DNA of 42,818 bases, taken from the NCBI GenBank assembly GCA_027034005.1, contig JALVJU010000091.1, positions 1 through 42,818 of the forward strand, written 5' to 3'. Of the stretch, positions 1 through 42,818 are shown piece by piece; the stretch's first letter is position 1; the number at the start of each line of letters is the position of its first letter. This stretch comes from Marinilabiliaceae bacterium (lineage in GTDB: Bacteria; Bacteroidota; Bacteroidia; Bacteroidales; Marinilabiliaceae). Below the pieces are notes generated by a model. That model worked only from the letters and a program-made list of their open reading frames with translations. It was not told the origin of the DNA and did not search any database. The translations under genes were made by a program, and so were the position numbers.

Positions 1-442
1 GAAATGCTTTGGCAATGGCATCAGGTATTTCTTCGGCCTTTGTAACCTGATAGTTCCATTTGGTCACCGGCATCGAAAGGCTTACCATGTCAGTCTCCTG
101 AAAAGCATCGGACCCCAGCAGGTGCGATGGCACCTGGGCTGTGATGAAAACCGTAGGTATGGAATCAAGATTTGCGTTGGTGATCCCTGTCAGCAGGTTA
201 GTGGCACCCGGCCCCGATGTGGCAAAGCAGACACCCGGCTTTCCTGTCACCTGAGCATAGGCCTGCGCAGCATGTGCAGCTCCCTGCTCATGACGCACAA
301 GTATATGTTTTATTTTATGGTTCTGTTCGTGCATTTTGTCGTAAATAGGCATTATGGCACCACCCGGATATCCGAAGATAGTGTCAACACCCTCTTCAAC
401 AAGCGATCGAAGGATTGCCTCAGCTCCAGTTATCTTTTTCAT
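1..442 (-). CDS. ilvB: acetolactate synthase large subunit (TPP enzyme), N-terminal part; gene runs off the window start
   Basis: Not in the ORF track because it is open at the window edge. Reverse translation from ATG (442-440) reads MKKITGAEAILRSLVEEGVDTIFGYPGGAIMPIYDKMHEQNHKIKHILVRHEQGAAHAAQAYAQVTGKPGVCFATSGPGATNLLTGI, the typical N-terminal TPP-enzyme domain of biosynthetic ALS. Confidence 0.85.
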   Translation of the reverse strand, partial: MKKITGAEAILRSLVEEGVDTIFGYPGGAIMPIYDKMHEQNHKIKHILVRHEQGAAHAAQAYAQVTGKPGVCFATSGPGATNLLTGITNANLDSIPTVFITAQVPSHLLGSDAFQETDMVSLSMPVTKWNYQVTKAEEIPDAIAKAF

Positions 443-468
443 GCTTTTAAATTTAGTTTGTGATCATT

Positions 469-816
469 CTATTTTTCTGTCGTTATCTCTGAAATTATTT
501 TTTCGTCCGACCTCAATGTTCCGTTCACATAGGCTTCTATCAATCTTTCCGGTGTATCGATCTTGATGCCGATAAAAAGATTGATCTTTTCCTGCGTGAA
601 CAATTTGATGATCGTCTTATCGATCTTGTAAACAATAAAATCGGTAATTCCCTGTTTTATCGCCCATTCAGGCAAATGAGAAATGTCGGATGGCGGCACT
701 TCTATCTCATTGCTCTTCACATTATCACCATCTATCTCGAATATCTCACAATAGTTGCATTTCTCGATATGCTCACTTAGTTTGCCTTTTATGACAGGAA
801 TAGCTACCCGCTTCAT
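469..816 (-). CDS. NifB/NifX-family (dinitrogenase FeMo-cofactor-binding fold) small protein
   Basis: 115 aa. Begins MKRVAIPV..GKLSEHIEKCNYCEIFEI, followed by LPEWAIKQGITDFIV..I and AYVNGTL, matching the family layout. Sits 26 nt upstream of ilvB on the same strand. Confidence 0.55.
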   Translation of the reverse strand: MKRVAIPVIKGKLSEHIEKCNYCEIFEIDGDNVKSNEIEVPPSDISHLPEWAIKQGITDFIVYKIDKTIIKLFTQEKINLFIGIKIDTPERLIEAYVNGTLRSDEKIISEITTEK

Positions 817-946
817 TTTTACAAATTTTGTTTTTCAGGAACAAATATGTATTAAAGTTTAAAACGGAGCACCTTATGATCTTATGAAATTTTACAGCTT
901 TTTTCCTGTAATAATTTTGTTTTTCGGGAAAACAGATAACAATTTA

Positions 947-954
947 TAACTTTG
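947..954 (+). promoter_or_regulatory. candidate Bacteroidota-type -7 promoter box
   Basis: TAACTTTG matches TAnnTTTG and lies 30 nt upstream of the GTG start at 984. A second match, TAATTTTG, is at 912-919. Confidence 0.3.
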
Positions 955-983
955 TAGCCTTAATCGGTTAAACTCCGGATATC

Positions 984-1679
984 GTGACAGGAAACAGCAA
1001 TACGGCAAACTGTAATAATTGTGAGCATTTCTCAAAGTGCTTTCAGCACCTGTTTCCCGAAGAAGTTGAGTTCATCAACGACAAAAAGATACAGCTGACT
1101 TACCTGCAGGGAGAAACACTTTTCAAGCAGGGAGCTTTCGCACCTTACGTGATGTTCGTTATCGACGGGCTTGTAAAAGTATATCTGCAGACCGGCAGCA
1201 ACAAGCAGATAAACATACGTCTCGCCGTTGAGGGGGATTACCTTGCTTTCTCATCAGTGTTCGATGAAAATATTTACAACTACTCTGCCGTTGCCCTCAA
1301 AGCCTCCATAGTGTGCATGATTGATAAAACGGCATTGAGAAAACTTTTCCTGAGCAATTCGGAATTTGCCATGCGCATAACATCACGTAACTGCCGGAAT
1401 GAAGCTTGGCTACTCGACATGGTAAAGAATATCACCTACAAACAGATGCGGGGAAAACTTGCCTCCTCCTTACTTTACCTATCGTCCGAAAATTTTTTGA
1501 AGCATAATGTTTTTCAATTCCTGACCCGTAAGGACGTTGCCGATTTTGCATCCATAACTACCGAAAGCACCATAAAATTCATCAAGGAATTTGAGAAAGA
1601 AGGCATCCTGAAATTAGAAGGTAAGGATATTTCTGTGACTGACCGAAAGAAACTTGAGGAGATAGCCAGGAACGGATAA
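984..1679 (+). CDS. Crp/Fnr family transcriptional regulator with an FNR-like N-terminal cysteine cluster
   Basis: 231 aa with a GTG start. Has a cNMP-binding-like beta-roll (LFKQGAFAPYVMFVIDGLVKVY) and a C-terminal HTH (TRKDVADFASITTESTIKFIKEFEKEG). N-terminal cysteines CNNCEHFSKC plus an internal C (IVCMID). Confidence 0.85.
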   Translation: MTGNSNTANCNNCEHFSKCFQHLFPEEVEFINDKKIQLTYLQGETLFKQGAFAPYVMFVIDGLVKVYLQTGSNKQINIRLAVEGDYLAFSSVFDENIYNYSAVALKASIVCMIDKTALRKLFLSNSEFAMRITSRNCRNEAWLLDMVKNITYKQMRGKLASSLLYLSSENFLKHNVFQFLTRKDVADFASITTESTIKFIKEFEKEGILKLEGKDISVTDRKKLEEIARNG

Positions 1680-1685
1680 GCTATC

Positions 1686-2660
1686 CTATTTTTTCCTGTT
1701 TACCGTGTAGCTCACCAGCTCTTTAAGCGACTCTTTTGCCTCACTGTCAGGATATTTTTCAAGGACATCAAGGGCACGGCTGCCATATCCCATCATTACC
1801 TTCTCTGTGTATTCAATACCGCCTTTATCTTTAACAAACTGAATGATCTCTTTTATCTTCTTGTCATTCTTGTTGTGACGGCGGACCATAGTGAGTATTT
1901 TCCTCTTCTCAGATAAAGATGAGTTTTGCAGTGCATATATCAGTGGCAGTGTCAGCTTCTTCTCCTTTATATCATTTCCCGTGGGTTTGCCTATCAGGGT
2001 GTTGTTCTCATAATCGAACAGGTCGTCGCGTATCTGAAACGCTATCCCGAGATTTTCGCCAAGCTCGCTCATCAGTTGGAGCTTATCTTCACCGGCATCC
2101 ACCGAATAGGCCCCGGCTTTTGTACATGCTGTGATCAGAGTGGCTGTCTTCTTTTTAATGATATCAAAATATACCTCCTCGGTAATATCAAGCTTTCGTG
2201 ATTTCTCTATCTGAAGCAGTTCCCCCTCACTCATCTCCTTAACGGCATTCGACACTATCTTTAAAACACCTATCTGATCATTGTCAAGAGCTATGAGCAA
2301 TCCTTTTGACAGGAAGAAATCACCCACGAGAACTGCGATCTTGGATTTCCACAAAGCATTTATCGAAAAAATACCCCTTCGCTGATATGTTTCATCAACA
2401 ACATCATCATGAATGAGTGTTGCCGAGTGAAGCAGTTCGATAAGAGTGGCAGCCATAAAAGTTGATTCCGAGACCTCTCCGTGCAGCTTTGCTGTGAGAA
2501 AAACCAGCATGGGCCGCATCTGCTTACCTTTACGCCTGATTATGTAATTGGTGATTATGCTTAACATAGGTATCTTAGTTTTGAGCTGCTTCCTGAAATA
2601 GGGCTCAAACTTAGACATCTCACCCTTTATGGGGGCTTTTATTTTATTCAGTGTCGACAT
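1686..2660 (-). CDS. ispB: long-chain polyprenyl diphosphate synthase
   Basis: 324 aa. First aspartate-rich motif LIHDDVVDE and second motif FQIRDDLFD, plus RGKQMRPMLVFL near the N-terminus. Confidence 0.9.
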   Translation of the reverse strand: MSTLNKIKAPIKGEMSKFEPYFRKQLKTKIPMLSIITNYIIRRKGKQMRPMLVFLTAKLHGEVSESTFMAATLIELLHSATLIHDDVVDETYQRRGIFSINALWKSKIAVLVGDFFLSKGLLIALDNDQIGVLKIVSNAVKEMSEGELLQIEKSRKLDITEEVYFDIIKKKTATLITACTKAGAYSVDAGEDKLQLMSELGENLGIAFQIRDDLFDYENNTLIGKPTGNDIKEKKLTLPLIYALQNSSLSEKRKILTMVRRHNKNDKKIKEIIQFVKDKGGIEYTEKVMMGYGSRALDVLEKYPDSEAKESLKELVSYTVNRKK

Positions 2661-2726
2661 CCTTCTTCCAAATCTGCTTCAAAATCGTAAAGTAAATACT
2701 TTATGATGGGAAATTAATGTTCAAAT

Positions 2727-2750
2727 TTAAAAATTAATACTAATTTTTAA
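2727..2750. promoter_or_regulatory. perfect 10-4-10 inverted repeat in the divergent ispB/arsR spacer (possible operator)
   Basis: TTAAAAATTA-ATAC-TAATTTTTAA read directly. Chance palindromes are likelier in such AT-rich context. Confidence 0.3.
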
Positions 2751-2793
2751 CTATTTATTAGCGATGTCAGAACATTTATGTGGAAACATATTT

Positions 2794-2811
2794 AATATAT
2801 TCATATATTTG
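2794..2811 (+). promoter_or_regulatory. candidate promoter -7 box overlapped by a 7-2-7 inverted repeat (possible ArsR autoregulatory operator)
   Basis: AATATAT-TC-ATATATT at 2794-2809. TATATTTG at 2804-2811 matches TAnnTTTG and lies 26 nt upstream of the ATG at 2837. Confidence 0.4.
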
Positions 2812-2836
2812 TATTGGTTGAATATTTAATCTTACC

Positions 2837-3139
2837 ATGGAAAAAATAGACATAGATACAGAGATGTTGGAGAGTGCTGCAAGCATGCTGAAAGCAATTG
2901 CACATCCAATGAGAATTGCCATCATACATATACTTGAGGAAGGCGACAAGAAAACCGTAACAGAGATACACAACCTGCTTGACATTGAGCAGTCCACCAC
3001 ATCACATCATCTTGGTATCTTAAAAGATAAAGGGGTTTTGGCGAGCAAACGTGAAGGGAAAAATACATTTTATTTTCTTAAGCACGAAAGCTTGAAGAAT
3101 ATCATAGCCTGTGTAAGCCAATGCACAGTGAAAGCATAA
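2837..3139 (+). CDS. ArsR/SmtB family transcriptional regulator
   Basis: 100 aa. Winged HTH: LKAIAHPMRIAIIHILEEGDKKTVTEIHNLLDIEQSTTSHHLGILKDKGVLASKREGKNTFYFL. Confidence 0.85.
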   Translation: MEKIDIDTEMLESAASMLKAIAHPMRIAIIHILEEGDKKTVTEIHNLLDIEQSTTSHHLGILKDKGVLASKREGKNTFYFLKHESLKNIIACVSQCTVKA

Positions 3140-3159
3140 CAAAAAAACAACTGAGGGGT

Positions 3160-3609
3160 ATGACAAGGATAAGGTTGACAAAAGAGTTCAGGTTCGAGAT
3201 GGCCCATGCATTGTGGGATTACGATGGCTTATGTAAAAATATACATGGTCATTCCTACATCCTTGCTGTCACAGTCATAGGAGAACCAAACAATGACAAA
3301 GAAAGCCCCAAATACGGGATGGTGATGGACTTTGGCGAACTAAAGCGGATAGTGAAGGAAGAGATCGTTGATCGGCTGGACCACACCTTTGTTATCAGTT
3401 CCATGTCACCCCATGAAAAATTCAAAGGCATACCCCAGATGCTCGACCGCTTTGAAGTTGTTGACTACCAGCCGACGTGCGAGAACCTGCTCATTGACTT
3501 TGTTTCAAGACTAAAAAAACGACTGCCTGAGAATGTTAAGCTTTTCAGCCTTAAACTGAACGAAACTGCAAACTCTTTTGCAGAATGGTATTCCGAAGAC
3601 AACGATTAA
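3160..3609 (+). CDS. queD: 6-carboxy-5,6,7,8-tetrahydropterin synthase (PTPS family)
   Basis: FRFEMAHAL and CKNIHGHSY(I) Zn/catalytic motifs, and DHTFV. The ORF is open from 3121, but the Met at 3160 (MTRIRLTKEF) avoids overlap with arsR. Confidence 0.85.
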   Translation: MTRIRLTKEFRFEMAHALWDYDGLCKNIHGHSYILAVTVIGEPNNDKESPKYGMVMDFGELKRIVKEEIVDRLDHTFVISSMSPHEKFKGIPQMLDRFEVVDYQPTCENLLIDFVSRLKKRLPENVKLFSLKLNETANSFAEWYSEDND

Positions 3610-3693
3610 CAGTGTCTTTACCTCTCATCCCGACAGCTTAAAGAAGTTGCCAGATACATTAAGAATATCGTTTCTTTTCTTAAAAATACATTC

Positions 3694-4908
3694 ATGAAAC
3701 CGCTTCATAAATTTTCATTATTAGCGTTTCAGCACATCACTGAACTTGTAATATTTTCAGTTCTGCTTTTCAGTTGTTCCGGTGATCAGGAGGAACAACC
3801 TACAGAAAAAAGAGGTGACCTGATAAATTCTGAACACATCACTGAATATACCGCAAGTTTTATTGAAGCAGCACTGAAAGGCTACAATGTGGATGTGGAT
3901 ATCGACATTGAATACGATGTTGATGCATACAGTATCACATACCTCACTCCCGGTCCCGACGGATCACTAACAGAAGCATCGGGCGCCCTGATGATACCCA
4001 AAGGAACCTCCGACATGCCTGCCATTTCATTTCAGCATGGTACCGAGACCATGAGAACGCTCGTTGCATCCCGGGATCCCCTCTCAACAGGTGAAGGTTT
4101 TGCTGGTATGGTATCCACATCAACAGGCTTCATCACCTTTCTGCCTGATTACCTTGGATTAGGCGTATCTGAAATACTTCACCCTTACCTTCATGCTGAA
4201 CTTTCGGCCGGGGCAGTTACTGATATGCTGCGAGCAGGGGATTCTTTCTGCAAAGAAAACAACATCACCCCGAATCATGACCTATATATAGGCGGATATT
4301 CCGAAGGTGGTTATGTAACACTGGCAGCACAGAGAGAAATAGAATCTGACAAGGATTTACCTTTCAACCTCATCGCCTCCGCCCCTGCTGCAGGACCTTA
4401 TGACCTGTACGGAACGGCAACATACCTGATACAAACAGACGAATATCCCGAGCCTGCATTCATGGCATATCTGTTCACAGCTTACAACGATGTGTACAAC
4501 TGGAACCGACTGGACGAGATATTCGCAGCTCCCTATGCGGATATGATGCCCGGCCTGTTTGACGCAACAAAAACAACAAGCAAAATAAGCAGTGAACTAC
4601 CCAAAAAGGTATCGGAACTTTTTACACAAAATTTCATCTCAGGCTTTAACAACGGGACTGAATCGGAAGTGATAAATGCCCTGAAAGAGAATACTCTGCT
4701 GTCATGGACGCCTGTCACCCCGATAAGGTTCTTTCATTCTAACGCAGACGAGATTGTACCGTATCAGAACTCATTAAATGCCATTCAGGAATTCAGGAAA
4801 AACGGGGCAACAAACATTGAACTAAAAACCATTGACGGCCTGCATCATGGTGATGCCGCTGTTCCGGCATTTACCGGCATGATAGAATGGTTTGATTCAT
4901 TGAGGTAA
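3694..4908 (+). CDS. secreted alpha/beta-hydrolase, lipase-like lipoprotein
   Basis: 404 aa. Signal/lipobox-like LLFSCSG, nucleophile elbow GGYSEGG (GxSxG), C-terminal FHSNADEIVP and HHGD consistent with Asp/His triad members. Confidence 0.6.
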   Translation: MKPLHKFSLLAFQHITELVIFSVLLFSCSGDQEEQPTEKRGDLINSEHITEYTASFIEAALKGYNVDVDIDIEYDVDAYSITYLTPGPDGSLTEASGALMIPKGTSDMPAISFQHGTETMRTLVASRDPLSTGEGFAGMVSTSTGFITFLPDYLGLGVSEILHPYLHAELSAGAVTDMLRAGDSFCKENNITPNHDLYIGGYSEGGYVTLAAQREIESDKDLPFNLIASAPAAGPYDLYGTATYLIQTDEYPEPAFMAYLFTAYNDVYNWNRLDEIFAAPYADMMPGLFDATKTTSKISSELPKKVSELFTQNFISGFNNGTESEVINALKENTLLSWTPVTPIRFFHSNADEIVPYQNSLNAIQEFRKNGATNIELKTIDGLHHGDAAVPAFTGMIEWFDSLR

Positions 4909-4998
4909 ATTTTGTTTTTACATTCTTGTTACCAGCATTTACAAATCAAGCTTTTACCATTATTGCATAATTTCGTATATTTGAGTAAAAAGATTGAT

Positions 4999-5295
4999 AT
5001 GACATCAAGAGAATACATATTATCAAAAATCAGATCTAACAAAGATGAGATTTTAAAACTCGGAATAAAGGAGATTGGAATTTTTGGATCATATGCAAGA
5101 GAGGAACAATCTGAATCTAGCGATATTGATATATTGATTGATTTTGAGCCAGATAAAGAGAACTTTGATAATTATATGGCTTTATATGAGATTATAGAAA
5201 ATCTATTTAAAGGTAAGAAAATTGAGATTGTGACTAAAAATGGATTGAGTCCATACATCGGCCCTAATATATTAAACGAAGTTGTATATGTCTAA
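4999..5295 (+). CDS. MNT-type nucleotidyltransferase (antitoxin partner of HEPN)
   Basis: GIFGSYAREEQSESSDIDILIDF, the GSxxR..DxD minimal nucleotidyltransferase motif. The ORF is open from 4912, but the Met at 4999 gives the typical ~98-aa size. Confidence 0.85.
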   Translation: MTSREYILSKIRSNKDEILKLGIKEIGIFGSYAREEQSESSDIDILIDFEPDKENFDNYMALYEIIENLFKGKKIEIVTKNGLSPYIGPNILNEVVYV

Positions 5296-5378
5296 AGAAC
5301 CTATTTGAATACCTCAAGCATATAAGGGATGAAATTAACTACATCTGCTCTGTAATAACTGACGAGGTTGATAAAGAT

Positions 5379-5636
5379 ATGTTTTTGCGAGATGAAACTC
5401 TTAAACGGGCAATTGTTCGAAGCCTAGAGATTATTGGAGAAGCAACAAAAAAGATTACTGCTGACATAAAGTATAAATGGAGTGATATTCAATGGAAAAA
5501 TATGGCAGGAATGCGTGATAAGTTAATTCATGATTATATGGGGATTAATTACAATATTGTATGGGATGTTGCAAAAAATAAAATTCCGGATTTAAAGAAA
5601 CAGATTGATAAAGTGATCTCGCAAAATGAGAAATAA
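5379..5636 (+). CDS. HEPN domain (DUF86) toxin; conserved N-terminal segment lies upstream without an in-frame start (see finding)
   Basis: RSLEIIGEA and the Rx4-6H motif RDKLIHDY. The frame stays open and DUF86-like (LKNLFEYLKHIRDEINYI) back to 5292. Confidence 0.8.
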   Translation: MFLRDETLKRAIVRSLEIIGEATKKITADIKYKWSDIQWKNMAGMRDKLIHDYMGINYNIVWDVAKNKIPDLKKQIDKVISQNEK

Positions 5637-5921
5637 CTGCTGGTAGCATGCGGTCATAAAACATTGAGGCGAAGTGGTTTTTCGAGCTACCATACTCCCA
5701 TAAAGACGTGCAGTATCTTGATAAATAAGTCACTCCGAGCCCCCCAATGCTTCATACCGCCAAACCGTTTACGATTTCCCGATATCTCATTTCCATAAGA
5801 ATATCCTTTCTCATTTATTTATACTAAAATTATCAGCTATAAAAGTGGATTTTAGGAATGTTCCTTTATTTTTGTGAATAATTAATTTTGTTAACCGGCC
5901 GGAAAGGGAAACCCTCAATGC

Positions 5922-6389
5922 ATGAAAAACATTTATTACTTAATTTCAGCGATTGTCCTAGCAGTAATTTTCGGCAGGTGCGAAAGCATGGGAGATATCT
6001 GCCTGTCGAACCAGAATGCTGCCCAGGTGGGCCTGTATACGGCACACTCGACCAGTGATAAGGACACCGTTTTGACGGAGCTTTACGTACAGGGCGTGGG
6101 CAATGACAGCATTTTGTACGAGAATGTTTCTACAAGCGACCTGTTCCTGCCCTTGGCAATGCATACCGATACATCAGCATTTACGATCAAGGTAAAAACC
6201 CTTCTCGATACTATCTGGTTTGTTTACAAAAGGAACCTTGACTATGTGTCCGGAGATTGCGGTTTTGCAGTAAACATTGAGATAGATACCATATTTTTTA
6301 CAGGAAGGTTCATTGATTCCGTTGCCATTGATTATCCGTATGTAAAATACAATGAGAACATTGAAAATGTTAAAGTATATATTGATTAG
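5922..6389 (+). CDS. hypothetical lipoprotein
   Basis: 155 aa. N-terminal signal MKNIYYLISAIVLAVIFGRC with a Cys. No recognisable catalytic motif. Overlaps the next ORF, suggesting a two-gene unit. Confidence 0.5.
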   Translation: MKNIYYLISAIVLAVIFGRCESMGDICLSNQNAAQVGLYTAHSTSDKDTVLTELYVQGVGNDSILYENVSTSDLFLPLAMHTDTSAFTIKVKTLLDTIWFVYKRNLDYVSGDCGFAVNIEIDTIFFTGRFIDSVAIDYPYVKYNENIENVKVYID

Positions 6390-7038
6390 CCTGTTCATCT
6401 TTATCTTTACTGATATCAGTGCCCAGACCGTGGTGTTGAAAAAGAACGAGGTCAAGAAGGAGCAGAGCGGTATCTCTTTCGGTATCGACATTGCCCCATT
6501 CATAATGCTTGCATTTCAGCCTGAAAGAAAAGGTACTGCTTTCATTGGAAGATACCGCTTTAAAAGCAACTGGTACATAATAGGAGAAATGGGCTTTGCC
6601 AATGTGAATTTTGACAAGAGCAGTTATGCCTATAAATCGAACGGAGGATTTCTGAAGATCGGTATGGACTATAACTTTTTCAAGTCAAAAAAACCGGGGA
6701 ACAACGACAATATCACGGCCGGTATACGATACGGCATTGCCACACAAAGCCATCAAAGTCCTAGGTACACTATCATTGATGACTACTGGGGTGATTACAC
6801 GGGCAGTATAGGACTTAGCAATGTGACATCACACTATGTGGATCTTGTAGCAGGAATAAGGACTGAAGTACTGAAGAACTTCTACATGGGATGGACCTTG
6901 AGACTGAAAACGTTGATATCCGCAAATACGAGCAATGTCCTTGAGCCATATACCATTCCGGGTTACGGCAAAGGGGACAACAATGTAAATCTTGGATTTA
7001 CATATACCTTGGAGTATGCAATACCTTTTAAGAAGTAA
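6352..7038 (+). CDS. hypothetical secreted protein, outer-membrane beta-barrel-like
   Basis: Signal peptide LISLFIFIFTDISAQ, alternating aromatic/Gly beta-strand pattern, and a C-terminal aromatic-rich end (YTLEYAIPFKK). The start may be the Met at 6367. Confidence 0.5.
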   Translation: MRTLKMLKYILISLFIFIFTDISAQTVVLKKNEVKKEQSGISFGIDIAPFIMLAFQPERKGTAFIGRYRFKSNWYIIGEMGFANVNFDKSSYAYKSNGGFLKIGMDYNFFKSKKPGNNDNITAGIRYGIATQSHQSPRYTIIDDYWGDYTGSIGLSNVTSHYVDLVAGIRTEVLKNFYMGWTLRLKTLISANTSNVLEPYTIPGYGKGDNNVNLGFTYTLEYAIPFKK

Positions 7039-7054
7039 AAAACATCAATAATAA

Positions 7055-7636
7055 ATGATGAAAGACGTCTGCATCTACTGTGCATCAAGTACAAGCATTG
7101 ACAAGAAATATATTGAGGCTGCTGAACTTTTGACCGAAAAACTGGTAAAAAACGGTTACGGTATAGTGTATGGAGGTGGAGAAGTGGGGCTCATGGGAGC
7201 AGTTGCCAATAAGGCCCTTTCCCTGAATGGACGTGTTACCGGTGTAATCCCACGCTTCATGGTCAAAGTGGAGTGGGCACACAAAGGGGTGAAGAACATG
7301 GTACAGGTGGAAACAATGGCAGAAAGGAAAACAAAACTTGTAGAAGGAGTATCCGCAGTCATTGCCCTTCCCGGTAGCACCGGAACCCTGGATGAACTCA
7401 TCGATATCCTATCACTGAAAAAACTGGGAAAATTCACCAGGCCTGTAATCATCGTCAACTCTTTCGGGTTTTATGACCATCTCCTTTCGCTTTTCGACAA
7501 GATGATAGAAGAACGGTTCATGCGTCCCGAGCACCGGGAACTATGGACTGTAATCGAAAATCCTGAAGATATAATCGAAGCAATAGACAATGCCCCAAAA
7601 TGGAACGAAGATGCAATAAAAATCGCTGCCGTTTAA
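7055..7636 (+). CDS. LOG family (TIGR00730-type) nucleotide phosphoribohydrolase
   Basis: 193 aa. GGGEVGLMGAVA and LPGSTGTLDEL (PGGxGTxxE-type motif). Confidence 0.85.
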   Translation: MMKDVCIYCASSTSIDKKYIEAAELLTEKLVKNGYGIVYGGGEVGLMGAVANKALSLNGRVTGVIPRFMVKVEWAHKGVKNMVQVETMAERKTKLVEGVSAVIALPGSTGTLDELIDILSLKKLGKFTRPVIIVNSFGFYDHLLSLFDKMIEERFMRPEHRELWTVIENPEDIIEAIDNAPKWNEDAIKIAAV

Positions 7637-7735
7637 AAGAGTATTTTATAAAATATTTTTTGAAATTAAAGTAACCGTAACCCTGTTTTATCGTAGTATC
7701 GTTAAAAATCAACAAACCGGAAACATCAGTCAAAT

Positions 7736-8584
7736 ATGATCAACGGGAAGTCCTATCTTTTTTCTAAGCATAACGGCACTGCCAATACCGGGGTTGACAC
7801 ATTGATGGCTGTATCTGAAAATGCCCAAACAGGCTCAAAGGACACACTGCAAAACACAGGGAATGCAGGAGATCCCGGAATATTTGTTCATGAATCGGTC
7901 TCTTTACCGAAGCCAACACCACGAAAAAGCACATCCCCTTTAACAGCCTACAATGAATGGCTGGCTGTTCTGCTAATCCTTTCCGTAACTGTTACCGGCC
8001 TAGTACGTCTGACATCGATAAAATATCTGGGTGAACTGTTCCGTGCAACGTTTAATATGCAGGCCGCAAATAAAATGTTCACTTCGGTCAATATTCGCAA
8101 CTCAAAGCCTTCGTGGGTTTTATCTGCTCTTTTCATCTTCAACACAGGGATATTTATTTTTGAAGCATTAGTGTTTTACGGCAATACGATATTCGGTCTG
8201 ACCGGGTTTCCCCTTTTGATTGCCATATGGATATTACTGCTTATTTTCGGATTAGTAAAAATATTTTTATATCGTATCACGGGATTTGTTTTTGATACTT
8301 CAGGCCCCACTATTGAGTATCTTTTTAACTCATCTTTGTTGAACAAGATATACGCTATTGTACTTCTGCCGTTAATTTCTTTGATCCCTTTCATAAATGT
8401 GTGGATGGTTCCAAATTTTATAAAACTGGGAATAGGGATCTTCATTTCGCTCTATATTTTGCAATTAATAAGAGGAGCTTCAATAATTTTGCAAAATACA
8501 TTTTCTCTTTTTTATATGTTTTTGTACTTTTGTGCGCTGGAAATTTTACCCTTGGTAATTTTTTACATGATCCTTATTAATTAG
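7736..8584 (+). CDS. multi-pass membrane protein, DUF4271-like
   Basis: 282 aa. Soluble N-terminus, then about six hydrophobic helices. Sits directly upstream of hemD-like, an arrangement I recall as typical of Bacteroidota DUF4271 genes. Confidence 0.55.
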   Translation: MINGKSYLFSKHNGTANTGVDTLMAVSENAQTGSKDTLQNTGNAGDPGIFVHESVSLPKPTPRKSTSPLTAYNEWLAVLLILSVTVTGLVRLTSIKYLGELFRATFNMQAANKMFTSVNIRNSKPSWVLSALFIFNTGIFIFEALVFYGNTIFGLTGFPLLIAIWILLLIFGLVKIFLYRITGFVFDTSGPTIEYLFNSSLLNKIYAIVLLPLISLIPFINVWMVPNFIKLGIGIFISLYILQLIRGASIILQNTFSLFYMFLYFCALEILPLVIFYMILIN

Positions 8585-8634
8585 GGATCTAATTTAGGAT
8601 AAGGTATTGGTTTGTTGAATTAAAACAGAGAGCG

Positions 8635-9384
8635 TTGAAAATTAAGAGAATTTTGGTGTCACAGCCTAAGCCCACAACCCCCAAATCACCGTATGCTGAT
8701 TTAGCAGAAAAAAACAATCTGAAGATCGATTTTCGCCCTTTTATTCAAGTAGAAGGGGTTCCGGCTAAAGAATTCCGAAAACAGAGGATCAACATTCTTG
8801 ATCATAGCGCTGTAATTTTCACAAGCCGCACCGCCATCGATCACTTTTTCAGAATTGCGGAAGAGTTGCGTGTTGCTGTGCCTGATACAATGAAATATTT
8901 TTGTATCTCTGAAGCCACTGCATATTATCTTCAAAAATACATTGTTTACCGCAAGCGCAAGATATTTCACTCTACAGGCCGTTTCAGTGACCTTGTTGAA
9001 GTACTGAAGAAGCACCGGGAAGAAAAGTTTTTGGTACCGCTCTCTGACATACACAAGCAGGAAATACCAAGCCTTTTGAACAAAAACAAGATCAATTACA
9101 CAAAGGCTATTTTGTACCGAACAGTAAGTAGTGACCTAAGTGATCTTAAAGACGTAAACTACGATGTACTTGTGTTTTTCAGCCCATCAGGAATCAAGTC
9201 CTTGTTGCAAAATTTCCCTGACTTCAAACAAAATGACACCAAGATTGCATCTTTCGGCCCTGCAACCGCAAAAGCAGTTAAAGATGCCGGCCTGCGCCTT
9301 GACATACAAGCCCCGATGCCTCAGGCCCCTTCAATGGCAATGGCACTGGAGCAATTCATAAAAAAGCACAACAAGAGGAAGTAA
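8635..9384 (+). CDS. hemD: uroporphyrinogen-III synthase
   Basis: 249 aa with a TTG start. KRILVSQPKP, AVIFTSRTAIDHFF and VFFSPSGIKSL match the two-lobed HemD layout. Confidence 0.75.
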   Translation: MKIKRILVSQPKPTTPKSPYADLAEKNNLKIDFRPFIQVEGVPAKEFRKQRINILDHSAVIFTSRTAIDHFFRIAEELRVAVPDTMKYFCISEATAYYLQKYIVYRKRKIFHSTGRFSDLVEVLKKHREEKFLVPLSDIHKQEIPSLLNKNKINYTKAILYRTVSSDLSDLKDVNYDVLVFFSPSGIKSLLQNFPDFKQNDTKIASFGPATAKAVKDAGLRLDIQAPMPQAPSMAMALEQFIKKHNKRK

Positions 9385-9466
9385 TTTCCTGACACTTAAC
9401 ACAACCATCCTCTTCCTCACCGGAACTGGATGGCTTTTTGTCTAAAATAACCTGTAACAATACACA

Positions 9467-9883
9467 ATGGCTGCCAACATCCATACATTCTCCAAAAAAG
9501 AAAAGCTTTGTAGCCATAAAGTTATCGATGACCTGTTTTCCACAGGAAGGTCTTTTGTTTATTATCCTTTCAGGGTGGTACTTTTAACCGATGAAGAGCA
9601 GGACATTCCCATAAAAGTTCTCATCAGCGTTTCAAAACGACGGTTTAAAAGGGCATACAAAAGAAACCTGCTCAAACGACGTATCCGGGAAGCATACCGG
9701 CTCAACAAGCATATCCTTGTTCCCCTTCTTGAAAAGAACTCTATAAACATTGCACTTGCTTTTGTATATTTGCCTGTGGAGATCATGGATTACAAATACA
9801 TTGAAAAGGCAATGCAAAAAACACTGACAGGCCTGATAAAACGATTAAGCCTGTCAGAAGACTACGAAAATGAACAAGGATAA
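9467..9883 (+). CDS. rnpA: ribonuclease P protein component
   Basis: 138 aa, basic. [41 protein letters not shown] (RNR-like motif). Followed by yidD. Confidence 0.85.
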
Positions 9884-10157
9884 CATTTTATACAAAATAT
9901 ATAAATTAATCCGTGACGGATTGTCATGGCTTCTTATCTTTCCTGTAAGGCTTTACCAGTTGTTCATCTCACCCATGCTCGGATCGAACTGTAATTTCAC
10001 ACCTACCTGTTCTGCCTATTCCATCGAAGCCCTGAAAAAACACGGCCCTGTAAATGGCCTGCTGTTGTCCATCTGGCGTATTATTCGATGTAACCCCTGG
10101 GGCGGCCACGGGAACGATCCCGTACCCGAGAAGTTCCGTTTCCCTCCGTACAAATAA
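9870..10157 (+). CDS. yidD: membrane protein insertion efficiency factor
   Basis: [35 protein letters not shown]...[14 protein letters not shown], the hallmark YidD motifs. Overlaps rnpA by 14 nt. Confidence 0.9.
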
Positions 10158-10299
10158 TCCAACAACTGTCCACTTTGGGCTTCTTCCCTGTCTTATATGT
10201 GATTTCAGTAAAAAGTAAGTGTATTCCGCATTAGGTTTGTCATAATATAAAACCATGAATACCGAAAATTAAATTCACAAAACATAAAGAACCCAAATT

Positions 10300-10812
10300 A
10301 TGAAACGAACATTTTCTTTTTCACTGATCTTAATTTTATTTCTGTCAGGGCTATCTGCACAAGAGAAAACAAAACCGGAATTCACAGTTCCATACAACAG
10401 TGTGGAAGCCAATTTAAGCCTTCTTTTTCTTGCCCCGTCACTCGAATACGGGCGAATACTTTTACATAAAGACAAATGGTTCCTTAACGGTTCGGCAGGA
10501 ATAGGAACAGTGGCCATGGCCGGAGGCATAACAGTACCGCACCAGTTAACTTTTAATTTCGGCAAACGGTCCAGTTTCTTTGAAGTAGGGGCAGGAGGTA
10601 TTTTCTGGAACGGGGAAACAGACGCATCCGGTTTCACCAAAAGGGAGAGCAGTTACAACATTGGCCCTATCCTGGGCTGGCGAAAATACTGCAAACGCAA
10701 GTTCTTCTTCCGGCTTTACATGAACCCATTGGTGCTGAAACCTATAAGCAACGATTTCTCCGATGTTCTGTACATCCTTAACACAGGCTTTAGCTTCGGA
10801 TACTCTTTTTAA
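10300..10812 (+). CDS. hypothetical secreted / outer-membrane protein
   Basis: 170 aa. Signal peptide FSLILILFLSGLSAQ, Gly/aromatic beta-strand pattern, terminal F (FGYSF). Confidence 0.5.
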   Translation: MKRTFSFSLILILFLSGLSAQEKTKPEFTVPYNSVEANLSLLFLAPSLEYGRILLHKDKWFLNGSAGIGTVAMAGGITVPHQLTFNFGKRSSFFEVGAGGIFWNGETDASGFTKRESSYNIGPILGWRKYCKRKFFFRLYMNPLVLKPISNDFSDVLYILNTGFSFGYSF

Positions 10813-10835
10813 TCATCACGCCTCAATATAAGCCC

Positions 10836-10882
10836 ATACCCTGATGCATTGCAAAACAGCTTTGTGTCAGGGTATTTTTATT
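10836..10882 (+). terminator. rho-independent terminator candidate
   Basis: 9-bp stem ATACCCTGA/TCAGGGTAT (10836-10844 and 10867-10875) followed by TTTTTATT, 24 nt after the stop at 10812. The loop is long at 22 nt. Confidence 0.5.
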
Positions 10883-11038
10883 AAAAAGATACACAACACT
10901 TTACTACATCATATTTTATGCTCTTCTTATCAAAAAAGATTGCCCTTTGAAGCAGATTGTTTTACTTTTAAGCAAGCGCTGTTCATATGAAATTATTTTT
11001 CGTACATATCATCTTATTAATGTTGTTTTTGCCTGTTA

Positions 11039-11506
11039 ATGTATTTTGTAAAAAACACAGGACATGAACCTCCAAAATGGATAAATGAGGTATTACGGAA
11101 AGAGATGTATCCCGAAAAGGATTGTTTTGTCCAGTTCGAACAATTCAATAATGTTAGCAGAAAGGAAGCGGAAAACAAGAAAGAGGAGATCGTAAAACTC
11201 CTGCAGGAAAGATTATCAAAACAGATACAAACATTCATTTCCACAAAAACTCTTTTCCTGCAATCGGAATCTGCTTCACACGGATACAACGAACTTTTCA
11301 CAAAAGAAACAAAAGTGGTAAGTTCAATGATATTTTTTGACAGCGAACCACTTATCTGGTTCGATAAAAGAAGCCGGAAACTTTTCGCAATGTATGCCAT
11401 TAAAAAGAAAGACCTTGGAGAGAAGTACAACAATCTCCTCCTGGGCAAGCTGAAAGCACTTACAAATGAAATAACAAAGCACACCGCAGCATCCCCATAT
11501 GTTTAA
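11039..11506 (+). CDS. hypothetical protein
   Basis: 155 aa with a charged, protein-like composition. The mirror ORF on the minus strand (11017-11484) is Ser/Phe/Cys-rich and looks like a shadow. No family recognised. Confidence 0.4.
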   Translation: MYFVKNTGHEPPKWINEVLRKEMYPEKDCFVQFEQFNNVSRKEAENKKEEIVKLLQERLSKQIQTFISTKTLFLQSESASHGYNELFTKETKVVSSMIFFDSEPLIWFDKRSRKLFAMYAIKKKDLGEKYNNLLLGKLKALTNEITKHTAASPYV

Positions 11507-11570
11507 AAACAAAAAGGGCGAACACCCACCAATGGCATCCGACCTTTTTTACAATCAAAGCTTATGTATT

Positions 11571-12035
11571 TTAGAAATTTTTCATTTCACTTTCCGAAAA
11601 TTGCTTAACCAACGAAAGCACGGCACTTGAACATCCCTCGGCACCGCCTTTGTATGAGAACACAAGGCTGTAAACGCCGGTCTTACCGCAGATGAATTGA
11701 CACGATTTGTAGTGTTTTCCTTTTTCAAAGTTACTTACAAGAAGCTTGTCTTTAAAGTAAAGCTGCATGATAACTTTTTCAGGATTCTCAGGGGCATCTA
11801 CCACATTAAACTTATACTGGCTCCGGCTTTGAAGAACAACAGAGAACTTAACATATCCTGTTTTCATATCTTTCTTGTCCTTAAGCAACTCAACCTTAAA
11901 ATCCTTAATATACTGGCCGTTGCCCATCTCTTTCAATGCCTGCTTCAATAATGCCTCAGAGTTGCATTCTTGTGCATATCCTGCCAGCGAGAACATTGAA
12001 AAGAGCACCAATAAACTGATAAATATTTTTTTCAT
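11571..12035 (-). CDS. small secreted protein (last gene of the signalling operon)
   Basis: The Met at 12035 gives MKKIFISLLVLFSMFSLAGYAQ signal peptide, and the mature part has four Cys. The ORF is open to 12059. Confidence 0.55.
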   Translation of the reverse strand: MKKIFISLLVLFSMFSLAGYAQECNSEALLKQALKEMGNGQYIKDFKVELLKDKKDMKTGYVKFSVVLQSRSQYKFNVVDAPENPEKVIMQLYFKDKLLVSNFEKGKHYKSCQFICGKTGVYSLVFSYKGGAEGCSSAVLSLVKQFSESEMKNF

Positions 12036-12081
12036 TCCTTTAGAATTTTCAATTGACATCCTTTTCCCTTTTATAACGAAT

Positions 12082-12999
12082 TTACGAAACTATGTATTCC
12101 CTGATCTTCTTGATCTGAGCAATAATGGCTTTCACCTGCTCAGGAGTGATATTCACATGACTGATCTCGTCCTGAATAATGATCAGAGAACCGTCTTTTT
12201 CCATTTTCTTAGGCTCGCCAAACTCAGTTGTGATCTTAACTTTGGAATACAGGCCCTTCAGATCCTGCAAATATGATGAAAGTTCCGTGAAATTCGGGTC
12301 ATTTTTATAATTTTCCAGTATGATAAGCAGGATATTTACAATATCTTTCTGCTCTCCCAGGCGGTTAATCAGTTCTTCATTATTCGTCTGCTCGATGACA
12401 CTTCCTGTAATGTACATTCCCTCGATCCATGTTCCGGCAACGATCAGTGAACTAACGTTACTGCGGTTCTGTTCGCGAAGATATGAATCCATCTCATTAA
12501 AACTTGACACTGATATCTCCATCAAAGAGTCCAGATTGTTGCTGTTGGTTGCAAGGCGCTTCAAAGCAGCAAAGTCGAAAAACTGACCTACTTTAATGCC
12601 ATCTGCAAGATTCTTCACAGCCAACAGGTAGGAAATAACGATAGAGTTCTTATCGAAAGTATTGATATATCCAAGATCGGCTGCGAAAACACCCAGGTTA
12701 AGAGCTCTTTTGAAGCTTGTGTTGTATTTATCCAGGTTGTTGGGATCGTTAAGAATCTTCTGAGAAAAAGCAACTCCGGTAGATTTTATCAGGGAAGCCA
12801 TCTCGACCGGTGACGAAATATTCTGGATTACATCACTGATAACTTCTTCAGATAATTTAAGAGGTGCATCGGTACTAAGCGAGTCTGTACTGATAAGTTC
12901 ATCCGAGTTTCCGGATTTTCCTGACGAATTTCCGGCACAACCTGACAAGAAGGCCGTACCTCCTACTATTAGTGAAATGTATAAGATCTTCTTTAGCAT
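12082..12999 (-). CDS. lipoprotein of unknown function
   Basis: 305 aa. Lipobox AFLSGCAGN followed by a Ser/Gly/Asp-rich linker. 62 nt downstream of the ABC transporter gene. Confidence 0.65.
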   Translation of the reverse strand: MLKKILYISLIVGGTAFLSGCAGNSSGKSGNSDELISTDSLSTDAPLKLSEEVISDVIQNISSPVEMASLIKSTGVAFSQKILNDPNNLDKYNTSFKRALNLGVFAADLGYINTFDKNSIVISYLLAVKNLADGIKVGQFFDFAALKRLATNSNNLDSLMEISVSSFNEMDSYLREQNRSNVSSLIVAGTWIEGMYITGSVIEQTNNEELINRLGEQKDIVNILLIILENYKNDPNFTELSSYLQDLKGLYSKVKITTEFGEPKKMEKDGSLIIIQDEISHVNITPEQVKAIIAQIKKIREYIVS

Positions 13000-13061
13000 G
13001 GTTAAAATAATTTTAAGTTTTAAGTTAACTGATGCTATTATACTATTAAAATCAAAAAAGG

Positions 13062-16000
13062 TTACCTTTTACGCAATTTTAATTCACCCATATAGGTTAA
13101 TCCCTTTCTCAGGAGATCGAAGTAAAGCACGACATACAGCATGATCGTGAGCACCCATACCATGGCGATATTGAACCACAAAGTGTCGAAGAAATGTCCA
13201 AATATGTATTTCTCAGGGGCAAAGAAGTGTGTGCGGAAGTCTACTGCATTCTTCGGCTCCGGTATTTGATAGACCGGATCAACCATCTGTACCAGTTTGT
13301 CCCCGTCACGTAAAATTTTATTCTTTTCGAATACCTGTCTTACGATATCTGAGATACTCTCATTGAAATACTCGTCCTTTACACGCTCAAACCGTTCTCT
13401 GTTAGCACGGATATTTGCTTCAATGAATTTCTCTTTTTTCGTGTTTGCCGCAATGAAAAGCTTACCGTAGTATTTTTTTAGTTTGTCAAGATGTGCAGCC
13501 AGTTTATCGGCCATTTCACCATTGAATTTTCCGGGAGCCAGATCTTCAACCTCCTTGAACTGCATCGAAGGAACCCTTTTGTTCTCTTTTTCTATCTCGT
13601 TTTTCAATAGTTTAAGGTCTGCGACGAACTGTTTGTCATTTTTGTAACCCTTTTGGGTGAGGGCATTTTTTGTGCTTTCAAGAATATCGTTAAGCTCCGG
13701 GATATAGTACACCTGCTTGAAGTCTGCCTGGCTCTCCTGCATCTCTACGTTAAAAATGTTCTTTTTAAAGTTGTTGTGCTTGTATTGCTGTACCATCAGG
13801 CCCTCGTATATCCATCGTGACGGCATCCATTCTGCCACGAAAGGAACCTTGTCGACACTGGTAATGTCCTTGTTCAGCTTGTCGAAAGTAAACATAGCCC
13901 CGCCAAGGACCATCTGCGGGATCATCAGCAGAGGTATTAAGATGTAGATGGTGACAATGGAGTTGAAAGATGCAGAGATGATTAGTCCCATAATATTGGC
14001 AAAGGCAGAAATGGAGAACAGCGCCAACCAGAAATCGAAGGTCATTCCTTTGATGCCAAGAATATTGTTTGCCACCAGGACGAACAGTATCATCTGAATG
14101 GCAGAAAGGGTGAAAAGAAGCAATATCTTGGACAGGAGATAACTAGACCTGCTGAGGTTGAGGAATGATTCCCGTTTGAGTATTTTGGCATCCTTGAATA
14201 TCTCTTCGGCACTTACTATCAGCCCGAAAAACAGAGCCACAACAATAGCCATGAACATGTAAGGAGGTATGTTCACATTCTCCCTGAAGATGTACACATC
14301 AGATTCGGGATCGGCAATGTAGCGGATCAGGTATGCCAGGATAAACCCGAGTATAGGTGCCTCAAGAATGTTCAGGAGGATATACTGCTTATTGCTTATC
14401 TTTGAGAAAAAGTCCCTCAGTGTATATATCTTGAACTGATTGAACCATGACGGGATATTGAGTGACTTGGGCGGCGCCTCGTCCACATCTTCTATCTCCG
14501 GTATCTTTATGTTTTCCTTGTAGTACGAATACCACTCTTCGGGCTTGGTTTTCCTTTGGTTCGTATAATTTCCGTACTCATCGATGACATTTGAATCGAT
14601 GATGTTGAAGATAAGTTCCGGATTTAGGTTGCCACATGTGGGGCACTCTCCGTATTCACTGTTTATCTGGGCATCGAGCTTTTTGAAGTATATCAGCGAC
14701 TCACTCGGGTTCCCGTAATAAACGGGGTAACCGCCCGTGTCAAGGATGTACATTTTGTCGAACATCTTATAGATGTCGGACGAGGGCTGGTGGATGACCA
14801 CGAATATGAGTTTCCCTTTCAGGGCAAGCTCACGGAGAAGGTTCATCACATTCTCCGAGTCTCTTGACGACAAGCCGGAGGTAGGTTCATCCACAAAAAG
14901 TATTGCAGGTTCGCGTATCAGCTCCAGTGCAATGTTAAGGCGCTTTCGTTGCCCGCCACTTATCATTTTGTTCAGGGGGGAGCCCACTTTAAGGTCTTTT
15001 CTCTCGTATAGGCCAAGGTTTATGAGGGTCTTGTTTACCATCTCCGTGATCTCTTCCTTGCTTTTGTCCTTGAAACAAAGGCGCGCATTGTAATAAAGGT
15101 TCTCGAAGACGGTAAGTTCTTCTATCAGCAGATCATCCTGCGGGATAAGTCCAATAACACCCTCCAGCTTTTCTGTGTCTTTATGCAGGTCGTAACCGTT
15201 TATCAGTACCTGTCCTTCGGTAGGTGATTCTATTCCCGACAACACATTCAGAAGGGTTGTCTTACCTGCACCACTGGCACCCATTATCCCGATAAGCCTG
15301 CCCTGTTCCTCAGCAATGTTGATATTCCGCAGGCCTATCGTTCCTGTCCTGAACTGAAACTTTACATCTTTTACACGATATGATATCCGTGTTGAAGTTG
15401 CATCGGACATGAAGTGCCCTACCACATCGGTGTAGTACAGCGGCGGCCCCACAGGCAATTTAATAAAGCTGCCTTTGGGAAAAAGATAAATGCGCCTGTT
15501 GTTGATCAGCAGTCCATTCAGGAACAGTTCCTGATCGCCGGTGTAACGTATAAAGTAAAGATTTGAACTCTCGACTTTAAGGATGAACAGGTCTCCTTGT
15601 AAACCATGTGAGTTAATGAAGATCGCATTTTTAGCCTTGAAATCCTGGGCAGAAAGAATAAGCATCACCTTTCTGTCAAGTTCGGAAACCTTGTTACTAA
15701 CAATGAATGCCTCAATACTTTCAACCTCCTTCTTTGGCAGTTTGAACACATCGGCCACTGTGTTGATGATGGCCATCCTCTGATCTGTAAATTTCCTGTC
15801 GGTATTTACCAATTCGTACAAGCGAACCAGTACTACCACTTTTTGTTCCTTGTTAAGCTTCCTGTTAATCTTTTTGCAGATACCAAGGATCTTAACGGAG
15901 TCTTTCATTGAGGTAAGCTTCACCTTACCATTATCCTCTCCGCCTTTCTTAGCTTTTTCGTCCTTTATATCGGCATGCTTCAGGAAAAGTGAATAATACT

Positions 16001-16136
16001 CATGAACGGCTTCCGTATTCAACTGCTGCTTCAGAAATGTTTTAACATACTCTGTTTCATTCGACTTTACTCCGCCATCCTGCTTTGCAATTAAACCGAA
16101 CAACTGCATTAAGGCTTTTAGTATCTCTTCACTCAT
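13062..16136 (-). CDS. ABCG-type fused ATPase-permease with N-terminal TerB-like and FHA-like modules
   Basis: 1024 aa. N-terminus: LFGLIAKQDGGVKSNETEYVKTFL (TerB-like). Then LYFIRYTGDQELFLNGLLINNRRIYLFPKGSFIKL (FHA-like). ATPase motifs: Walker A GASGAGKTT, signature ISGGQRKRL, Walker B ILFVDEPTSGLS. These are followed by ABC-2 type TM helices. Confidence 0.9.
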   Translation of the reverse strand: MSEEILKALMQLFGLIAKQDGGVKSNETEYVKTFLKQQLNTEAVHEYYSLFLKHADIKDEKAKKGGEDNGKVKLTSMKDSVKILGICKKINRKLNKEQKVVVLVRLYELVNTDRKFTDQRMAIINTVADVFKLPKKEVESIEAFIVSNKVSELDRKVMLILSAQDFKAKNAIFINSHGLQGDLFILKVESSNLYFIRYTGDQELFLNGLLINNRRIYLFPKGSFIKLPVGPPLYYTDVVGHFMSDATSTRISYRVKDVKFQFRTGTIGLRNINIAEEQGRLIGIMGASGAGKTTLLNVLSGIESPTEGQVLINGYDLHKDTEKLEGVIGLIPQDDLLIEELTVFENLYYNARLCFKDKSKEEITEMVNKTLINLGLYERKDLKVGSPLNKMISGGQRKRLNIALELIREPAILFVDEPTSGLSSRDSENVMNLLRELALKGKLIFVVIHQPSSDIYKMFDKMYILDTGGYPVYYGNPSESLIYFKKLDAQINSEYGECPTCGNLNPELIFNIIDSNVIDEYGNYTNQRKTKPEEWYSYYKENIKIPEIEDVDEAPPKSLNIPSWFNQFKIYTLRDFFSKISNKQYILLNILEAPILGFILAYLIRYIADPESDVYIFRENVNIPPYMFMAIVVALFFGLIVSAEEIFKDAKILKRESFLNLSRSSYLLSKILLLFTLSAIQMILFVLVANNILGIKGMTFDFWLALFSISAFANIMGLIISASFNSIVTIYILIPLLMIPQMVLGGAMFTFDKLNKDITSVDKVPFVAEWMPSRWIYEGLMVQQYKHNNFKKNIFNVEMQESQADFKQVYYIPELNDILESTKNALTQKGYKNDKQFVADLKLLKNEIEKENKRVPSMQFKEVEDLAPGKFNGEMADKLAAHLDKLKKYYGKLFIAANTKKEKFIEANIRANRERFERVKDEYFNESISDIVRQVFEKNKILRDGDKLVQMVDPVYQIPEPKNAVDFRTHFFAPEKYIFGHFFDTLWFNIAMVWVLTIMLYVVLYFDLLRKGLTYMGELKLRKR

Positions 16137-16156
16137 AACTTAACAATAAATATCAT

Positions 16157-16537
16157 TTAGTCTTCCAGAACAATGTATTCAAAAGGTATTTCAACAATAT
16201 CGGCATACTCCTCACCTGCTTCGAGCATGTCCTCTTCGTCTTCGTGATAATGCCACTTAATGGTTACCTCCTTGCCGTTTTCCACTATCTCTTCAAATTT
16301 CAGGAGGATATCGAGGATAACCTTTGACGATGCAGTGTTGAAATATTCAAGTTTAAAATCAAATACGGTTTTATCAAGCGGATCTTCAGCATATTCATCT
16401 ATCCAGTCCATGATAGGTTCAAAGAACATATTCACATCTTCGGGAAGGGATCGTCCGGATATTTCAAAATGTCCGTTTTCCTTATCAAGTATTACATTAG
16501 GAGTATCTTCTGTTCCTTTTATATTAATGACTTCCAT
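16157..16537 (-). CDS. SiaC-like regulatory phosphoprotein (DUF1987)
   Basis: 126 aa. GTEDTPNVILDKENGHFEISGRSLPEDV..FFEPIMDWIDEY...FKLEYFNTASSKVILDIL. The Thr in YFNTAS is residue 68. Confidence 0.8.
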   Translation of the reverse strand: MEVINIKGTEDTPNVILDKENGHFEISGRSLPEDVNMFFEPIMDWIDEYAEDPLDKTVFDFKLEYFNTASSKVILDILLKFEEIVENGKEVTIKWHYHEDEEDMLEAGEEYADIVEIPFEYIVLED

Positions 16538-16552
16538 GTGTATAGATTTTAG

Positions 16553-17125
16553 TTATTTACGTTTAATAGTTGATGTTAAGATAAAAAAGCTTATGTCGTC
16601 GTTAAGCTCTTTAAACTGATAACTAAGCTTACTGCCCGTTTTTTTTGCAATATCAATTAGCCCCAGGCCTGCACCTCCTTTGTCTGACAGGCGGCCTTCA
16701 CGCATCTGTTTTTTGTACAGGGCCGACAGGTCTTCCTTGTCAAGGCTGTTCACTGTTTCAAGGCTCTCTTTCAGAGCAGGTATCTTTTCGTTTTTGATCA
16801 CGTTCCCGGTAATGATGTTATACTCGTCCTTACCGTGGCTAACCATGACAATTCCGCGTTTTTCCTCTTCGCCTTCAAGTGAATCAGCATGTTTGCTGAT
16901 ATTCTGAAGACACTCTACCATTACATGAAAGACCTTGCGCTGTACCATGTTCGATTCTTCCGATTTTGCAAGGTTCTTTTCAGTAAGGGAGGTAAACGTC
17001 TTTGTTATCTCCTGAGTAACCACTCCTTCATAAACCAGGTTGATCTCATTAGTTTTCATTGATTTATACATTTGATATGCAAAATCAAGAAAACTATGAC
17101 CTTTATTTTCATTCATCTCACCCAT
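16553..17125 (-). CDS. SiaB-like GHKL-type Ser/Thr protein kinase
   Basis: 190 aa. LVYEGVVTQEITKTFTSLTEKNL, VFHVMVECLQNISKHA (N-box-like), GGAGLGLIDIAKK (G-box-like). Sits between a PP2C phosphatase gene and a DUF1987 gene. Confidence 0.7.
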   Translation of the reverse strand: MGEMNENKGHSFLDFAYQMYKSMKTNEINLVYEGVVTQEITKTFTSLTEKNLAKSEESNMVQRKVFHVMVECLQNISKHADSLEGEEEKRGIVMVSHGKDEYNIITGNVIKNEKIPALKESLETVNSLDKEDLSALYKKQMREGRLSDKGGAGLGLIDIAKKTGSKLSYQFKELNDDISFFILTSTIKRK

Positions 17126-17149
17126 AATAAAAATTTTTCTAAATATATA

Positions 17150-19777
17150 TTATAATTCAATACCTATTAACAGAACGTCATCAACCTGCTTTTCTTCTCC
17201 CATCCAGTCGAAGAAATCCTTCGGGAAAAAACGGGAGTAGTAAGCCATTGTGTGTGACGGATCTTCCACCAACGCCTCTCTTATGCGACGTGCCTGGTAC
17301 TTCTTTTTCTTTTCCAGAGGCCCTCCGGTTTGATCCGGCAGCCCATCAGAAAATATGAATATTTTGTCACCCTTTTTATAGTTGATAATATTGTTCTCAA
17401 AATCTTTTTCTATGCGTCGGGGCAGGGGAGTCCCTCCAATACCTTTTCGCGATCCTTTGTACTCTGTCAATTCTCCGTCACGCACCAGGTACAATGGCCT
17501 GTGTGCACCGGCAAACTGAAGCTCGTTCTTTGCGGGAACTATCTTGCAAAGAGCCAGGTCCATACCATCACGGCCGTTAGCTCCTTCCTGATCCTGCTTA
17601 AGGTTTCTCCTTACTCCGTGATGCAGTCTGTCAAGGATCTCGGCAGCAGTGTAGTCTTTCTCTGTATTCACTATGTTATTCAGAAGGAAATAGCCGATGA
17701 AAGAGAGTAACGCTCCCGGAACGCCGTGTCCGGTACAATCGACGGCAGCAATATAGTAGGTGTCATCTTTCTTAAAGAACCAAGGGAAGTCGCCGCTTAC
17801 CACATCCTTAGGTCTGTAAAATATGAACGAACGAGGGAAGAACTTCTGTAACAGTTTCGTGTCAGGCAGTATCGACGACTGTATCCTCTGTGCATAGTTG
17901 ATACTGTCCGATATCTTCTTGTTTTTCTCTTTTATCTGTTGTTCGATGACCTTTATCTGTGTGATATCGTGAGCTACGAACAGTAGAGATTCAAGTTCCT
18001 TATCCTCGCCGAATTCCGGAATACCCTTTATCTCCATCACCCTTTCACCCTCCGAGCTGGTGATTTCTATCTCCTTCATTATCTCCTTGTGCTCATCACG
18101 TATTTGCACCAGTGATTCACGCACGAACTGAATAAACCTTTCATCGATGTCAAGTTCATTGACACGCTTCTTGATCAGATTAGCAGATGGAACACCCACG
18201 AACGTGGAAACTGCCGGGTTCACGTACACGAGCCGGCCTACAGTGTTAATACGTATGATCATATCAGGAGAGTTCTCCGACAGCGACTGCATCCGGCTCT
18301 TCATGCGCTCTTCTTTCTCTGCACGCTTACGCTCGGTGATATCCCTGGTGTTAAAGATAATTCCCCTGATGGCAGGGTCATGAAGCAGGTTTGTTCCTCT
18401 TGTCTCAAGGAACATTTTCTCTCCTGTTTTTTTCAGATAAGTATATTGTGCTGTCCTCTGACCTCCCGGTGTTTCAAGGAGATACTGGAACAGTTCGTTA
18501 ATCGTCTTGTACCCTTTGGGAGTAAGCATATCAGGATCCATCCCCACAACCTCGTCATCATCGTCATAACCAAGAATGCGCTTTACGGAAGGGCTTTCGA
18601 ATACAAGCTGCTGATGCTCATCGTAAATGGAAATGAACTCCGATGCATTTGTCAAAAGAGCCTCCAGCTTTTTGCGCCCGTGCTCTACCTCCTGCATCTG
18701 TGACTCGAGCATCCTGTTCGACTTCTCAAGCTGCTCCTGAGCCTCCATCATCTCAATAGCATTCTGCTTGAGCTGCTCCTCGTTCTTTTTCAGAGCTGTG
18801 GTCATCTTTTGCGATTCCTCGAGAAGCTGCTTTGTCCTTATGTTTATCCTCAGATTGTAGATTGTCTGCCCTATCATTCCGCTTAGCTCTTCCGACAGGG
18901 TCAGGACCTTTTGCGGAACATCCTCAAAAATGAAAGCTATCTCGTAAACTCCCTGCAACTCTTCTTCCTGTACCAATGGAACTATCAGAAGGCTTTTGGG
19001 CTTTCTGTCGCCAAGTATGCCTGACTGCAAAGTGAAGTAGTCGTCAGGTATCTCAGTCCTGAAAACAAGTTTCTTTTCAAAAGCTGTTTCTCCCACAAGG
19101 CCTTTGCCAACTGGTACCTCTTGCTTCATGAACCTTTGGCGTCCATAGGCATAGGTGGCAATATTTTTCAGTGATCCGTTCCCGTTGTACAGATAGAACG
19201 CTCCCTGAACTGCCGATGTGTACTTGATGATATTTTTCAATACCTCTATCGAAAGAGTTTCAAAGTCGTTGTGTATCCTAAGTATCTCGGATATCAGGTC
19301 CTTCCCTTTTGCTATCCAGTTATGAACATCTGCCTTCTCCCTGTTGTATTTCAGGTTTTCGCCGAGAGTGACAAGCACTTTTGACAAAGAGCTGTCATAT
19401 TCGGTGGAATCAAGAGAAAGGTCCCCGCGTCCTATTTTCTCGGCAAGCTGCACATTCTGCTTTGAATATTTATGTAGTTTTTCAAGCTCCTTGCGTAACT
19501 TCTGTGTCTTGTATTTGTGATAATTTAACGCAAAAAGGACACCTAACGGTAACGACAAGATAATCAGGTCGATAAACCATACGAATGTCCGGGCATGGAT
19601 CAGCAAAATAGAATTTAAAGAAAAATCATAACCGGACAGTGACGAAATTCCCGCCCACGAGGACATGTACAGGAAAATCACCAGAAACAACAAAATGTAT
19701 CTCTCCGTAACGGAAAGCACAGAGTTTGAAAAGAATTTTCTGGTCTGTTTTAATATTTTTTTCTTCTCTTTTGGCAT
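17150..19777 (-). CDS. membrane-anchored GAF-PAS-PAS sensor fused to a PP2C (SpoIIE-type) phosphatase, SiaA-like
   Basis: 875 aa. N-terminal TM helices, GAF (LVGETAF..LLIVPLV), Glu/Gln coiled coil, two PAS (FNTRDITERKRAE; VAHDITQIKVIE). PP2C motifs: SGDFPWF, AAVDCTGHGVPGALLS, IFSDGLPDQ, DDVLLIGIEL. Confidence 0.9.
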   Translation of the reverse strand: MPKEKKKILKQTRKFFSNSVLSVTERYILLFLVIFLYMSSWAGISSLSGYDFSLNSILLIHARTFVWFIDLIILSLPLGVLFALNYHKYKTQKLRKELEKLHKYSKQNVQLAEKIGRGDLSLDSTEYDSSLSKVLVTLGENLKYNREKADVHNWIAKGKDLISEILRIHNDFETLSIEVLKNIIKYTSAVQGAFYLYNGNGSLKNIATYAYGRQRFMKQEVPVGKGLVGETAFEKKLVFRTEIPDDYFTLQSGILGDRKPKSLLIVPLVQEEELQGVYEIAFIFEDVPQKVLTLSEELSGMIGQTIYNLRINIRTKQLLEESQKMTTALKKNEEQLKQNAIEMMEAQEQLEKSNRMLESQMQEVEHGRKKLEALLTNASEFISIYDEHQQLVFESPSVKRILGYDDDDEVVGMDPDMLTPKGYKTINELFQYLLETPGGQRTAQYTYLKKTGEKMFLETRGTNLLHDPAIRGIIFNTRDITERKRAEKEERMKSRMQSLSENSPDMIIRINTVGRLVYVNPAVSTFVGVPSANLIKKRVNELDIDERFIQFVRESLVQIRDEHKEIMKEIEITSSEGERVMEIKGIPEFGEDKELESLLFVAHDITQIKVIEQQIKEKNKKISDSINYAQRIQSSILPDTKLLQKFFPRSFIFYRPKDVVSGDFPWFFKKDDTYYIAAVDCTGHGVPGALLSFIGYFLLNNIVNTEKDYTAAEILDRLHHGVRRNLKQDQEGANGRDGMDLALCKIVPAKNELQFAGAHRPLYLVRDGELTEYKGSRKGIGGTPLPRRIEKDFENNIINYKKGDKIFIFSDGLPDQTGGPLEKKKKYQARRIREALVEDPSHTMAYYSRFFPKDFFDWMGEEKQVDDVLLIGIEL

Positions 19778-19793
19778 AAAAAACAGTGTCTTC

Positions 19794-20555
19794 TTATTCG
19801 GTTATCAGATCCAGCAATTTATGATTTATCTTATCCCAGTTTTCCTTTAACGGTATTGGTTTGAACGTAGCTAACTCTATAACTCCGACTGCCCTGTTCT
19901 CATCAGCAACAGGAAGGATATAGATATATCTCGGCTTCGCCTCTCCCAGCCCGCTGTATCCCGAAAAATAATCTTCAGGAACCTCTTCGAGCTCTATCAC
20001 CTCCCGTTCGTTCAAGGCTTCGCCGTGAAGCCCTTCACCTATGTTGAAAGGAGTGACCGGCTCATCCTTTCGGATGCCGTAATTCCCTTCTACGGAAAAA
20101 TCCTGAGATTGTTTGTCGTAGACAAAGAAAAGGCCGGTTATGACCTCTAAGTTGTCCCCAAGTACCGACAATGCCTTGTTACAAAACTTGCTTTTTTCGG
20201 CAAAAGGCGGCAAATTAACAAATAAATTTTCAATATCTTCAAAAATACCTGTACCGGATTTCTTTACAGAATTATTATCCCTTGCCTCAAGTTCTTTCTT
20301 AAGATGATCTATATCTATAGTCAAACTTTCTATCTCAGAACCCTTATCCGATAACTTTTTGTGCAATCTCCGGAAAACATGATCTGAATAGTAAAGCAGC
20401 GCCAGTACTCCTGCTACTGAAACAAATTCGAACATATAGAAAGACACCGGCATATGCTCGGGCGAAATTAGATATTTTGCCAAAGCAAAAACAAAAATGA
20501 CTACGCTGAGCACGATGATACATGTCTGTTCCTTTTTTAACTTGTCTCTTTTCAT
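19794..20555 (-). CDS. two-TM protein with coiled coil and small C-terminal GAF-like domain, no output domain
   Basis: 253 aa. TM helices (IIVLSVVIFVFALA; FVSVAGVLALLYY), coiled coil, then GLHGEAL...YILPVADENRAVGVIELATF resembling a GAF core. Confidence 0.55.
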   Translation of the reverse strand: MKRDKLKKEQTCIIVLSVVIFVFALAKYLISPEHMPVSFYMFEFVSVAGVLALLYYSDHVFRRLHKKLSDKGSEIESLTIDIDHLKKELEARDNNSVKKSGTGIFEDIENLFVNLPPFAEKSKFCNKALSVLGDNLEVITGLFFVYDKQSQDFSVEGNYGIRKDEPVTPFNIGEGLHGEALNEREVIELEEVPEDYFSGYSGLGEAKPRYIYILPVADENRAVGVIELATFKPIPLKENWDKINHKLLDLITE

Positions 20556-21145
20556 ACGGCTAACTGGTTAAGATAATCTGCGATCTTCTCAGGTGTCAAA
20601 ACATGATCGGGTCGAAACAGCTTCAAAGCTGCTTTGGTCATGGTGTCGATGTCACAACTGTCAGGATCCTGGATTATGGTCGTCCCGTTCTTGTCGTGAA
20701 TATCTTTCAATCCGCTTGCCCCATCTTTATTTGCCCCGGTAAGGATTATTCCCAGGACTTTGTCACGGTATGTCTGTGCTGCCGACGAAAATGTATGGTC
20801 AATGGCAGGCCGACTGTGGTTCATTGGCTCCTCGGTTGACAAATGAAAAGTATTGTCGTACTCGATGAACAGATGATAGTTCGACGGTGCCAGATAAGCC
20901 CTGTTACCTGAAATATGGTCTTTGTCGTTCGGCTCAACAACTTTGATATTAGATTTTATGTTCAGCCCTTCCACCAGTCCGGAACGCACATGTTTAAGCC
21001 TGTGCAGACAAATAATGACAGGAATGGAAAAGCCGGGATCGATCTTCGAAAGTATTTTTGATACAACCGAAAAACTGCCCGCCGAACCGCCAATAACTAC
21101 TGCTTTATATTTTTTGTTGTCAATCATTGCTCCAGATAATTTCAA
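20552..21145 (-). CDS. CheB-type glutamate methylesterase catalytic domain only (no receiver)
   Basis: 197 aa. VVIGGSAGSFS (Ser), VIICLHRLKH (His), ILTGANKDGASGL (Asp). No REC domain upstream in frame. The start may be the Met at 21127. Confidence 0.8.
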   Translation of the reverse strand: MKLSGAMIDNKKYKAVVIGGSAGSFSVVSKILSKIDPGFSIPVIICLHRLKHVRSGLVEGLNIKSNIKVVEPNDKDHISGNRAYLAPSNYHLFIEYDNTFHLSTEEPMNHSRPAIDHTFSSAAQTYRDKVLGIILTGANKDGASGLKDIHDKNGTTIIQDPDSCDIDTMTKAALKLFRPDHVLTPEKIADYLNQLAV

Positions 21146-22016
21146 AACCGTGTTTCTTAAATACCTTTTCTTTTGTGTTCAGACACTCCAGCTTTGCATC
21201 AAAAGATTCCGGTATCCGTTCTTTGGCCCCGATGGCGATAATTCCGCCTGGCAGAAGTGCATCCCAAAACCCGGCGATACTACGCTCAGAAACTTCCTTG
21301 TCGTAATAAAGCATGTTGTTCCTGAACATGATGACAGATGTATTTTTAGGTGCACCTGTATTTAGAAAATGCCCCCGGACAGTTCGTACATTCTTCAATA
21401 GCGAATTTTTCAAAACAAAAACGTTATCCTCAAGGGAATAGTAATCCTCAAATACCCCGGAACCCTCAATCCTTACATAGTTACTGCTGTTAAGCTGAAT
21501 ATTCCGGTTGTTAAGAATGCCCTTTTCAATCTCGCTCAGCCTTTCCTCTGATACATGCTGACATATAACATTCACCATGTCCCTTATCCCCAGTTCATTA
21601 ACAAGAATGAGGAAAGAAAAGACTTCTTCGCCGGTAGATACTTCCGGGAACCAGACATTGATATTCTCGTTGGTTGACAAGCACCTGACAAGAGGCCTCA
21701 GATATCTCCAGAACCCCGGATCGCGGAACATCTCTGTTGTATCGACAGGGAAATCGTAAAAAAGACGGGCCTTGTAATCTTCCGTTTCAAGCATCTGCCT
21801 GAACATGTCAGAATTACGGATATTATGTTTTTTGAAAATATATGATAACCTCCTTTTCAGGAATGATATCGGCATATGATCATACGGCACACCGGTGCTT
21901 TCCGCCATAACTGACGAAAGCTCCTTCACTTCCCTGATACCGAAACCGGCACTCACACCGGCAACTTTCTCAGTACTCGAAATGGAAGGCATTGTTCTTG
22001 ATAAAAACCGGGCCAT
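21120..22016 (-). CDS. CheR-like protein with degenerate SAM-binding motifs (probable pseudoenzyme)
   Basis: The CheR fold is recognisable (TEMFRDPGFW; VIMFRNNMLYYD). Motif I reads VWFPEVSTGEE instead of VWSAGCSSGEE, and post-I reads VICQHVSEE instead of (A/G)TD(L/I). The start is uncertain (Met at 22016, 21992 or 21908). Confidence 0.7.
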   Translation of the reverse strand: MARFLSRTMPSISSTEKVAGVSAGFGIREVKELSSVMAESTGVPYDHMPISFLKRRLSYIFKKHNIRNSDMFRQMLETEDYKARLFYDFPVDTTEMFRDPGFWRYLRPLVRCLSTNENINVWFPEVSTGEEVFSFLILVNELGIRDMVNVICQHVSEERLSEIEKGILNNRNIQLNSSNYVRIEGSGVFEDYYSLEDNVFVLKNSLLKNVRTVRGHFLNTGAPKNTSVIMFRNNMLYYDKEVSERSIAGFWDALLPGGIIAIGAKERIPESFDAKLECLNTKEKVFKKHGFEIIWSND

Positions 22017-22827
22017 TTTTTATAAATCTTGTTTTAAAAAAACCTGTCAATCCTTCGTGATTACCAAGGATCAGCATTCCTCCGTTCGTTAATTGGTCAT
22101 GAAATCGTTTTAATATCCTGGATTGCAGGCTTGCATTGAAATATATCAGTACATTCCTACAAAATATAACGTCAAACTTCTGATAGCTGTTAAGTTCTCC
22201 TTTTACCAGGTCGTGCCTTTTAAAGTCTACATTCTCCTTCAAAAAGTCCCTGACCTTTATGATATCTTTATCCTCCTGGAATTCAAAATATTTATCAAAA
22301 CGTACCTTATCGGCAAGCTTCTTCTTGTTTATCACAGCATTAAAGTTGTCAATGATCTTCATGTTGTATCTGTGATTGTACTCGCCCTTCTTTGCATCTT
22401 TAAGCATTTTGTTGTTCAGGTCGGTGGCAACTATCCTGCTTTTGTCAAGCAGTCCCATCTCACTAAGGATTACATTGTTTGAGTAAACTTCCTGTCCTGA
22501 GGAGCATCCCGCATGCCATACATTCACAACATTCTTTTTCTTTAGAGGAACGAAATGCCTTGAATAAAGCTCATGCCATATTCCGGGATCCCGGAAAAAT
22601 TCAGTGGTATTCACTGTAATCTCCTGTACAATGTTTTCAACAAACAGAGAATCGGTCCTTGTCTTATCCATAAGTTCATCAAGACTCAGCTTATGGTCGA
22701 CCAGCACCTTGTTTATCCTTCGGTAAATGGAACTGTCAGAGTATTCACAGAAATCATACTGCGAATATTTCTTTAGCTCTTTCAGATATGTTTTTATCTC
22801 CGATATGTTGTCAACCTTGTATGTCAT
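21970..22827 (-). CDS. CheR-type protein-glutamate O-methyltransferase (second copy)
   Basis: 285 aa. TEFFRDPGIW, VWHAGCSSGQEVYS, IVATDLNNKML, VIFCRNVLIYFN. Confidence 0.85.
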   Translation of the reverse strand: MTYKVDNISEIKTYLKELKKYSQYDFCEYSDSSIYRRINKVLVDHKLSLDELMDKTRTDSLFVENIVQEITVNTTEFFRDPGIWHELYSRHFVPLKKKNVVNVWHAGCSSGQEVYSNNVILSEMGLLDKSRIVATDLNNKMLKDAKKGEYNHRYNMKIIDNFNAVINKKKLADKVRFDKYFEFQEDKDIIKVRDFLKENVDFKRHDLVKGELNSYQKFDVIFCRNVLIYFNASLQSRILKRFHDQLTNGGMLILGNHEGLTGFFKTRFIKNGPVFIKNNAFHFEY

Positions 22828-22832
22828 TCCCC

Positions 22833-24698
22833 TTAAAACAATTCTACCTCAACGTTTTGAATAAATGCAGTGAATGAATGGTCATCGCCAACCTTGGCTT
22901 CCGAAAGCAGGAACAGCACGGGGATCTCCTCACCGAATTTGGTCAGGATAGGCACTTCGCGCCTTTCACCCACAATCTTTTCCTTTTCAGGATTCACAAA
23001 AGCCGAAACGAACTCATCATTCTTTGCCGTGTCTTTACTGAACAACAGCGCTACCTGTTTGCCGAGGACTTCCTGGCGATCGTAACCGAAAAGCTTTTCT
23101 GCTGCCACGTTAAAGAATTCAATGATACCCTCCTTGTTGGTAGTAAGTATGGCATCCAAAGCGCCTTCAAGAGTCTTCTCGTTTCTGATCTTCACTGCCT
23201 CTATCTCTTTGAACTGCTCTTTAACTTCATTACGTGCCTGCTCGAGCATTATTCCAAGTTCTTCCTTACTCTTCTTAAGTTTCTCTTCCATCTTCACCTG
23301 TTCGGTGATATCGTAGTCGAGGCTTAGTATCTTGACGATCTCACCTTCGTGATCCATTACGGGAGTGTATGTTGTAAGCAGGTAGATCGCCTCACCCATT
23401 TTGGTCCTTCTCTTCACACGGCCTTTAAAATTCTTACCGTTCCTGAGATCGGCAAGTATCTTGTCCAGTTCAGGAAGATCGTCCTTGAAAAAGAATATTT
23501 TAATATTTTGGTTCTCCACCTCTTCGATGCTGTACTTAAATGCATCAAGGAAATTCCTGTTAACCGATATCAGTGTTCCGTCGGTCTCGAACTCCGAACT
23601 GATAGCCGAATGGTCGATAGCCTCAAGAATACCTTTCATTTCAAGTTCACGGCGGTCACTCTCCTCCTGTGTTGCCTGCATCTCTTCAAGGTTTTGGCGC
23701 AACTCCTCTTCCTGCTGTGCCATTTTTTCGGCCTGCTCCTGAGTCTCTTTCAGCAGCTTGCTGGTACGGATATTTGTCTGCACTGCCGAAATGGTCGATG
23801 CAATACTTTCGGCGATCTTTTCTATGAATTCTATCTCATATTTCTCGAACTCGCTGAACGATGCCAGCTCGATAACACCGAATATCTTATCATTGGCTTT
23901 AAGAGGCACTATCAAAACTGCCGAAGCATTTGCTTCTCCCAGACCGCTTGTGATATTCATGTAGTCATTGGGCACATCGGTAAGGTAGATCGTCTCCTTC
24001 TCAAGGGCACACCGCCCTATCAGTCCTTCATCCCATTTGATAGTTTTTTCGGCATATTTTTTCCTGTCGTAAGCAATGAATGCCTTAAGTTCAAAATACG
24101 GATCACCCTCCTCAGGAGTATTAAGCAGGAAGAATCCCGCCTGATTAATCTTCAGGTAGTTTACGATGTAGTGAATAATGTTGAAAGATAGTTCTTCCAG
24201 ATCGTTGTTGGTCTGGCGAAGAAGCTCCCCGAACTGTGCCAGCCCGTTGGTCACCCAGGTACGCTGTTCCTCTTCTATGCGGCGCTGCTCCTCCTCTTTT
24301 CTGTTTTTGATAAGGTATTCCTTTAGCCCAACCAGCGACTGTCCCAACTTATCATTTTTCGATGATATGGGAATGGGGCTTTCCAGGTCACCTTTCCTGA
24401 GGTTATCAATAAAGTCAAGCACCATGTTTGTCCTGCCCGACTCCTTTCGGAGCTGCTTGTTCTGTTTCTTTAGTTTTTTTGCAACTCCGCCGCCAAAATA
24501 ATATCCTGCAATGGCAGTTAAAACAGGCAGGAACAAAATAACCCACAACCCCGGGATATCTGACATGATATTTTTCAACTCATTGAATCCCCGCGTGTTC
24601 TGGCTTAACAAAACTGCAACCAACAGTACAACAAGGCCAAATGTAAAGCCTCGTAACATATATTTTTTCTGAATAGTTTTTGATTTAACTTTTTTCAT
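22833..24698 (-). CDS. membrane-anchored GAF-PAS-PAS sensor protein without output domain
   Basis: Two TM helices, GAF (LIGRCALEKETIYL...VLIVPLKANDKIFGVIELASF), Glu/Gln coiled coil, two PAS (LSLDYDITEQVKME; GIIEFFNVAAEKLFGYDRQEVLGK). The track starts at TTG 24704, but ATG at 24698 (MKKVKSK) is likelier. Confidence 0.8.
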   Translation of the reverse strand: MKKVKSKTIQKKYMLRGFTFGLVVLLVAVLLSQNTRGFNELKNIMSDIPGLWVILFLPVLTAIAGYYFGGGVAKKLKKQNKQLRKESGRTNMVLDFIDNLRKGDLESPIPISSKNDKLGQSLVGLKEYLIKNRKEEEQRRIEEEQRTWVTNGLAQFGELLRQTNNDLEELSFNIIHYIVNYLKINQAGFFLLNTPEEGDPYFELKAFIAYDRKKYAEKTIKWDEGLIGRCALEKETIYLTDVPNDYMNITSGLGEANASAVLIVPLKANDKIFGVIELASFSEFEKYEIEFIEKIAESIASTISAVQTNIRTSKLLKETQEQAEKMAQQEEELRQNLEEMQATQEESDRRELEMKGILEAIDHSAISSEFETDGTLISVNRNFLDAFKYSIEEVENQNIKIFFFKDDLPELDKILADLRNGKNFKGRVKRRTKMGEAIYLLTTYTPVMDHEGEIVKILSLDYDITEQVKMEEKLKKSKEELGIMLEQARNEVKEQFKEIEAVKIRNEKTLEGALDAILTTNKEGIIEFFNVAAEKLFGYDRQEVLGKQVALLFSKDTAKNDEFVSAFVNPEKEKIVGERREVPILTKFGEEIPVLFLLSEAKVGDDHSFTAFIQNVEVELF

Positions 24699-25152
24699 AG
24701 TCAATAAGATAATTCAGTGTTTTCCTTTTTATTTGTGAACTCTTATACGGCAGAATTTCATTAAGGTTTGGATTGATAGGAAAATATTGAAGCACGTGCA
24801 AAATCTGGAGATTATGCAAATAGATTTTCAGGAGGATTGTGTTATAACACACTTCATTTTCGCTTTGCTAATAAGGTTCCCTTTCGTTTTGTCTTTAAAG
24901 GATACTAAGGTTATGTCAGCGGTGTTTTGATATTCTTCCTACACCTCTGGCGACTATAGGGGAATGCCAACGCGCGAAAGCTCTCTTTTCGGGAATTTAA
25001 GGGTGTGGGGATGGGCATGCAATACCTCATTTATACTTAACATTTCACTAAGGTTTAATGGAAAGGATAAGATTTTCCGAAAAATACCTCAGAAAAATTT
25101 AGAAAGTATCAATGCAGCACAGGCAGGTTAAAGAAAAAAGATGTACTCCTGT

Positions 25153-26238
25153 CTATTTGTGCAGGTTTGCAACGATGTAAGGGGCAATTTTATCAAGGGG
25201 TAAAATGGTCTCGGCGGCATCAAGTTTTATTGCCTCTTTGGGCATACCGAACACAACGCACGAGTGTTCATCCTGGGCAATTGTATGAGCTCCTGATTCC
25301 TTTAGTTCAAGAAGGCCTTTGGCTCCGTCGTTGCCCATTCCCGTCATAAGTATTCCGAGAGCATTCTTTCCAGCATATCTTGCAGCCGAACGGAACAGCA
25401 CATCGACGGACGGACGGTGCCTGTTCACGAGCGGGCCCTCTTTTACCTCCACAGAGTACTCTTTACCCACTCTTTTCAGCAGCATATGTTTGTTCCCGGG
25501 AGCAACAAGAACACGTCCCTGATACAGCCTGTCGCCGTTCTCTGCCTCTTTAACCTCAAGTTTGCATATGTTGTTAAGACTGTTGGCAAATGATTTTGTG
25601 AATCCTTCAGGCATGTGCTGAACAATGGCTATACCCGGCGATTTCTTCGGCAGTTGTGCCAGGAAATTACGGATCGCTTCGGTGCCTCCGGTAGAAGCTC
25701 CGAGAACAATTATCTTATCAGTATTTATGATACGTTTGTATGCCGATACCTTTTCAAGTATCACATCGGCAGAGTACTTTGGCGGCACAACGGGAGTCTG
25801 CCGTGAAGCTCTTATTTTTTTCCGTTTCAGCTTAGCTTTTGAGGCTGCCTTAACAGCATCACACAGCATGATTTTCGACTCATTGAAGAACTGAGCCGCA
25901 TTCATGGCCGGCTTACCTATGATCTCACTGGCACCGTACTCAAGCGCTTTCATGGCAACCTCTGTTCCCTGTGTGGTAAGCGAAGAAATAACCACCACAG
26001 GAATAGGGTTCTGTGACATAATTTTCCGCAGAAAAGTGAGACCATCCATTCTCGGCATCTCGATATCGAGGGTGATCACATCAGGAACCTCCTTCATGAT
26101 CTTCTTCACGGCAATTATCGGATCGGCAGCTGTTGCAATGACAGTAATATCAGGGTCAGACTCCAGGATAGAAGAGAGGCTCTGACGCACTACCGCCGAA
26201 TCATCAACAACCAAAACACGAATTTTATCTTTCATCAT
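25153..26238 (-). CDS. cheB: chemotaxis response regulator protein-glutamate methylesterase
   Basis: 361 aa. REC ([26 protein letters not shown]) plus esterase ([34 protein letters not shown]). Confidence 0.95.
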
Positions 26239-26340
26239 ACTGCCTTTCGAACGGATAAGTTACTAAAACTTTTTCTAAAATAATATGTCATTTGTGTGCA
26301 AACACACAAAAAAGATGAGTTCGCTCAATTCTCATCCTGT

Positions 26341-26817
26341 TCAATATGCCTTCTTCTCAAGGAACTTATGCCGTACTTCACCTGTGTCGGTGAAGAACAG
26401 TATCTTTCTACCTCTCTTTCCCCCTGTGCTTGACGCAACCACGGGAATACCTTTCTCTTCCAGAACTATGCGTGCCATGCGGATGTTGCGTTCACCTATC
26501 ATGTAGCCCGTTCCGCTGCTGCCTTCCAGCATATCTCCGCCGCCAAACACTTTTGCCACAAGATCCTCCCTTCGGCTCCCCAATGCTAACAATTTATCTA
26601 CAAGTTTGTTTATCGCAATGTTGCCATATTTGGGAGAAGCAAGGTCGTTTCCGTTCCAGGTGGGCAGCATGTAATGGTTTATTCCGCCTATTTTCTGGCG
26701 TTTGTCCCAAATACAAATTGCCACACAGGAACCAAGTATGGTTTTCACTACATAAGGTTCCTTACTGACAAAAAGAGATGAAGGGTATAAAAAATATTGT
26801 AAATAATTTTTATTCAT
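26341..26817 (-). CDS. cheD: chemoreceptor glutamine deamidase
   Basis: 158 aa. ILGSCVAICIWD, GGINHYMLP, AKVFGGGDM. Confidence 0.9.
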   Translation of the reverse strand: MNKNYLQYFLYPSSLFVSKEPYVVKTILGSCVAICIWDKRQKIGGINHYMLPTWNGNDLASPKYGNIAINKLVDKLLALGSRREDLVAKVFGGGDMLEGSSGTGYMIGERNIRMARIVLEEKGIPVVASSTGGKRGRKILFFTDTGEVRHKFLEKKAY

Positions 26818-26828
26818 CTATCGTTCCC

Positions 26829-27728
26829 TTAAAAGATCTCATCATCGTCATCAAAAAAGATATCATTTCCTTCTCCGCTAAACCCCTCTATCATATTTTT
26901 GGCTTCCGGCAGACTTATTGAGAAAGTCGAGCCTTCGCCCTTCTTACTGTCAATGGTGATATCCCCGTCGAGGACATCAAGCAGCGCTTTTGTTATCGAC
27001 AGGCCTAAGCCATGTCCCCGGTTGATAGAGTTAATTCCGGAATCAAGACGCTTGAAGCGCTCGAAAATGATCTTCTGATTCTTTTCTGATATACCGGTCC
27101 CGAAATCCTGGACCGCTACATGAAGAATGTCGTCTTCTATGGAAACTTTAATAATTACTTTACTGTCTTTATAGCTGTATTTAAGGGCATTGTTGATAAG
27201 GTTGCTGAGTATCAGTTTCAGCTTTTCCGAGTCGGTTTTGAAGTAAAGATTTTTCCCAAAACCGTAATCTACGTTGAATTGTAAATCGATAGAGATACCC
27301 ATCTTGCGCGATACGATATTGAATGAATCGATCACATTTTGTATCAGGCTCCTGATATTCACCTTGGTGATATTCGGTGCCACTTCGCCGGCTTCTATCT
27401 TGGCTGCAACAAAAATATTCTTAAGCTGAAAATCGAGATTGAATGCTTCACTGTGTATAAGTGCAACCATTGAAACAACTTTCTTCCAGTCATTCTTCTC
27501 CACCGACAATATCGCTTTTGAAAGACCTAAGATAGATGTAAACGGGTTAACTATCTCATTCGAAATATTAGAAATGAAATGGCTTTTAAGAGCCTCCGAT
27601 TCGCTTAACTTCCTGGATACCTCCTGATAGTCTTTCGAAAGAGTCTGTAACTCGTCTTGTGCCTTTTTCGAAGCTTCAAGTCTTACCCTTAACTCTTTTA
27701 AAAGTTGTCTGTCCGATAAATTGCTCAT
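26829..27728 (-). CDS. histidine-kinase-like protein (DHp + HATPase_c) lacking the phospho-acceptor His
   Basis: 299 aa. The H-box reads KSHFISNISNEIVNPFTSILG, with Asn57 where SHE(L/I)RTP has His. The CA domain is intact: LSNLINNALKYS (N), VQDFGTGIS (G1), IFERFKR (F), GHGLGLSI (G2). No TM or sensor domain, only an N-terminal coiled coil. Confidence 0.85.
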   Translation of the reverse strand: MSNLSDRQLLKELRVRLEASKKAQDELQTLSKDYQEVSRKLSESEALKSHFISNISNEIVNPFTSILGLSKAILSVEKNDWKKVVSMVALIHSEAFNLDFQLKNIFVAAKIEAGEVAPNITKVNIRSLIQNVIDSFNIVSRKMGISIDLQFNVDYGFGKNLYFKTDSEKLKLILSNLINNALKYSYKDSKVIIKVSIEDDILHVAVQDFGTGISEKNQKIIFERFKRLDSGINSINRGHGLGLSITKALLDVLDGDITIDSKKGEGSTFSISLPEAKNMIEGFSGEGNDIFFDDDDEIF

Positions 27729-27754
27729 AGTATGATCTATTTTGTATTTTTTAG

Positions 27755-28639
27755 TTAGATTACTTTTTGAAATATTGTTGGTTTTATATGTTTAAGCGGA
27801 ACATTCATGCCTGACAATGACTCCGAGTGCCCGATAAAGAAATATCCTCCCGGTTCCAGATGACGGCAAAGACTGTTTATCACTTTTTCCTGTGTTGCCC
27901 TGTCGAAATATATCAGCACATTACGGCAGAAAATCACATTGAACTTCTCTTTCACATCATAAGGGCTGTTTATTAGATTAACATACTTAAGTGTTATGTT
28001 CTTCTGCAGCATCGGGTTAACCCTTACCGTAGGATTCTCCCTGTCTTTGCTCTTTAGGAAATATTTTTTCTTGTAATCGAGCGGCATCAGTTCAACCTTG
28101 CTGGCAGCATATATTCCATGTGCAGCTATATTCATAACTTTATGTGAGATATCGGTTCCCAGTATCGAAAAGTTGAATGCAGGGTTCTTTGCCTTGAACT
28201 CATTCAGGATTATTGATATGGTATATGGTTCTTCCCCGCTCGAGCAACCGGCACTCCACACATTGAATAACCCGGAATTATTGTTCTCAAAATAATCAGG
28301 CAGGATCTCTTCCTCCAGAAAATTGAAATGAACAGGTTCCCTGAAAAAATCCGTTTTATTCGTTGTTATGACATTCAGAAAATTAAAGATCTCCTTCTGC
28401 TGGCCTTCCTTGCTGAAAAAGTACTCCTTGTATTCGGAATAAGAATTCATGTTCAGTTCACGAATTCGCTTAAGCAGCCTTCCCTGGAGCATGATACGCT
28501 TCACAGGCGGCATTTTGATCCCGTACTGAGAATAAATAAAAGAGCTGAAAGCCTGAAAATCTTTTTCCGAAAGTTCTTCTTTAAAGATGTTCAGATCCTT
28601 TTGTACCGGCTCCTGTTTATATTTGCTCTCCTGAAACAT
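27755..28639 (-). CDS. cheR: chemotaxis protein-glutamate O-methyltransferase
   Basis: 294 aa. TDFFREPVHFNFL, VWSAGCSSGEEPYTISI, ILGTDISHKV, VIFCRNVLIYFD. Confidence 0.95.
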   Translation of the reverse strand: MFQESKYKQEPVQKDLNIFKEELSEKDFQAFSSFIYSQYGIKMPPVKRIMLQGRLLKRIRELNMNSYSEYKEYFFSKEGQQKEIFNFLNVITTNKTDFFREPVHFNFLEEEILPDYFENNNSGLFNVWSAGCSSGEEPYTISIILNEFKAKNPAFNFSILGTDISHKVMNIAAHGIYAASKVELMPLDYKKKYFLKSKDRENPTVRVNPMLQKNITLKYVNLINSPYDVKEKFNVIFCRNVLIYFDRATQEKVINSLCRHLEPGGYFFIGHSESLSGMNVPLKHIKPTIFQKVI

Positions 28640-28644
28640 ATCAG

Positions 28645-29124
28645 CTACTCTATTCCTTCAATAATTTTATCCAGTTCGATGATGTCTTTCTCCGAGAATA
28701 TCTTATTCGAATCCAGTATCATCACCAGAATATCATTCAACTTGTAAGTTGATGAAATATATTTTGGTTTGTAATCATTCTCAATGGGCTTAAGCTGTTC
28801 CAGTTCCGGTTCAAACACATCCGAAACCGTATCAACAATTATTCCCACCTTCGATGTTGAGTTCTTCAGTTCGTTTATCACCTCTATCACGACAATGCAT
28901 GTCTGAGGTGTCACGTTTATCTTACCAAGATTGAATTTTACCGCAGTATCGATCAACGGGATAACCTCATCCCTGTATTCCAGAACACCCGTAACATACG
29001 GCAACGTCTCCGGTATACCCTCCGGCTCTGTATACTCCTTGATCTCAACCACCTTTTCCACGTGAATGCCAAAGGTGTTATCATTAACTTTAAAAGTGAG
29101 ATATGAGTTCGTACTTTGATCCAT
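28645..29124 (-). CDS. cheW: chemotaxis coupling protein CheW
   Basis: 159 aa. YLTFKVNDNTFGIHVEKVVEI, VLEYRDEVIPLID, GIIVDTVSDV. Confidence 0.9.
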   Translation of the reverse strand: MDQSTNSYLTFKVNDNTFGIHVEKVVEIKEYTEPEGIPETLPYVTGVLEYRDEVIPLIDTAVKFNLGKINVTPQTCIVVIEVINELKNSTSKVGIIVDTVSDVFEPELEQLKPIENDYKPKYISSTYKLNDILVMILDSNKIFSEKDIIELDKIIEGIE

Positions 29125-29135
29125 CTGTGTAAAAT

Positions 29136-29594
29136 TTATTTTTCTATTTCCTCCATAAGATCATCTTGATCTATGATATGTATAAAATCCGAATCCAGTT
29201 TGAGGGTTCCTTTAAAGCTGATATTGACCATTGTGTTCGATGAGTTATCGATAATGGTCTCCAGCAAAGCATGATCGTCACTCAGGGAATAAACTTCCTT
29301 AACGCCGTCAACTATCAATCCGATCAGGGAATCTGTCCGGCCGTCGTTCGATACCACGATTATCACTGTATCTTTTGTGTTCTTGATATTTTTAACACCC
29401 ATTATGTTCCTGAGATCGACAACCGGGATTATGTTACCGTGAAGATTTATCACTCCCACTAAATATTCCTTGGTGTTTGGCACTCTGGTTATTTTTCCCA
29501 TCTCCAGGATGTTGCGTACAGTATCGGTATCAAAGGCAAACAGTTCGTCTTTAATATTAAAGGATAATATCGATGTTAATTGTTTCTCTGCCAT
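29136..29594 (-). CDS. cheW: chemotaxis coupling protein CheW (second copy)
   Basis: 152 aa. ILSFNIKDELFAFDTDTVRNILE, VINLHGNIIPVVDLR, GLIVDGVKEV. Confidence 0.9.
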   Translation of the reverse strand: MAEKQLTSILSFNIKDELFAFDTDTVRNILEMGKITRVPNTKEYLVGVINLHGNIIPVVDLRNIMGVKNIKNTKDTVIIVVSNDGRTDSLIGLIVDGVKEVYSLSDDHALLETIIDNSSNTMVNISFKGTLKLDSDFIHIIDQDDLMEEIEK

Positions 29595-29601
29595 GGATAA
29601 A

Positions 29602-31665
29602 CTACTTTACGTTTTTGTATTTCTGGATGTCGTTGTAATATATCAGCCTGTTGGTATCTATCACCAGCGATATGGTTCCGTCACCCATGATAGAAGCACC
29701 TGATATGTTCTCAAGCTTTTTGAGGAAGCGACCTAGAGGTTTAACCACGGTCTGGTATTCTCCAATAACATTATCGACGATAACACCCACTTTCTTATCC
29801 TCATATTTTACAAGTATCAGTTGGCTGTCGTCGATTGAGATATCCTCTTCCTCAAAAATTTCACGAAGATTCAGAAATGAGTACTGCTGATCTTCAATGG
29901 TTGCAATGTTGTTGAATGAACTGCTGATCTTCACATCCTCTATCGAGTATATCTTTTCGATGTTGGAGATTGGAATCACATACTGGTTCTCTGCCACGGT
30001 TACCAGCAGGCCATCGATGATGGACAAGGTAAGAGGTATCTCAAGCGTAAGTATTGTTCCCTGGCCGATTTCCGATTCTATGGAAACCTCACCCCTGATA
30101 CTGTTTATCTTTCTCTTCACAACATCCATTCCCACACCCCGGCCCGAAATGTCCGAAACCTCGGTACGTGTGGTAAACCCGCTGAGGAAAACAAGGTCAA
30201 GTATCTCTTTCTTCGAGAGATCAATATCCTTGGATATCAATCCTCTTTCTATCGCTTTCTGCCTTATGACATCAGGGTCGATCCCTTTACCGTCATCCTG
30301 TATCTTAATGATGACATTAGCTCCTGAATAAAATGCCTTGAACACAATGGTTCCTTTCGGCGATTTTCCTGCTTTTATCCTCTCATCAGGCATCTCGATA
30401 CCGTGATCGACAGAGTTTCGCAGAATATGCAGAAGCGGATCGGTAAGGTTCTCGATAATATTTTTGTCAAGTTCGATCTCACCTCCTTCAATAATGAAAT
30501 CGATCTCCTTGTTCATCTCTTTTGATAGATCGCGGACAAGACGCTGGAAACGCATCAGTTCGTTCTGGATAGGAATGAGGCTTATTTCAAAAGCATTGTC
30601 CCTCAGCTGACGCGACAGCTTCTGAATGTTTTCCGACAATGCAACAATTGCAGGATCCCCGCTGTTCTCTGCATACAAGGTAAGCTGAGCCTGAATGGTC
30701 ACCATCTCACTCACAAGGTTCACAAGGTCGTCTATCTTGTTTGAGGCAACACGGATACTGGATATCTTATGATCCTTGAAGATATTCTTTTTCTTCGATG
30801 CCGCAGCTTTTGCCTCTTTCTGACCGTCAAAATCAATGTTCAGCAGATCCTCTTTTTTAAGAACTTTTTCCTGTGTCACCGCTTCTTCAACCAGTTCCTT
30901 CAATTTAGGATGCGAAAGCACATTGCCTTCCGATATCTCGGCAATCTCGATCTCACATTCATCCTCCACAAAGATGAAAACATCTTTAATCTCGTTCAAC
31001 GGTTCCTTCGTGTTCAGGATTACCTGCCATGAGCAATAGTTCTTCACAGGATCAAGTTCCTGCAAAACCGGAACTTTATCATAATTAGAAACGGTAACAG
31101 CTTCACCAAGGGCATGCAGGTCATCAAGGAGGAACAACAGGTTAGTGCCGTTTTTTAGAATTTCTGCATCCGGCATAAGCGTAATCAAATAAGTCTTCGA
31201 CCTGTCCTGTACAACGTCCGGTACTCCATCCTCTTTGACAGTTTCCGTTTGTGGAGGGTGGGTTTCAGAGGTGTATTTACTGATCTCTTTTATCAGGTTA
31301 GCCTGCTCTTTTTTATCCTCCTCCGATTCCAGATTCCCTGTTTCGAGAATAAATTTAATATGATCAATAGAATTGAAAGTAAGCGAAATGATATCCTGAT
31401 CCGCCTTCAGCTTATCATTTCTGATAAGATCGAAGATAGTTTCAAGATGATGAGTAAAATCACTCAGGTCATTAAACCCGAACATGGCCCCTCCTCCTTT
31501 TAGGGAGTGCATGGCACGGAATATCCGCTCAATTATGTCACGGTTGCCGAGGTCTTCTTCAAGAAGCAAAAGTGCCTCCTCAAGGTCTCTCACGTTGTCC
31601 TGAGCCTCTTCTACAAATTTCGCTTTAAACTTATCAATCATAATATTAATAGCATTTACCGTCAT
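29602..31665 (-). CDS. cheA: chemotaxis histidine kinase CheA
   Basis: 687 aa. Hpt (RAMHSLKGGGAMFGF), dimerisation (IRVASNKIDDLVNLVSEMV), HATPase (HILRNSVDHGIE, DDGKGID, GRGVGMDVV), C-terminal CheW-like domain. Confidence 0.95.
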   Translation of the reverse strand: MTVNAINIMIDKFKAKFVEEAQDNVRDLEEALLLLEEDLGNRDIIERIFRAMHSLKGGGAMFGFNDLSDFTHHLETIFDLIRNDKLKADQDIISLTFNSIDHIKFILETGNLESEEDKKEQANLIKEISKYTSETHPPQTETVKEDGVPDVVQDRSKTYLITLMPDAEILKNGTNLLFLLDDLHALGEAVTVSNYDKVPVLQELDPVKNYCSWQVILNTKEPLNEIKDVFIFVEDECEIEIAEISEGNVLSHPKLKELVEEAVTQEKVLKKEDLLNIDFDGQKEAKAAASKKKNIFKDHKISSIRVASNKIDDLVNLVSEMVTIQAQLTLYAENSGDPAIVALSENIQKLSRQLRDNAFEISLIPIQNELMRFQRLVRDLSKEMNKEIDFIIEGGEIELDKNIIENLTDPLLHILRNSVDHGIEMPDERIKAGKSPKGTIVFKAFYSGANVIIKIQDDGKGIDPDVIRQKAIERGLISKDIDLSKKEILDLVFLSGFTTRTEVSDISGRGVGMDVVKRKINSIRGEVSIESEIGQGTILTLEIPLTLSIIDGLLVTVAENQYVIPISNIEKIYSIEDVKISSSFNNIATIEDQQYSFLNLREIFEEEDISIDDSQLILVKYEDKKVGVIVDNVIGEYQTVVKPLGRFLKKLENISGASIMGDGTISLVIDTNRLIYYNDIQKYKNVK

Positions 31666-31802
31666 GCATTACCGAAAGATATCAGGGTTGTTTGCCAAAC
31701 TCCCTTGTCCTGTTATTCCGTATTGTGATCATGTTCCGGCAACTTAACTTAAGTTTTAATGGAACATTGATATCTTTCAGTAAACAAACAACTGATTTTC
31801 TT

Positions 31803-32168
31803 TTATCTCAAAACCCGGGATATTGCGCTTAAAAGTTTTGCGGGAACAAAAGGCTTAATGATCCATCCGGTGGCTCCGGCCTGTTTTGCCTCCATCTTTT
31901 TAGCAGTTTGAGATTCTGTTGTAAGGAAAAGAATAGGAATATGCTTGTAGGCATCCATTTCCCTGATTTTCCTTATCAGGCCAAGACCGTCGAGGTTTGG
32001 CATGTGTAAGTCGGTAATTACGATATCGATGGTACGTCCGTCGAGAAATTTGAGAGCATCCTCTCCGTCAATACCTACTAATACTTCGTAACCTTCATTC
32101 TGAAGAGTGAAGTTCACCACCTCACGAATACTTTCAGAATCGTCAACTATAAGAACTGTTTTTGCCAT
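31803..32168 (-). CDS. cheY: single-domain response regulator CheY
   Basis: 121 aa. VLIVDDSESIRE, VITDLHMPNLDG, LFLTTES, WIIKPF. Confidence 0.9.
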   Translation of the reverse strand: MAKTVLIVDDSESIREVVNFTLQNEGYEVLVGIDGEDALKFLDGRTIDIVITDLHMPNLDGLGLIRKIREMDAYKHIPILFLTTESQTAKKMEAKQAGATGWIIKPFVPAKLLSAISRVLR

Positions 32169-32187
32169 AATCTAAATAGTATGGTTG

Positions 32188-32499
32188 TTAATTAGAAATT
32201 ATATTATTAAACCCTGCATTTGCTAAAAGCAGTTTCAGGTCATCTTTGATTTTCGATGATACCGTGAACTCAACACTGTTGCTCAGGCACGTCTTCTGAA
32301 GCGATAATACCAGTTGAATGAATGTCAGATCAATATTTTCAGGACTGGCAATGTCAACATGAACTGCTTTTGACAAATCCACCTTTTCTTTTACTGTTTT
32401 GGCGATCTCCTCGATGTAGTTTATCATAAGGTTTCCTGAGAACTTCACAGTCTGCAGGTCTGACTTTTTCCTGATCTTTATTTCAAAAGGTTTATCCAT
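32188..32499 (-). CDS. STAS-domain (anti-sigma-antagonist-like) protein
   Basis: 103 aa. The beta-alpha pattern VKFSGNLMINYIEEIAKTV...VHVDIASPENIDLTFIQLVLSL resembles SpoIIAA/RsbV-type STAS, with Thr at the usual phospho-Ser neighbourhood. Assignment is by pattern only. Confidence 0.55.
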   Translation of the reverse strand: MDKPFEIKIRKKSDLQTVKFSGNLMINYIEEIAKTVKEKVDLSKAVHVDIASPENIDLTFIQLVLSLQKTCLSNSVEFTVSSKIKDDLKLLLANAGFNNIISN

Positions 32500-32518
32500 C
32501 TCTTCAGTATCTTACCTG

Positions 32519-34246
32519 TTAGAATTTTTCGTAATTGTCAAGGTCAAACTCTTTACCGAGGTTAGTTATCGGTGAAGATTTAGGTTCCTCGTCCATTTCC
32601 GGCTTAGCCTCAGTCTCTTCTTTTACATCTTCTTTGTAAGAGGTGCCTTCCTGCGGCATATCTTCCGGCATGTTCGGGACTACTTTGAGATCAAGATTGC
32701 TTTCATCTATCTTGAAGAATCCAACAGCCTGGTTCAGGTTCATTGCAAGTACCGAAAGCTGGTTAGAGCTTTGAGTAAGCTCATCGGATGATGAAGCATT
32801 TTCCTGAGTGATCATGTTAAGCTGCTGCATGGCAAGGTTGATCTGCTCCGCACCCGTCTTCTGTTCGAGACTTGCAGCTGATATCTCTTTGATAAGCTGG
32901 GTTGTCTTTTCAATATCCGGCACGAGCATTTTCGTTTTCTCGCCTGCCTCGTTCGATACTTTAAGGCCTGTGTTCACAAGAGAAACTATCTCGTCGGCAG
33001 CGCTCTTACTACGCTCTGCGAGTTTACGCACCTCAGCCGCAACAACCGAGAATCCGCGTCCGTGCTCTCCTGCTCTGGCAGCCTCAACGGCAGCATTAAG
33101 TGCAAGTATGTTGGTCTGGAATGCGATGTCGCTGATAACCGTAATCTTTTCGGAAACAAGTTTCATAGCCTTAGCAGCCTCGGAAGAAAGTTCATTTGCG
33201 ATATTAACATCCTTGGCCGTTTCTATGGTCATCTTTTCTGTTTTAACAGCATTCTCTGTGTTTTGATCAATGTTAGCTACCATCTCTTCAATAGATGTCG
33301 ATACTTCTTCGGCTGATGCAGCCTGCTCTGCAGAACCTTTGGAAAGCTGCATTGAGCTTGTCTTTAACTGATGTCCAGAAGCAACAAGTTCATTCGCATT
33401 GCGTTTGATGGCAACAACAATATTTTTAAGGTTTTCTGCCATTTTGCTCAAGGCATTGGCAAGGTCCCCAATTTCATCTTCCTGGTTAATGTCCACTTTC
33501 GCTTCAAGGTCTCCGCTACCTATCGACTGAGCAAATTTAACACCCACTATCAGCGGCTTGACAATTGATTTATACAACAGATATCCTATGAATGATGAGA
33601 ACGCTACTATCACGATGCTCATGATTATGATAATCCACGAAAAGCTTGAAAAACTCTCATTCATTTTTGTCAGACCGAGATCACTCTCTTTGGTAAACTC
33701 ATCTGCTATCTGTTCCACTTCCTTTATTATTTTATCACTAAGCAGAATTACGTTCCCGCCTTCCTGAACCAACGGTTCAACTTCGAAAAGAACCATTGCA
33801 TCGTCGTATGACTCAAAAGAGTTAAGGCTGTTCATTATCTGCTTTTGCATCTGGAACAATGAATCGGTCTTTTGAAATATGACATTCAGACTGTCAATGT
33901 CGGAAGCATGTCCTACCTCTTTCCATTTGTCATAAAATCCCTGTATCTTTTTCTTCAGTTCCGGATATTTCTTGTCCTGAAGTTCTGCAAGCCTGACTTT
34001 ATCAGGAGTCCCCGACTGCTTATCAATGAATACCCAGTTCTTTATCAACATTTTCGACTGAGTGATCATTTGCGACAATTCTCGTAAACTGTTTGACGAC
34101 GGAGAGTAAACCTCTGTTAAGGTTTTATTCAGCTTTTTACTGTTCGACAATGTTACAAATGTCCATACTCCGTTAATTATTATCACAAACAAAATCACTC
34201 CGAAACCTACAAGGAGTTTTTGGGCAATGTTTAATTTGATCTTCAT
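32519..34246 (-). CDS. methyl-accepting chemotaxis protein (2 TM, periplasmic helical sensor, HAMP, MA domain, C-terminal tether)
   Basis: 575 aa. TM1 [20 protein letters not shown]2 [26 protein letters not shown] (GDLEAKV...EIGDLANAL), hairpin tip [37 protein letters not shown]. Ends ...DLDNYEKF. Confidence 0.95.
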
Positions 34247-34275
34247 TATATTATATGTTTTTTATTCTTGATTAG

Positions 34276-34821
34276 CTACAGGTTTATTGCAGATGCCATA
34301 TCTTGCAGTTTTGAACTTATCTGTAATCCAAACCCGTCAGCATTCTTCTTGTTTATTTCAAACTTCAGTTTATTGTCACGGATCACAAAATTGATCATCG
34401 ATCCGTACTTGGTAGCTCCTTCTTTTTCTGTAATTATTAAGGAGTTTTTTCCGCCAAGCTTATCGATCATCTTTGCTGCGTTTTTCGACAGGTTAATGTT
34501 ATCGGAAATAAATAACGCCTGGCAGTATTTGACATCATCCGGTGTCTTGAACTCTTTTACCACAATATTCTGAAAACCGAATTTTTTACCTTTCGAAATG
34601 TTTTTCAAAAAATCAGCCACCTCTTTAGCCCGAACAACACCTATCACAAAATCACCTTGTTTCGCTGCCTCAGGCCATCCTATGTACCTGATAAAGTTTG
34701 CCGTAAAAACTGCCTTGTACTTGGCAATCTGGCTGTAACCGGTAAGCGGCAACATTAATTCCCCAGTGCTATAACAATTTTTTTCATATCCAAAATCATT
34801 CTCATTAAAAGTTAAGTTCAA
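34276..34821 (-). CDS. YfiR-like (DUF4154) protein, first gene of the che operon; start uncertain
   Basis: 181 aa from a TTG start. KYKAVFTANFIRYIGWPE, VIGVV, ALFIS, SLIITEKEG, INFVIRDNKLKFEIN match the DUF4154 layout as I recall it. No signal peptide is visible in the open frame. Confidence 0.6.
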   Translation of the reverse strand: MNLTFNENDFGYEKNCYSTGELMLPLTGYSQIAKYKAVFTANFIRYIGWPEAAKQGDFVIGVVRAKEVADFLKNISKGKKFGFQNIVVKEFKTPDDVKYCQALFISDNINLSKNAAKMIDKLGGKNSLIITEKEGATKYGSMINFVIRDNKLKFEINKKNADGFGLQISSKLQDMASAINL

Positions 34822-35021
34822 AGCTTGATACGCAGATACAAGCCAATGGTTTCTTTTTTTTTATTTTTTTTCGTCAGAACAGGGGAAAGGATAACAAGGC
34901 ACAGTGAAGAAGTAACGCAGGCGTAGCATTAGCTAAGGTGAGAAGCTTCAAACGAGCATTTTTTTCAATAATAGTGTGACTTTGGAGGTTGCTGCAGAAT
35001 GACTCTTACGGATTTAAGGCT

Positions 35022-36434
35022 TTAAAAGAATTCTCTGTGAATGGCACTAATGGCGGTATCCCTGTCCGAAGCAGCGACGATGAAATAAGTAGCAACAGAT
35101 GAGGCGCCTGAAACTATCATTCGGATATTTATGTTCTCACGGGCCAGGGCAGAAAAAATACGGCCCGCCACACCCGGATGTTCTAGAAGGCCTTCTCCGA
35201 CCGTTGCGATAGTTGAAAGTTGTTCGATAGCTTCTATCTCGGTAATGGCGCTCAGGCCAAGTCGTTCTATCACCCTGAAAGCGCGTTTTATGTCCTTAGC
35301 AGAAAGCAGGAGATTAATGGCGATCTGGCTTGTTATTACCGATTTTATGTTTATCCCGGCATGATCAAGGGCTCCAGACACCTTGGCAAGAACACCCCTT
35401 TTAACACCCACGCCTGCTCCGCGAAGTTTCAAAACACAAAAATCATCACTATAGGTTACACTTTTGATTATCCCGTCGGTAATGGTCTCGCTGCCATGCA
35501 CCTTTGTGCCAAATGAGATCTTATTTTCAAATGTGTCGATGTTAAGTATCCTGATCGGAATTGCTGTCTCTTTAAGTGGCTCCACAGTGCGGGGATGAAG
35601 TATTCCTGCCCCGAAATATGAAAGTTCGGCAGCTTCGGTATAGGTAAGGCTTTTGATCAGCACAGGCCTGTCCACAAGTTTTGGGTCGGCACTCATAAAA
35701 CCGTCCACATCTTTCCACACATCAAGGGACGCGGCTTCGAGACATCTTGCAAGGGCTGCTGCCGAATAATCGCTTCCTCCCCTGCCAAGCAGTGTGACCT
35801 TCCCCTCTGCCGACACACCGTAAAATCCGGGCACAACATACACTTTGTCTCCTGCCAGTCTCTTTTTCACAAGTGTTTCGGACCTTTTGAAGTCTACAGT
35901 TGCATTGCCGAACTCGCCGTCGGTTGTCAGGGGCATGTCCTCCGGCAATGCCTCTTCGGCATCAATGCCGTTGTTCTTAAGTATTGCCGCCAGCAGGAGC
36001 GAGCTCAGCCTTTCGCCATAGCTCAGTATTACATCTTCCACGAATTCAGGCACTTCACCAATGTAATGTATCCCTGTAAGATAACGTTTGAGTTCTGCTA
36101 CTCTCTGCTCTATCAGTGCCAATGTTTCTGTTGCTATCTCTCTATCGGTAAAATGCTCTTTTATCACTTCTTCTTTCATCGAAAGAAGAAAATCGGTCAG
36201 GGAATTTATTTCGCCTTCATCTTTTTTCACCGCCTCAAGTGACTTGATAAGGCGGTTAGTGATCCCATAAAATGCGGAGACAACAATGACCATAGGCCTG
36301 TCGTATGCTTTAATCACTCTTACCAGTTTGAGGATGTCTTTCTTTTTCTTCAGGTTTGATCCCCCGAATTTGGCAACTATCTTCTTCTCAATGCCATCTC
36401 TGTTTTTTAATTCCCTGTTTCCCATCAGATGCAA
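35022..36434 (-). CDS. lysC: aspartate kinase
   Basis: 470 aa. VAKFGGSNL, GRGGSDYSAAALA, ELSYFGAGILHPRT, two C-terminal ACT-like repeats. Confidence 0.9.
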   Translation of the reverse strand: MHLMGNRELKNRDGIEKKIVAKFGGSNLKKKKDILKLVRVIKAYDRPMVIVVSAFYGITNRLIKSLEAVKKDEGEINSLTDFLLSMKEEVIKEHFTDREIATETLALIEQRVAELKRYLTGIHYIGEVPEFVEDVILSYGERLSSLLLAAILKNNGIDAEEALPEDMPLTTDGEFGNATVDFKRSETLVKKRLAGDKVYVVPGFYGVSAEGKVTLLGRGGSDYSAAALARCLEAASLDVWKDVDGFMSADPKLVDRPVLIKSLTYTEAAELSYFGAGILHPRTVEPLKETAIPIRILNIDTFENKISFGTKVHGSETITDGIIKSVTYSDDFCVLKLRGAGVGVKRGVLAKVSGALDHAGINIKSVITSQIAINLLLSAKDIKRAFRVIERLGLSAITEIEAIEQLSTIATVGEGLLEHPGVAGRIFSALARENINIRMIVSGASSVATYFIVAASDRDTAISAIHREFF

Positions 36435-36508
36435 TAATATTTTCGGGTAAGCTTTAGCATTCTTGTTTTTTTTTTATTTCGTGCAAAACTACTTCAAACA
36501 GTTTAATT

Positions 36509-37462
36509 TCAAAATAAAAAAAGGGGCTCTATCTTTTTGCTGTGCATACCTTTTGTGCCGTTATGCATCATTGCCGTCAAAACCGATATGCTTTCTTCTG
36601 CAATTTTCTCAAGAGGTTTTGTGAGATATACTATTTCTTTGCTTACGATTTCAAATGCAGGCGAGTACCCAAAACTGCCAAATGAAATTTTATCAAATTC
36701 AGGGATTTCTACCTTCTTCCGGATATTAAGTGCAGTGAAAACCAGCTCCGGGCTTTCAAACATGATGGCATTAAACCCCTTGTGTGCCATAGTCTTTAAA
36801 ATCTTCCCAAGCTTTTTCTCATTATTTTCATGGTCAATAAGAAAAATATGCTCTCCCTGCATCGAAAAACGTTCGATGTAATTTTCGCTAAACCCCTTTT
36901 TCAGATCATTGTTCCCCTTTTTCAGCCCAACATATCCAATAGTTCGCTTCCCGCGCGTATACCAGTATCCTATCAGTTTTTTTACTCCGTTTTTTGAATC
37001 TGTGGTTATCGATGAAATGTTATCATCGCCGTTCCCGATCCTGACGGCAGGGATATCCGTTTCTTTTGCTTCAAAAGGCCCCAGAAGAACGATCCCGTCA
37101 ACTTTTCTTTCCTTCATTTCTGCTATTAGTTTTTCTGTCAACAGGTCATCACCACCAGTTATGCCCAATACTGTATGGTAACCATAGCTCAGCAATTTCT
37201 TTTCAATATGTTCTGCCAGCACGGCATTTTCATATTTCCTCAGGTCAGGAACAATGAGGCCTGCCGTCATGCTTTTCCCCATCGAAAGGTTTCGCGCAAG
37301 TACATTGGGCTTGTACCCCATATCTTTTGCCAGTTTCAGCACACGCTCTTTTGTTGACTGACTGATCTTGTACCTGTCCGACTTTCCGTTGAGTATAAGT
37401 GATGCCGTTGTCTTGCTGACCCCTGCCTTCCCGGCAAGTTGGTTCAGGGAAATATTTTTCAT
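36509..37462 (-). CDS. LacI family transcriptional regulator
   Basis: 317 aa. N-terminal HTH ISLNQLAGKAGVSKTTASLILNG...YKPNVLARNL, followed by a periplasmic-binding-protein-like fold. Confidence 0.9.
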   Translation of the reverse strand: MKNISLNQLAGKAGVSKTTASLILNGKSDRYKISQSTKERVLKLAKDMGYKPNVLARNLSMGKSMTAGLIVPDLRKYENAVLAEHIEKKLLSYGYHTVLGITGGDDLLTEKLIAEMKERKVDGIVLLGPFEAKETDIPAVRIGNGDDNISSITTDSKNGVKKLIGYWYTRGKRTIGYVGLKKGNNDLKKGFSENYIERFSMQGEHIFLIDHENNEKKLGKILKTMAHKGFNAIMFESPELVFTALNIRKKVEIPEFDKISFGSFGYSPAFEIVSKEIVYLTKPLEKIAEESISVLTAMMHNGTKGMHSKKIEPLFLF

Positions 37463-37555
37463 TGCTAAAACTGTTTAGTACAACAAAACTAAATAATTGT
37501 CACCTTTAAAGCAAACACTTATAAAAAATAGAATTGAAATATTATTAAAATATGA

Positions 37556-37563
37556 TAACTTTG
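37556..37563 (+). promoter_or_regulatory. candidate Bacteroidota-type -7 promoter box for the ABC-2 operon
   Basis: TAACTTTG matches TAnnTTTG and lies 44 nt upstream of the ATG at 37608. Confidence 0.3.
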
Positions 37564-37607
37564 TGAATATTTATTAACCCAGAATATATAATTAATCTAC
37601 CCGGATC

Positions 37608-38555
37608 ATGATTTTTTTAGAAGCAAAGAAGGTTGTAAAAAAGTTTGCCAACCATGTAGCGCTCAACAAGGTAGACCTTGAAGTGCCCGAAAACTCCATC
37701 TATGGATTGTTAGGCCCCAATGGCGCTGGAAAGACAACCCTTATACGGATAATCAACCAGATCACAGGCCCTGATGAAGGTGAGGTTCTCATCAACGGAA
37801 GGCCATTGCAACCTACAGACGTGCACAATATTGGCTATCTTCCTGAAGAACGCGGGCTGTACAAAAAGATGAAAGTGGGAGAGCAGGTTGTTTATCTTGC
37901 ACAGTTAAAAGGATTGAACAAAAGAGATGCCCTCAAAAAACTCAAATATTGGTTTGAGAAGTTTGAGATACAGGCATGGTGGAACAAAAAAGTAGAAGAG
38001 TTGTCGAAGGGCATGCAGCAAAAGATACAGTTCATTGTCACTATCCTGCACGAACCTAAATTGCTGATTTTCGATGAGCCGTTCAGCGGCTTTGACCCGA
38101 TCAACACAAATCTTCTCAAGGAAGAGATTCTGAAACTCAGGGACAAAGGTGCTACCATCCTTTTCTCGACACACAACATGGAATCCGTCGAAGAATTGTG
38201 TGACCACATTACCCTGATAAACAACTCCAAAACCATCCTTCACGGAGCTGTGGACCAAATAAAGCAGGATTTTAAGGAGAACGTAGTGGAACTCATATTC
38301 TCAGGAGATGAAAATATACTCAGGTCAAAGCTGAATGATCCTTTTTCTATCCGCGATATAAAGAACATCAACAATCACACCAAGGCATACATAGAACTGG
38401 GAAATACGGGAACCATTAATGATCTGCTTAACATTCTCATAAAAGACATTGAGATAAACGGCCTTACGGAAATACTGCCAAGTATGAACCAGATATTTAT
38501 ACGGGTCGTCAGTGAAAGCAATCAGACAAAACCTGTAGAAACGGTAACTGCATAG
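37608..38555 (+). CDS. ABC transporter ATP-binding protein (ABC-2/NatA-like)
   Basis: 315 aa. GLLGPNGAGKTT, LSKGMQQKIQF, LLIFDEPFSGFD, FSTHNM. Confidence 0.9.
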   Translation: MIFLEAKKVVKKFANHVALNKVDLEVPENSIYGLLGPNGAGKTTLIRIINQITGPDEGEVLINGRPLQPTDVHNIGYLPEERGLYKKMKVGEQVVYLAQLKGLNKRDALKKLKYWFEKFEIQAWWNKKVEELSKGMQQKIQFIVTILHEPKLLIFDEPFSGFDPINTNLLKEEILKLRDKGATILFSTHNMESVEELCDHITLINNSKTILHGAVDQIKQDFKENVVELIFSGDENILRSKLNDPFSIRDIKNINNHTKAYIELGNTGTINDLLNILIKDIEINGLTEILPSMNQIFIRVVSESNQTKPVETVTA

Positions 38556-38603
38556 AAAAAATCCAATCCATTTTAAAACATCAAACCAGAAACTGACCAG
38601 ATC

Positions 38604-39956
38604 ATGAGTAAAATAGGACTTATAATAAAAAGAGAATACACCTCCAGGGTAAAGAAAAAAAGTTTCATCGTAATGTCCATAATCGGGCCGTTGCTTTTTG
38701 CTGCAATGTTCGTCCTGCCCGCCTGGCTGTCGTCCCTGGAAAGCACATCGGAGAAACATATTGCGATTGTCGATGACACACAAAAATATGAAGGCGCCAT
38801 CAGCGATACGGAATCCATGAAATTCACTTGGCTGAACAGTGCCAATGAAGAATCATTGAAATCGAATTACAAAAATATGGGATTCGATGCATACGTGATA
38901 ATCAGCGATGACCTGCTGAAAGACCCCAGTGCAGTGAAGATATATTCCGAAACACCGGTTACCATCAACATGAAACAACACATCAGGCGAGACCTTGAGA
39001 AATACCTGGAAAAGGAAAAACTTGAGTCATTCAATATCTCAGGGCTTGACGAGATAATCAAGAACATTAACAACACTACTGTCCATGTCTCCACTATCCA
39101 GCTTGGTGAGAAAGGGACAGAAAAAGAGAGCTCTACCGAGCTTACTATGATAGCTGCCATTGTTTTTGCCATGCTCATTTACTTTTTTGTCCTGATGTAC
39201 GGCACACAGGTCATGCGGGGTGTTGTGGAAGAAAAGACCAATCGTATAGTTGAAGTGATCATATCCTCGGTAAAACCATTTCAACTCATGATGGGCAAAA
39301 TAATCGGCATAGCAATGGTCGCACTTACACAGTTTTTCCTGTGGATAGTCTTCACTATCCTTATCATCACAGGCATAAAATTCGCCCTTTTCCCCGGCGG
39401 GGAGATGCCCACGCGAATGGACAAGCAGATAGAGATGATACAGGCCGATGCCGGACAGGACGGTTCTGTTGCCGCAAATTCAGACTTTGCAGAAGAATTC
39501 ACCAAAATAATGGAAAAGGCCAACAGCCTGAACCTGCTGGGTTCCATCCTCGCATTTTTCTTCTTCTTCATAGGGGGATACCTGCTTTATGCAGGCCTAT
39601 ATGCCGCCGTGGGCGCTGTTATTGACAATGAGACAGACAGCCAGCAGTTTGTCATGCCCATAATCATGCCGCTCATCCTGTCCATCTATATTGCAATGGT
39701 AGCATTCCGCTCACCTGACAGCGACATTGCATTCTGGTTCTCAATGATCCCATTCACCTCCCCCATAGTGATGATGGCAAGGATACCGTTCCAAATACCC
39801 ACATGGCAGGTATTGCTTTCAATGGCGATACTTACTGCAAGTTTCATTTTTACTACATGGTTTGCAGGAAGAATATACCGCACAGGGATATTAATGTATG
39901 GTAAAAAAGTGACATACAAAGAGATATGGAAGTGGTTTTTGTATTCGGGGAAATAA
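38604..39956 (+). CDS. ABC-2 type transporter permease (NatB-like)
   Basis: 450 aa. One N-terminal TM, a large extracytoplasmic loop, then five or more TM helices. Immediately follows the ATPase gene. Confidence 0.8.
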   Translation: MSKIGLIIKREYTSRVKKKSFIVMSIIGPLLFAAMFVLPAWLSSLESTSEKHIAIVDDTQKYEGAISDTESMKFTWLNSANEESLKSNYKNMGFDAYVIISDDLLKDPSAVKIYSETPVTINMKQHIRRDLEKYLEKEKLESFNISGLDEIIKNINNTTVHVSTIQLGEKGTEKESSTELTMIAAIVFAMLIYFFVLMYGTQVMRGVVEEKTNRIVEVIISSVKPFQLMMGKIIGIAMVALTQFFLWIVFTILIITGIKFALFPGGEMPTRMDKQIEMIQADAGQDGSVAANSDFAEEFTKIMEKANSLNLLGSILAFFFFFIGGYLLYAGLYAAVGAVIDNETDSQQFVMPIIMPLILSIYIAMVAFRSPDSDIAFWFSMIPFTSPIVMMARIPFQIPTWQVLLSMAILTASFIFTTWFAGRIYRTGILMYGKKVTYKEIWKWFLYSGK

Positions 39957-39961
39957 TTTAA

Positions 39962-40046
39962 TTTTTTATTTTTTTGTTTTGTTTCAAAAACCTGACAGGT
40001 TTTTGAAACCTGTCAGGTTTGAAAAACAAAAAAATAAAAAAACAAA
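39962..40046. repeat. large imperfect palindrome with a perfect 15-bp core stem
   Basis: AAACCTGACAGGTTT (39988-40002) and AAACCTGTCAGGTTT (40006-40020) are exact reverse complements separated by TTG. TTTCAAAAACCTG-A-CAGGTTTTTGAAA (39982-40008) is also a perfect 13-1-13 palindrome. The flanks are a T-rich left arm and an A-rich right arm. Confidence 0.85.
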
Positions 40047-40052
40047 CACACC

Positions 40053-40988
40053 ATGCGCATTGCGGTAATCGACATAGGAACAAATACGATAAATCTTTTA
40101 ATCGCTGATACGAGGCAGGACTATTCTTACAATATCATCCTGGAAACGGCATATCCTGCCAAACTCGGCAAGGGCGGTATCAACGATAAAATGTTGCTTC
40201 CCGAAGCTATGGATAGGGGCATGACTGCCTTAAAAACGCACCTTGAAACCATTCAACGCCACGGTGTGGAGAAGGTAGCCTGCATTGCAACTTCTGCCAT
40301 GCGTGATGCAAAAAACAGCAGGGAATTCATTCGTCGGGTGCGTGAAGAACTTGACCTTAACATAAAGATCGTCGACGGTAAAAAGGAGGCACAGTTGATC
40401 TACGACGGAGTAAAACAGGTTGCTCCGATTGGGAGAAAGCCTGTCATGATACTGGACATAGGAGGCGGGAGCAACGAATTTATCATTGCAAACAGTGAGG
40501 GAGTATTGTGGAAACACAGCTTAAACCTTGGAGTGGCAAGGCTTCTCGACATGTTCCACCCTTCAGATCCTATAACAAAAGATGAGATAAAAAACCTTGA
40601 ACGATATTTCAGGAAAGAGCTGGAGATGCTTTTTGAAACCATGCAGCAGTACTCTGTTGAAACATTAATAGGGGCAAGTGGTTCATTCGACACAATGGCT
40701 GCGATGATAGCTGCCGAGCATCATCCACATATCGACATCATGCTTTCAACTACATATTTTATCCCGGTTGAACATTTTTTCGACTGGAACCGAAAATTGC
40801 TGCGATCGAACTACAAAGAGCGGCTTTCAATGAAAAAAATGGCAATTCACAGGGTGGATACGATTGTTTTGGCAGGGATTTTTATTAACTTCATACTGCG
40901 GGAGCTGAAGATAAAAGAGATATGGCAATGCTCCTTTGCCCTTAAAGAAGGAACGATTTTTCAGATAATTCATGACCAACTCAGATAG
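40053..40988 (+). CDS. Ppx/GppA family phosphatase (exopolyphosphatase-like)
   Basis: 311 aa. IAVIDIGTNTINLLIAD, ATSAMRDAKN, ILDIGGGSNEF (ASKHA-fold phosphate motifs). Confidence 0.85.
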   Translation: MRIAVIDIGTNTINLLIADTRQDYSYNIILETAYPAKLGKGGINDKMLLPEAMDRGMTALKTHLETIQRHGVEKVACIATSAMRDAKNSREFIRRVREELDLNIKIVDGKKEAQLIYDGVKQVAPIGRKPVMILDIGGGSNEFIIANSEGVLWKHSLNLGVARLLDMFHPSDPITKDEIKNLERYFRKELEMLFETMQQYSVETLIGASGSFDTMAAMIAAEHHPHIDIMLSTTYFIPVEHFFDWNRKLLRSNYKERLSMKKMAIHRVDTIVLAGIFINFILRELKIKEIWQCSFALKEGTIFQIIHDQLR

Positions 40989-40994
40989 TTAACT

Positions 40995-42158
40995 ATGGCA
41001 AGAATTTTAGTGATCGATGATCAGAGAAGCATAAGAAACACCCTTAAGGACATTCTCGAATACGAGAAACATGAGGTTATCACAGCAGAAAACGGAGAAG
41101 AAGGCGTAGAACTTTATGAAGCGGAGAAGCCGGATGTTGTCCTTTGTGACATAAAGATGCCTAACATGGATGGAATGGAGGTTCTGGAAAAGATCATGTC
41201 GATGCCGCACGATGCACCTGTGATAATGATCTCAGGACATGGGAACATCGACACTGCTGTTGATGCGATTAAAAAAGGAGCTTACGATTTTATAGAAAAA
41301 CCTCTTGACCTGAATCGTTTACTTGTTACAGTTCGCAATGCCATAGAGAAGAAGGACCTTGTGGTTGAAACCAAGATACTGAAAAGAAAAGTGAGTAAGG
41401 CCTACGATATGATAGGTGAATCCGAGGCTATCCGGAAGGTTAAGGACATGATCGACAAAGTGGCAAGAACCGATGCCAGGGTACTTATTGCCGGAAGTAA
41501 CGGAACGGGGAAAGAACTGGTGGCAAGGTGGCTTCACGAGAAAAGCAACCGGGCAGATGCACCGTTTGTAGAGGTGAATTGCGCTGCCATTCCTTCAGAG
41601 CTGATCGAAAGTGAGCTTTTCGGGCATGAGAAGGGAGCTTTCACATCTGCTCACAAACAACGCAAAGGAAAGTTCGAACAGGCAAATGGCGGTACTATCT
41701 TTCTTGATGAGATAGGTGATATGAGCCTTGCAGCCCAGGCCAAAGTTCTGCGGGCACTTCAGGAAAATGTGATAAGCCGCGTGGGTAGCGATAAAGAAAT
41801 CAAGGTGGATGTAAGGGTAATTGCAGCCACGAACAAAAACCTGCAGGAAGAGATAAAAAAAGGAACATTCCGTGAAGACCTCTATCACAGGCTCAGTGTC
41901 ATACTGATACATGTACCTTCACTCAACGAGCGTAAAGAAGACATTCCGTTACTTGCTCAGCACTTTAACGAACTTATCAGCAGCGAGCTTGGAATAGCTA
42001 CCAAAGAGATTGATGAATCCGCAATCAAAGCGTTGCAGGAGATAAACTGGTCAGGAAACATCAGGGAGTTCAGGAATGTTATCGAGCGGCTCATCATCCT
42101 GTGCAACAAGACAATAACCAGAGAGGACGTGGAGGCTTATGCCAAACCCATTGCATAA
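40995..42158 (+). CDS. sigma54-dependent response regulator (REC + AAA+), no C-terminal HTH
   Basis: 387 aa. ILVIDDQRSIRN, VLCDIKMPNMDG, GSNGTGKELVARWLH, ESELFGHEKGAFTSA (GAFTGA variant), FLDEIGDM, RVIAATN, REDLYHRL. Ends about 12 aa after the AAA+ lid. Confidence 0.9.
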   Translation: MARILVIDDQRSIRNTLKDILEYEKHEVITAENGEEGVELYEAEKPDVVLCDIKMPNMDGMEVLEKIMSMPHDAPVIMISGHGNIDTAVDAIKKGAYDFIEKPLDLNRLLVTVRNAIEKKDLVVETKILKRKVSKAYDMIGESEAIRKVKDMIDKVARTDARVLIAGSNGTGKELVARWLHEKSNRADAPFVEVNCAAIPSELIESELFGHEKGAFTSAHKQRKGKFEQANGGTIFLDEIGDMSLAAQAKVLRALQENVISRVGSDKEIKVDVRVIAATNKNLQEEIKKGTFREDLYHRLSVILIHVPSLNERKEDIPLLAQHFNELISSELGIATKEIDESAIKALQEINWSGNIREFRNVIERLIILCNKTITREDVEAYAKPIA

Positions 42159-42167
42159 AACAGGTGC

Positions 42168-42818
42168 ATGCGTAAAGAAAAGGATTACATAGGCGAGAAA
42201 GATATTCCTGACAATGCTTTATACGGGATACACTCCCTACGTGCAAAAGAGAACTTTCCCGACAACACACCTTTTCATATCGAATGGTACAAAGCCATAG
42301 GAACGGTAAAACAGGCTTGTTACCTCACATATCAGAAGTTCAAAAAGGCAGTAGTTGAAAAGTACGATCAGGAAAAACTTCCGCACGAATTTATAGATGA
42401 TACAGTGATTACAGCACTTGAGGTCTCTGCTTCCAAAGTAAGTTCGGGAGAATTTTTCGATTCATTCATTGTTCCTGCCATACAAGGGGGGGCAGGGACA
42501 TCTATTAACATGAATGTGAACGAGATAATCACCAACTCTGCACTTATCCTGCTGAACAAATCTCCCGGAAGCTACGATGTTGTAGATCCCATAGAACATG
42601 CCAATGTCTTTCAGTCAACCAACGATGTTGTGCCCACAGCATTAAAAGTGGCAACAATACAGTTACTAAACGTTTTAGAGGATAAGATTAATGCTCTTAG
42701 AAAAGAGATAGAAACACAGGAAGGCAAAACAAGAAATGTTATTAGGCAGGGGTATACACAGATGCAGGAGGCCGTTCCCACATCGTTCGATAAGCTTTTC
42801 AGCAGCTTCAACAATGCC
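42168..42818 (+). CDS. aspA: aspartate ammonia-lyase-like (fumarase/aspartase superfamily), N-terminal 217 codons; continues past the window end
   Basis: Not in the ORF track because it is open at the window edge. ATG at 42168: MRKEKDYIGEKDIPDNALYGIHSLRAKENF, QGGAGTSINMNVNEIITN, FQSTNDVVPTALKVA. The YG.H.LRA.ENF and GGAGTS versions favour aspartase over FumC. Confidence 0.75.
   Translation, partial: MRKEKDYIGEKDIPDNALYGIHSLRAKENFPDNTPFHIEWYKAIGTVKQACYLTYQKFKKAVVEKYDQEKLPHEFIDDTVITALEVSASKVSSGEFFDSFIVPAIQGGAGTSINMNVNEIITNSALILLNKSPGSYDVVDPIEHANVFQSTNDVVPTALKVATIQLLNVLEDKINALRKEIETQEGKTRNVIRQGYTQMQEAVPTSFDKLFSSFNNA

Follow-up and report, generated by a model that had tools for sequence, protein, structure and literature searches.

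The minus strand of a 42,818-nt stretch of a Marinilabiliaceae contig (GCA_027034005.1, JALVJU010000091.1, positions 1 to 42,818; hereafter the window) carries, between positions 24704 and 11571, a cassette that links chemotaxis-type methylation enzymes without a chemoreceptor to a switch based on protein phosphorylation and to a membrane transporter. This combination raises the question of what the methylation enzymes modify and what the switch controls.

Gene content of the unit

Longest-ORF calls returned the eleven ORFs of the first-pass annotation with identical coordinates (Table 1) and reproduced its spacings of 5, -47, -26, -4, 16, 24, 15, 20, 62 and 22 nt exactly. The -47 and -26 overlaps hinge on longest-ORF start codons; orthologue alignments suggested that the second CheR and CheB begin at ATG codons further downstream, and sensor S1 probably starts at the ATG at 24698. 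Pfam and NCBIfam profile matches supported the domain order previously read for the first nine of the eleven genes and, as also described earlier, a domain search of the unit found no MCPsignal, CheA, or CheW domain. Hydropathy placed the transmembrane (TM) segments of S1 at aa 16-34 and 50-68.

Table 1. Features of the unit and its upstream context, with strand and supporting evidence.
Feature	Position	Strand	Description and evidence
che-type operon, complete (context, upstream)	25153..34246	-	Pfam
Sensor S1	22833..24704	-	two N-terminal TM, GAF, signalling helix, two PAS, no output; Pfam GAF_2 and PAS
S1 signalling-helix motif	23649..23714	-	aa 331-352 (QEEELRQNLEEMQATQEESDRR); Glu-Glu pairs at i, i+7, i+14
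CheR2, CheR-type methyltransferase	21970..22827	-	PF01739, E 5.8e-43; SAM-binding motifs intact
CheRx, degenerate CheR paralogue	21120..22016	-	PF01739, E 8.6e-14
CheBs, stand-alone CheB methylesterase/deamidase	20552..21145	-	PF01339, E 1.2e-47; CheB_methylest only, 197 aa, no receiver
TM-GAF, small membrane GAF protein	19794..20555	-	two TM, coiled coil, GAF; GAF_2, E 1.1e-7
SiaA-like sensor phosphatase	17150..19777	-	two TM, GAF, signalling helix, two PAS, PP2C (SpoIIE)
SiaA-like signalling helix	18719..18793	-	aa 329-353 (LKKNEEQLKQNAIEMMEAQEQLEKS); column profile and per-locus comparison
SiaB-family protein kinase	16553..17125	-	NF038262, 173 bits (cut-off 85); DUF6272, E 1e-43
SiaC-family (DUF1987) phosphoprotein	16157..16537	-	PF09345, E 2.9e-42
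ABC half-transporter, 1024 aa	13062..16136	-	Pfam TerB, ABC_tran, ABC2_membrane
Transporter TerB-like helical domain	15678-16136	-	aa 1-153; Pfam TerB; AlphaFold model
Transporter FHA-like beta domain	15432-15665	-	aa 158-235; AlphaFold model and Foldseek FHA matches
Transporter NBD and membrane segments			NBD aa 269-420; five TM aa 586-745; 235-aa loop; sixth TM aa 982-1000 (TM by hydropathy)
Conserved lipoprotein	12082..12999	-	lipobox LSGC; helical bundle and small C-terminal beta/alpha domain
Small exported Cys-containing protein	11571..12059	-	N-terminal hydrophobic segment
Terminator-like hairpin and T-run	11519..11541	-	30 nt past last stop codon; consensus scan, pattern match only

An orthologue alignment showed conservation of the CheR2 motifs VWHAGCSSGQE, ATD, and FCRNVLIYF. 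In CheRx, both in the window and in 54 orthologues, the AGC of motif I was replaced by PEV and the ATD aspartate was gone, while TEMFRDP and FRN were kept. This agrees with the degenerate SAM motifs noted earlier for the second CheR, and the sequence indicates that CheRx is probably a pseudo-enzyme or adaptor. CheBs retained the conserved Ser, His, and Asp motifs, and its GGSAGS, LHRLKH, and NKDGA segments were at least 95% conserved at most columns in 60 orthologues. The C-terminus of the SiaA-like protein (aa 605-872) matched the SiaA model NF038263 (E 2e-47). In SiaC, the segment YFN-T68-ASSK was conserved in 83 orthologues, with Asn67 and Thr68 (codon 16334-16336) kept; Thr68 is the phosphosite of Pseudomonas aeruginosa SiaC (PMC8457831).

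The transporter scored 258 bits against TIGR00955 (White/ABCG type), under the model cut-off, and its AlphaFold model had a pLDDT of 86.8. Its earlier description as a TerB/FHA-like ABCG transporter held for the TerB and ABC domains, which Pfam detected, but the FHA part survived only as a fold resemblance in the AlphaFold model: a Pfam search of the transporter found no FHA domain, the Foldseek matches were weak (E 0.02-0.3, none at or below 0.001), and the canonical phosphothreonine-binding Arg and His were not conserved. A lipobox in one of the last two ORFs and hydrophobic N-terminal segments in both substantiated the lipoprotein and small secreted protein claimed for the end of the unit. 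Neither matched a Pfam or NCBIfam family; the lipoprotein had 1711 homologues, all unnamed, and a fold search with it returned no match.

Constant core and optional input

Species-representative loci were compared in 80 species-level Bacteroidales/Marinilabiliales genomes, with upstream genes counted in the 66 species-level loci that had enough upstream sequence and genes downstream of SiaB in 67. The same gene order and tight spacing recurred, beyond chance, in approximately 50 species-level genomes, with median intergenic gaps in cassette loci of 3-62 nt, and relatives whose CheRx was 33-55% identical kept the whole gene order. Downstream of SiaB, SiaC was present in 67 of 67 loci, the ABC transporter and the lipoprotein each in 65, and the secreted protein in 64. 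SiaB, SiaC, the TerB/FHA-like ABCG-type transporter, the lipoprotein, and the small exported protein are the constant core.

Upstream, a membrane GAF-PAS-PP2C (SiaA-like) sensor occurred in 59/66 loci, S1 orthologues in 42/66, and CheB in approximately 50/66. CheR2, CheRx, CheBs, and TM-GAF were all four present in 43 loci and all absent from 16, and TM-GAF was found in 48 of the 50 CheB-containing loci versus 0 of the 16 without CheB. The block of CheR, degenerate CheR, receiver-less CheB, and TM-GAF is an optional input that is gained and lost jointly; in its place, other species had just a sensor, an orphan CheR or an MCP, or lacked any substitute in the vicinity. Some species carried SiaB-SiaC-ABC without a nearby SiaA or with an MCP upstream, and a distant variant (L006) had a CheR-CheB-TMGAF-SiaA-SiaB-SiaC core without the ABC transporter. 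The first-pass annotation had read the eleven genes as one unit. Co-conservation was indeed observed, with the CheR, degenerate CheR, and CheB genes adjoining PP2C-SiaB-SiaC in 49/66 loci, but the unit is modular, with SiaB-SiaC-ABC-lipoprotein-secreted protein constant and CheR/CheB optional.

A candidate methyl-accepting helix

Reversible methylation of the output-less sensors had been proposed earlier. A helix with methylation-site-like Glu pairs does exist in the sensors, where Glu-Glu pairs seven residues apart (EExxAT) follow the GAF domain, and we infer that it may be methylated. The S1 helix, with one exact EExxAT match, is a candidate methyl-accepting site that resembles the methylation sites of MCPs, and its position is, by analogy, that at which RsbM methylates Bacillus cereus RsbK. 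The S1 consensus was QEEE[ML]RQN[ML]EE[LM]xATQEE. At core positions 331-334, 336-337, 340-341, and 345-347, the 39 S1-type sensors aligned from loci with CheB did not vary (the helix was gapped in one more row), whereas the same positions were variable or degenerate in 9 S1-type sensors from loci without CheB.

The pattern EE..A[ST].EE occurred in 37 of 40 S1-type sensors with CheB and in 0 of 8 without, in 36 of 60 SiaA proteins with CheB and in 2 of 11 without, and in none of 4598 other ORFs in cassette loci. For SiaA, this correlation was modest at matched overall divergence (0.74-0.77 versus 0.61 identity) and is confounded by phylogeny, because loci without CheB form few clades. One SiaA heptad position alternated between Q (28) and E (24). 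Where S1 was absent, SiaA carried the canonical motif; where S1 was present, as in the window, the SiaA copy was decayed. The SiaA-like helix of the window has decayed in this way from the family consensus NEE[QE]LRQNAEEMRATQEELEKS, and no EExxA[ST]-like site was found in the window's own SiaA. The L006 sensor had two motif copies. The motif is not confined to the vicinity of CheR/CheB genes: it was matched by at least 1000 representative proteins, mostly output-less GAF/PAS arrays of Cytophagales, and no CheR/CheB was found within 10 kb of such proteins in 4 of 4 contexts examined.

We propose a scheme in which CheR2 would methylate the heptad-spaced Glu pairs of the post-GAF signalling helix and the receiver-less CheB would demethylate or deamidate them, much as RsbM acts on the RsbK signalling helix. 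Output-less S1 would carry the substrate helix, as would SiaA itself in most relatives. S1, TM-GAF, and SiaA would form a mixed sensor complex in the membrane whose PP2C activity is set or adapted by the methylation, with the degenerate CheR and the small TM-GAF as putative non-catalytic partners of the CheR/CheB block.

Alternatively, CheR2 and the receiver-less CheB might be extra adaptation enzymes for ordinary MCPs, encoded by the adjacent che operon or elsewhere, with the GAF/PAS sensors unmethylated and the proximity to SiaABC arising only from co-expression or a shared membrane array. The complete che operon reported earlier was recovered by Pfam on the same strand; it encodes an MCP, STAS, CheY, CheA, two CheW, CheR, a sensor-less histidine kinase, CheD, and CheB-REC, and ends 448 nt before the first gene of the unit. 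In the window's clade, this operon with its MCP lies directly upstream, at a median gap in relatives of about 82 nt, so that the 5' boundary of the predicted transcript is not fixed and cross-talk with MCPs is possible. The window MCP carries ordinary methylation-type sites, a true MCP directly precedes SiaB-SiaC-ABC in L023 and L025, which indicates that MCP-type receptors can feed this output, and the frequency of the helix motif without CheR/CheB also fits this alternative. However, the che operon adjoins the cassette in only 9/66 species loci (L005 has none), which indicates that the unit is independent of it, and 41 of the 50 CheB-containing loci had no che operon within 10 kb. Moreover, that operon already has its own CheR, CheB-REC, and CheD, and CheBs is missing the receiver through which CheB is coupled to CheA. 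The joint gain and loss of CheR/CheRx/CheB with the TM-GAF gene, the constant position of this block beside SiaA, the presence of CheBs together with SiaA in 49/66 loci, and the occurrence of MCP-less CheR/CheB pairs beside GAF sensors in other phyla also argue against MCPs as the substrate, as does the one CheR-type enzyme beside a non-MCP sensor that was proven to methylate that sensor (PMC4574943). We consider adaptation of ordinary MCPs unlikely.

Predicted output and relation to known systems

Family knowledge and conserved adjacency suggest that the SiaB-type kinase would phosphorylate SiaC at Thr68 and that the SiaA-like PP2C sensor would reverse this. One SiaC phospho-form may bind the neighbouring ABCG-type transporter at its cytoplasmic, TerB/FHA-like N-terminus and thereby switch transporter activity, and the lipoprotein and small exported protein may work with the transporter's large extracytoplasmic loop. 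P. aeruginosa SiaC binds a neighbouring protein, and the authors of that study suggested a role for DUF1987 proteins in regulating the products of adjoining genes (PMC8457831).

That SiaC, rather than regulating the transporter post-translationally, acts on a protein encoded elsewhere (for example, a diguanylate cyclase or an anti-sigma factor), and that the ABC, lipoprotein, and secreted-protein genes are co-transcribed cargo whose expression is the output, appears quite unlikely. A diguanylate cyclase is the target of P. aeruginosa SiaC (PMC8457831), SiaB-SiaC is followed by unrelated genes in L006, L072, and L078, and the FHA-like domain lacks the canonical phosphothreonine-binding residues; against this, the same transporter follows SiaC in 65/67 species loci whatever the input genes, its 260-aa cytoplasmic regulatory N-terminus is well conserved, and no GGDEF or sigma/anti-sigma gene was found in the window. 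Very unlikely, finally, is a modification of another cassette protein (TM-GAF, SiaC, SiaB, or the transporter's TerB-like domain), or a CheB that is only a glutamine deamidase, with the helix as a structural linker: TM-GAF tracks CheB presence most strictly and, at a median gap of 3 nt, is translationally coupled to it, and the helix motif is widespread without CheR/CheB, but TM-GAF has no conserved Glu/Gln positions beyond its GAF core, no EExxA[ST]-type site was found in TM-GAF or the ABC protein and no strict EE..A[ST].EE site in SiaB or SiaC, and a signalling helix located after a GAF domain is the sole non-MCP target characterised for an enzyme of the CheR type (PMC4574943). To the preferred explanation as a whole, a modular signalling-to-transport cassette of Bacteroidales/Marinilabiliales that includes the methylation and gating steps, we assign an even chance.

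The wiring of this cassette is unstudied, and every part has a known relative. The earlier statement that no characterised pathway has such wiring was too strong in view of RsbM/RsbK (PMC4574943) and Rv1747 (PMC3138270). MCP-less CheR, or CheR with a stand-alone CheB, also adjoins GAF sensor kinases in Mesorhizobium and Deinococcus plasmids. Such hybrid GAF sensor kinase-CheR-stand-alone CheB clusters of Proteobacteria and Deinococcus (L088, L089), which, RsbK/RsbM excepted, are uncharacterised in the literature found, differ in that their outputs are histidine kinases and response regulators and their sensors lack the EE..A[ST] motif. With chemotactic adaptation (CheR, CheB, MCP), the cassette shares the enzyme families and candidate sites that fit the EExxA[S/T] rule, the seven-residue spacing, and a Q/E-alternating position. 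In contrast to that system, the unit lacks an MCP signalling domain, CheA, and CheW, its CheB has no receiver, its putative substrates are GAF/PAS sensors, and its output is a phosphatase rather than CheA.

In the B. cereus RsbK/RsbM/RsbY-RsbV/RsbW system, the signalling helix of RsbK, a HAMP-GAF sensor kinase, is methylated by CheR-type RsbM, which thereby controls a PP2C-based partner switch (PMC4574943); there, as here, a CheR-type gene lies beside a non-MCP GAF-signalling-helix sensor. However, RsbK, a hybrid histidine kinase, acts by phosphorylating a REC-PP2C protein, whereas PP2C is fused to the sensor here, and RsbM is an orphan without an esterase, whereas the cassette has a dedicated CheB and a degenerate second CheR. 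The B. cereus switch is of the RsbV/RsbW (STAS/GHKL) type, with a sigma factor as output.

The P. aeruginosa SiaA/SiaB/SiaC/SiaD system resembles the cassette in its membrane PP2C sensor, SiaB kinase (here above the NCBIfam cut-off), DUF1987 protein with Asn67/Thr68, and gene order, and its SiaC targets the protein encoded by the following gene (PMC8457831). In the cassette, by contrast, the SiaA and SiaC equivalog models score under their cut-offs, and the phosphatase carries a GAF domain and a pair of PAS domains. The cassette additionally includes a CheR/CheB block, and a TerB/FHA-like ABC transporter, accompanied by two exported proteins, takes the place of the diguanylate cyclase as output. 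Mycobacterium tuberculosis Rv1747 is likewise a half-size ABC exporter; its membrane domain is ABC-2/ABCG-like, and its cytoplasmic N-terminus is a regulatory region that includes an FHA fold. This FHA-ABC exporter is encoded beside the Ser/Thr kinase PknF and is regulated by Thr phosphorylation (PMC3138270) and by a small protein that binds its FHA domain (PMC3138270, PMC5549992). Unlike Rv1747/PknF, the cassette has a single degenerate FHA-like domain preceded by a TerB-like domain, a SiaB-type rather than Hanks-type kinase, a separate phosphoprotein (SiaC), and a transporter that has two exported partner proteins and an extracytoplasmic loop of 235 aa.

Gene organization and conservation of the cassette

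The first-pass annotation had described eleven tightly packed genes forming one unit with a complete che operon upstream. A longest-ORF map recovered eleven consecutive minus-strand ORFs from 24704 to 11571, with all of the spacings listed there reproduced exactly, and profile searches of the eleven proteins bore out the domain order that had been assigned. As claimed, MCP signalling, CheA and CheW domains were detected in none of the eleven proteins, and a full che-type operon was present upstream, ending 448 nt before the first cassette gene. Overlaps of -47 and -26 nt rest on longest-ORF start codons, and the real overlaps are probably shorter. For the first cassette gene, the ATG at 24698 is the probable start.

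Coordinates and profile-search content of the cassette and its surroundings
Feature	Position	Strand	Content
YfiR-like protein, MCP and STAS-domain protein	32188-34821	-	Head of che operon, before CheY; YfiR-like periplasmic protein (DUF4154; NF053591, 110 bits); STAS match weak
che operon	25153-34246	-	MCP, STAS, CheY, CheA, two CheW, CheR, sensor-less histidine kinase, CheD, CheB-REC
Histidine kinase	26829-27728	-	299 aa; HisKA + HATPase_c, no sensor or TM region; between CheR and CheD
Gap, CheB-REC to first cassette gene	24705-25152		448 nt, non-coding
S1, output-less sensor	22833-24704	-	GAF + two PAS, no output domain
CheR2	21970-22827	-	CheR
CheRx, second CheR	21120-22016	-	Degenerate CheR
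CheB	20552-21145	-	CheB_methylest only
TM-GAF	19794-20555	-	Small membrane GAF protein
SiaA	17150-19777	-	GAF-PAS-PAS-SpoIIE; C-terminus matches SiaA model
SiaB	16553-17125	-	SiaB-family kinase
SiaC	16157-16537	-	DUF1987
Transporter	13062-16136	-	TerB + ABC_tran + ABC2_membrane; 1024 aa
Lipoprotein	12082-12999	-	No family match; N-terminal hydrophobic segment, lipobox
Small exported protein		-	No family match; N-terminal hydrophobic segment
Overlapping ORF pair, just downstream of cassette	11017-11506	both	Two fully overlapping 155-aa ORFs; neither matches any family

Scans of the operon boundaries for sigma-70-type promoters and terminators gave results at chance level, and a hairpin after the last cassette gene was their sole noteworthy result. 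The Bacteroidetes -7 motif TAnnTTTG did not occur above chance, and no Rfam family reached its gathering score anywhere in the window. The gap between che operon and cassette, whose median length in ten relatives was 82 nt, contained neither a TAnnTTTG match nor a terminator-like hairpin on the minus strand. In all relatives with an adjacent che operon, the sensor-less histidine kinase was kept at the same position. The YfiR/MCP/STAS make-up of the operon is unusual for a che cluster and suggests a function other than motility; YfiR-MCP-STAS-CheY were likewise found together near the SiaB-SiaC-ABC genes of another Bacteroidales locus (L025). The remainder of the window consisted of housekeeping genes.

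Homologues of the degenerate CheR were found in Marinilabiliales/Bacteroidales only. When neighbourhoods of five increasingly distant homologues were compared, the eleven-gene order and the che operon were intact at 55%, 46%, and 36% identity. At 33% identity the same cassette occurred without S1 and without any che operon, and at 29% a distant variant (sensor-CheR-CheB-TMGAF-SiaA-SiaB-SiaC) lacked the ABC transporter. A scan of a SiaB alignment against one genome per species, with loci annotated using the window proteins as queries, yielded 80 loci, all from Bacteroidales/Marinilabiliales. Downstream of SiaB, in the 67 loci with sufficient sequence, SiaC was present in 67, the TerB-ABC transporter and the lipoprotein each in 65, and the small exported protein in 64. 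Upstream (n = 66), SiaA was found in 59 loci, CheB in 50, and both together in 49. The genes for CheR, degenerate CheR, CheB, and TM-GAF occurred together in 43 loci and were jointly missing from 16; TM-GAF never occurred without CheB among the compared loci. Median intergenic distances across species were 3-62 nt.

The CheR/CheB genes were thus co-conserved with the PP2C-SiaB-SiaC-ABC genes in most of the compared Bacteroidales loci; a lack of such co-conservation was an outcome that the first-pass annotation had named as refuting its reading. This conserved synteny indicated that the cassette is real, conserved, and modular, and it very probably represents a single functional unit. SiaB, SiaC, transporter, lipoprotein, and exported protein form a constant output core, to which a SiaA-type sensor is the usual addition. 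CheR, CheRx, CheB, and TM-GAF form an optional block, often accompanied by an output-less GAF-PAS sensor located either ahead of CheR or between both CheR genes. The transporter and its two exported partners were conserved in 60 or more Bacteroidales species, with marine, sediment, gut, and rumen habitats among the sampling sources. Among cultured bacteria, the full cassette was present in Anaerophaga thermohalophila, Thermophagus xiamenensis, and Saccharicrinis, and the SiaB-SiaC-transporter core only in Carboxylicivirga.

Alternative inputs comprised a sensor with SiaA only, a divergent orphan CheR, a genuine MCP before SiaB, or none nearby. In two Bacteroidales loci (L023:3700-5520 and L025:7607-9373), a genuine MCP (HAMP + MCPsignal, in L025 with an additional weak sCache match) directly preceded SiaB-SiaC-ABC and replaced SiaA/CheR/CheB. 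Four core-only loci (L011-L013 and L016, from Carboxylicivirga and one Bacteroidales MAG) carried the lipoprotein and exported protein and had no SiaA-type phosphatase within 10 kb upstream, where PorZ-like, beta-propeller, and oxidoreductase genes were found. In L078:7006-12828, CheR-CheRx-CheB was followed directly by SiaB-SiaC, with SiaA and TM-GAF absent and a T9SS-sorted C10 cysteine peptidase in place of the ABC transporter.

A CheR/CheB pair might simply serve ordinary MCPs. An MCP signalling domain, CheA, and CheW were present in the separate upstream operon only, and a che operon adjoined 9 of the 66 loci; we consider such a role unlikely.

The SiaA/SiaB/SiaC switch and the transporter

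SiaB exceeded the cut-off of NF038262 (173.2 vs 85 bits) and remained below that of the kinase_SiaB equivalog (91.8 vs 225). Similarly, SiaC matched PF09345 (143.6 bits, cut-off 24.5) and scored below its equivalog cut-off (91.5 vs 150). Its Y65-F66-N67-T68 segment was conserved, with N67-T68 at the same position as in Pseudomonas aeruginosa SiaC. SiaA, with a SpoIIE match of 59.4 bits (cut-off 25) and two TM segments, was a membrane-anchored PP2C like that of the SiaABC(D) switch. It was not classified as an equivalog because its NF038263 match was limited to the C-terminal 268 residues (162 bits, cut-off 700). In profile searches S1, TM-GAF, and SiaA were free of HisKA, HATPase, and REC domains, and no GGDEF protein was detected in the cassette or elsewhere in the window; the diguanylate cyclase SiaD was therefore absent as an output, and SiaC was followed by an ABC transporter.

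In the transporter, ABC_tran (111 bits) was followed by ABC2_membrane (72 bits) in one polypeptide. Both domains resembled the White/ABCG type, although the match to TIGR00955 (258 bits over aa 249-800) was below the cut-off of 736. The best PDB sequence matches were nucleotide-binding domains of ABCA, PDR, ABCB, and ABCG proteins. Hydropathy suggested six TM segments, the last of them separated from the first five by a loop of 235 residues. By analogy with ABCG and ABC-2 topology, this loop probably lies outside the cytoplasm and might there contact the lipoprotein and exported protein. Neither exported partner had a family match, the lipoprotein having been searched against Pfam and NCBIfam, and a Foldseek comparison of the lipoprotein model (AlphaFold, pLDDT 69) with the PDB yielded no usable match (best E 0.06, probability 0.18).

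The label 'TerB/FHA-like' given earlier to the N-terminal region of the transporter held at the level of fold only. An AlphaFold model of residues 1-262 (pLDDT 86.8) combined a helical part, matching a TerB-like Porphyromonas protein, with a beta part (residues 158-235) whose best Foldseek matches were FHA domains (probability ~1, E 0.02-0.3, target-normalised TM-score ~0.3-0.6). Canonical FHA domains bind phosphothreonine via Arg and His. In the transporter, Pfam detected no FHA domain, and Ser190 and Asn207-Gly208 were conserved but the canonical Arg and His were not. A reading of the TerB-ABC protein as part of a defence system was rejected, as PADLOC returned generic ABC ATPase matches only.

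SiaC of P. aeruginosa is phosphorylated at Thr68, and its binding to the helical stalk of SiaD, its neighbour, is confined to the unphosphorylated form (PMC8457831). It has been proposed that DUF1987 proteins regulate the products of adjacent genes (PMC8457831). In view of this published behaviour and of the adjacency of SiaC and transporter in 65/67 species, SiaC may switch the transporter by binding its N-terminal regulatory region. That SiaC instead has its target elsewhere, with the transporter genes merely co-expressed, appears quite unlikely. A literature search found no paper connecting SiaC/DUF1987 with either CheR or an ABC transporter.

Methylation enzymes and the candidate methyl-accepting helix

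CheR2 retained the SAM-binding motifs expected of a CheR active in chemotaxis adaptation, and CheRx did not. The degeneracy noted in the first-pass annotation extended to all 54 of 54 orthologues, none of which retained AGC in motif I or the ATD aspartate; TEMFRDP and FRN were kept. Judged by these motifs, CheRx is most simply a non-catalytic paralogue. CheB (197 aa) had conserved GGSAGS, LHRLKH, and NKDGA segments, which we take to carry the Ser-His-Asp triad. It lacked the receiver present in CheB of chemotaxis adaptation, so that the usual control by CheA is impossible.

S1, TM-GAF, and SiaA each begin, according to hydropathy, with two TM segments and a very short loop between them. A strongly conserved helix, here termed the signalling helix, came after the GAF domain in S1 and SiaA. 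Its S1-type consensus in CheB-containing loci was QEEE[ML]RQN[ML]EE[LM]xATQEE, with an invariant core in 39/39 aligned sequences and Glu-Glu pairs at i, i+7, and i+14. Classical MCP methylation sites follow the rule Glu-Glu-x-x-Ala-Ser/Thr, which the middle pair fits. The same columns were variable in nine S1-like sensors from CheB-less loci. The homologous helix of SiaA, NEE[QE]LRQNAEEMRATQEELEKS, alternated between Gln (28) and Glu (24) at one heptad position, a trait of MCP sites. Per-locus comparison located the canonical motif in SiaA where CheR/CheB occurred without S1. In the clade of the window, the S1 motif was canonical and the SiaA copy had decayed (NAIEMMEAQEQ); most CheB-less loci had decayed copies in both proteins. 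The sensor of the distant locus L006 carried two copies of EE..A[ST].EE. This strict pattern occurred in 40/52 S1-type proteins, 38/77 SiaA proteins, and 0/4598 other ORFs of the loci. That the CheR/CheB pair modifies a cassette protein other than these sensors is considered distinctly improbable.

An exhaustive search with the 55-residue S1 helix retrieved no fewer than 1000 representative proteins; for 113, E was ≤ 1e-10, and many had two to nine matched stretches. Nine that were checked with Pfam were GAF/PAS arrays without an output domain, and the named members of the family were from Cytophagales. A CheR or CheB domain was found in none of the 150 best helix-bearing proteins, nor a CheR/CheB gene within 10 kb in any of four genomic contexts. 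Being so widespread without CheR/CheB, the helix is a general Bacteroidota GAF/PAS signalling helix, not private to CheR/CheB loci, and the four contexts rule it out as a general marker of such neighbourhoods. The idea that CheB-CheR fusion kinases share the motif was dropped on the same count of 150 proteins, the literature being uninformative. At matched divergence, identity of the SiaA motif to the consensus was 0.74-0.77 in CheB-containing loci versus 0.61, a moderate correlation and one confounded by phylogeny because CheB-less loci form few clades. The motif evidence for a methylation site is suggestive, not decisive.

Several further sensor features were recorded. Members of the GAF-[signalling helix-PAS]n family (P0301-P0450; L090-L093) reached 2405 aa and up to eight EE..AT.EE-type helices. 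In P0301, from Bernardetiaceae, one GAF domain preceded five copies spaced exactly 70 residues apart, and in L092 a small separate HisKA-HATPase gene followed the sensor gene. A C-terminal pentapeptide tether for CheR/CheB found no support in S1, which ends within a PAS domain (…NVEVELF) with no linker. Sensors (~860-950 aa) from four loci with a divergent orphan CheR and no CheB (L071, L073, L076, L080) ended, after a low-complexity stretch, in the short conserved aromatic motif K-Y-x-x-W-L-x-S-F, loosely resembling the xWxxF tether of MCPs; a related ending, Y-x-x-W-[LI], occurred in sensors of L044, L047, L070, and L084. For the PAS domains of S1, neither heme (FixL/DosP) nor LOV chemistry gained support: NCBIfam matches were to generic PAS, far below cut-offs, and the heme-binding His and the LOV Cys motif were absent by eye.

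Proposed mechanism and comparison with known systems

In the mechanism we propose, SiaC-Thr68 would be phosphorylated by SiaB and dephosphorylated by SiaA, as established for these families, and SiaC would in turn control the transporter. CheR2 would methylate, and CheB demethylate, the Glu pairs of the helix that follows the GAF domain, in this organism mainly in S1. Methylation would then move a mixed membrane complex of S1, TM-GAF, and SiaA towards another signalling state and so alter PP2C activity. The methylation step is suggested by en-bloc co-inheritance, motif resemblance, and the RsbK/RsbM precedent. For the mechanism as a whole we see about an even chance; the SiaC-transporter and methylation links, taken singly, are each at least evenly balanced and perhaps slightly favoured. 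A more far-reaching reading, in which methylation and demethylation of heptad Glu pairs in non-MCP GAF/PAS sensors give a 'memory' to the PP2C/kinase/SiaC switch and the phospho-state of SiaC directly gates the transporter through its TerB/FHA-like domain, is tentative and somewhat doubtful. On that reading, Bacteroidales would have a transport control with temporal adaptation and without CheA, and the very large output-less GAF-[helix-PAS]n family of Bacteroidota would be a second class of methyl-accepting receptors.

Every part of the cassette belongs to a known family and every link has a characterised analogue. The combination of a dedicated CheR/CheB pair, a PP2C-fused GAF/PAS sensor, a SiaB/SiaC switch, and an ABC transporter with two exported partners is undescribed. 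To our knowledge, RsbK/RsbM is the only studied non-MCP case of CheR-type methylation. If correct, the mechanism would extend reversible glutamate methylation beyond MCP-CheA arrays to the tuning of Ser/Thr-phosphatase partner switches and supply the methylesterase missing from RsbK/RsbM. ABC transporters would then be a second target class for the widespread, barely studied SiaC/DUF1987 switch. The cassette would define a widely conserved regulated transporter with two dedicated exported partners. The presence of the cassette in cultured strains makes two general questions testable: methylation adaptation outside MCP arrays, and control by SiaC beyond diguanylate cyclases.

RsbM of Bacillus cereus, a CheR-type enzyme, acts on RsbK (CHASE3-HAMP-GAF-S-helix-kinase-REC): its methylation of the RsbK signalling helix governs both the PP2C RsbY and the partner switch made up of RsbV/RsbW, with no esterase involved (PMC4574943). 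As in that system, a CheR-type gene in the cassette adjoins the gene of a GAF-signalling-helix sensor. RsbK is, however, a hybrid histidine kinase with an inhibitory receiver, whereas the cassette sensors contain no kinase or receiver domains; the RsbK helix is methylated, and that of the cassette is a candidate site known from its motif and comparative pattern. MCP-less CheR clusters of the same logic were found by tblastn of plasmids from Mesorhizobium and Deinococcus. On the Mesorhizobium terrae plasmid NZ_CP044217.1 (L088, 99587-105550), one operon combines genes for a CHASE3-GAF-HisKA-HATPase-REC3 sensor, CheR, a stand-alone CheB of 188 aa, and a histidine kinase of REC-HWE type. It provides an MCP-less CheR/CheB pair in Alphaproteobacteria; a similar cluster on Deinococcus deserti plasmid 2 (L089) combines a HAMP-repeat-GAF-kinase with CheR.

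On the output side, Thr phosphorylation and a small FHA-binding protein both regulate Rv1747, an FHA-containing ABC exporter of Mycobacterium tuberculosis (PMC3138270, PMC5549992). Rv1747 shares with the cassette transporter the order of nucleotide-binding and ABC-2-type membrane domain in one polypeptide. Its cognate kinase is of the Hanks-type Ser/Thr class, whereas a SiaB-family kinase adjoins the cassette transporter. Compared with SiaABC(D), the output differs: a diguanylate cyclase, SiaD, in that system, and an ABC transporter in the cassette.

What the first reader, a model, noticed from the sequence alone, without database searches (positions are those of the whole stretch)
13062..19777. 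SiaA/SiaB/SiaC-like switch with no diguanylate cyclase; an ABC transporter sits where SiaD would be
Seen in sequence:
- A PP2C phosphatase (SGDFPWF, DCTGHGVPGA), a 190-aa GHKL-like kinase and a 126-aa DUF1987 protein occur in the SiaA-SiaB-SiaC order.
- The DUF1987 protein carries YFNTASSK, with the Thr at residue 68 (codon 16334-16336).
- No GGDEF or EAL motif appears in any ORF of the window.
- The gene 20 nt downstream encodes a 1024-aa ABC ATPase-permease with TerB-like and FHA-like N-terminal modules.

Established knowledge (from memory): in Pseudomonas aeruginosa, SiaC is phosphorylated on Thr68 by SiaB and dephosphorylated by SiaA. Unphosphorylated SiaC activates the cyclase SiaD.

Inference: here the switch output is probably the transporter. 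FHA-type modules bind phospho-Thr, so a phospho-SiaC/FHA contact is an attractive mechanism.
Basis: partly seen in the sequence, partly recalled or inferred. Interest (0 to 1): 0.7.

Follow-up and report, generated by a model that had tools for sequence, protein, structure and literature searches.

The report
Phospho-switch wired to an ABC exporter
A three-protein phosphorylation switch, known from Pseudomonas for turning on a c-di-GMP-making enzyme, sits in this marine Bacteroidales bacterium and about 70 related species directly in front of an ABC export pump, so the pump is probably what the switch controls.

Summary
On the minus strand lie a TM-GAF-PAS-PAS-PP2C phosphatase (17150-19777), a SiaB-family kinase (16553-17125), a SiaC-family protein (16157-16537) and, 20 nt on, a 1024-aa ABCG-type exporter (13062-16136). 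Thr68 of the SiaC-like protein aligns without gaps to P. aeruginosa SiaC Thr68. YFNTASSK is invariant in 75 orthologues. No GGDEF, EAL or HD-GYP motif occurs in any frame.

The link to the pump is strong:
- From the pump side, SiaC is adjacent in 72 of 74 species genomes and SiaB in 73 of 74.
- From the SiaC side, the pump follows in 63 of 67 metagenomic contigs.
- A lipoprotein and a small secreted protein follow the pump.
- The SiaB-SiaC-pump-lipoprotein core persists where the phosphatase is unlinked.

The proposed phospho-Thr/FHA contact is not supported. The domain has an FHA-like fold, but it lacks the conserved Arg, Ser-x-x-His and Asn. It also occurs in distant pump relatives with no switch next door.

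Best reading: unphosphorylated SiaC docks on the pump's cytoplasmic part and gates export, as MlaB does on MlaF and SiaC on SiaD. The substrate is unknown. I rate this a new variant of a known kind, of moderately high interest.

The parts
17150..19777 (-). Sensor PP2C phosphatase (SiaA-like): two N-terminal TM helices, a GAF domain, two PAS domains and a SpoIIE/PP2C catalytic domain (aa 605-875)
   Evidence: Pfam and NCBIfam scans; hydropathy. The metal-binding motifs SGDF, DCTGHGV, DGMD and SDG..DQ are invariant in 62 orthologues.
16553..17125 (-). SiaB-family Ser/Thr protein kinase (GHKL-like), 190 aa
   Evidence: NF038262 at 173 bits against a cut-off of 85; PF19788. E = 1.4e-17 to P. aeruginosa SiaB, chain 6kko_A. 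The GGAGLGL motif and the N-box are invariant in 74 orthologues.
16157..16537 (-). SiaC-family (DUF1987, STAS-like) phosphoprotein, 126 aa. The phospho-acceptor Thr68 is encoded at 16334-16336.
   Evidence: PF09345 at 144 bits. Ungapped alignment to P. aeruginosa SiaC. YFNTASSK is invariant in 75 of 75 sequences. Codon checked.
15678..16136 (-). ABC exporter, N-terminal TerB-like helical domain (aa 1-153)
   Evidence: PF05099 at 30.3 bits; helical in the AlphaFold2 model. Five of the eight residues that track with SiaC linkage lie here: E4, Q19, R120, I123 and V130. This is a weak lead.
15387..15677 (-). ABC exporter, degenerate FHA-like beta domain (aa 154-250)
   Evidence: The top Foldseek hits are all FHA domains; the family profile hits MEK1 FHA at E = 0.2. 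The phospho-Thr pocket residues are not conserved.
14637..15386 (-). ABC exporter, nucleotide-binding domain (aa 251-500). Walker A (GASGAGKT), the signature (ISGGQRKR), Walker B (LFVDEPT) and the H-loop (HQPS) are all intact.
   Evidence: PF00005 at 111 bits. 51% of columns are invariant in 76 orthologues. Best full-domain PDB relatives are ABCG1 and ABCG2.
13065..14636 (-). ABC exporter, ABC-2/ABCG-type membrane domain. It has five strong TM helices (aa 586-745), a poorly conserved helical insert of about 235 aa (aa 750-984, probably periplasmic), a last TM helix (aa 985-1008) and a Lys/Arg-rich tail.
   Evidence: PF01061 at 72 bits; hydropathy and charge counts; conservation. The topology is inferred, not modelled.
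12082..12999 (-). Conserved lipoprotein, 305 aa (lipobox LSGC), with no known family. It is co-transcribed partner 1 of the exporter.
   Evidence: It follows the exporter in 77 of 78 loci. No Pfam or PDB hit. The AlphaFold2 model shows a helical repeat plus a small beta/alpha domain, with no fold match.
11571..12059 (-). Small secreted protein, 162 aa (signal peptide, four Cys). It is co-transcribed partner 2 of the exporter.
   Evidence: Present in 62 of 72 loci. No Pfam or PDB hit.
11519..11541 (-). Terminator-like hairpin with a T-run, 30 nt after the last gene. It is the likely end of the operon.
19794..24704 (-). Upstream genes of the same conserved block: a TM-GAF-PAS-PAS protein (22833-24704), CheR (21970-22827), a CheR-like protein (21120-22016), a catalytic-domain-only CheB (20552-21145) and a TM-GAF protein (19794-20555)
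   Evidence: Pfam. The same order occurs in Marinilabilia, Saccharicrinis and most of the 80 loci.
25153..34821 (-). Chemosensory (Che) operon. Gene order: YfiR/HmsC-like, MCP, CheY, CheA, CheW, CheW, CheR, HisKA-HATPase protein, CheD, CheB.
   Evidence: Pfam. CheD and CheB lie upstream of the block in L001 and L002 as well.

Best explanation
This is a SiaABC-type partner-switching module whose output is the adjacent ABC exporter rather than a diguanylate cyclase.

Shown:
- A membrane-bound GAF-PAS-PAS sensor phosphatase of the PP2C type, a SiaB-family kinase and a SiaC-family phosphoprotein are encoded together. The phosphoprotein has the same Thr68 acceptor loop as P. aeruginosa SiaC.
- They are almost certainly co-transcribed with an ABCG-type half-transporter, a lipoprotein and a small secreted protein.
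- This arrangement is conserved across Marinilabiliaceae, Salinivirgaceae and many unnamed Bacteroidales.

Inferred:
- SiaB keeps SiaC phosphorylated on Thr68.
- Signals reach the phosphatase through its GAF/PAS domains. The upstream Che pathway and the dedicated CheR/CheB pair may feed in as well.
- The activated phosphatase removes the phosphate.
- Unphosphorylated SiaC then docks on the cytoplasmic part of the exporter dimer and changes its ATPase or transport activity. The N-terminal TerB-like domain is the best lead for the docking site; the NBD is the precedent-based alternative.
- Phosphorylation of Thr68 breaks the contact sterically, as in SiaC-SiaD and as proposed for MlaB-MlaF.
- Together with its periplasmic insert, the lipoprotein and the secreted protein, the exporter moves an unknown envelope or extracellular substrate.
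- The FHA-like domain is a structural or protein-contact module, not a phospho-Thr reader.
For: 1. Module identity: NCBIfam SiaB_fam_kinase at 173 bits (cut-off 85) and Pfam SiaC at 144 bits. Matches to the solved P. aeruginosa SiaB and SiaC have E of 1e-17 to 1e-18.
2. Thr68: the alignment is ungapped, and Y65-F-N-T-A-S-S-K72 is invariant in 75 of 75 sequences. The catalytic motifs of the phosphatase and kinase are invariant.
3. No GGDEF, EAL or HD-GYP domain occurs in the window.
4. Linkage seen from the exporter side, in 80 species-representative genomes with the exporter 58-89% identical: SiaC is adjacent in 72 of 74, SiaB in 73 of 74, and the lipoprotein in 77 of 78. The SiaC-to-ABC spacers are mostly 15-70 nt.
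5. Linkage seen from the SiaC side, in metagenomes: the exporter follows in 63 of 67 loci and SiaB precedes in 66 of 66.
6. The core survives rearrangement. In seven Carboxylicivirga-group loci and in L080, SiaB-SiaC-ABC-lipoprotein-small protein stays together, while the phosphatase/Che block is replaced upstream by unrelated genes.
7. The link recurs at long distance, in exporters 41-51% identical:
   - SiaB-SiaC-ABC in L087 and L091.
   - In L089 a histidine kinase precedes SiaC, and the SiaC gene overlaps the ABC start by 8 nt.
8. Precedents for the mechanism:
   - Unphosphorylated SiaC binds SiaD through N67/T68/S69, and phosphorylation abolishes the binding. The authors propose that DUF1987 proteins modulate adjacent proteins (PMC8457831).
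   - The STAS protein MlaB binds the ABC ATPase MlaF with Thr52 at the interface, and T52E weakens the binding (PMC7367683).
9. Residues that are invariant in SiaC-linked exporters but differ in unlinked relatives cluster in the TerB-like domain: 5 of 8, Fisher p = 0.002. The true trio of linked distant members ranks first of 84 trios.
Against: - No physical interaction was tested.
- Six of nine distant exporter relatives (28-40% N-terminal identity) keep the TerB and FHA-like domains but have no SiaB or SiaC within the DNA held, which reaches 1.3-5 kb upstream. The pump therefore does not need the switch in cis.
- In an insect-gut lineage the GAF-PP2C-SiaB-SiaC block and the exporter are unlinked (L026, L122, L126-L128).
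- L042 has SiaB but no SiaC in front of the exporter.
- Cytophagales plasmids carry SiaB-SiaC pairs with neither a cyclase nor this exporter beside them.
- The TerB signal is partly phylogenetic, because L088, the closest unlinked relative, behaves like the linked ones.
- Whole genomes could not be scanned for a distant GGDEF partner.
- Neither the substrate nor the sign of regulation is known.
Confidence: 0.6

Rival explanations
1. Phosphorylated SiaC is the active species, and its phospho-Thr68 is read by the FHA-like domain of the exporter, as FHA domains read phospho-Thr in Rv1747-type transporters.
For: The domain between the TerB-like domain and the NBD has an FHA-like fold. An FHA-ABC exporter regulated by Ser/Thr phosphorylation exists in mycobacteria (Rv1747 with PknF; from my own knowledge, not checked here). 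The position equivalent to the canonical Ser in the beta4-beta5 loop is Ser or Thr in most orthologues shown (sequences printed).
Against: Pfam FHA gives no hit. No Arg and no Ser-x-x-His is conserved, and residues 147-178 have no invariant column in 76 orthologues. The canonical Asn aligns to a variable Gln/Glu/His/Tyr/Lys position. The same degenerate domain occurs in relatives with no SiaB/SiaC nearby. In P. aeruginosa, phosphorylation abolishes target binding rather than creating it.
Confidence: 0.08
2. A classical partner switch with the kinase as effector. SiaB binds the exporter and either inhibits or phosphorylates it. Unphosphorylated SiaC acts only by pulling SiaB off, as RsbV does with RsbW.
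For: This is the logic of the archetypal systems (PMC7647112). L042 keeps TPR-PP2C-SiaB directly before the exporter with no SiaC gene. SiaB is adjacent slightly more often than SiaC, 73 against 72 of 74 loci.
Against: L089 keeps SiaC, overlapping the exporter start, without an adjacent SiaB-family gene. In P. aeruginosa it is SiaC, not SiaB, that contacts the output. L042 is a single MAG contig, and SiaC could be encoded elsewhere in that genome.
Confidence: 0.12
3. The adjacency reflects shared transcription only. SiaC controls an unlinked target, such as a diguanylate cyclase, another enzyme or a sigma/anti-sigma pair. The exporter, lipoprotein and secreted protein are merely co-expressed cargo of the same operon.
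For: The module and the exporter are separable in insect-gut lineages. Distant exporters lack the switch. SiaB-SiaC pairs exist without any obvious neighbouring output in Cytophagales. Whole genomes were not scanned for GGDEF genes.
Against: The SiaB-SiaC-exporter core stays intact when everything upstream changes. It recurs in three distant branches with different kinases or phosphatases around it. In L089 the SiaC and ABC genes overlap by 8 nt. Where the canonical cyclase output exists, it occupies exactly this position after SiaC, as in Caballeronia.
Confidence: 0.2

Closest known systems
SiaABCD of Pseudomonas aeruginosa (PA0172-PA0169)
   Same: The gene order is PP2C phosphatase, then SiaB kinase, then SiaC phosphoprotein, then output gene. 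The kinase and phosphoprotein are homologous (E of 1e-17 to 1e-18 to the solved proteins). The acceptor loop N67-T68 is identical.
   Different: There is no SiaD or GGDEF gene; an ABCG-type exporter occupies that slot. All three proteins score below NCBIfam's equivalog cut-offs: 162 against 700, 92 against 225 and 92 against 150. The phosphatase has a TM-GAF-PAS-PAS input region instead of the P. aeruginosa SiaA N-terminus; only the last 260 or so residues match. The module lies at the end of a Che-type cluster.
MlaB-MlaF in the MlaFEDB lipid transporter (E. coli)
   Same: A small STAS-type protein is encoded with an ABC transporter and regulates it by binding its cytoplasmic ATPase. A Thr at the classical phospho-site sits in the interface, and a phosphomimetic weakens binding (PMC7367683). 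SiaC is structurally STAS-related (PMC8457831).
   Different: No kinase or phosphatase is known for MlaB, and its phosphoregulation is called an open question. Here both enzymes are encoded next door. The transporter type differs (ABCG-like fused NBD-TMD against MlaE/MlaF). Binding of SiaC to this exporter is inferred, not shown.
Rv1747 of Mycobacterium tuberculosis, an FHA-FHA-ABC exporter regulated by the kinase PknF
   Same: An ABC-2/ABCG-like exporter carries an N-terminal FHA-type domain and is under Ser/Thr phosphorylation control.
   Different: Rv1747 has canonical phospho-Thr-binding FHA domains and is itself phosphorylated by a Hanks-type kinase. Here the FHA-like domain has lost the binding residues, the kinase is GHKL-like, and the substrate is a separate STAS-like protein.
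Partner-switching systems with enzyme outputs: HsbR-HsbA-HsbD, BgrSTUWV-BgrR, and HenR-All4160 of Anabaena
   Same: A PP2C phosphatase and a kinase set the phosphorylation state of a small STAS-type protein. That protein binds and regulates a non-sigma target, and the unphosphorylated form is the active one.
   Different: The outputs described so far are diguanylate cyclases or a polysaccharide-synthesis enzyme. I found no described case with an ABC exporter as output.

Membership tests
SiaABCD signalling system (P. aeruginosa type) | SiaC-family (DUF1987) phosphoprotein with the Thr68 acceptor | tested here: met
   PF09345 at 144 bits. The alignment to chain 6kko_C is ungapped. Thr68 within NT[AS]S is invariant in 75 of 75 sequences. 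It falls below the NCBIfam equivalog cut-off, 91.5 against 150.
SiaABCD signalling system (P. aeruginosa type) | SiaB-family protein kinase encoded next to SiaC | tested here: met
   NF038262 at 173 bits against a cut-off of 85. E = 1.4e-17 to chain 6kko_A. The equivalog model NF038264 is not reached, 91.8 against 225.
SiaABCD signalling system (P. aeruginosa type) | SiaA PP2C phosphatase encoded upstream | tested here: inconclusive
   The PP2C domain is present with intact metal motifs. It matches only positions 394-654 of the SiaA model, at 162 bits against a cut-off of 700. The sensor part is different.
SiaABCD signalling system (P. aeruginosa type) | SiaD, a GGDEF diguanylate cyclase, as the output gene after SiaC | tested here: not met
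   No GGDEF motif or domain occurs in the window. An ABC exporter occupies the slot in 72 of 74 genomes. The canonical arrangement was seen for comparison in Caballeronia. Not tested: a cyclase encoded elsewhere in the genome.
FHA domain (phospho-Thr-binding module) | FHA beta-sandwich fold | tested here: met
   The top 7 Foldseek PDB hits and most of the top 45 are FHA domains, with probability 0.9-1.0 and a target TM-score of 0.45-0.56, but E of 0.017 or worse. The family profile hits only MEK1 FHA, at E = 0.2.
FHA domain (phospho-Thr-binding module) | Sequence membership (Pfam PF00498) | tested here: not met
   No FHA hit at E <= 0.01.
FHA domain (phospho-Thr-binding module) | Conserved Arg (beta3-beta4 loop), Ser-x-x-His (beta4-beta5 loop) and Asn (beta6-beta7 loop) that bind the phospho-Thr peptide | tested here: not met
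   No invariant Arg, Ser or His occurs in aa 147-192 of 76 orthologues or of 47 distant representatives. The canonical Asn of S-x-N-G-T aligns to Q202, which varies as Q/E/H/Y/K/T. The placement of the first two loops rests on my manual alignment to the secondary structure of the model.
TerB domain | Pfam PF05099 match above the gathering score; helical bundle | tested here: met
   30.3 bits against 24.4, aa 8-141. The AlphaFold2 model is all-helical over aa 3-153. A Foldseek hit to the P. gingivalis protein PG1108 (2h5n) is weak.
ABCG-type (type V, ABC-2) exporter | NBD preceding an ABC-2 membrane domain on one polypeptide, with intact ATPase motifs | tested here: met
   PF00005 at 111 bits and PF01061 at 72 bits. 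TIGR00955 scores 258 bits, below its cut-off. ABCG1 aligns over aa 269-756. Walker A, the signature, Walker B and the H-loop are read directly from the sequence and are invariant.
STAS-protein-regulated ABC transporter (MlaFB type) | Direct binding of the STAS-like protein to the transporter's cytoplasmic domain | not testable with these tools
Only genomic linkage and a weak residue-tracking signal are available.

The most novel reading that the evidence does not exclude
The whole 23-kb cluster may be one signalling chain that ends in export rather than in a flagellar motor or in transcription. In this reading:
- A Che-type chemosensory pathway feeds in at the top.
- A second, dedicated CheR/CheR-like/CheB set methylates the Glu/Gln-rich coiled coils of the membrane GAF-PAS proteins, including the PP2C phosphatase itself.
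- The phosphatase then resets a SiaB/SiaC phospho-switch.
- The switch gates a trans-envelope ABC exporter, formed by the pump, its periplasmic insert, the lipoprotein and the secreted protein, in non-flagellated Bacteroidales.

If true, this would be a new output class for both chemosensory and partner-switching systems. It would also be the first natural case of a kinase/phosphatase-controlled STAS-like subunit of an ABC transporter.
Probability: 0.2. Interest if true: 0.85.

Novelty: new variant of a known kind. Interest (0 to 1): 0.62.

Why it matters
Post-translational control of ABC exporters by accessory proteins is poorly understood. The MlaFB work left open whether STAS-type subunits of ABC transporters are ever switched by phosphorylation (PMC7367683). 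This locus supplies a natural candidate with all the parts encoded together: kinase, phosphatase, phosphoprotein and pump. It is conserved in more than 70 species, so the idea can be tested directly with four purified proteins.

It also gives the first concrete non-cyclase output for the widespread SiaB/SiaC (DUF6272/DUF1987) pair. That output was predicted only in general terms (PMC8457831).

Finally, it points to an uncharacterised family of TerB-FHA-like ABC exporters with about 1000 residues. The family comprises 640 clusters at 50% identity, and neither substrate nor function is known for any member.

Tried and rejected
1. Co-folding SiaC with exporter aa 1-500, as a linker fusion with a 22-row paired alignment built from the same genomes.

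2. Function of the conserved 305-aa lipoprotein.
   - Pfam, NCBIfam and PDB sequence searches were empty.
   - All 1711 homologues are 'hypothetical'.
   - The AlphaFold2 model (pLDDT 70) gave no Foldseek match better than designed helical repeats, E = 0.05 or worse.
   - The 162-aa protein likewise gave nothing.

3. Literature. No paper links DUF1987, DUF6272 or the SiaB family to ABC transporters or to Bacteroidota. A search on GGDEF scarcity in Bacteroidetes gave nothing usable.

4. Sigma-70 promoter scan. The count matched random expectation (32 against 29.5), and Bacteroidota promoters are not covered, so I did not use it. I kept only the terminator-like site after the last gene.

5. The C-terminal 235-aa region as a cytoplasmic coiled-coil stalk for SiaC, by analogy with the SiaD stalk. 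I rejected this because hydropathy and the positive-inside rule place the region in the periplasm, and because it is the least conserved part of the protein, with 5% invariant columns.

6. Residue tracking between SiaC-linked and unlinked exporters. I kept this only as a weak lead, because the nearest unlinked relative behaves like the linked ones.


Full report
**1. What is in the sequence**

All relevant genes lie on the minus strand. Reading 5' to 3':
- An 875-aa protein (17150-19777) with two N-terminal hydrophobic helices, one GAF domain, two PAS domains and a SpoIIE/PP2C domain.
- A 190-aa SiaB-family kinase (16553-17125). NCBIfam NF038262 scores 173 bits against a cut-off of 85, and Pfam gives DUF6272.
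- A 126-aa SiaC-family protein (16157-16537), with Pfam SiaC at 144 bits.
- After a 20-nt spacer, a 1024-aa ABC protein (13062-16136).
- A 305-aa lipoprotein (12082-12999) and a 162-aa secreted protein (11571-12059), neither belonging to any known family.
- A terminator-like hairpin at 11541-11519.

The Thr68 codon is ACT at 16334-16336. No GGDEF, EAL or HD-GYP motif occurs in any frame, and Pfam scans of the window's genes show none.

**2. Homology to the Pseudomonas switch**

The kinase matches the solved P. aeruginosa SiaB at E = 1.4e-17, and the small protein matches SiaC at E = 1.3e-18. The SiaC alignment is ungapped over residues 3-120.

I checked the numbering against residues named in the structural paper: Q10, D29, Y31, Y65, N67, T68, S69, I71 and M75. 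Thr68 is therefore the true equivalent of the phospho-acceptor.

In 75 orthologues the stretch Y65-F-N-T-A-S-S-K72 never varies. The metal-binding motifs of the phosphatase are invariant in 62 orthologues. The glycine-rich ATP lid and the N-box of the kinase are invariant in 74. All three proteins therefore look active.

They are relatives, not orthologues. Each scores below NCBIfam's equivalog cut-off, and the phosphatase matches SiaA only in its catalytic 260 residues.

**3. Is the transporter really tied to the switch?**

The exporter is 70% or more identical throughout Marinilabiliales. The complete gene order of the window is found in Marinilabilia salmonicolor and in Saccharicrinis aurantiacus.

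A scan of one genome per species returned 80 loci with the exporter 58-89% identical. Counting only loci with enough flanking DNA:

| Neighbour of the exporter | Loci with it / loci scored |
|---|---|
| SiaC directly upstream | 72 / 74 |
| SiaB upstream | 73 / 74 |
| GAF-PAS-PP2C protein upstream | 60 / 69 |
| Lipoprotein downstream | 77 / 78 |
| Small secreted protein downstream | 62 / 72 |

The converse test started from SiaC in metagenomes. The exporter lies directly downstream in 63 of 67 contigs, and SiaB lies upstream in 66 of 66.

Two observations argue that the tie is to the exporter and not simply to the operon.
- In seven Carboxylicivirga-group loci and in L080 the phosphatase/Che block is absent. 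It is replaced by PorZ-like, DUF3352, oxidoreductase and acetyltransferase genes. Yet SiaB-SiaC-exporter-lipoprotein-small protein stays together.
- The link recurs in exporters only 41-51% identical. L087 and L091 carry SiaB-SiaC-exporter. In L089 a PAS histidine kinase precedes SiaC, whose gene overlaps the exporter start by 8 nt, and a PAS-PP2C gene lies nearby on the other strand.

**4. Limits of the association**

The exporter's N-terminal 249 residues define a family of 640 clusters at 50% identity. Its full-length members are all about 990-1110 aa long.

Of nine distant members whose contigs I read, six (28-40% N-terminal identity) have no SiaB or SiaC within the DNA held, which reaches 1.3-5 kb upstream. 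All six still keep the TerB-like and FHA-like domains. The pump, usually with its lipoprotein, is therefore older than the association, and the switch was recruited in one subclade.

Further exceptions:
- In insect-gut lineages the two units are separated. L126 and L128 carry (GAF-)PP2C-SiaB-SiaC followed by unrelated genes. L026, from the same termite metagenome, has the exporter alone beside ExbB/ExbD genes.
- One MAG (L042) has TPR-PP2C-SiaB-exporter with no SiaC detectable even at E < 10.
- Outside this clade, SiaB-SiaC pairs occur with the canonical GGDEF gene in Caballeronia. In Cytophagales plasmids they occur with no obvious output.

**5. The transporter**

Residues 251-500 form a standard NBD with all ATPase motifs, and residues 560-790 match ABC-2. 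The best full-length structural relatives by sequence are ABCG1 and ABCG2.

Hydropathy shows five strong helices (586-745) and one more at 985-1008, followed by a tail with six Lys/Arg residues. By the positive-inside rule, the poorly conserved helical segment of about 235 residues (750-984) should be a periplasmic insert between TM5 and the last TM. This is an inference; no 3D coordinates were available to me.

A periplasmic insert, a lipoprotein and a secreted protein together suggest a trans-envelope export route. The substrate is unknown. The lipoprotein model is a helical repeat plus a small beta/alpha domain. It matches nothing in the PDB.

**6. The N-terminal modules and the phospho-Thr idea**

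TerB is a genuine Pfam hit. An AlphaFold2 model of residues 1-262 gives a helical domain (3-153) and a beta domain (158-235) with pLDDT above 85.

The best PDB matches of the beta domain are consistently FHA domains. A family profile finds only the MEK1 FHA domain. 'FHA-like' is therefore fair as a description of the fold.

The residues that make an FHA domain a phospho-Thr reader are missing, however.
- Residues 147-178, which hold the loops where the Arg and the Ser-x-x-His should sit, have no invariant column in 76 orthologues.
- The Asn of the S-x-N-G-T loop aligns to Q202, which varies.
- Across 47 distant full-length representatives only G200, L-N-G and G-S are conserved.

The domain is also present where no switch is encoded nearby. 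In addition, phosphorylation of SiaC abolishes target binding in P. aeruginosa. Together these points make the phospho-SiaC/FHA contact unlikely; I put it at about 0.08.

**7. Where might SiaC dock?**

I looked for positions that are invariant in all SiaC-linked exporters, including the three distant ones, but differ in at least five of six unlinked relatives. Eight such positions exist. Five lie in the TerB-like domain (E4, Q19, R120, I123, V130), and none lies in the FHA-like domain or the NBD (Fisher p = 0.002).

The true trio of linked distant members gave the highest count of all 84 possible trios. The nearest unlinked relative (L088) partly behaves like the linked ones, so phylogeny contributes to the signal. 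I treat this as a lead, not a result.

The MlaB-MlaF precedent would instead suggest the NBD.

**8. Most likely mechanism**

SiaB phosphorylates SiaC on Thr68. The sensor PP2C removes the phosphate when its GAF/PAS inputs are satisfied, and perhaps when the upstream Che pathway is as well.

Unphosphorylated SiaC then binds the cytoplasmic part of the exporter dimer and changes its activity. Phosphorylation breaks the complex.

The shown steps are the identity of the parts, the conservation of their catalytic and acceptor residues, and the genomic coupling. The inferred steps are the direct contact, its site, its sign and the substrate. My confidence in the overall statement is 0.6.

The rivals are set out separately:
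- the kinase as the effector (0.12);
- an unlinked target with mere co-expression of the exporter (0.2);
- the FHA/phospho-Thr model (0.08).

**9. Comparison with what is known, and novelty**

The module works like SiaABC but is not a member of SiaABCD. The defining cyclase is absent, and the proteins fall below the equivalog thresholds.

The closest functional precedents are MlaB-MlaF and the partner switches with enzyme outputs. In MlaB-MlaF a STAS protein binds an ABC ATPase, and phosphoregulation is hypothesised but no enzymes are known. The enzyme-output switches are HsbA-HsbD, BgrV-BgrR and All4160 of Anabaena.

The authors of the SiaC-SiaD structure already proposed that DUF1987 proteins modulate adjacent proteins. 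NCBI already names 'SiaB family protein kinase' in Bacteroidota records. I found no paper describing an ABC exporter as the output or describing this exporter family.

I therefore classify the finding as a new variant of a known kind. Interest is moderately high, because it makes phosphoregulation of an ABC transporter by a STAS-like subunit directly testable.

Noticed in passing
window 19794-24704 (minus strand): A second CheR, a CheR-like protein and a catalytic-domain-only CheB sit between two membrane GAF(-PAS) proteins, directly upstream of the PP2C gene. This is separate from the complete Che operon. The GAF-PAS proteins and the PP2C protein have Glu/Gln-rich coiled-coil stretches (for example EEQLKQNAIEMMEAQEQLEKS), which could be methylation substrates. 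The order is conserved in most of the 80 loci.
   Followed up: partly
window 34276-34821 (minus strand): A YfiR/HmsC-like protein (DUF4154, 115 bits) heads the Che operon. YfiR is known as the periplasmic repressor of the diguanylate cyclase YfiN (from my own knowledge), yet no GGDEF gene is present in the window.
   Followed up: no
window 26829-27728 (minus strand): A 299-aa HisKA-HATPase protein with no sensor or receiver domain sits inside the Che operon, between CheR and CheD. Its partner is unknown.
   Followed up: no
window 13185-13889 (exporter aa 750-984): A helical insert of about 235 aa, poorly conserved (5% invariant columns), lies between the fifth and the last TM helix of the ABC-2 domain. 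It has no Pfam match and is probably periplasmic by the positive-inside rule.
   Followed up: partly
L042 7384-8001: A groundwater Bacteroidia MAG has TPR-TM-SpoIIE, then SiaB, then the exporter 29 nt later. No SiaC gene is found anywhere in the 19-kb locus.
   Followed up: partly
L089 1-9798: In an exporter 41% identical, a PAS histidine kinase (not a SiaB-family kinase) precedes SiaC. The SiaC gene overlaps the exporter start by 8 nt. A divergent cluster nearby encodes PAS-PAS-SpoIIE, FIST, a HATPase_c protein and a receiver protein.
   Followed up: partly
L088 4440-8465: Besides the copy directly after the exporter, this contig carries two further paralogues of the 305-aa lipoprotein on the opposite strand, 29-31% identical to the window protein.
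   Followed up: no
L085 1-7112 (Caballeronia plasmid p2): The canonical SpoIIE-SiaB-DUF1987-GGDEF operon lies next to a divergently transcribed giant protein of at least 1300 aa annotated 'chemotaxis protein CheB'. An association between CheB/CheR-type enzymes and Sia-type switches may therefore be older than the Bacteroidales cluster.
   Followed up: no
window 24705-25152: A 448-nt non-coding gap separates the Che operon (CheB ends at 25153) from the GAF-PAS gene that starts the second block. It is the only long intergenic region in the 23-kb cluster and a likely internal promoter region.
   Followed up: no
window 21970-22016: The CheR ORF (21970-22827) and the CheR-like ORF (21120-22016) overlap by 47 nt as listed. 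Orthologues of the CheR-like protein are 270-273 aa long against 298 aa here, so its true start is probably further downstream.
   Followed up: no
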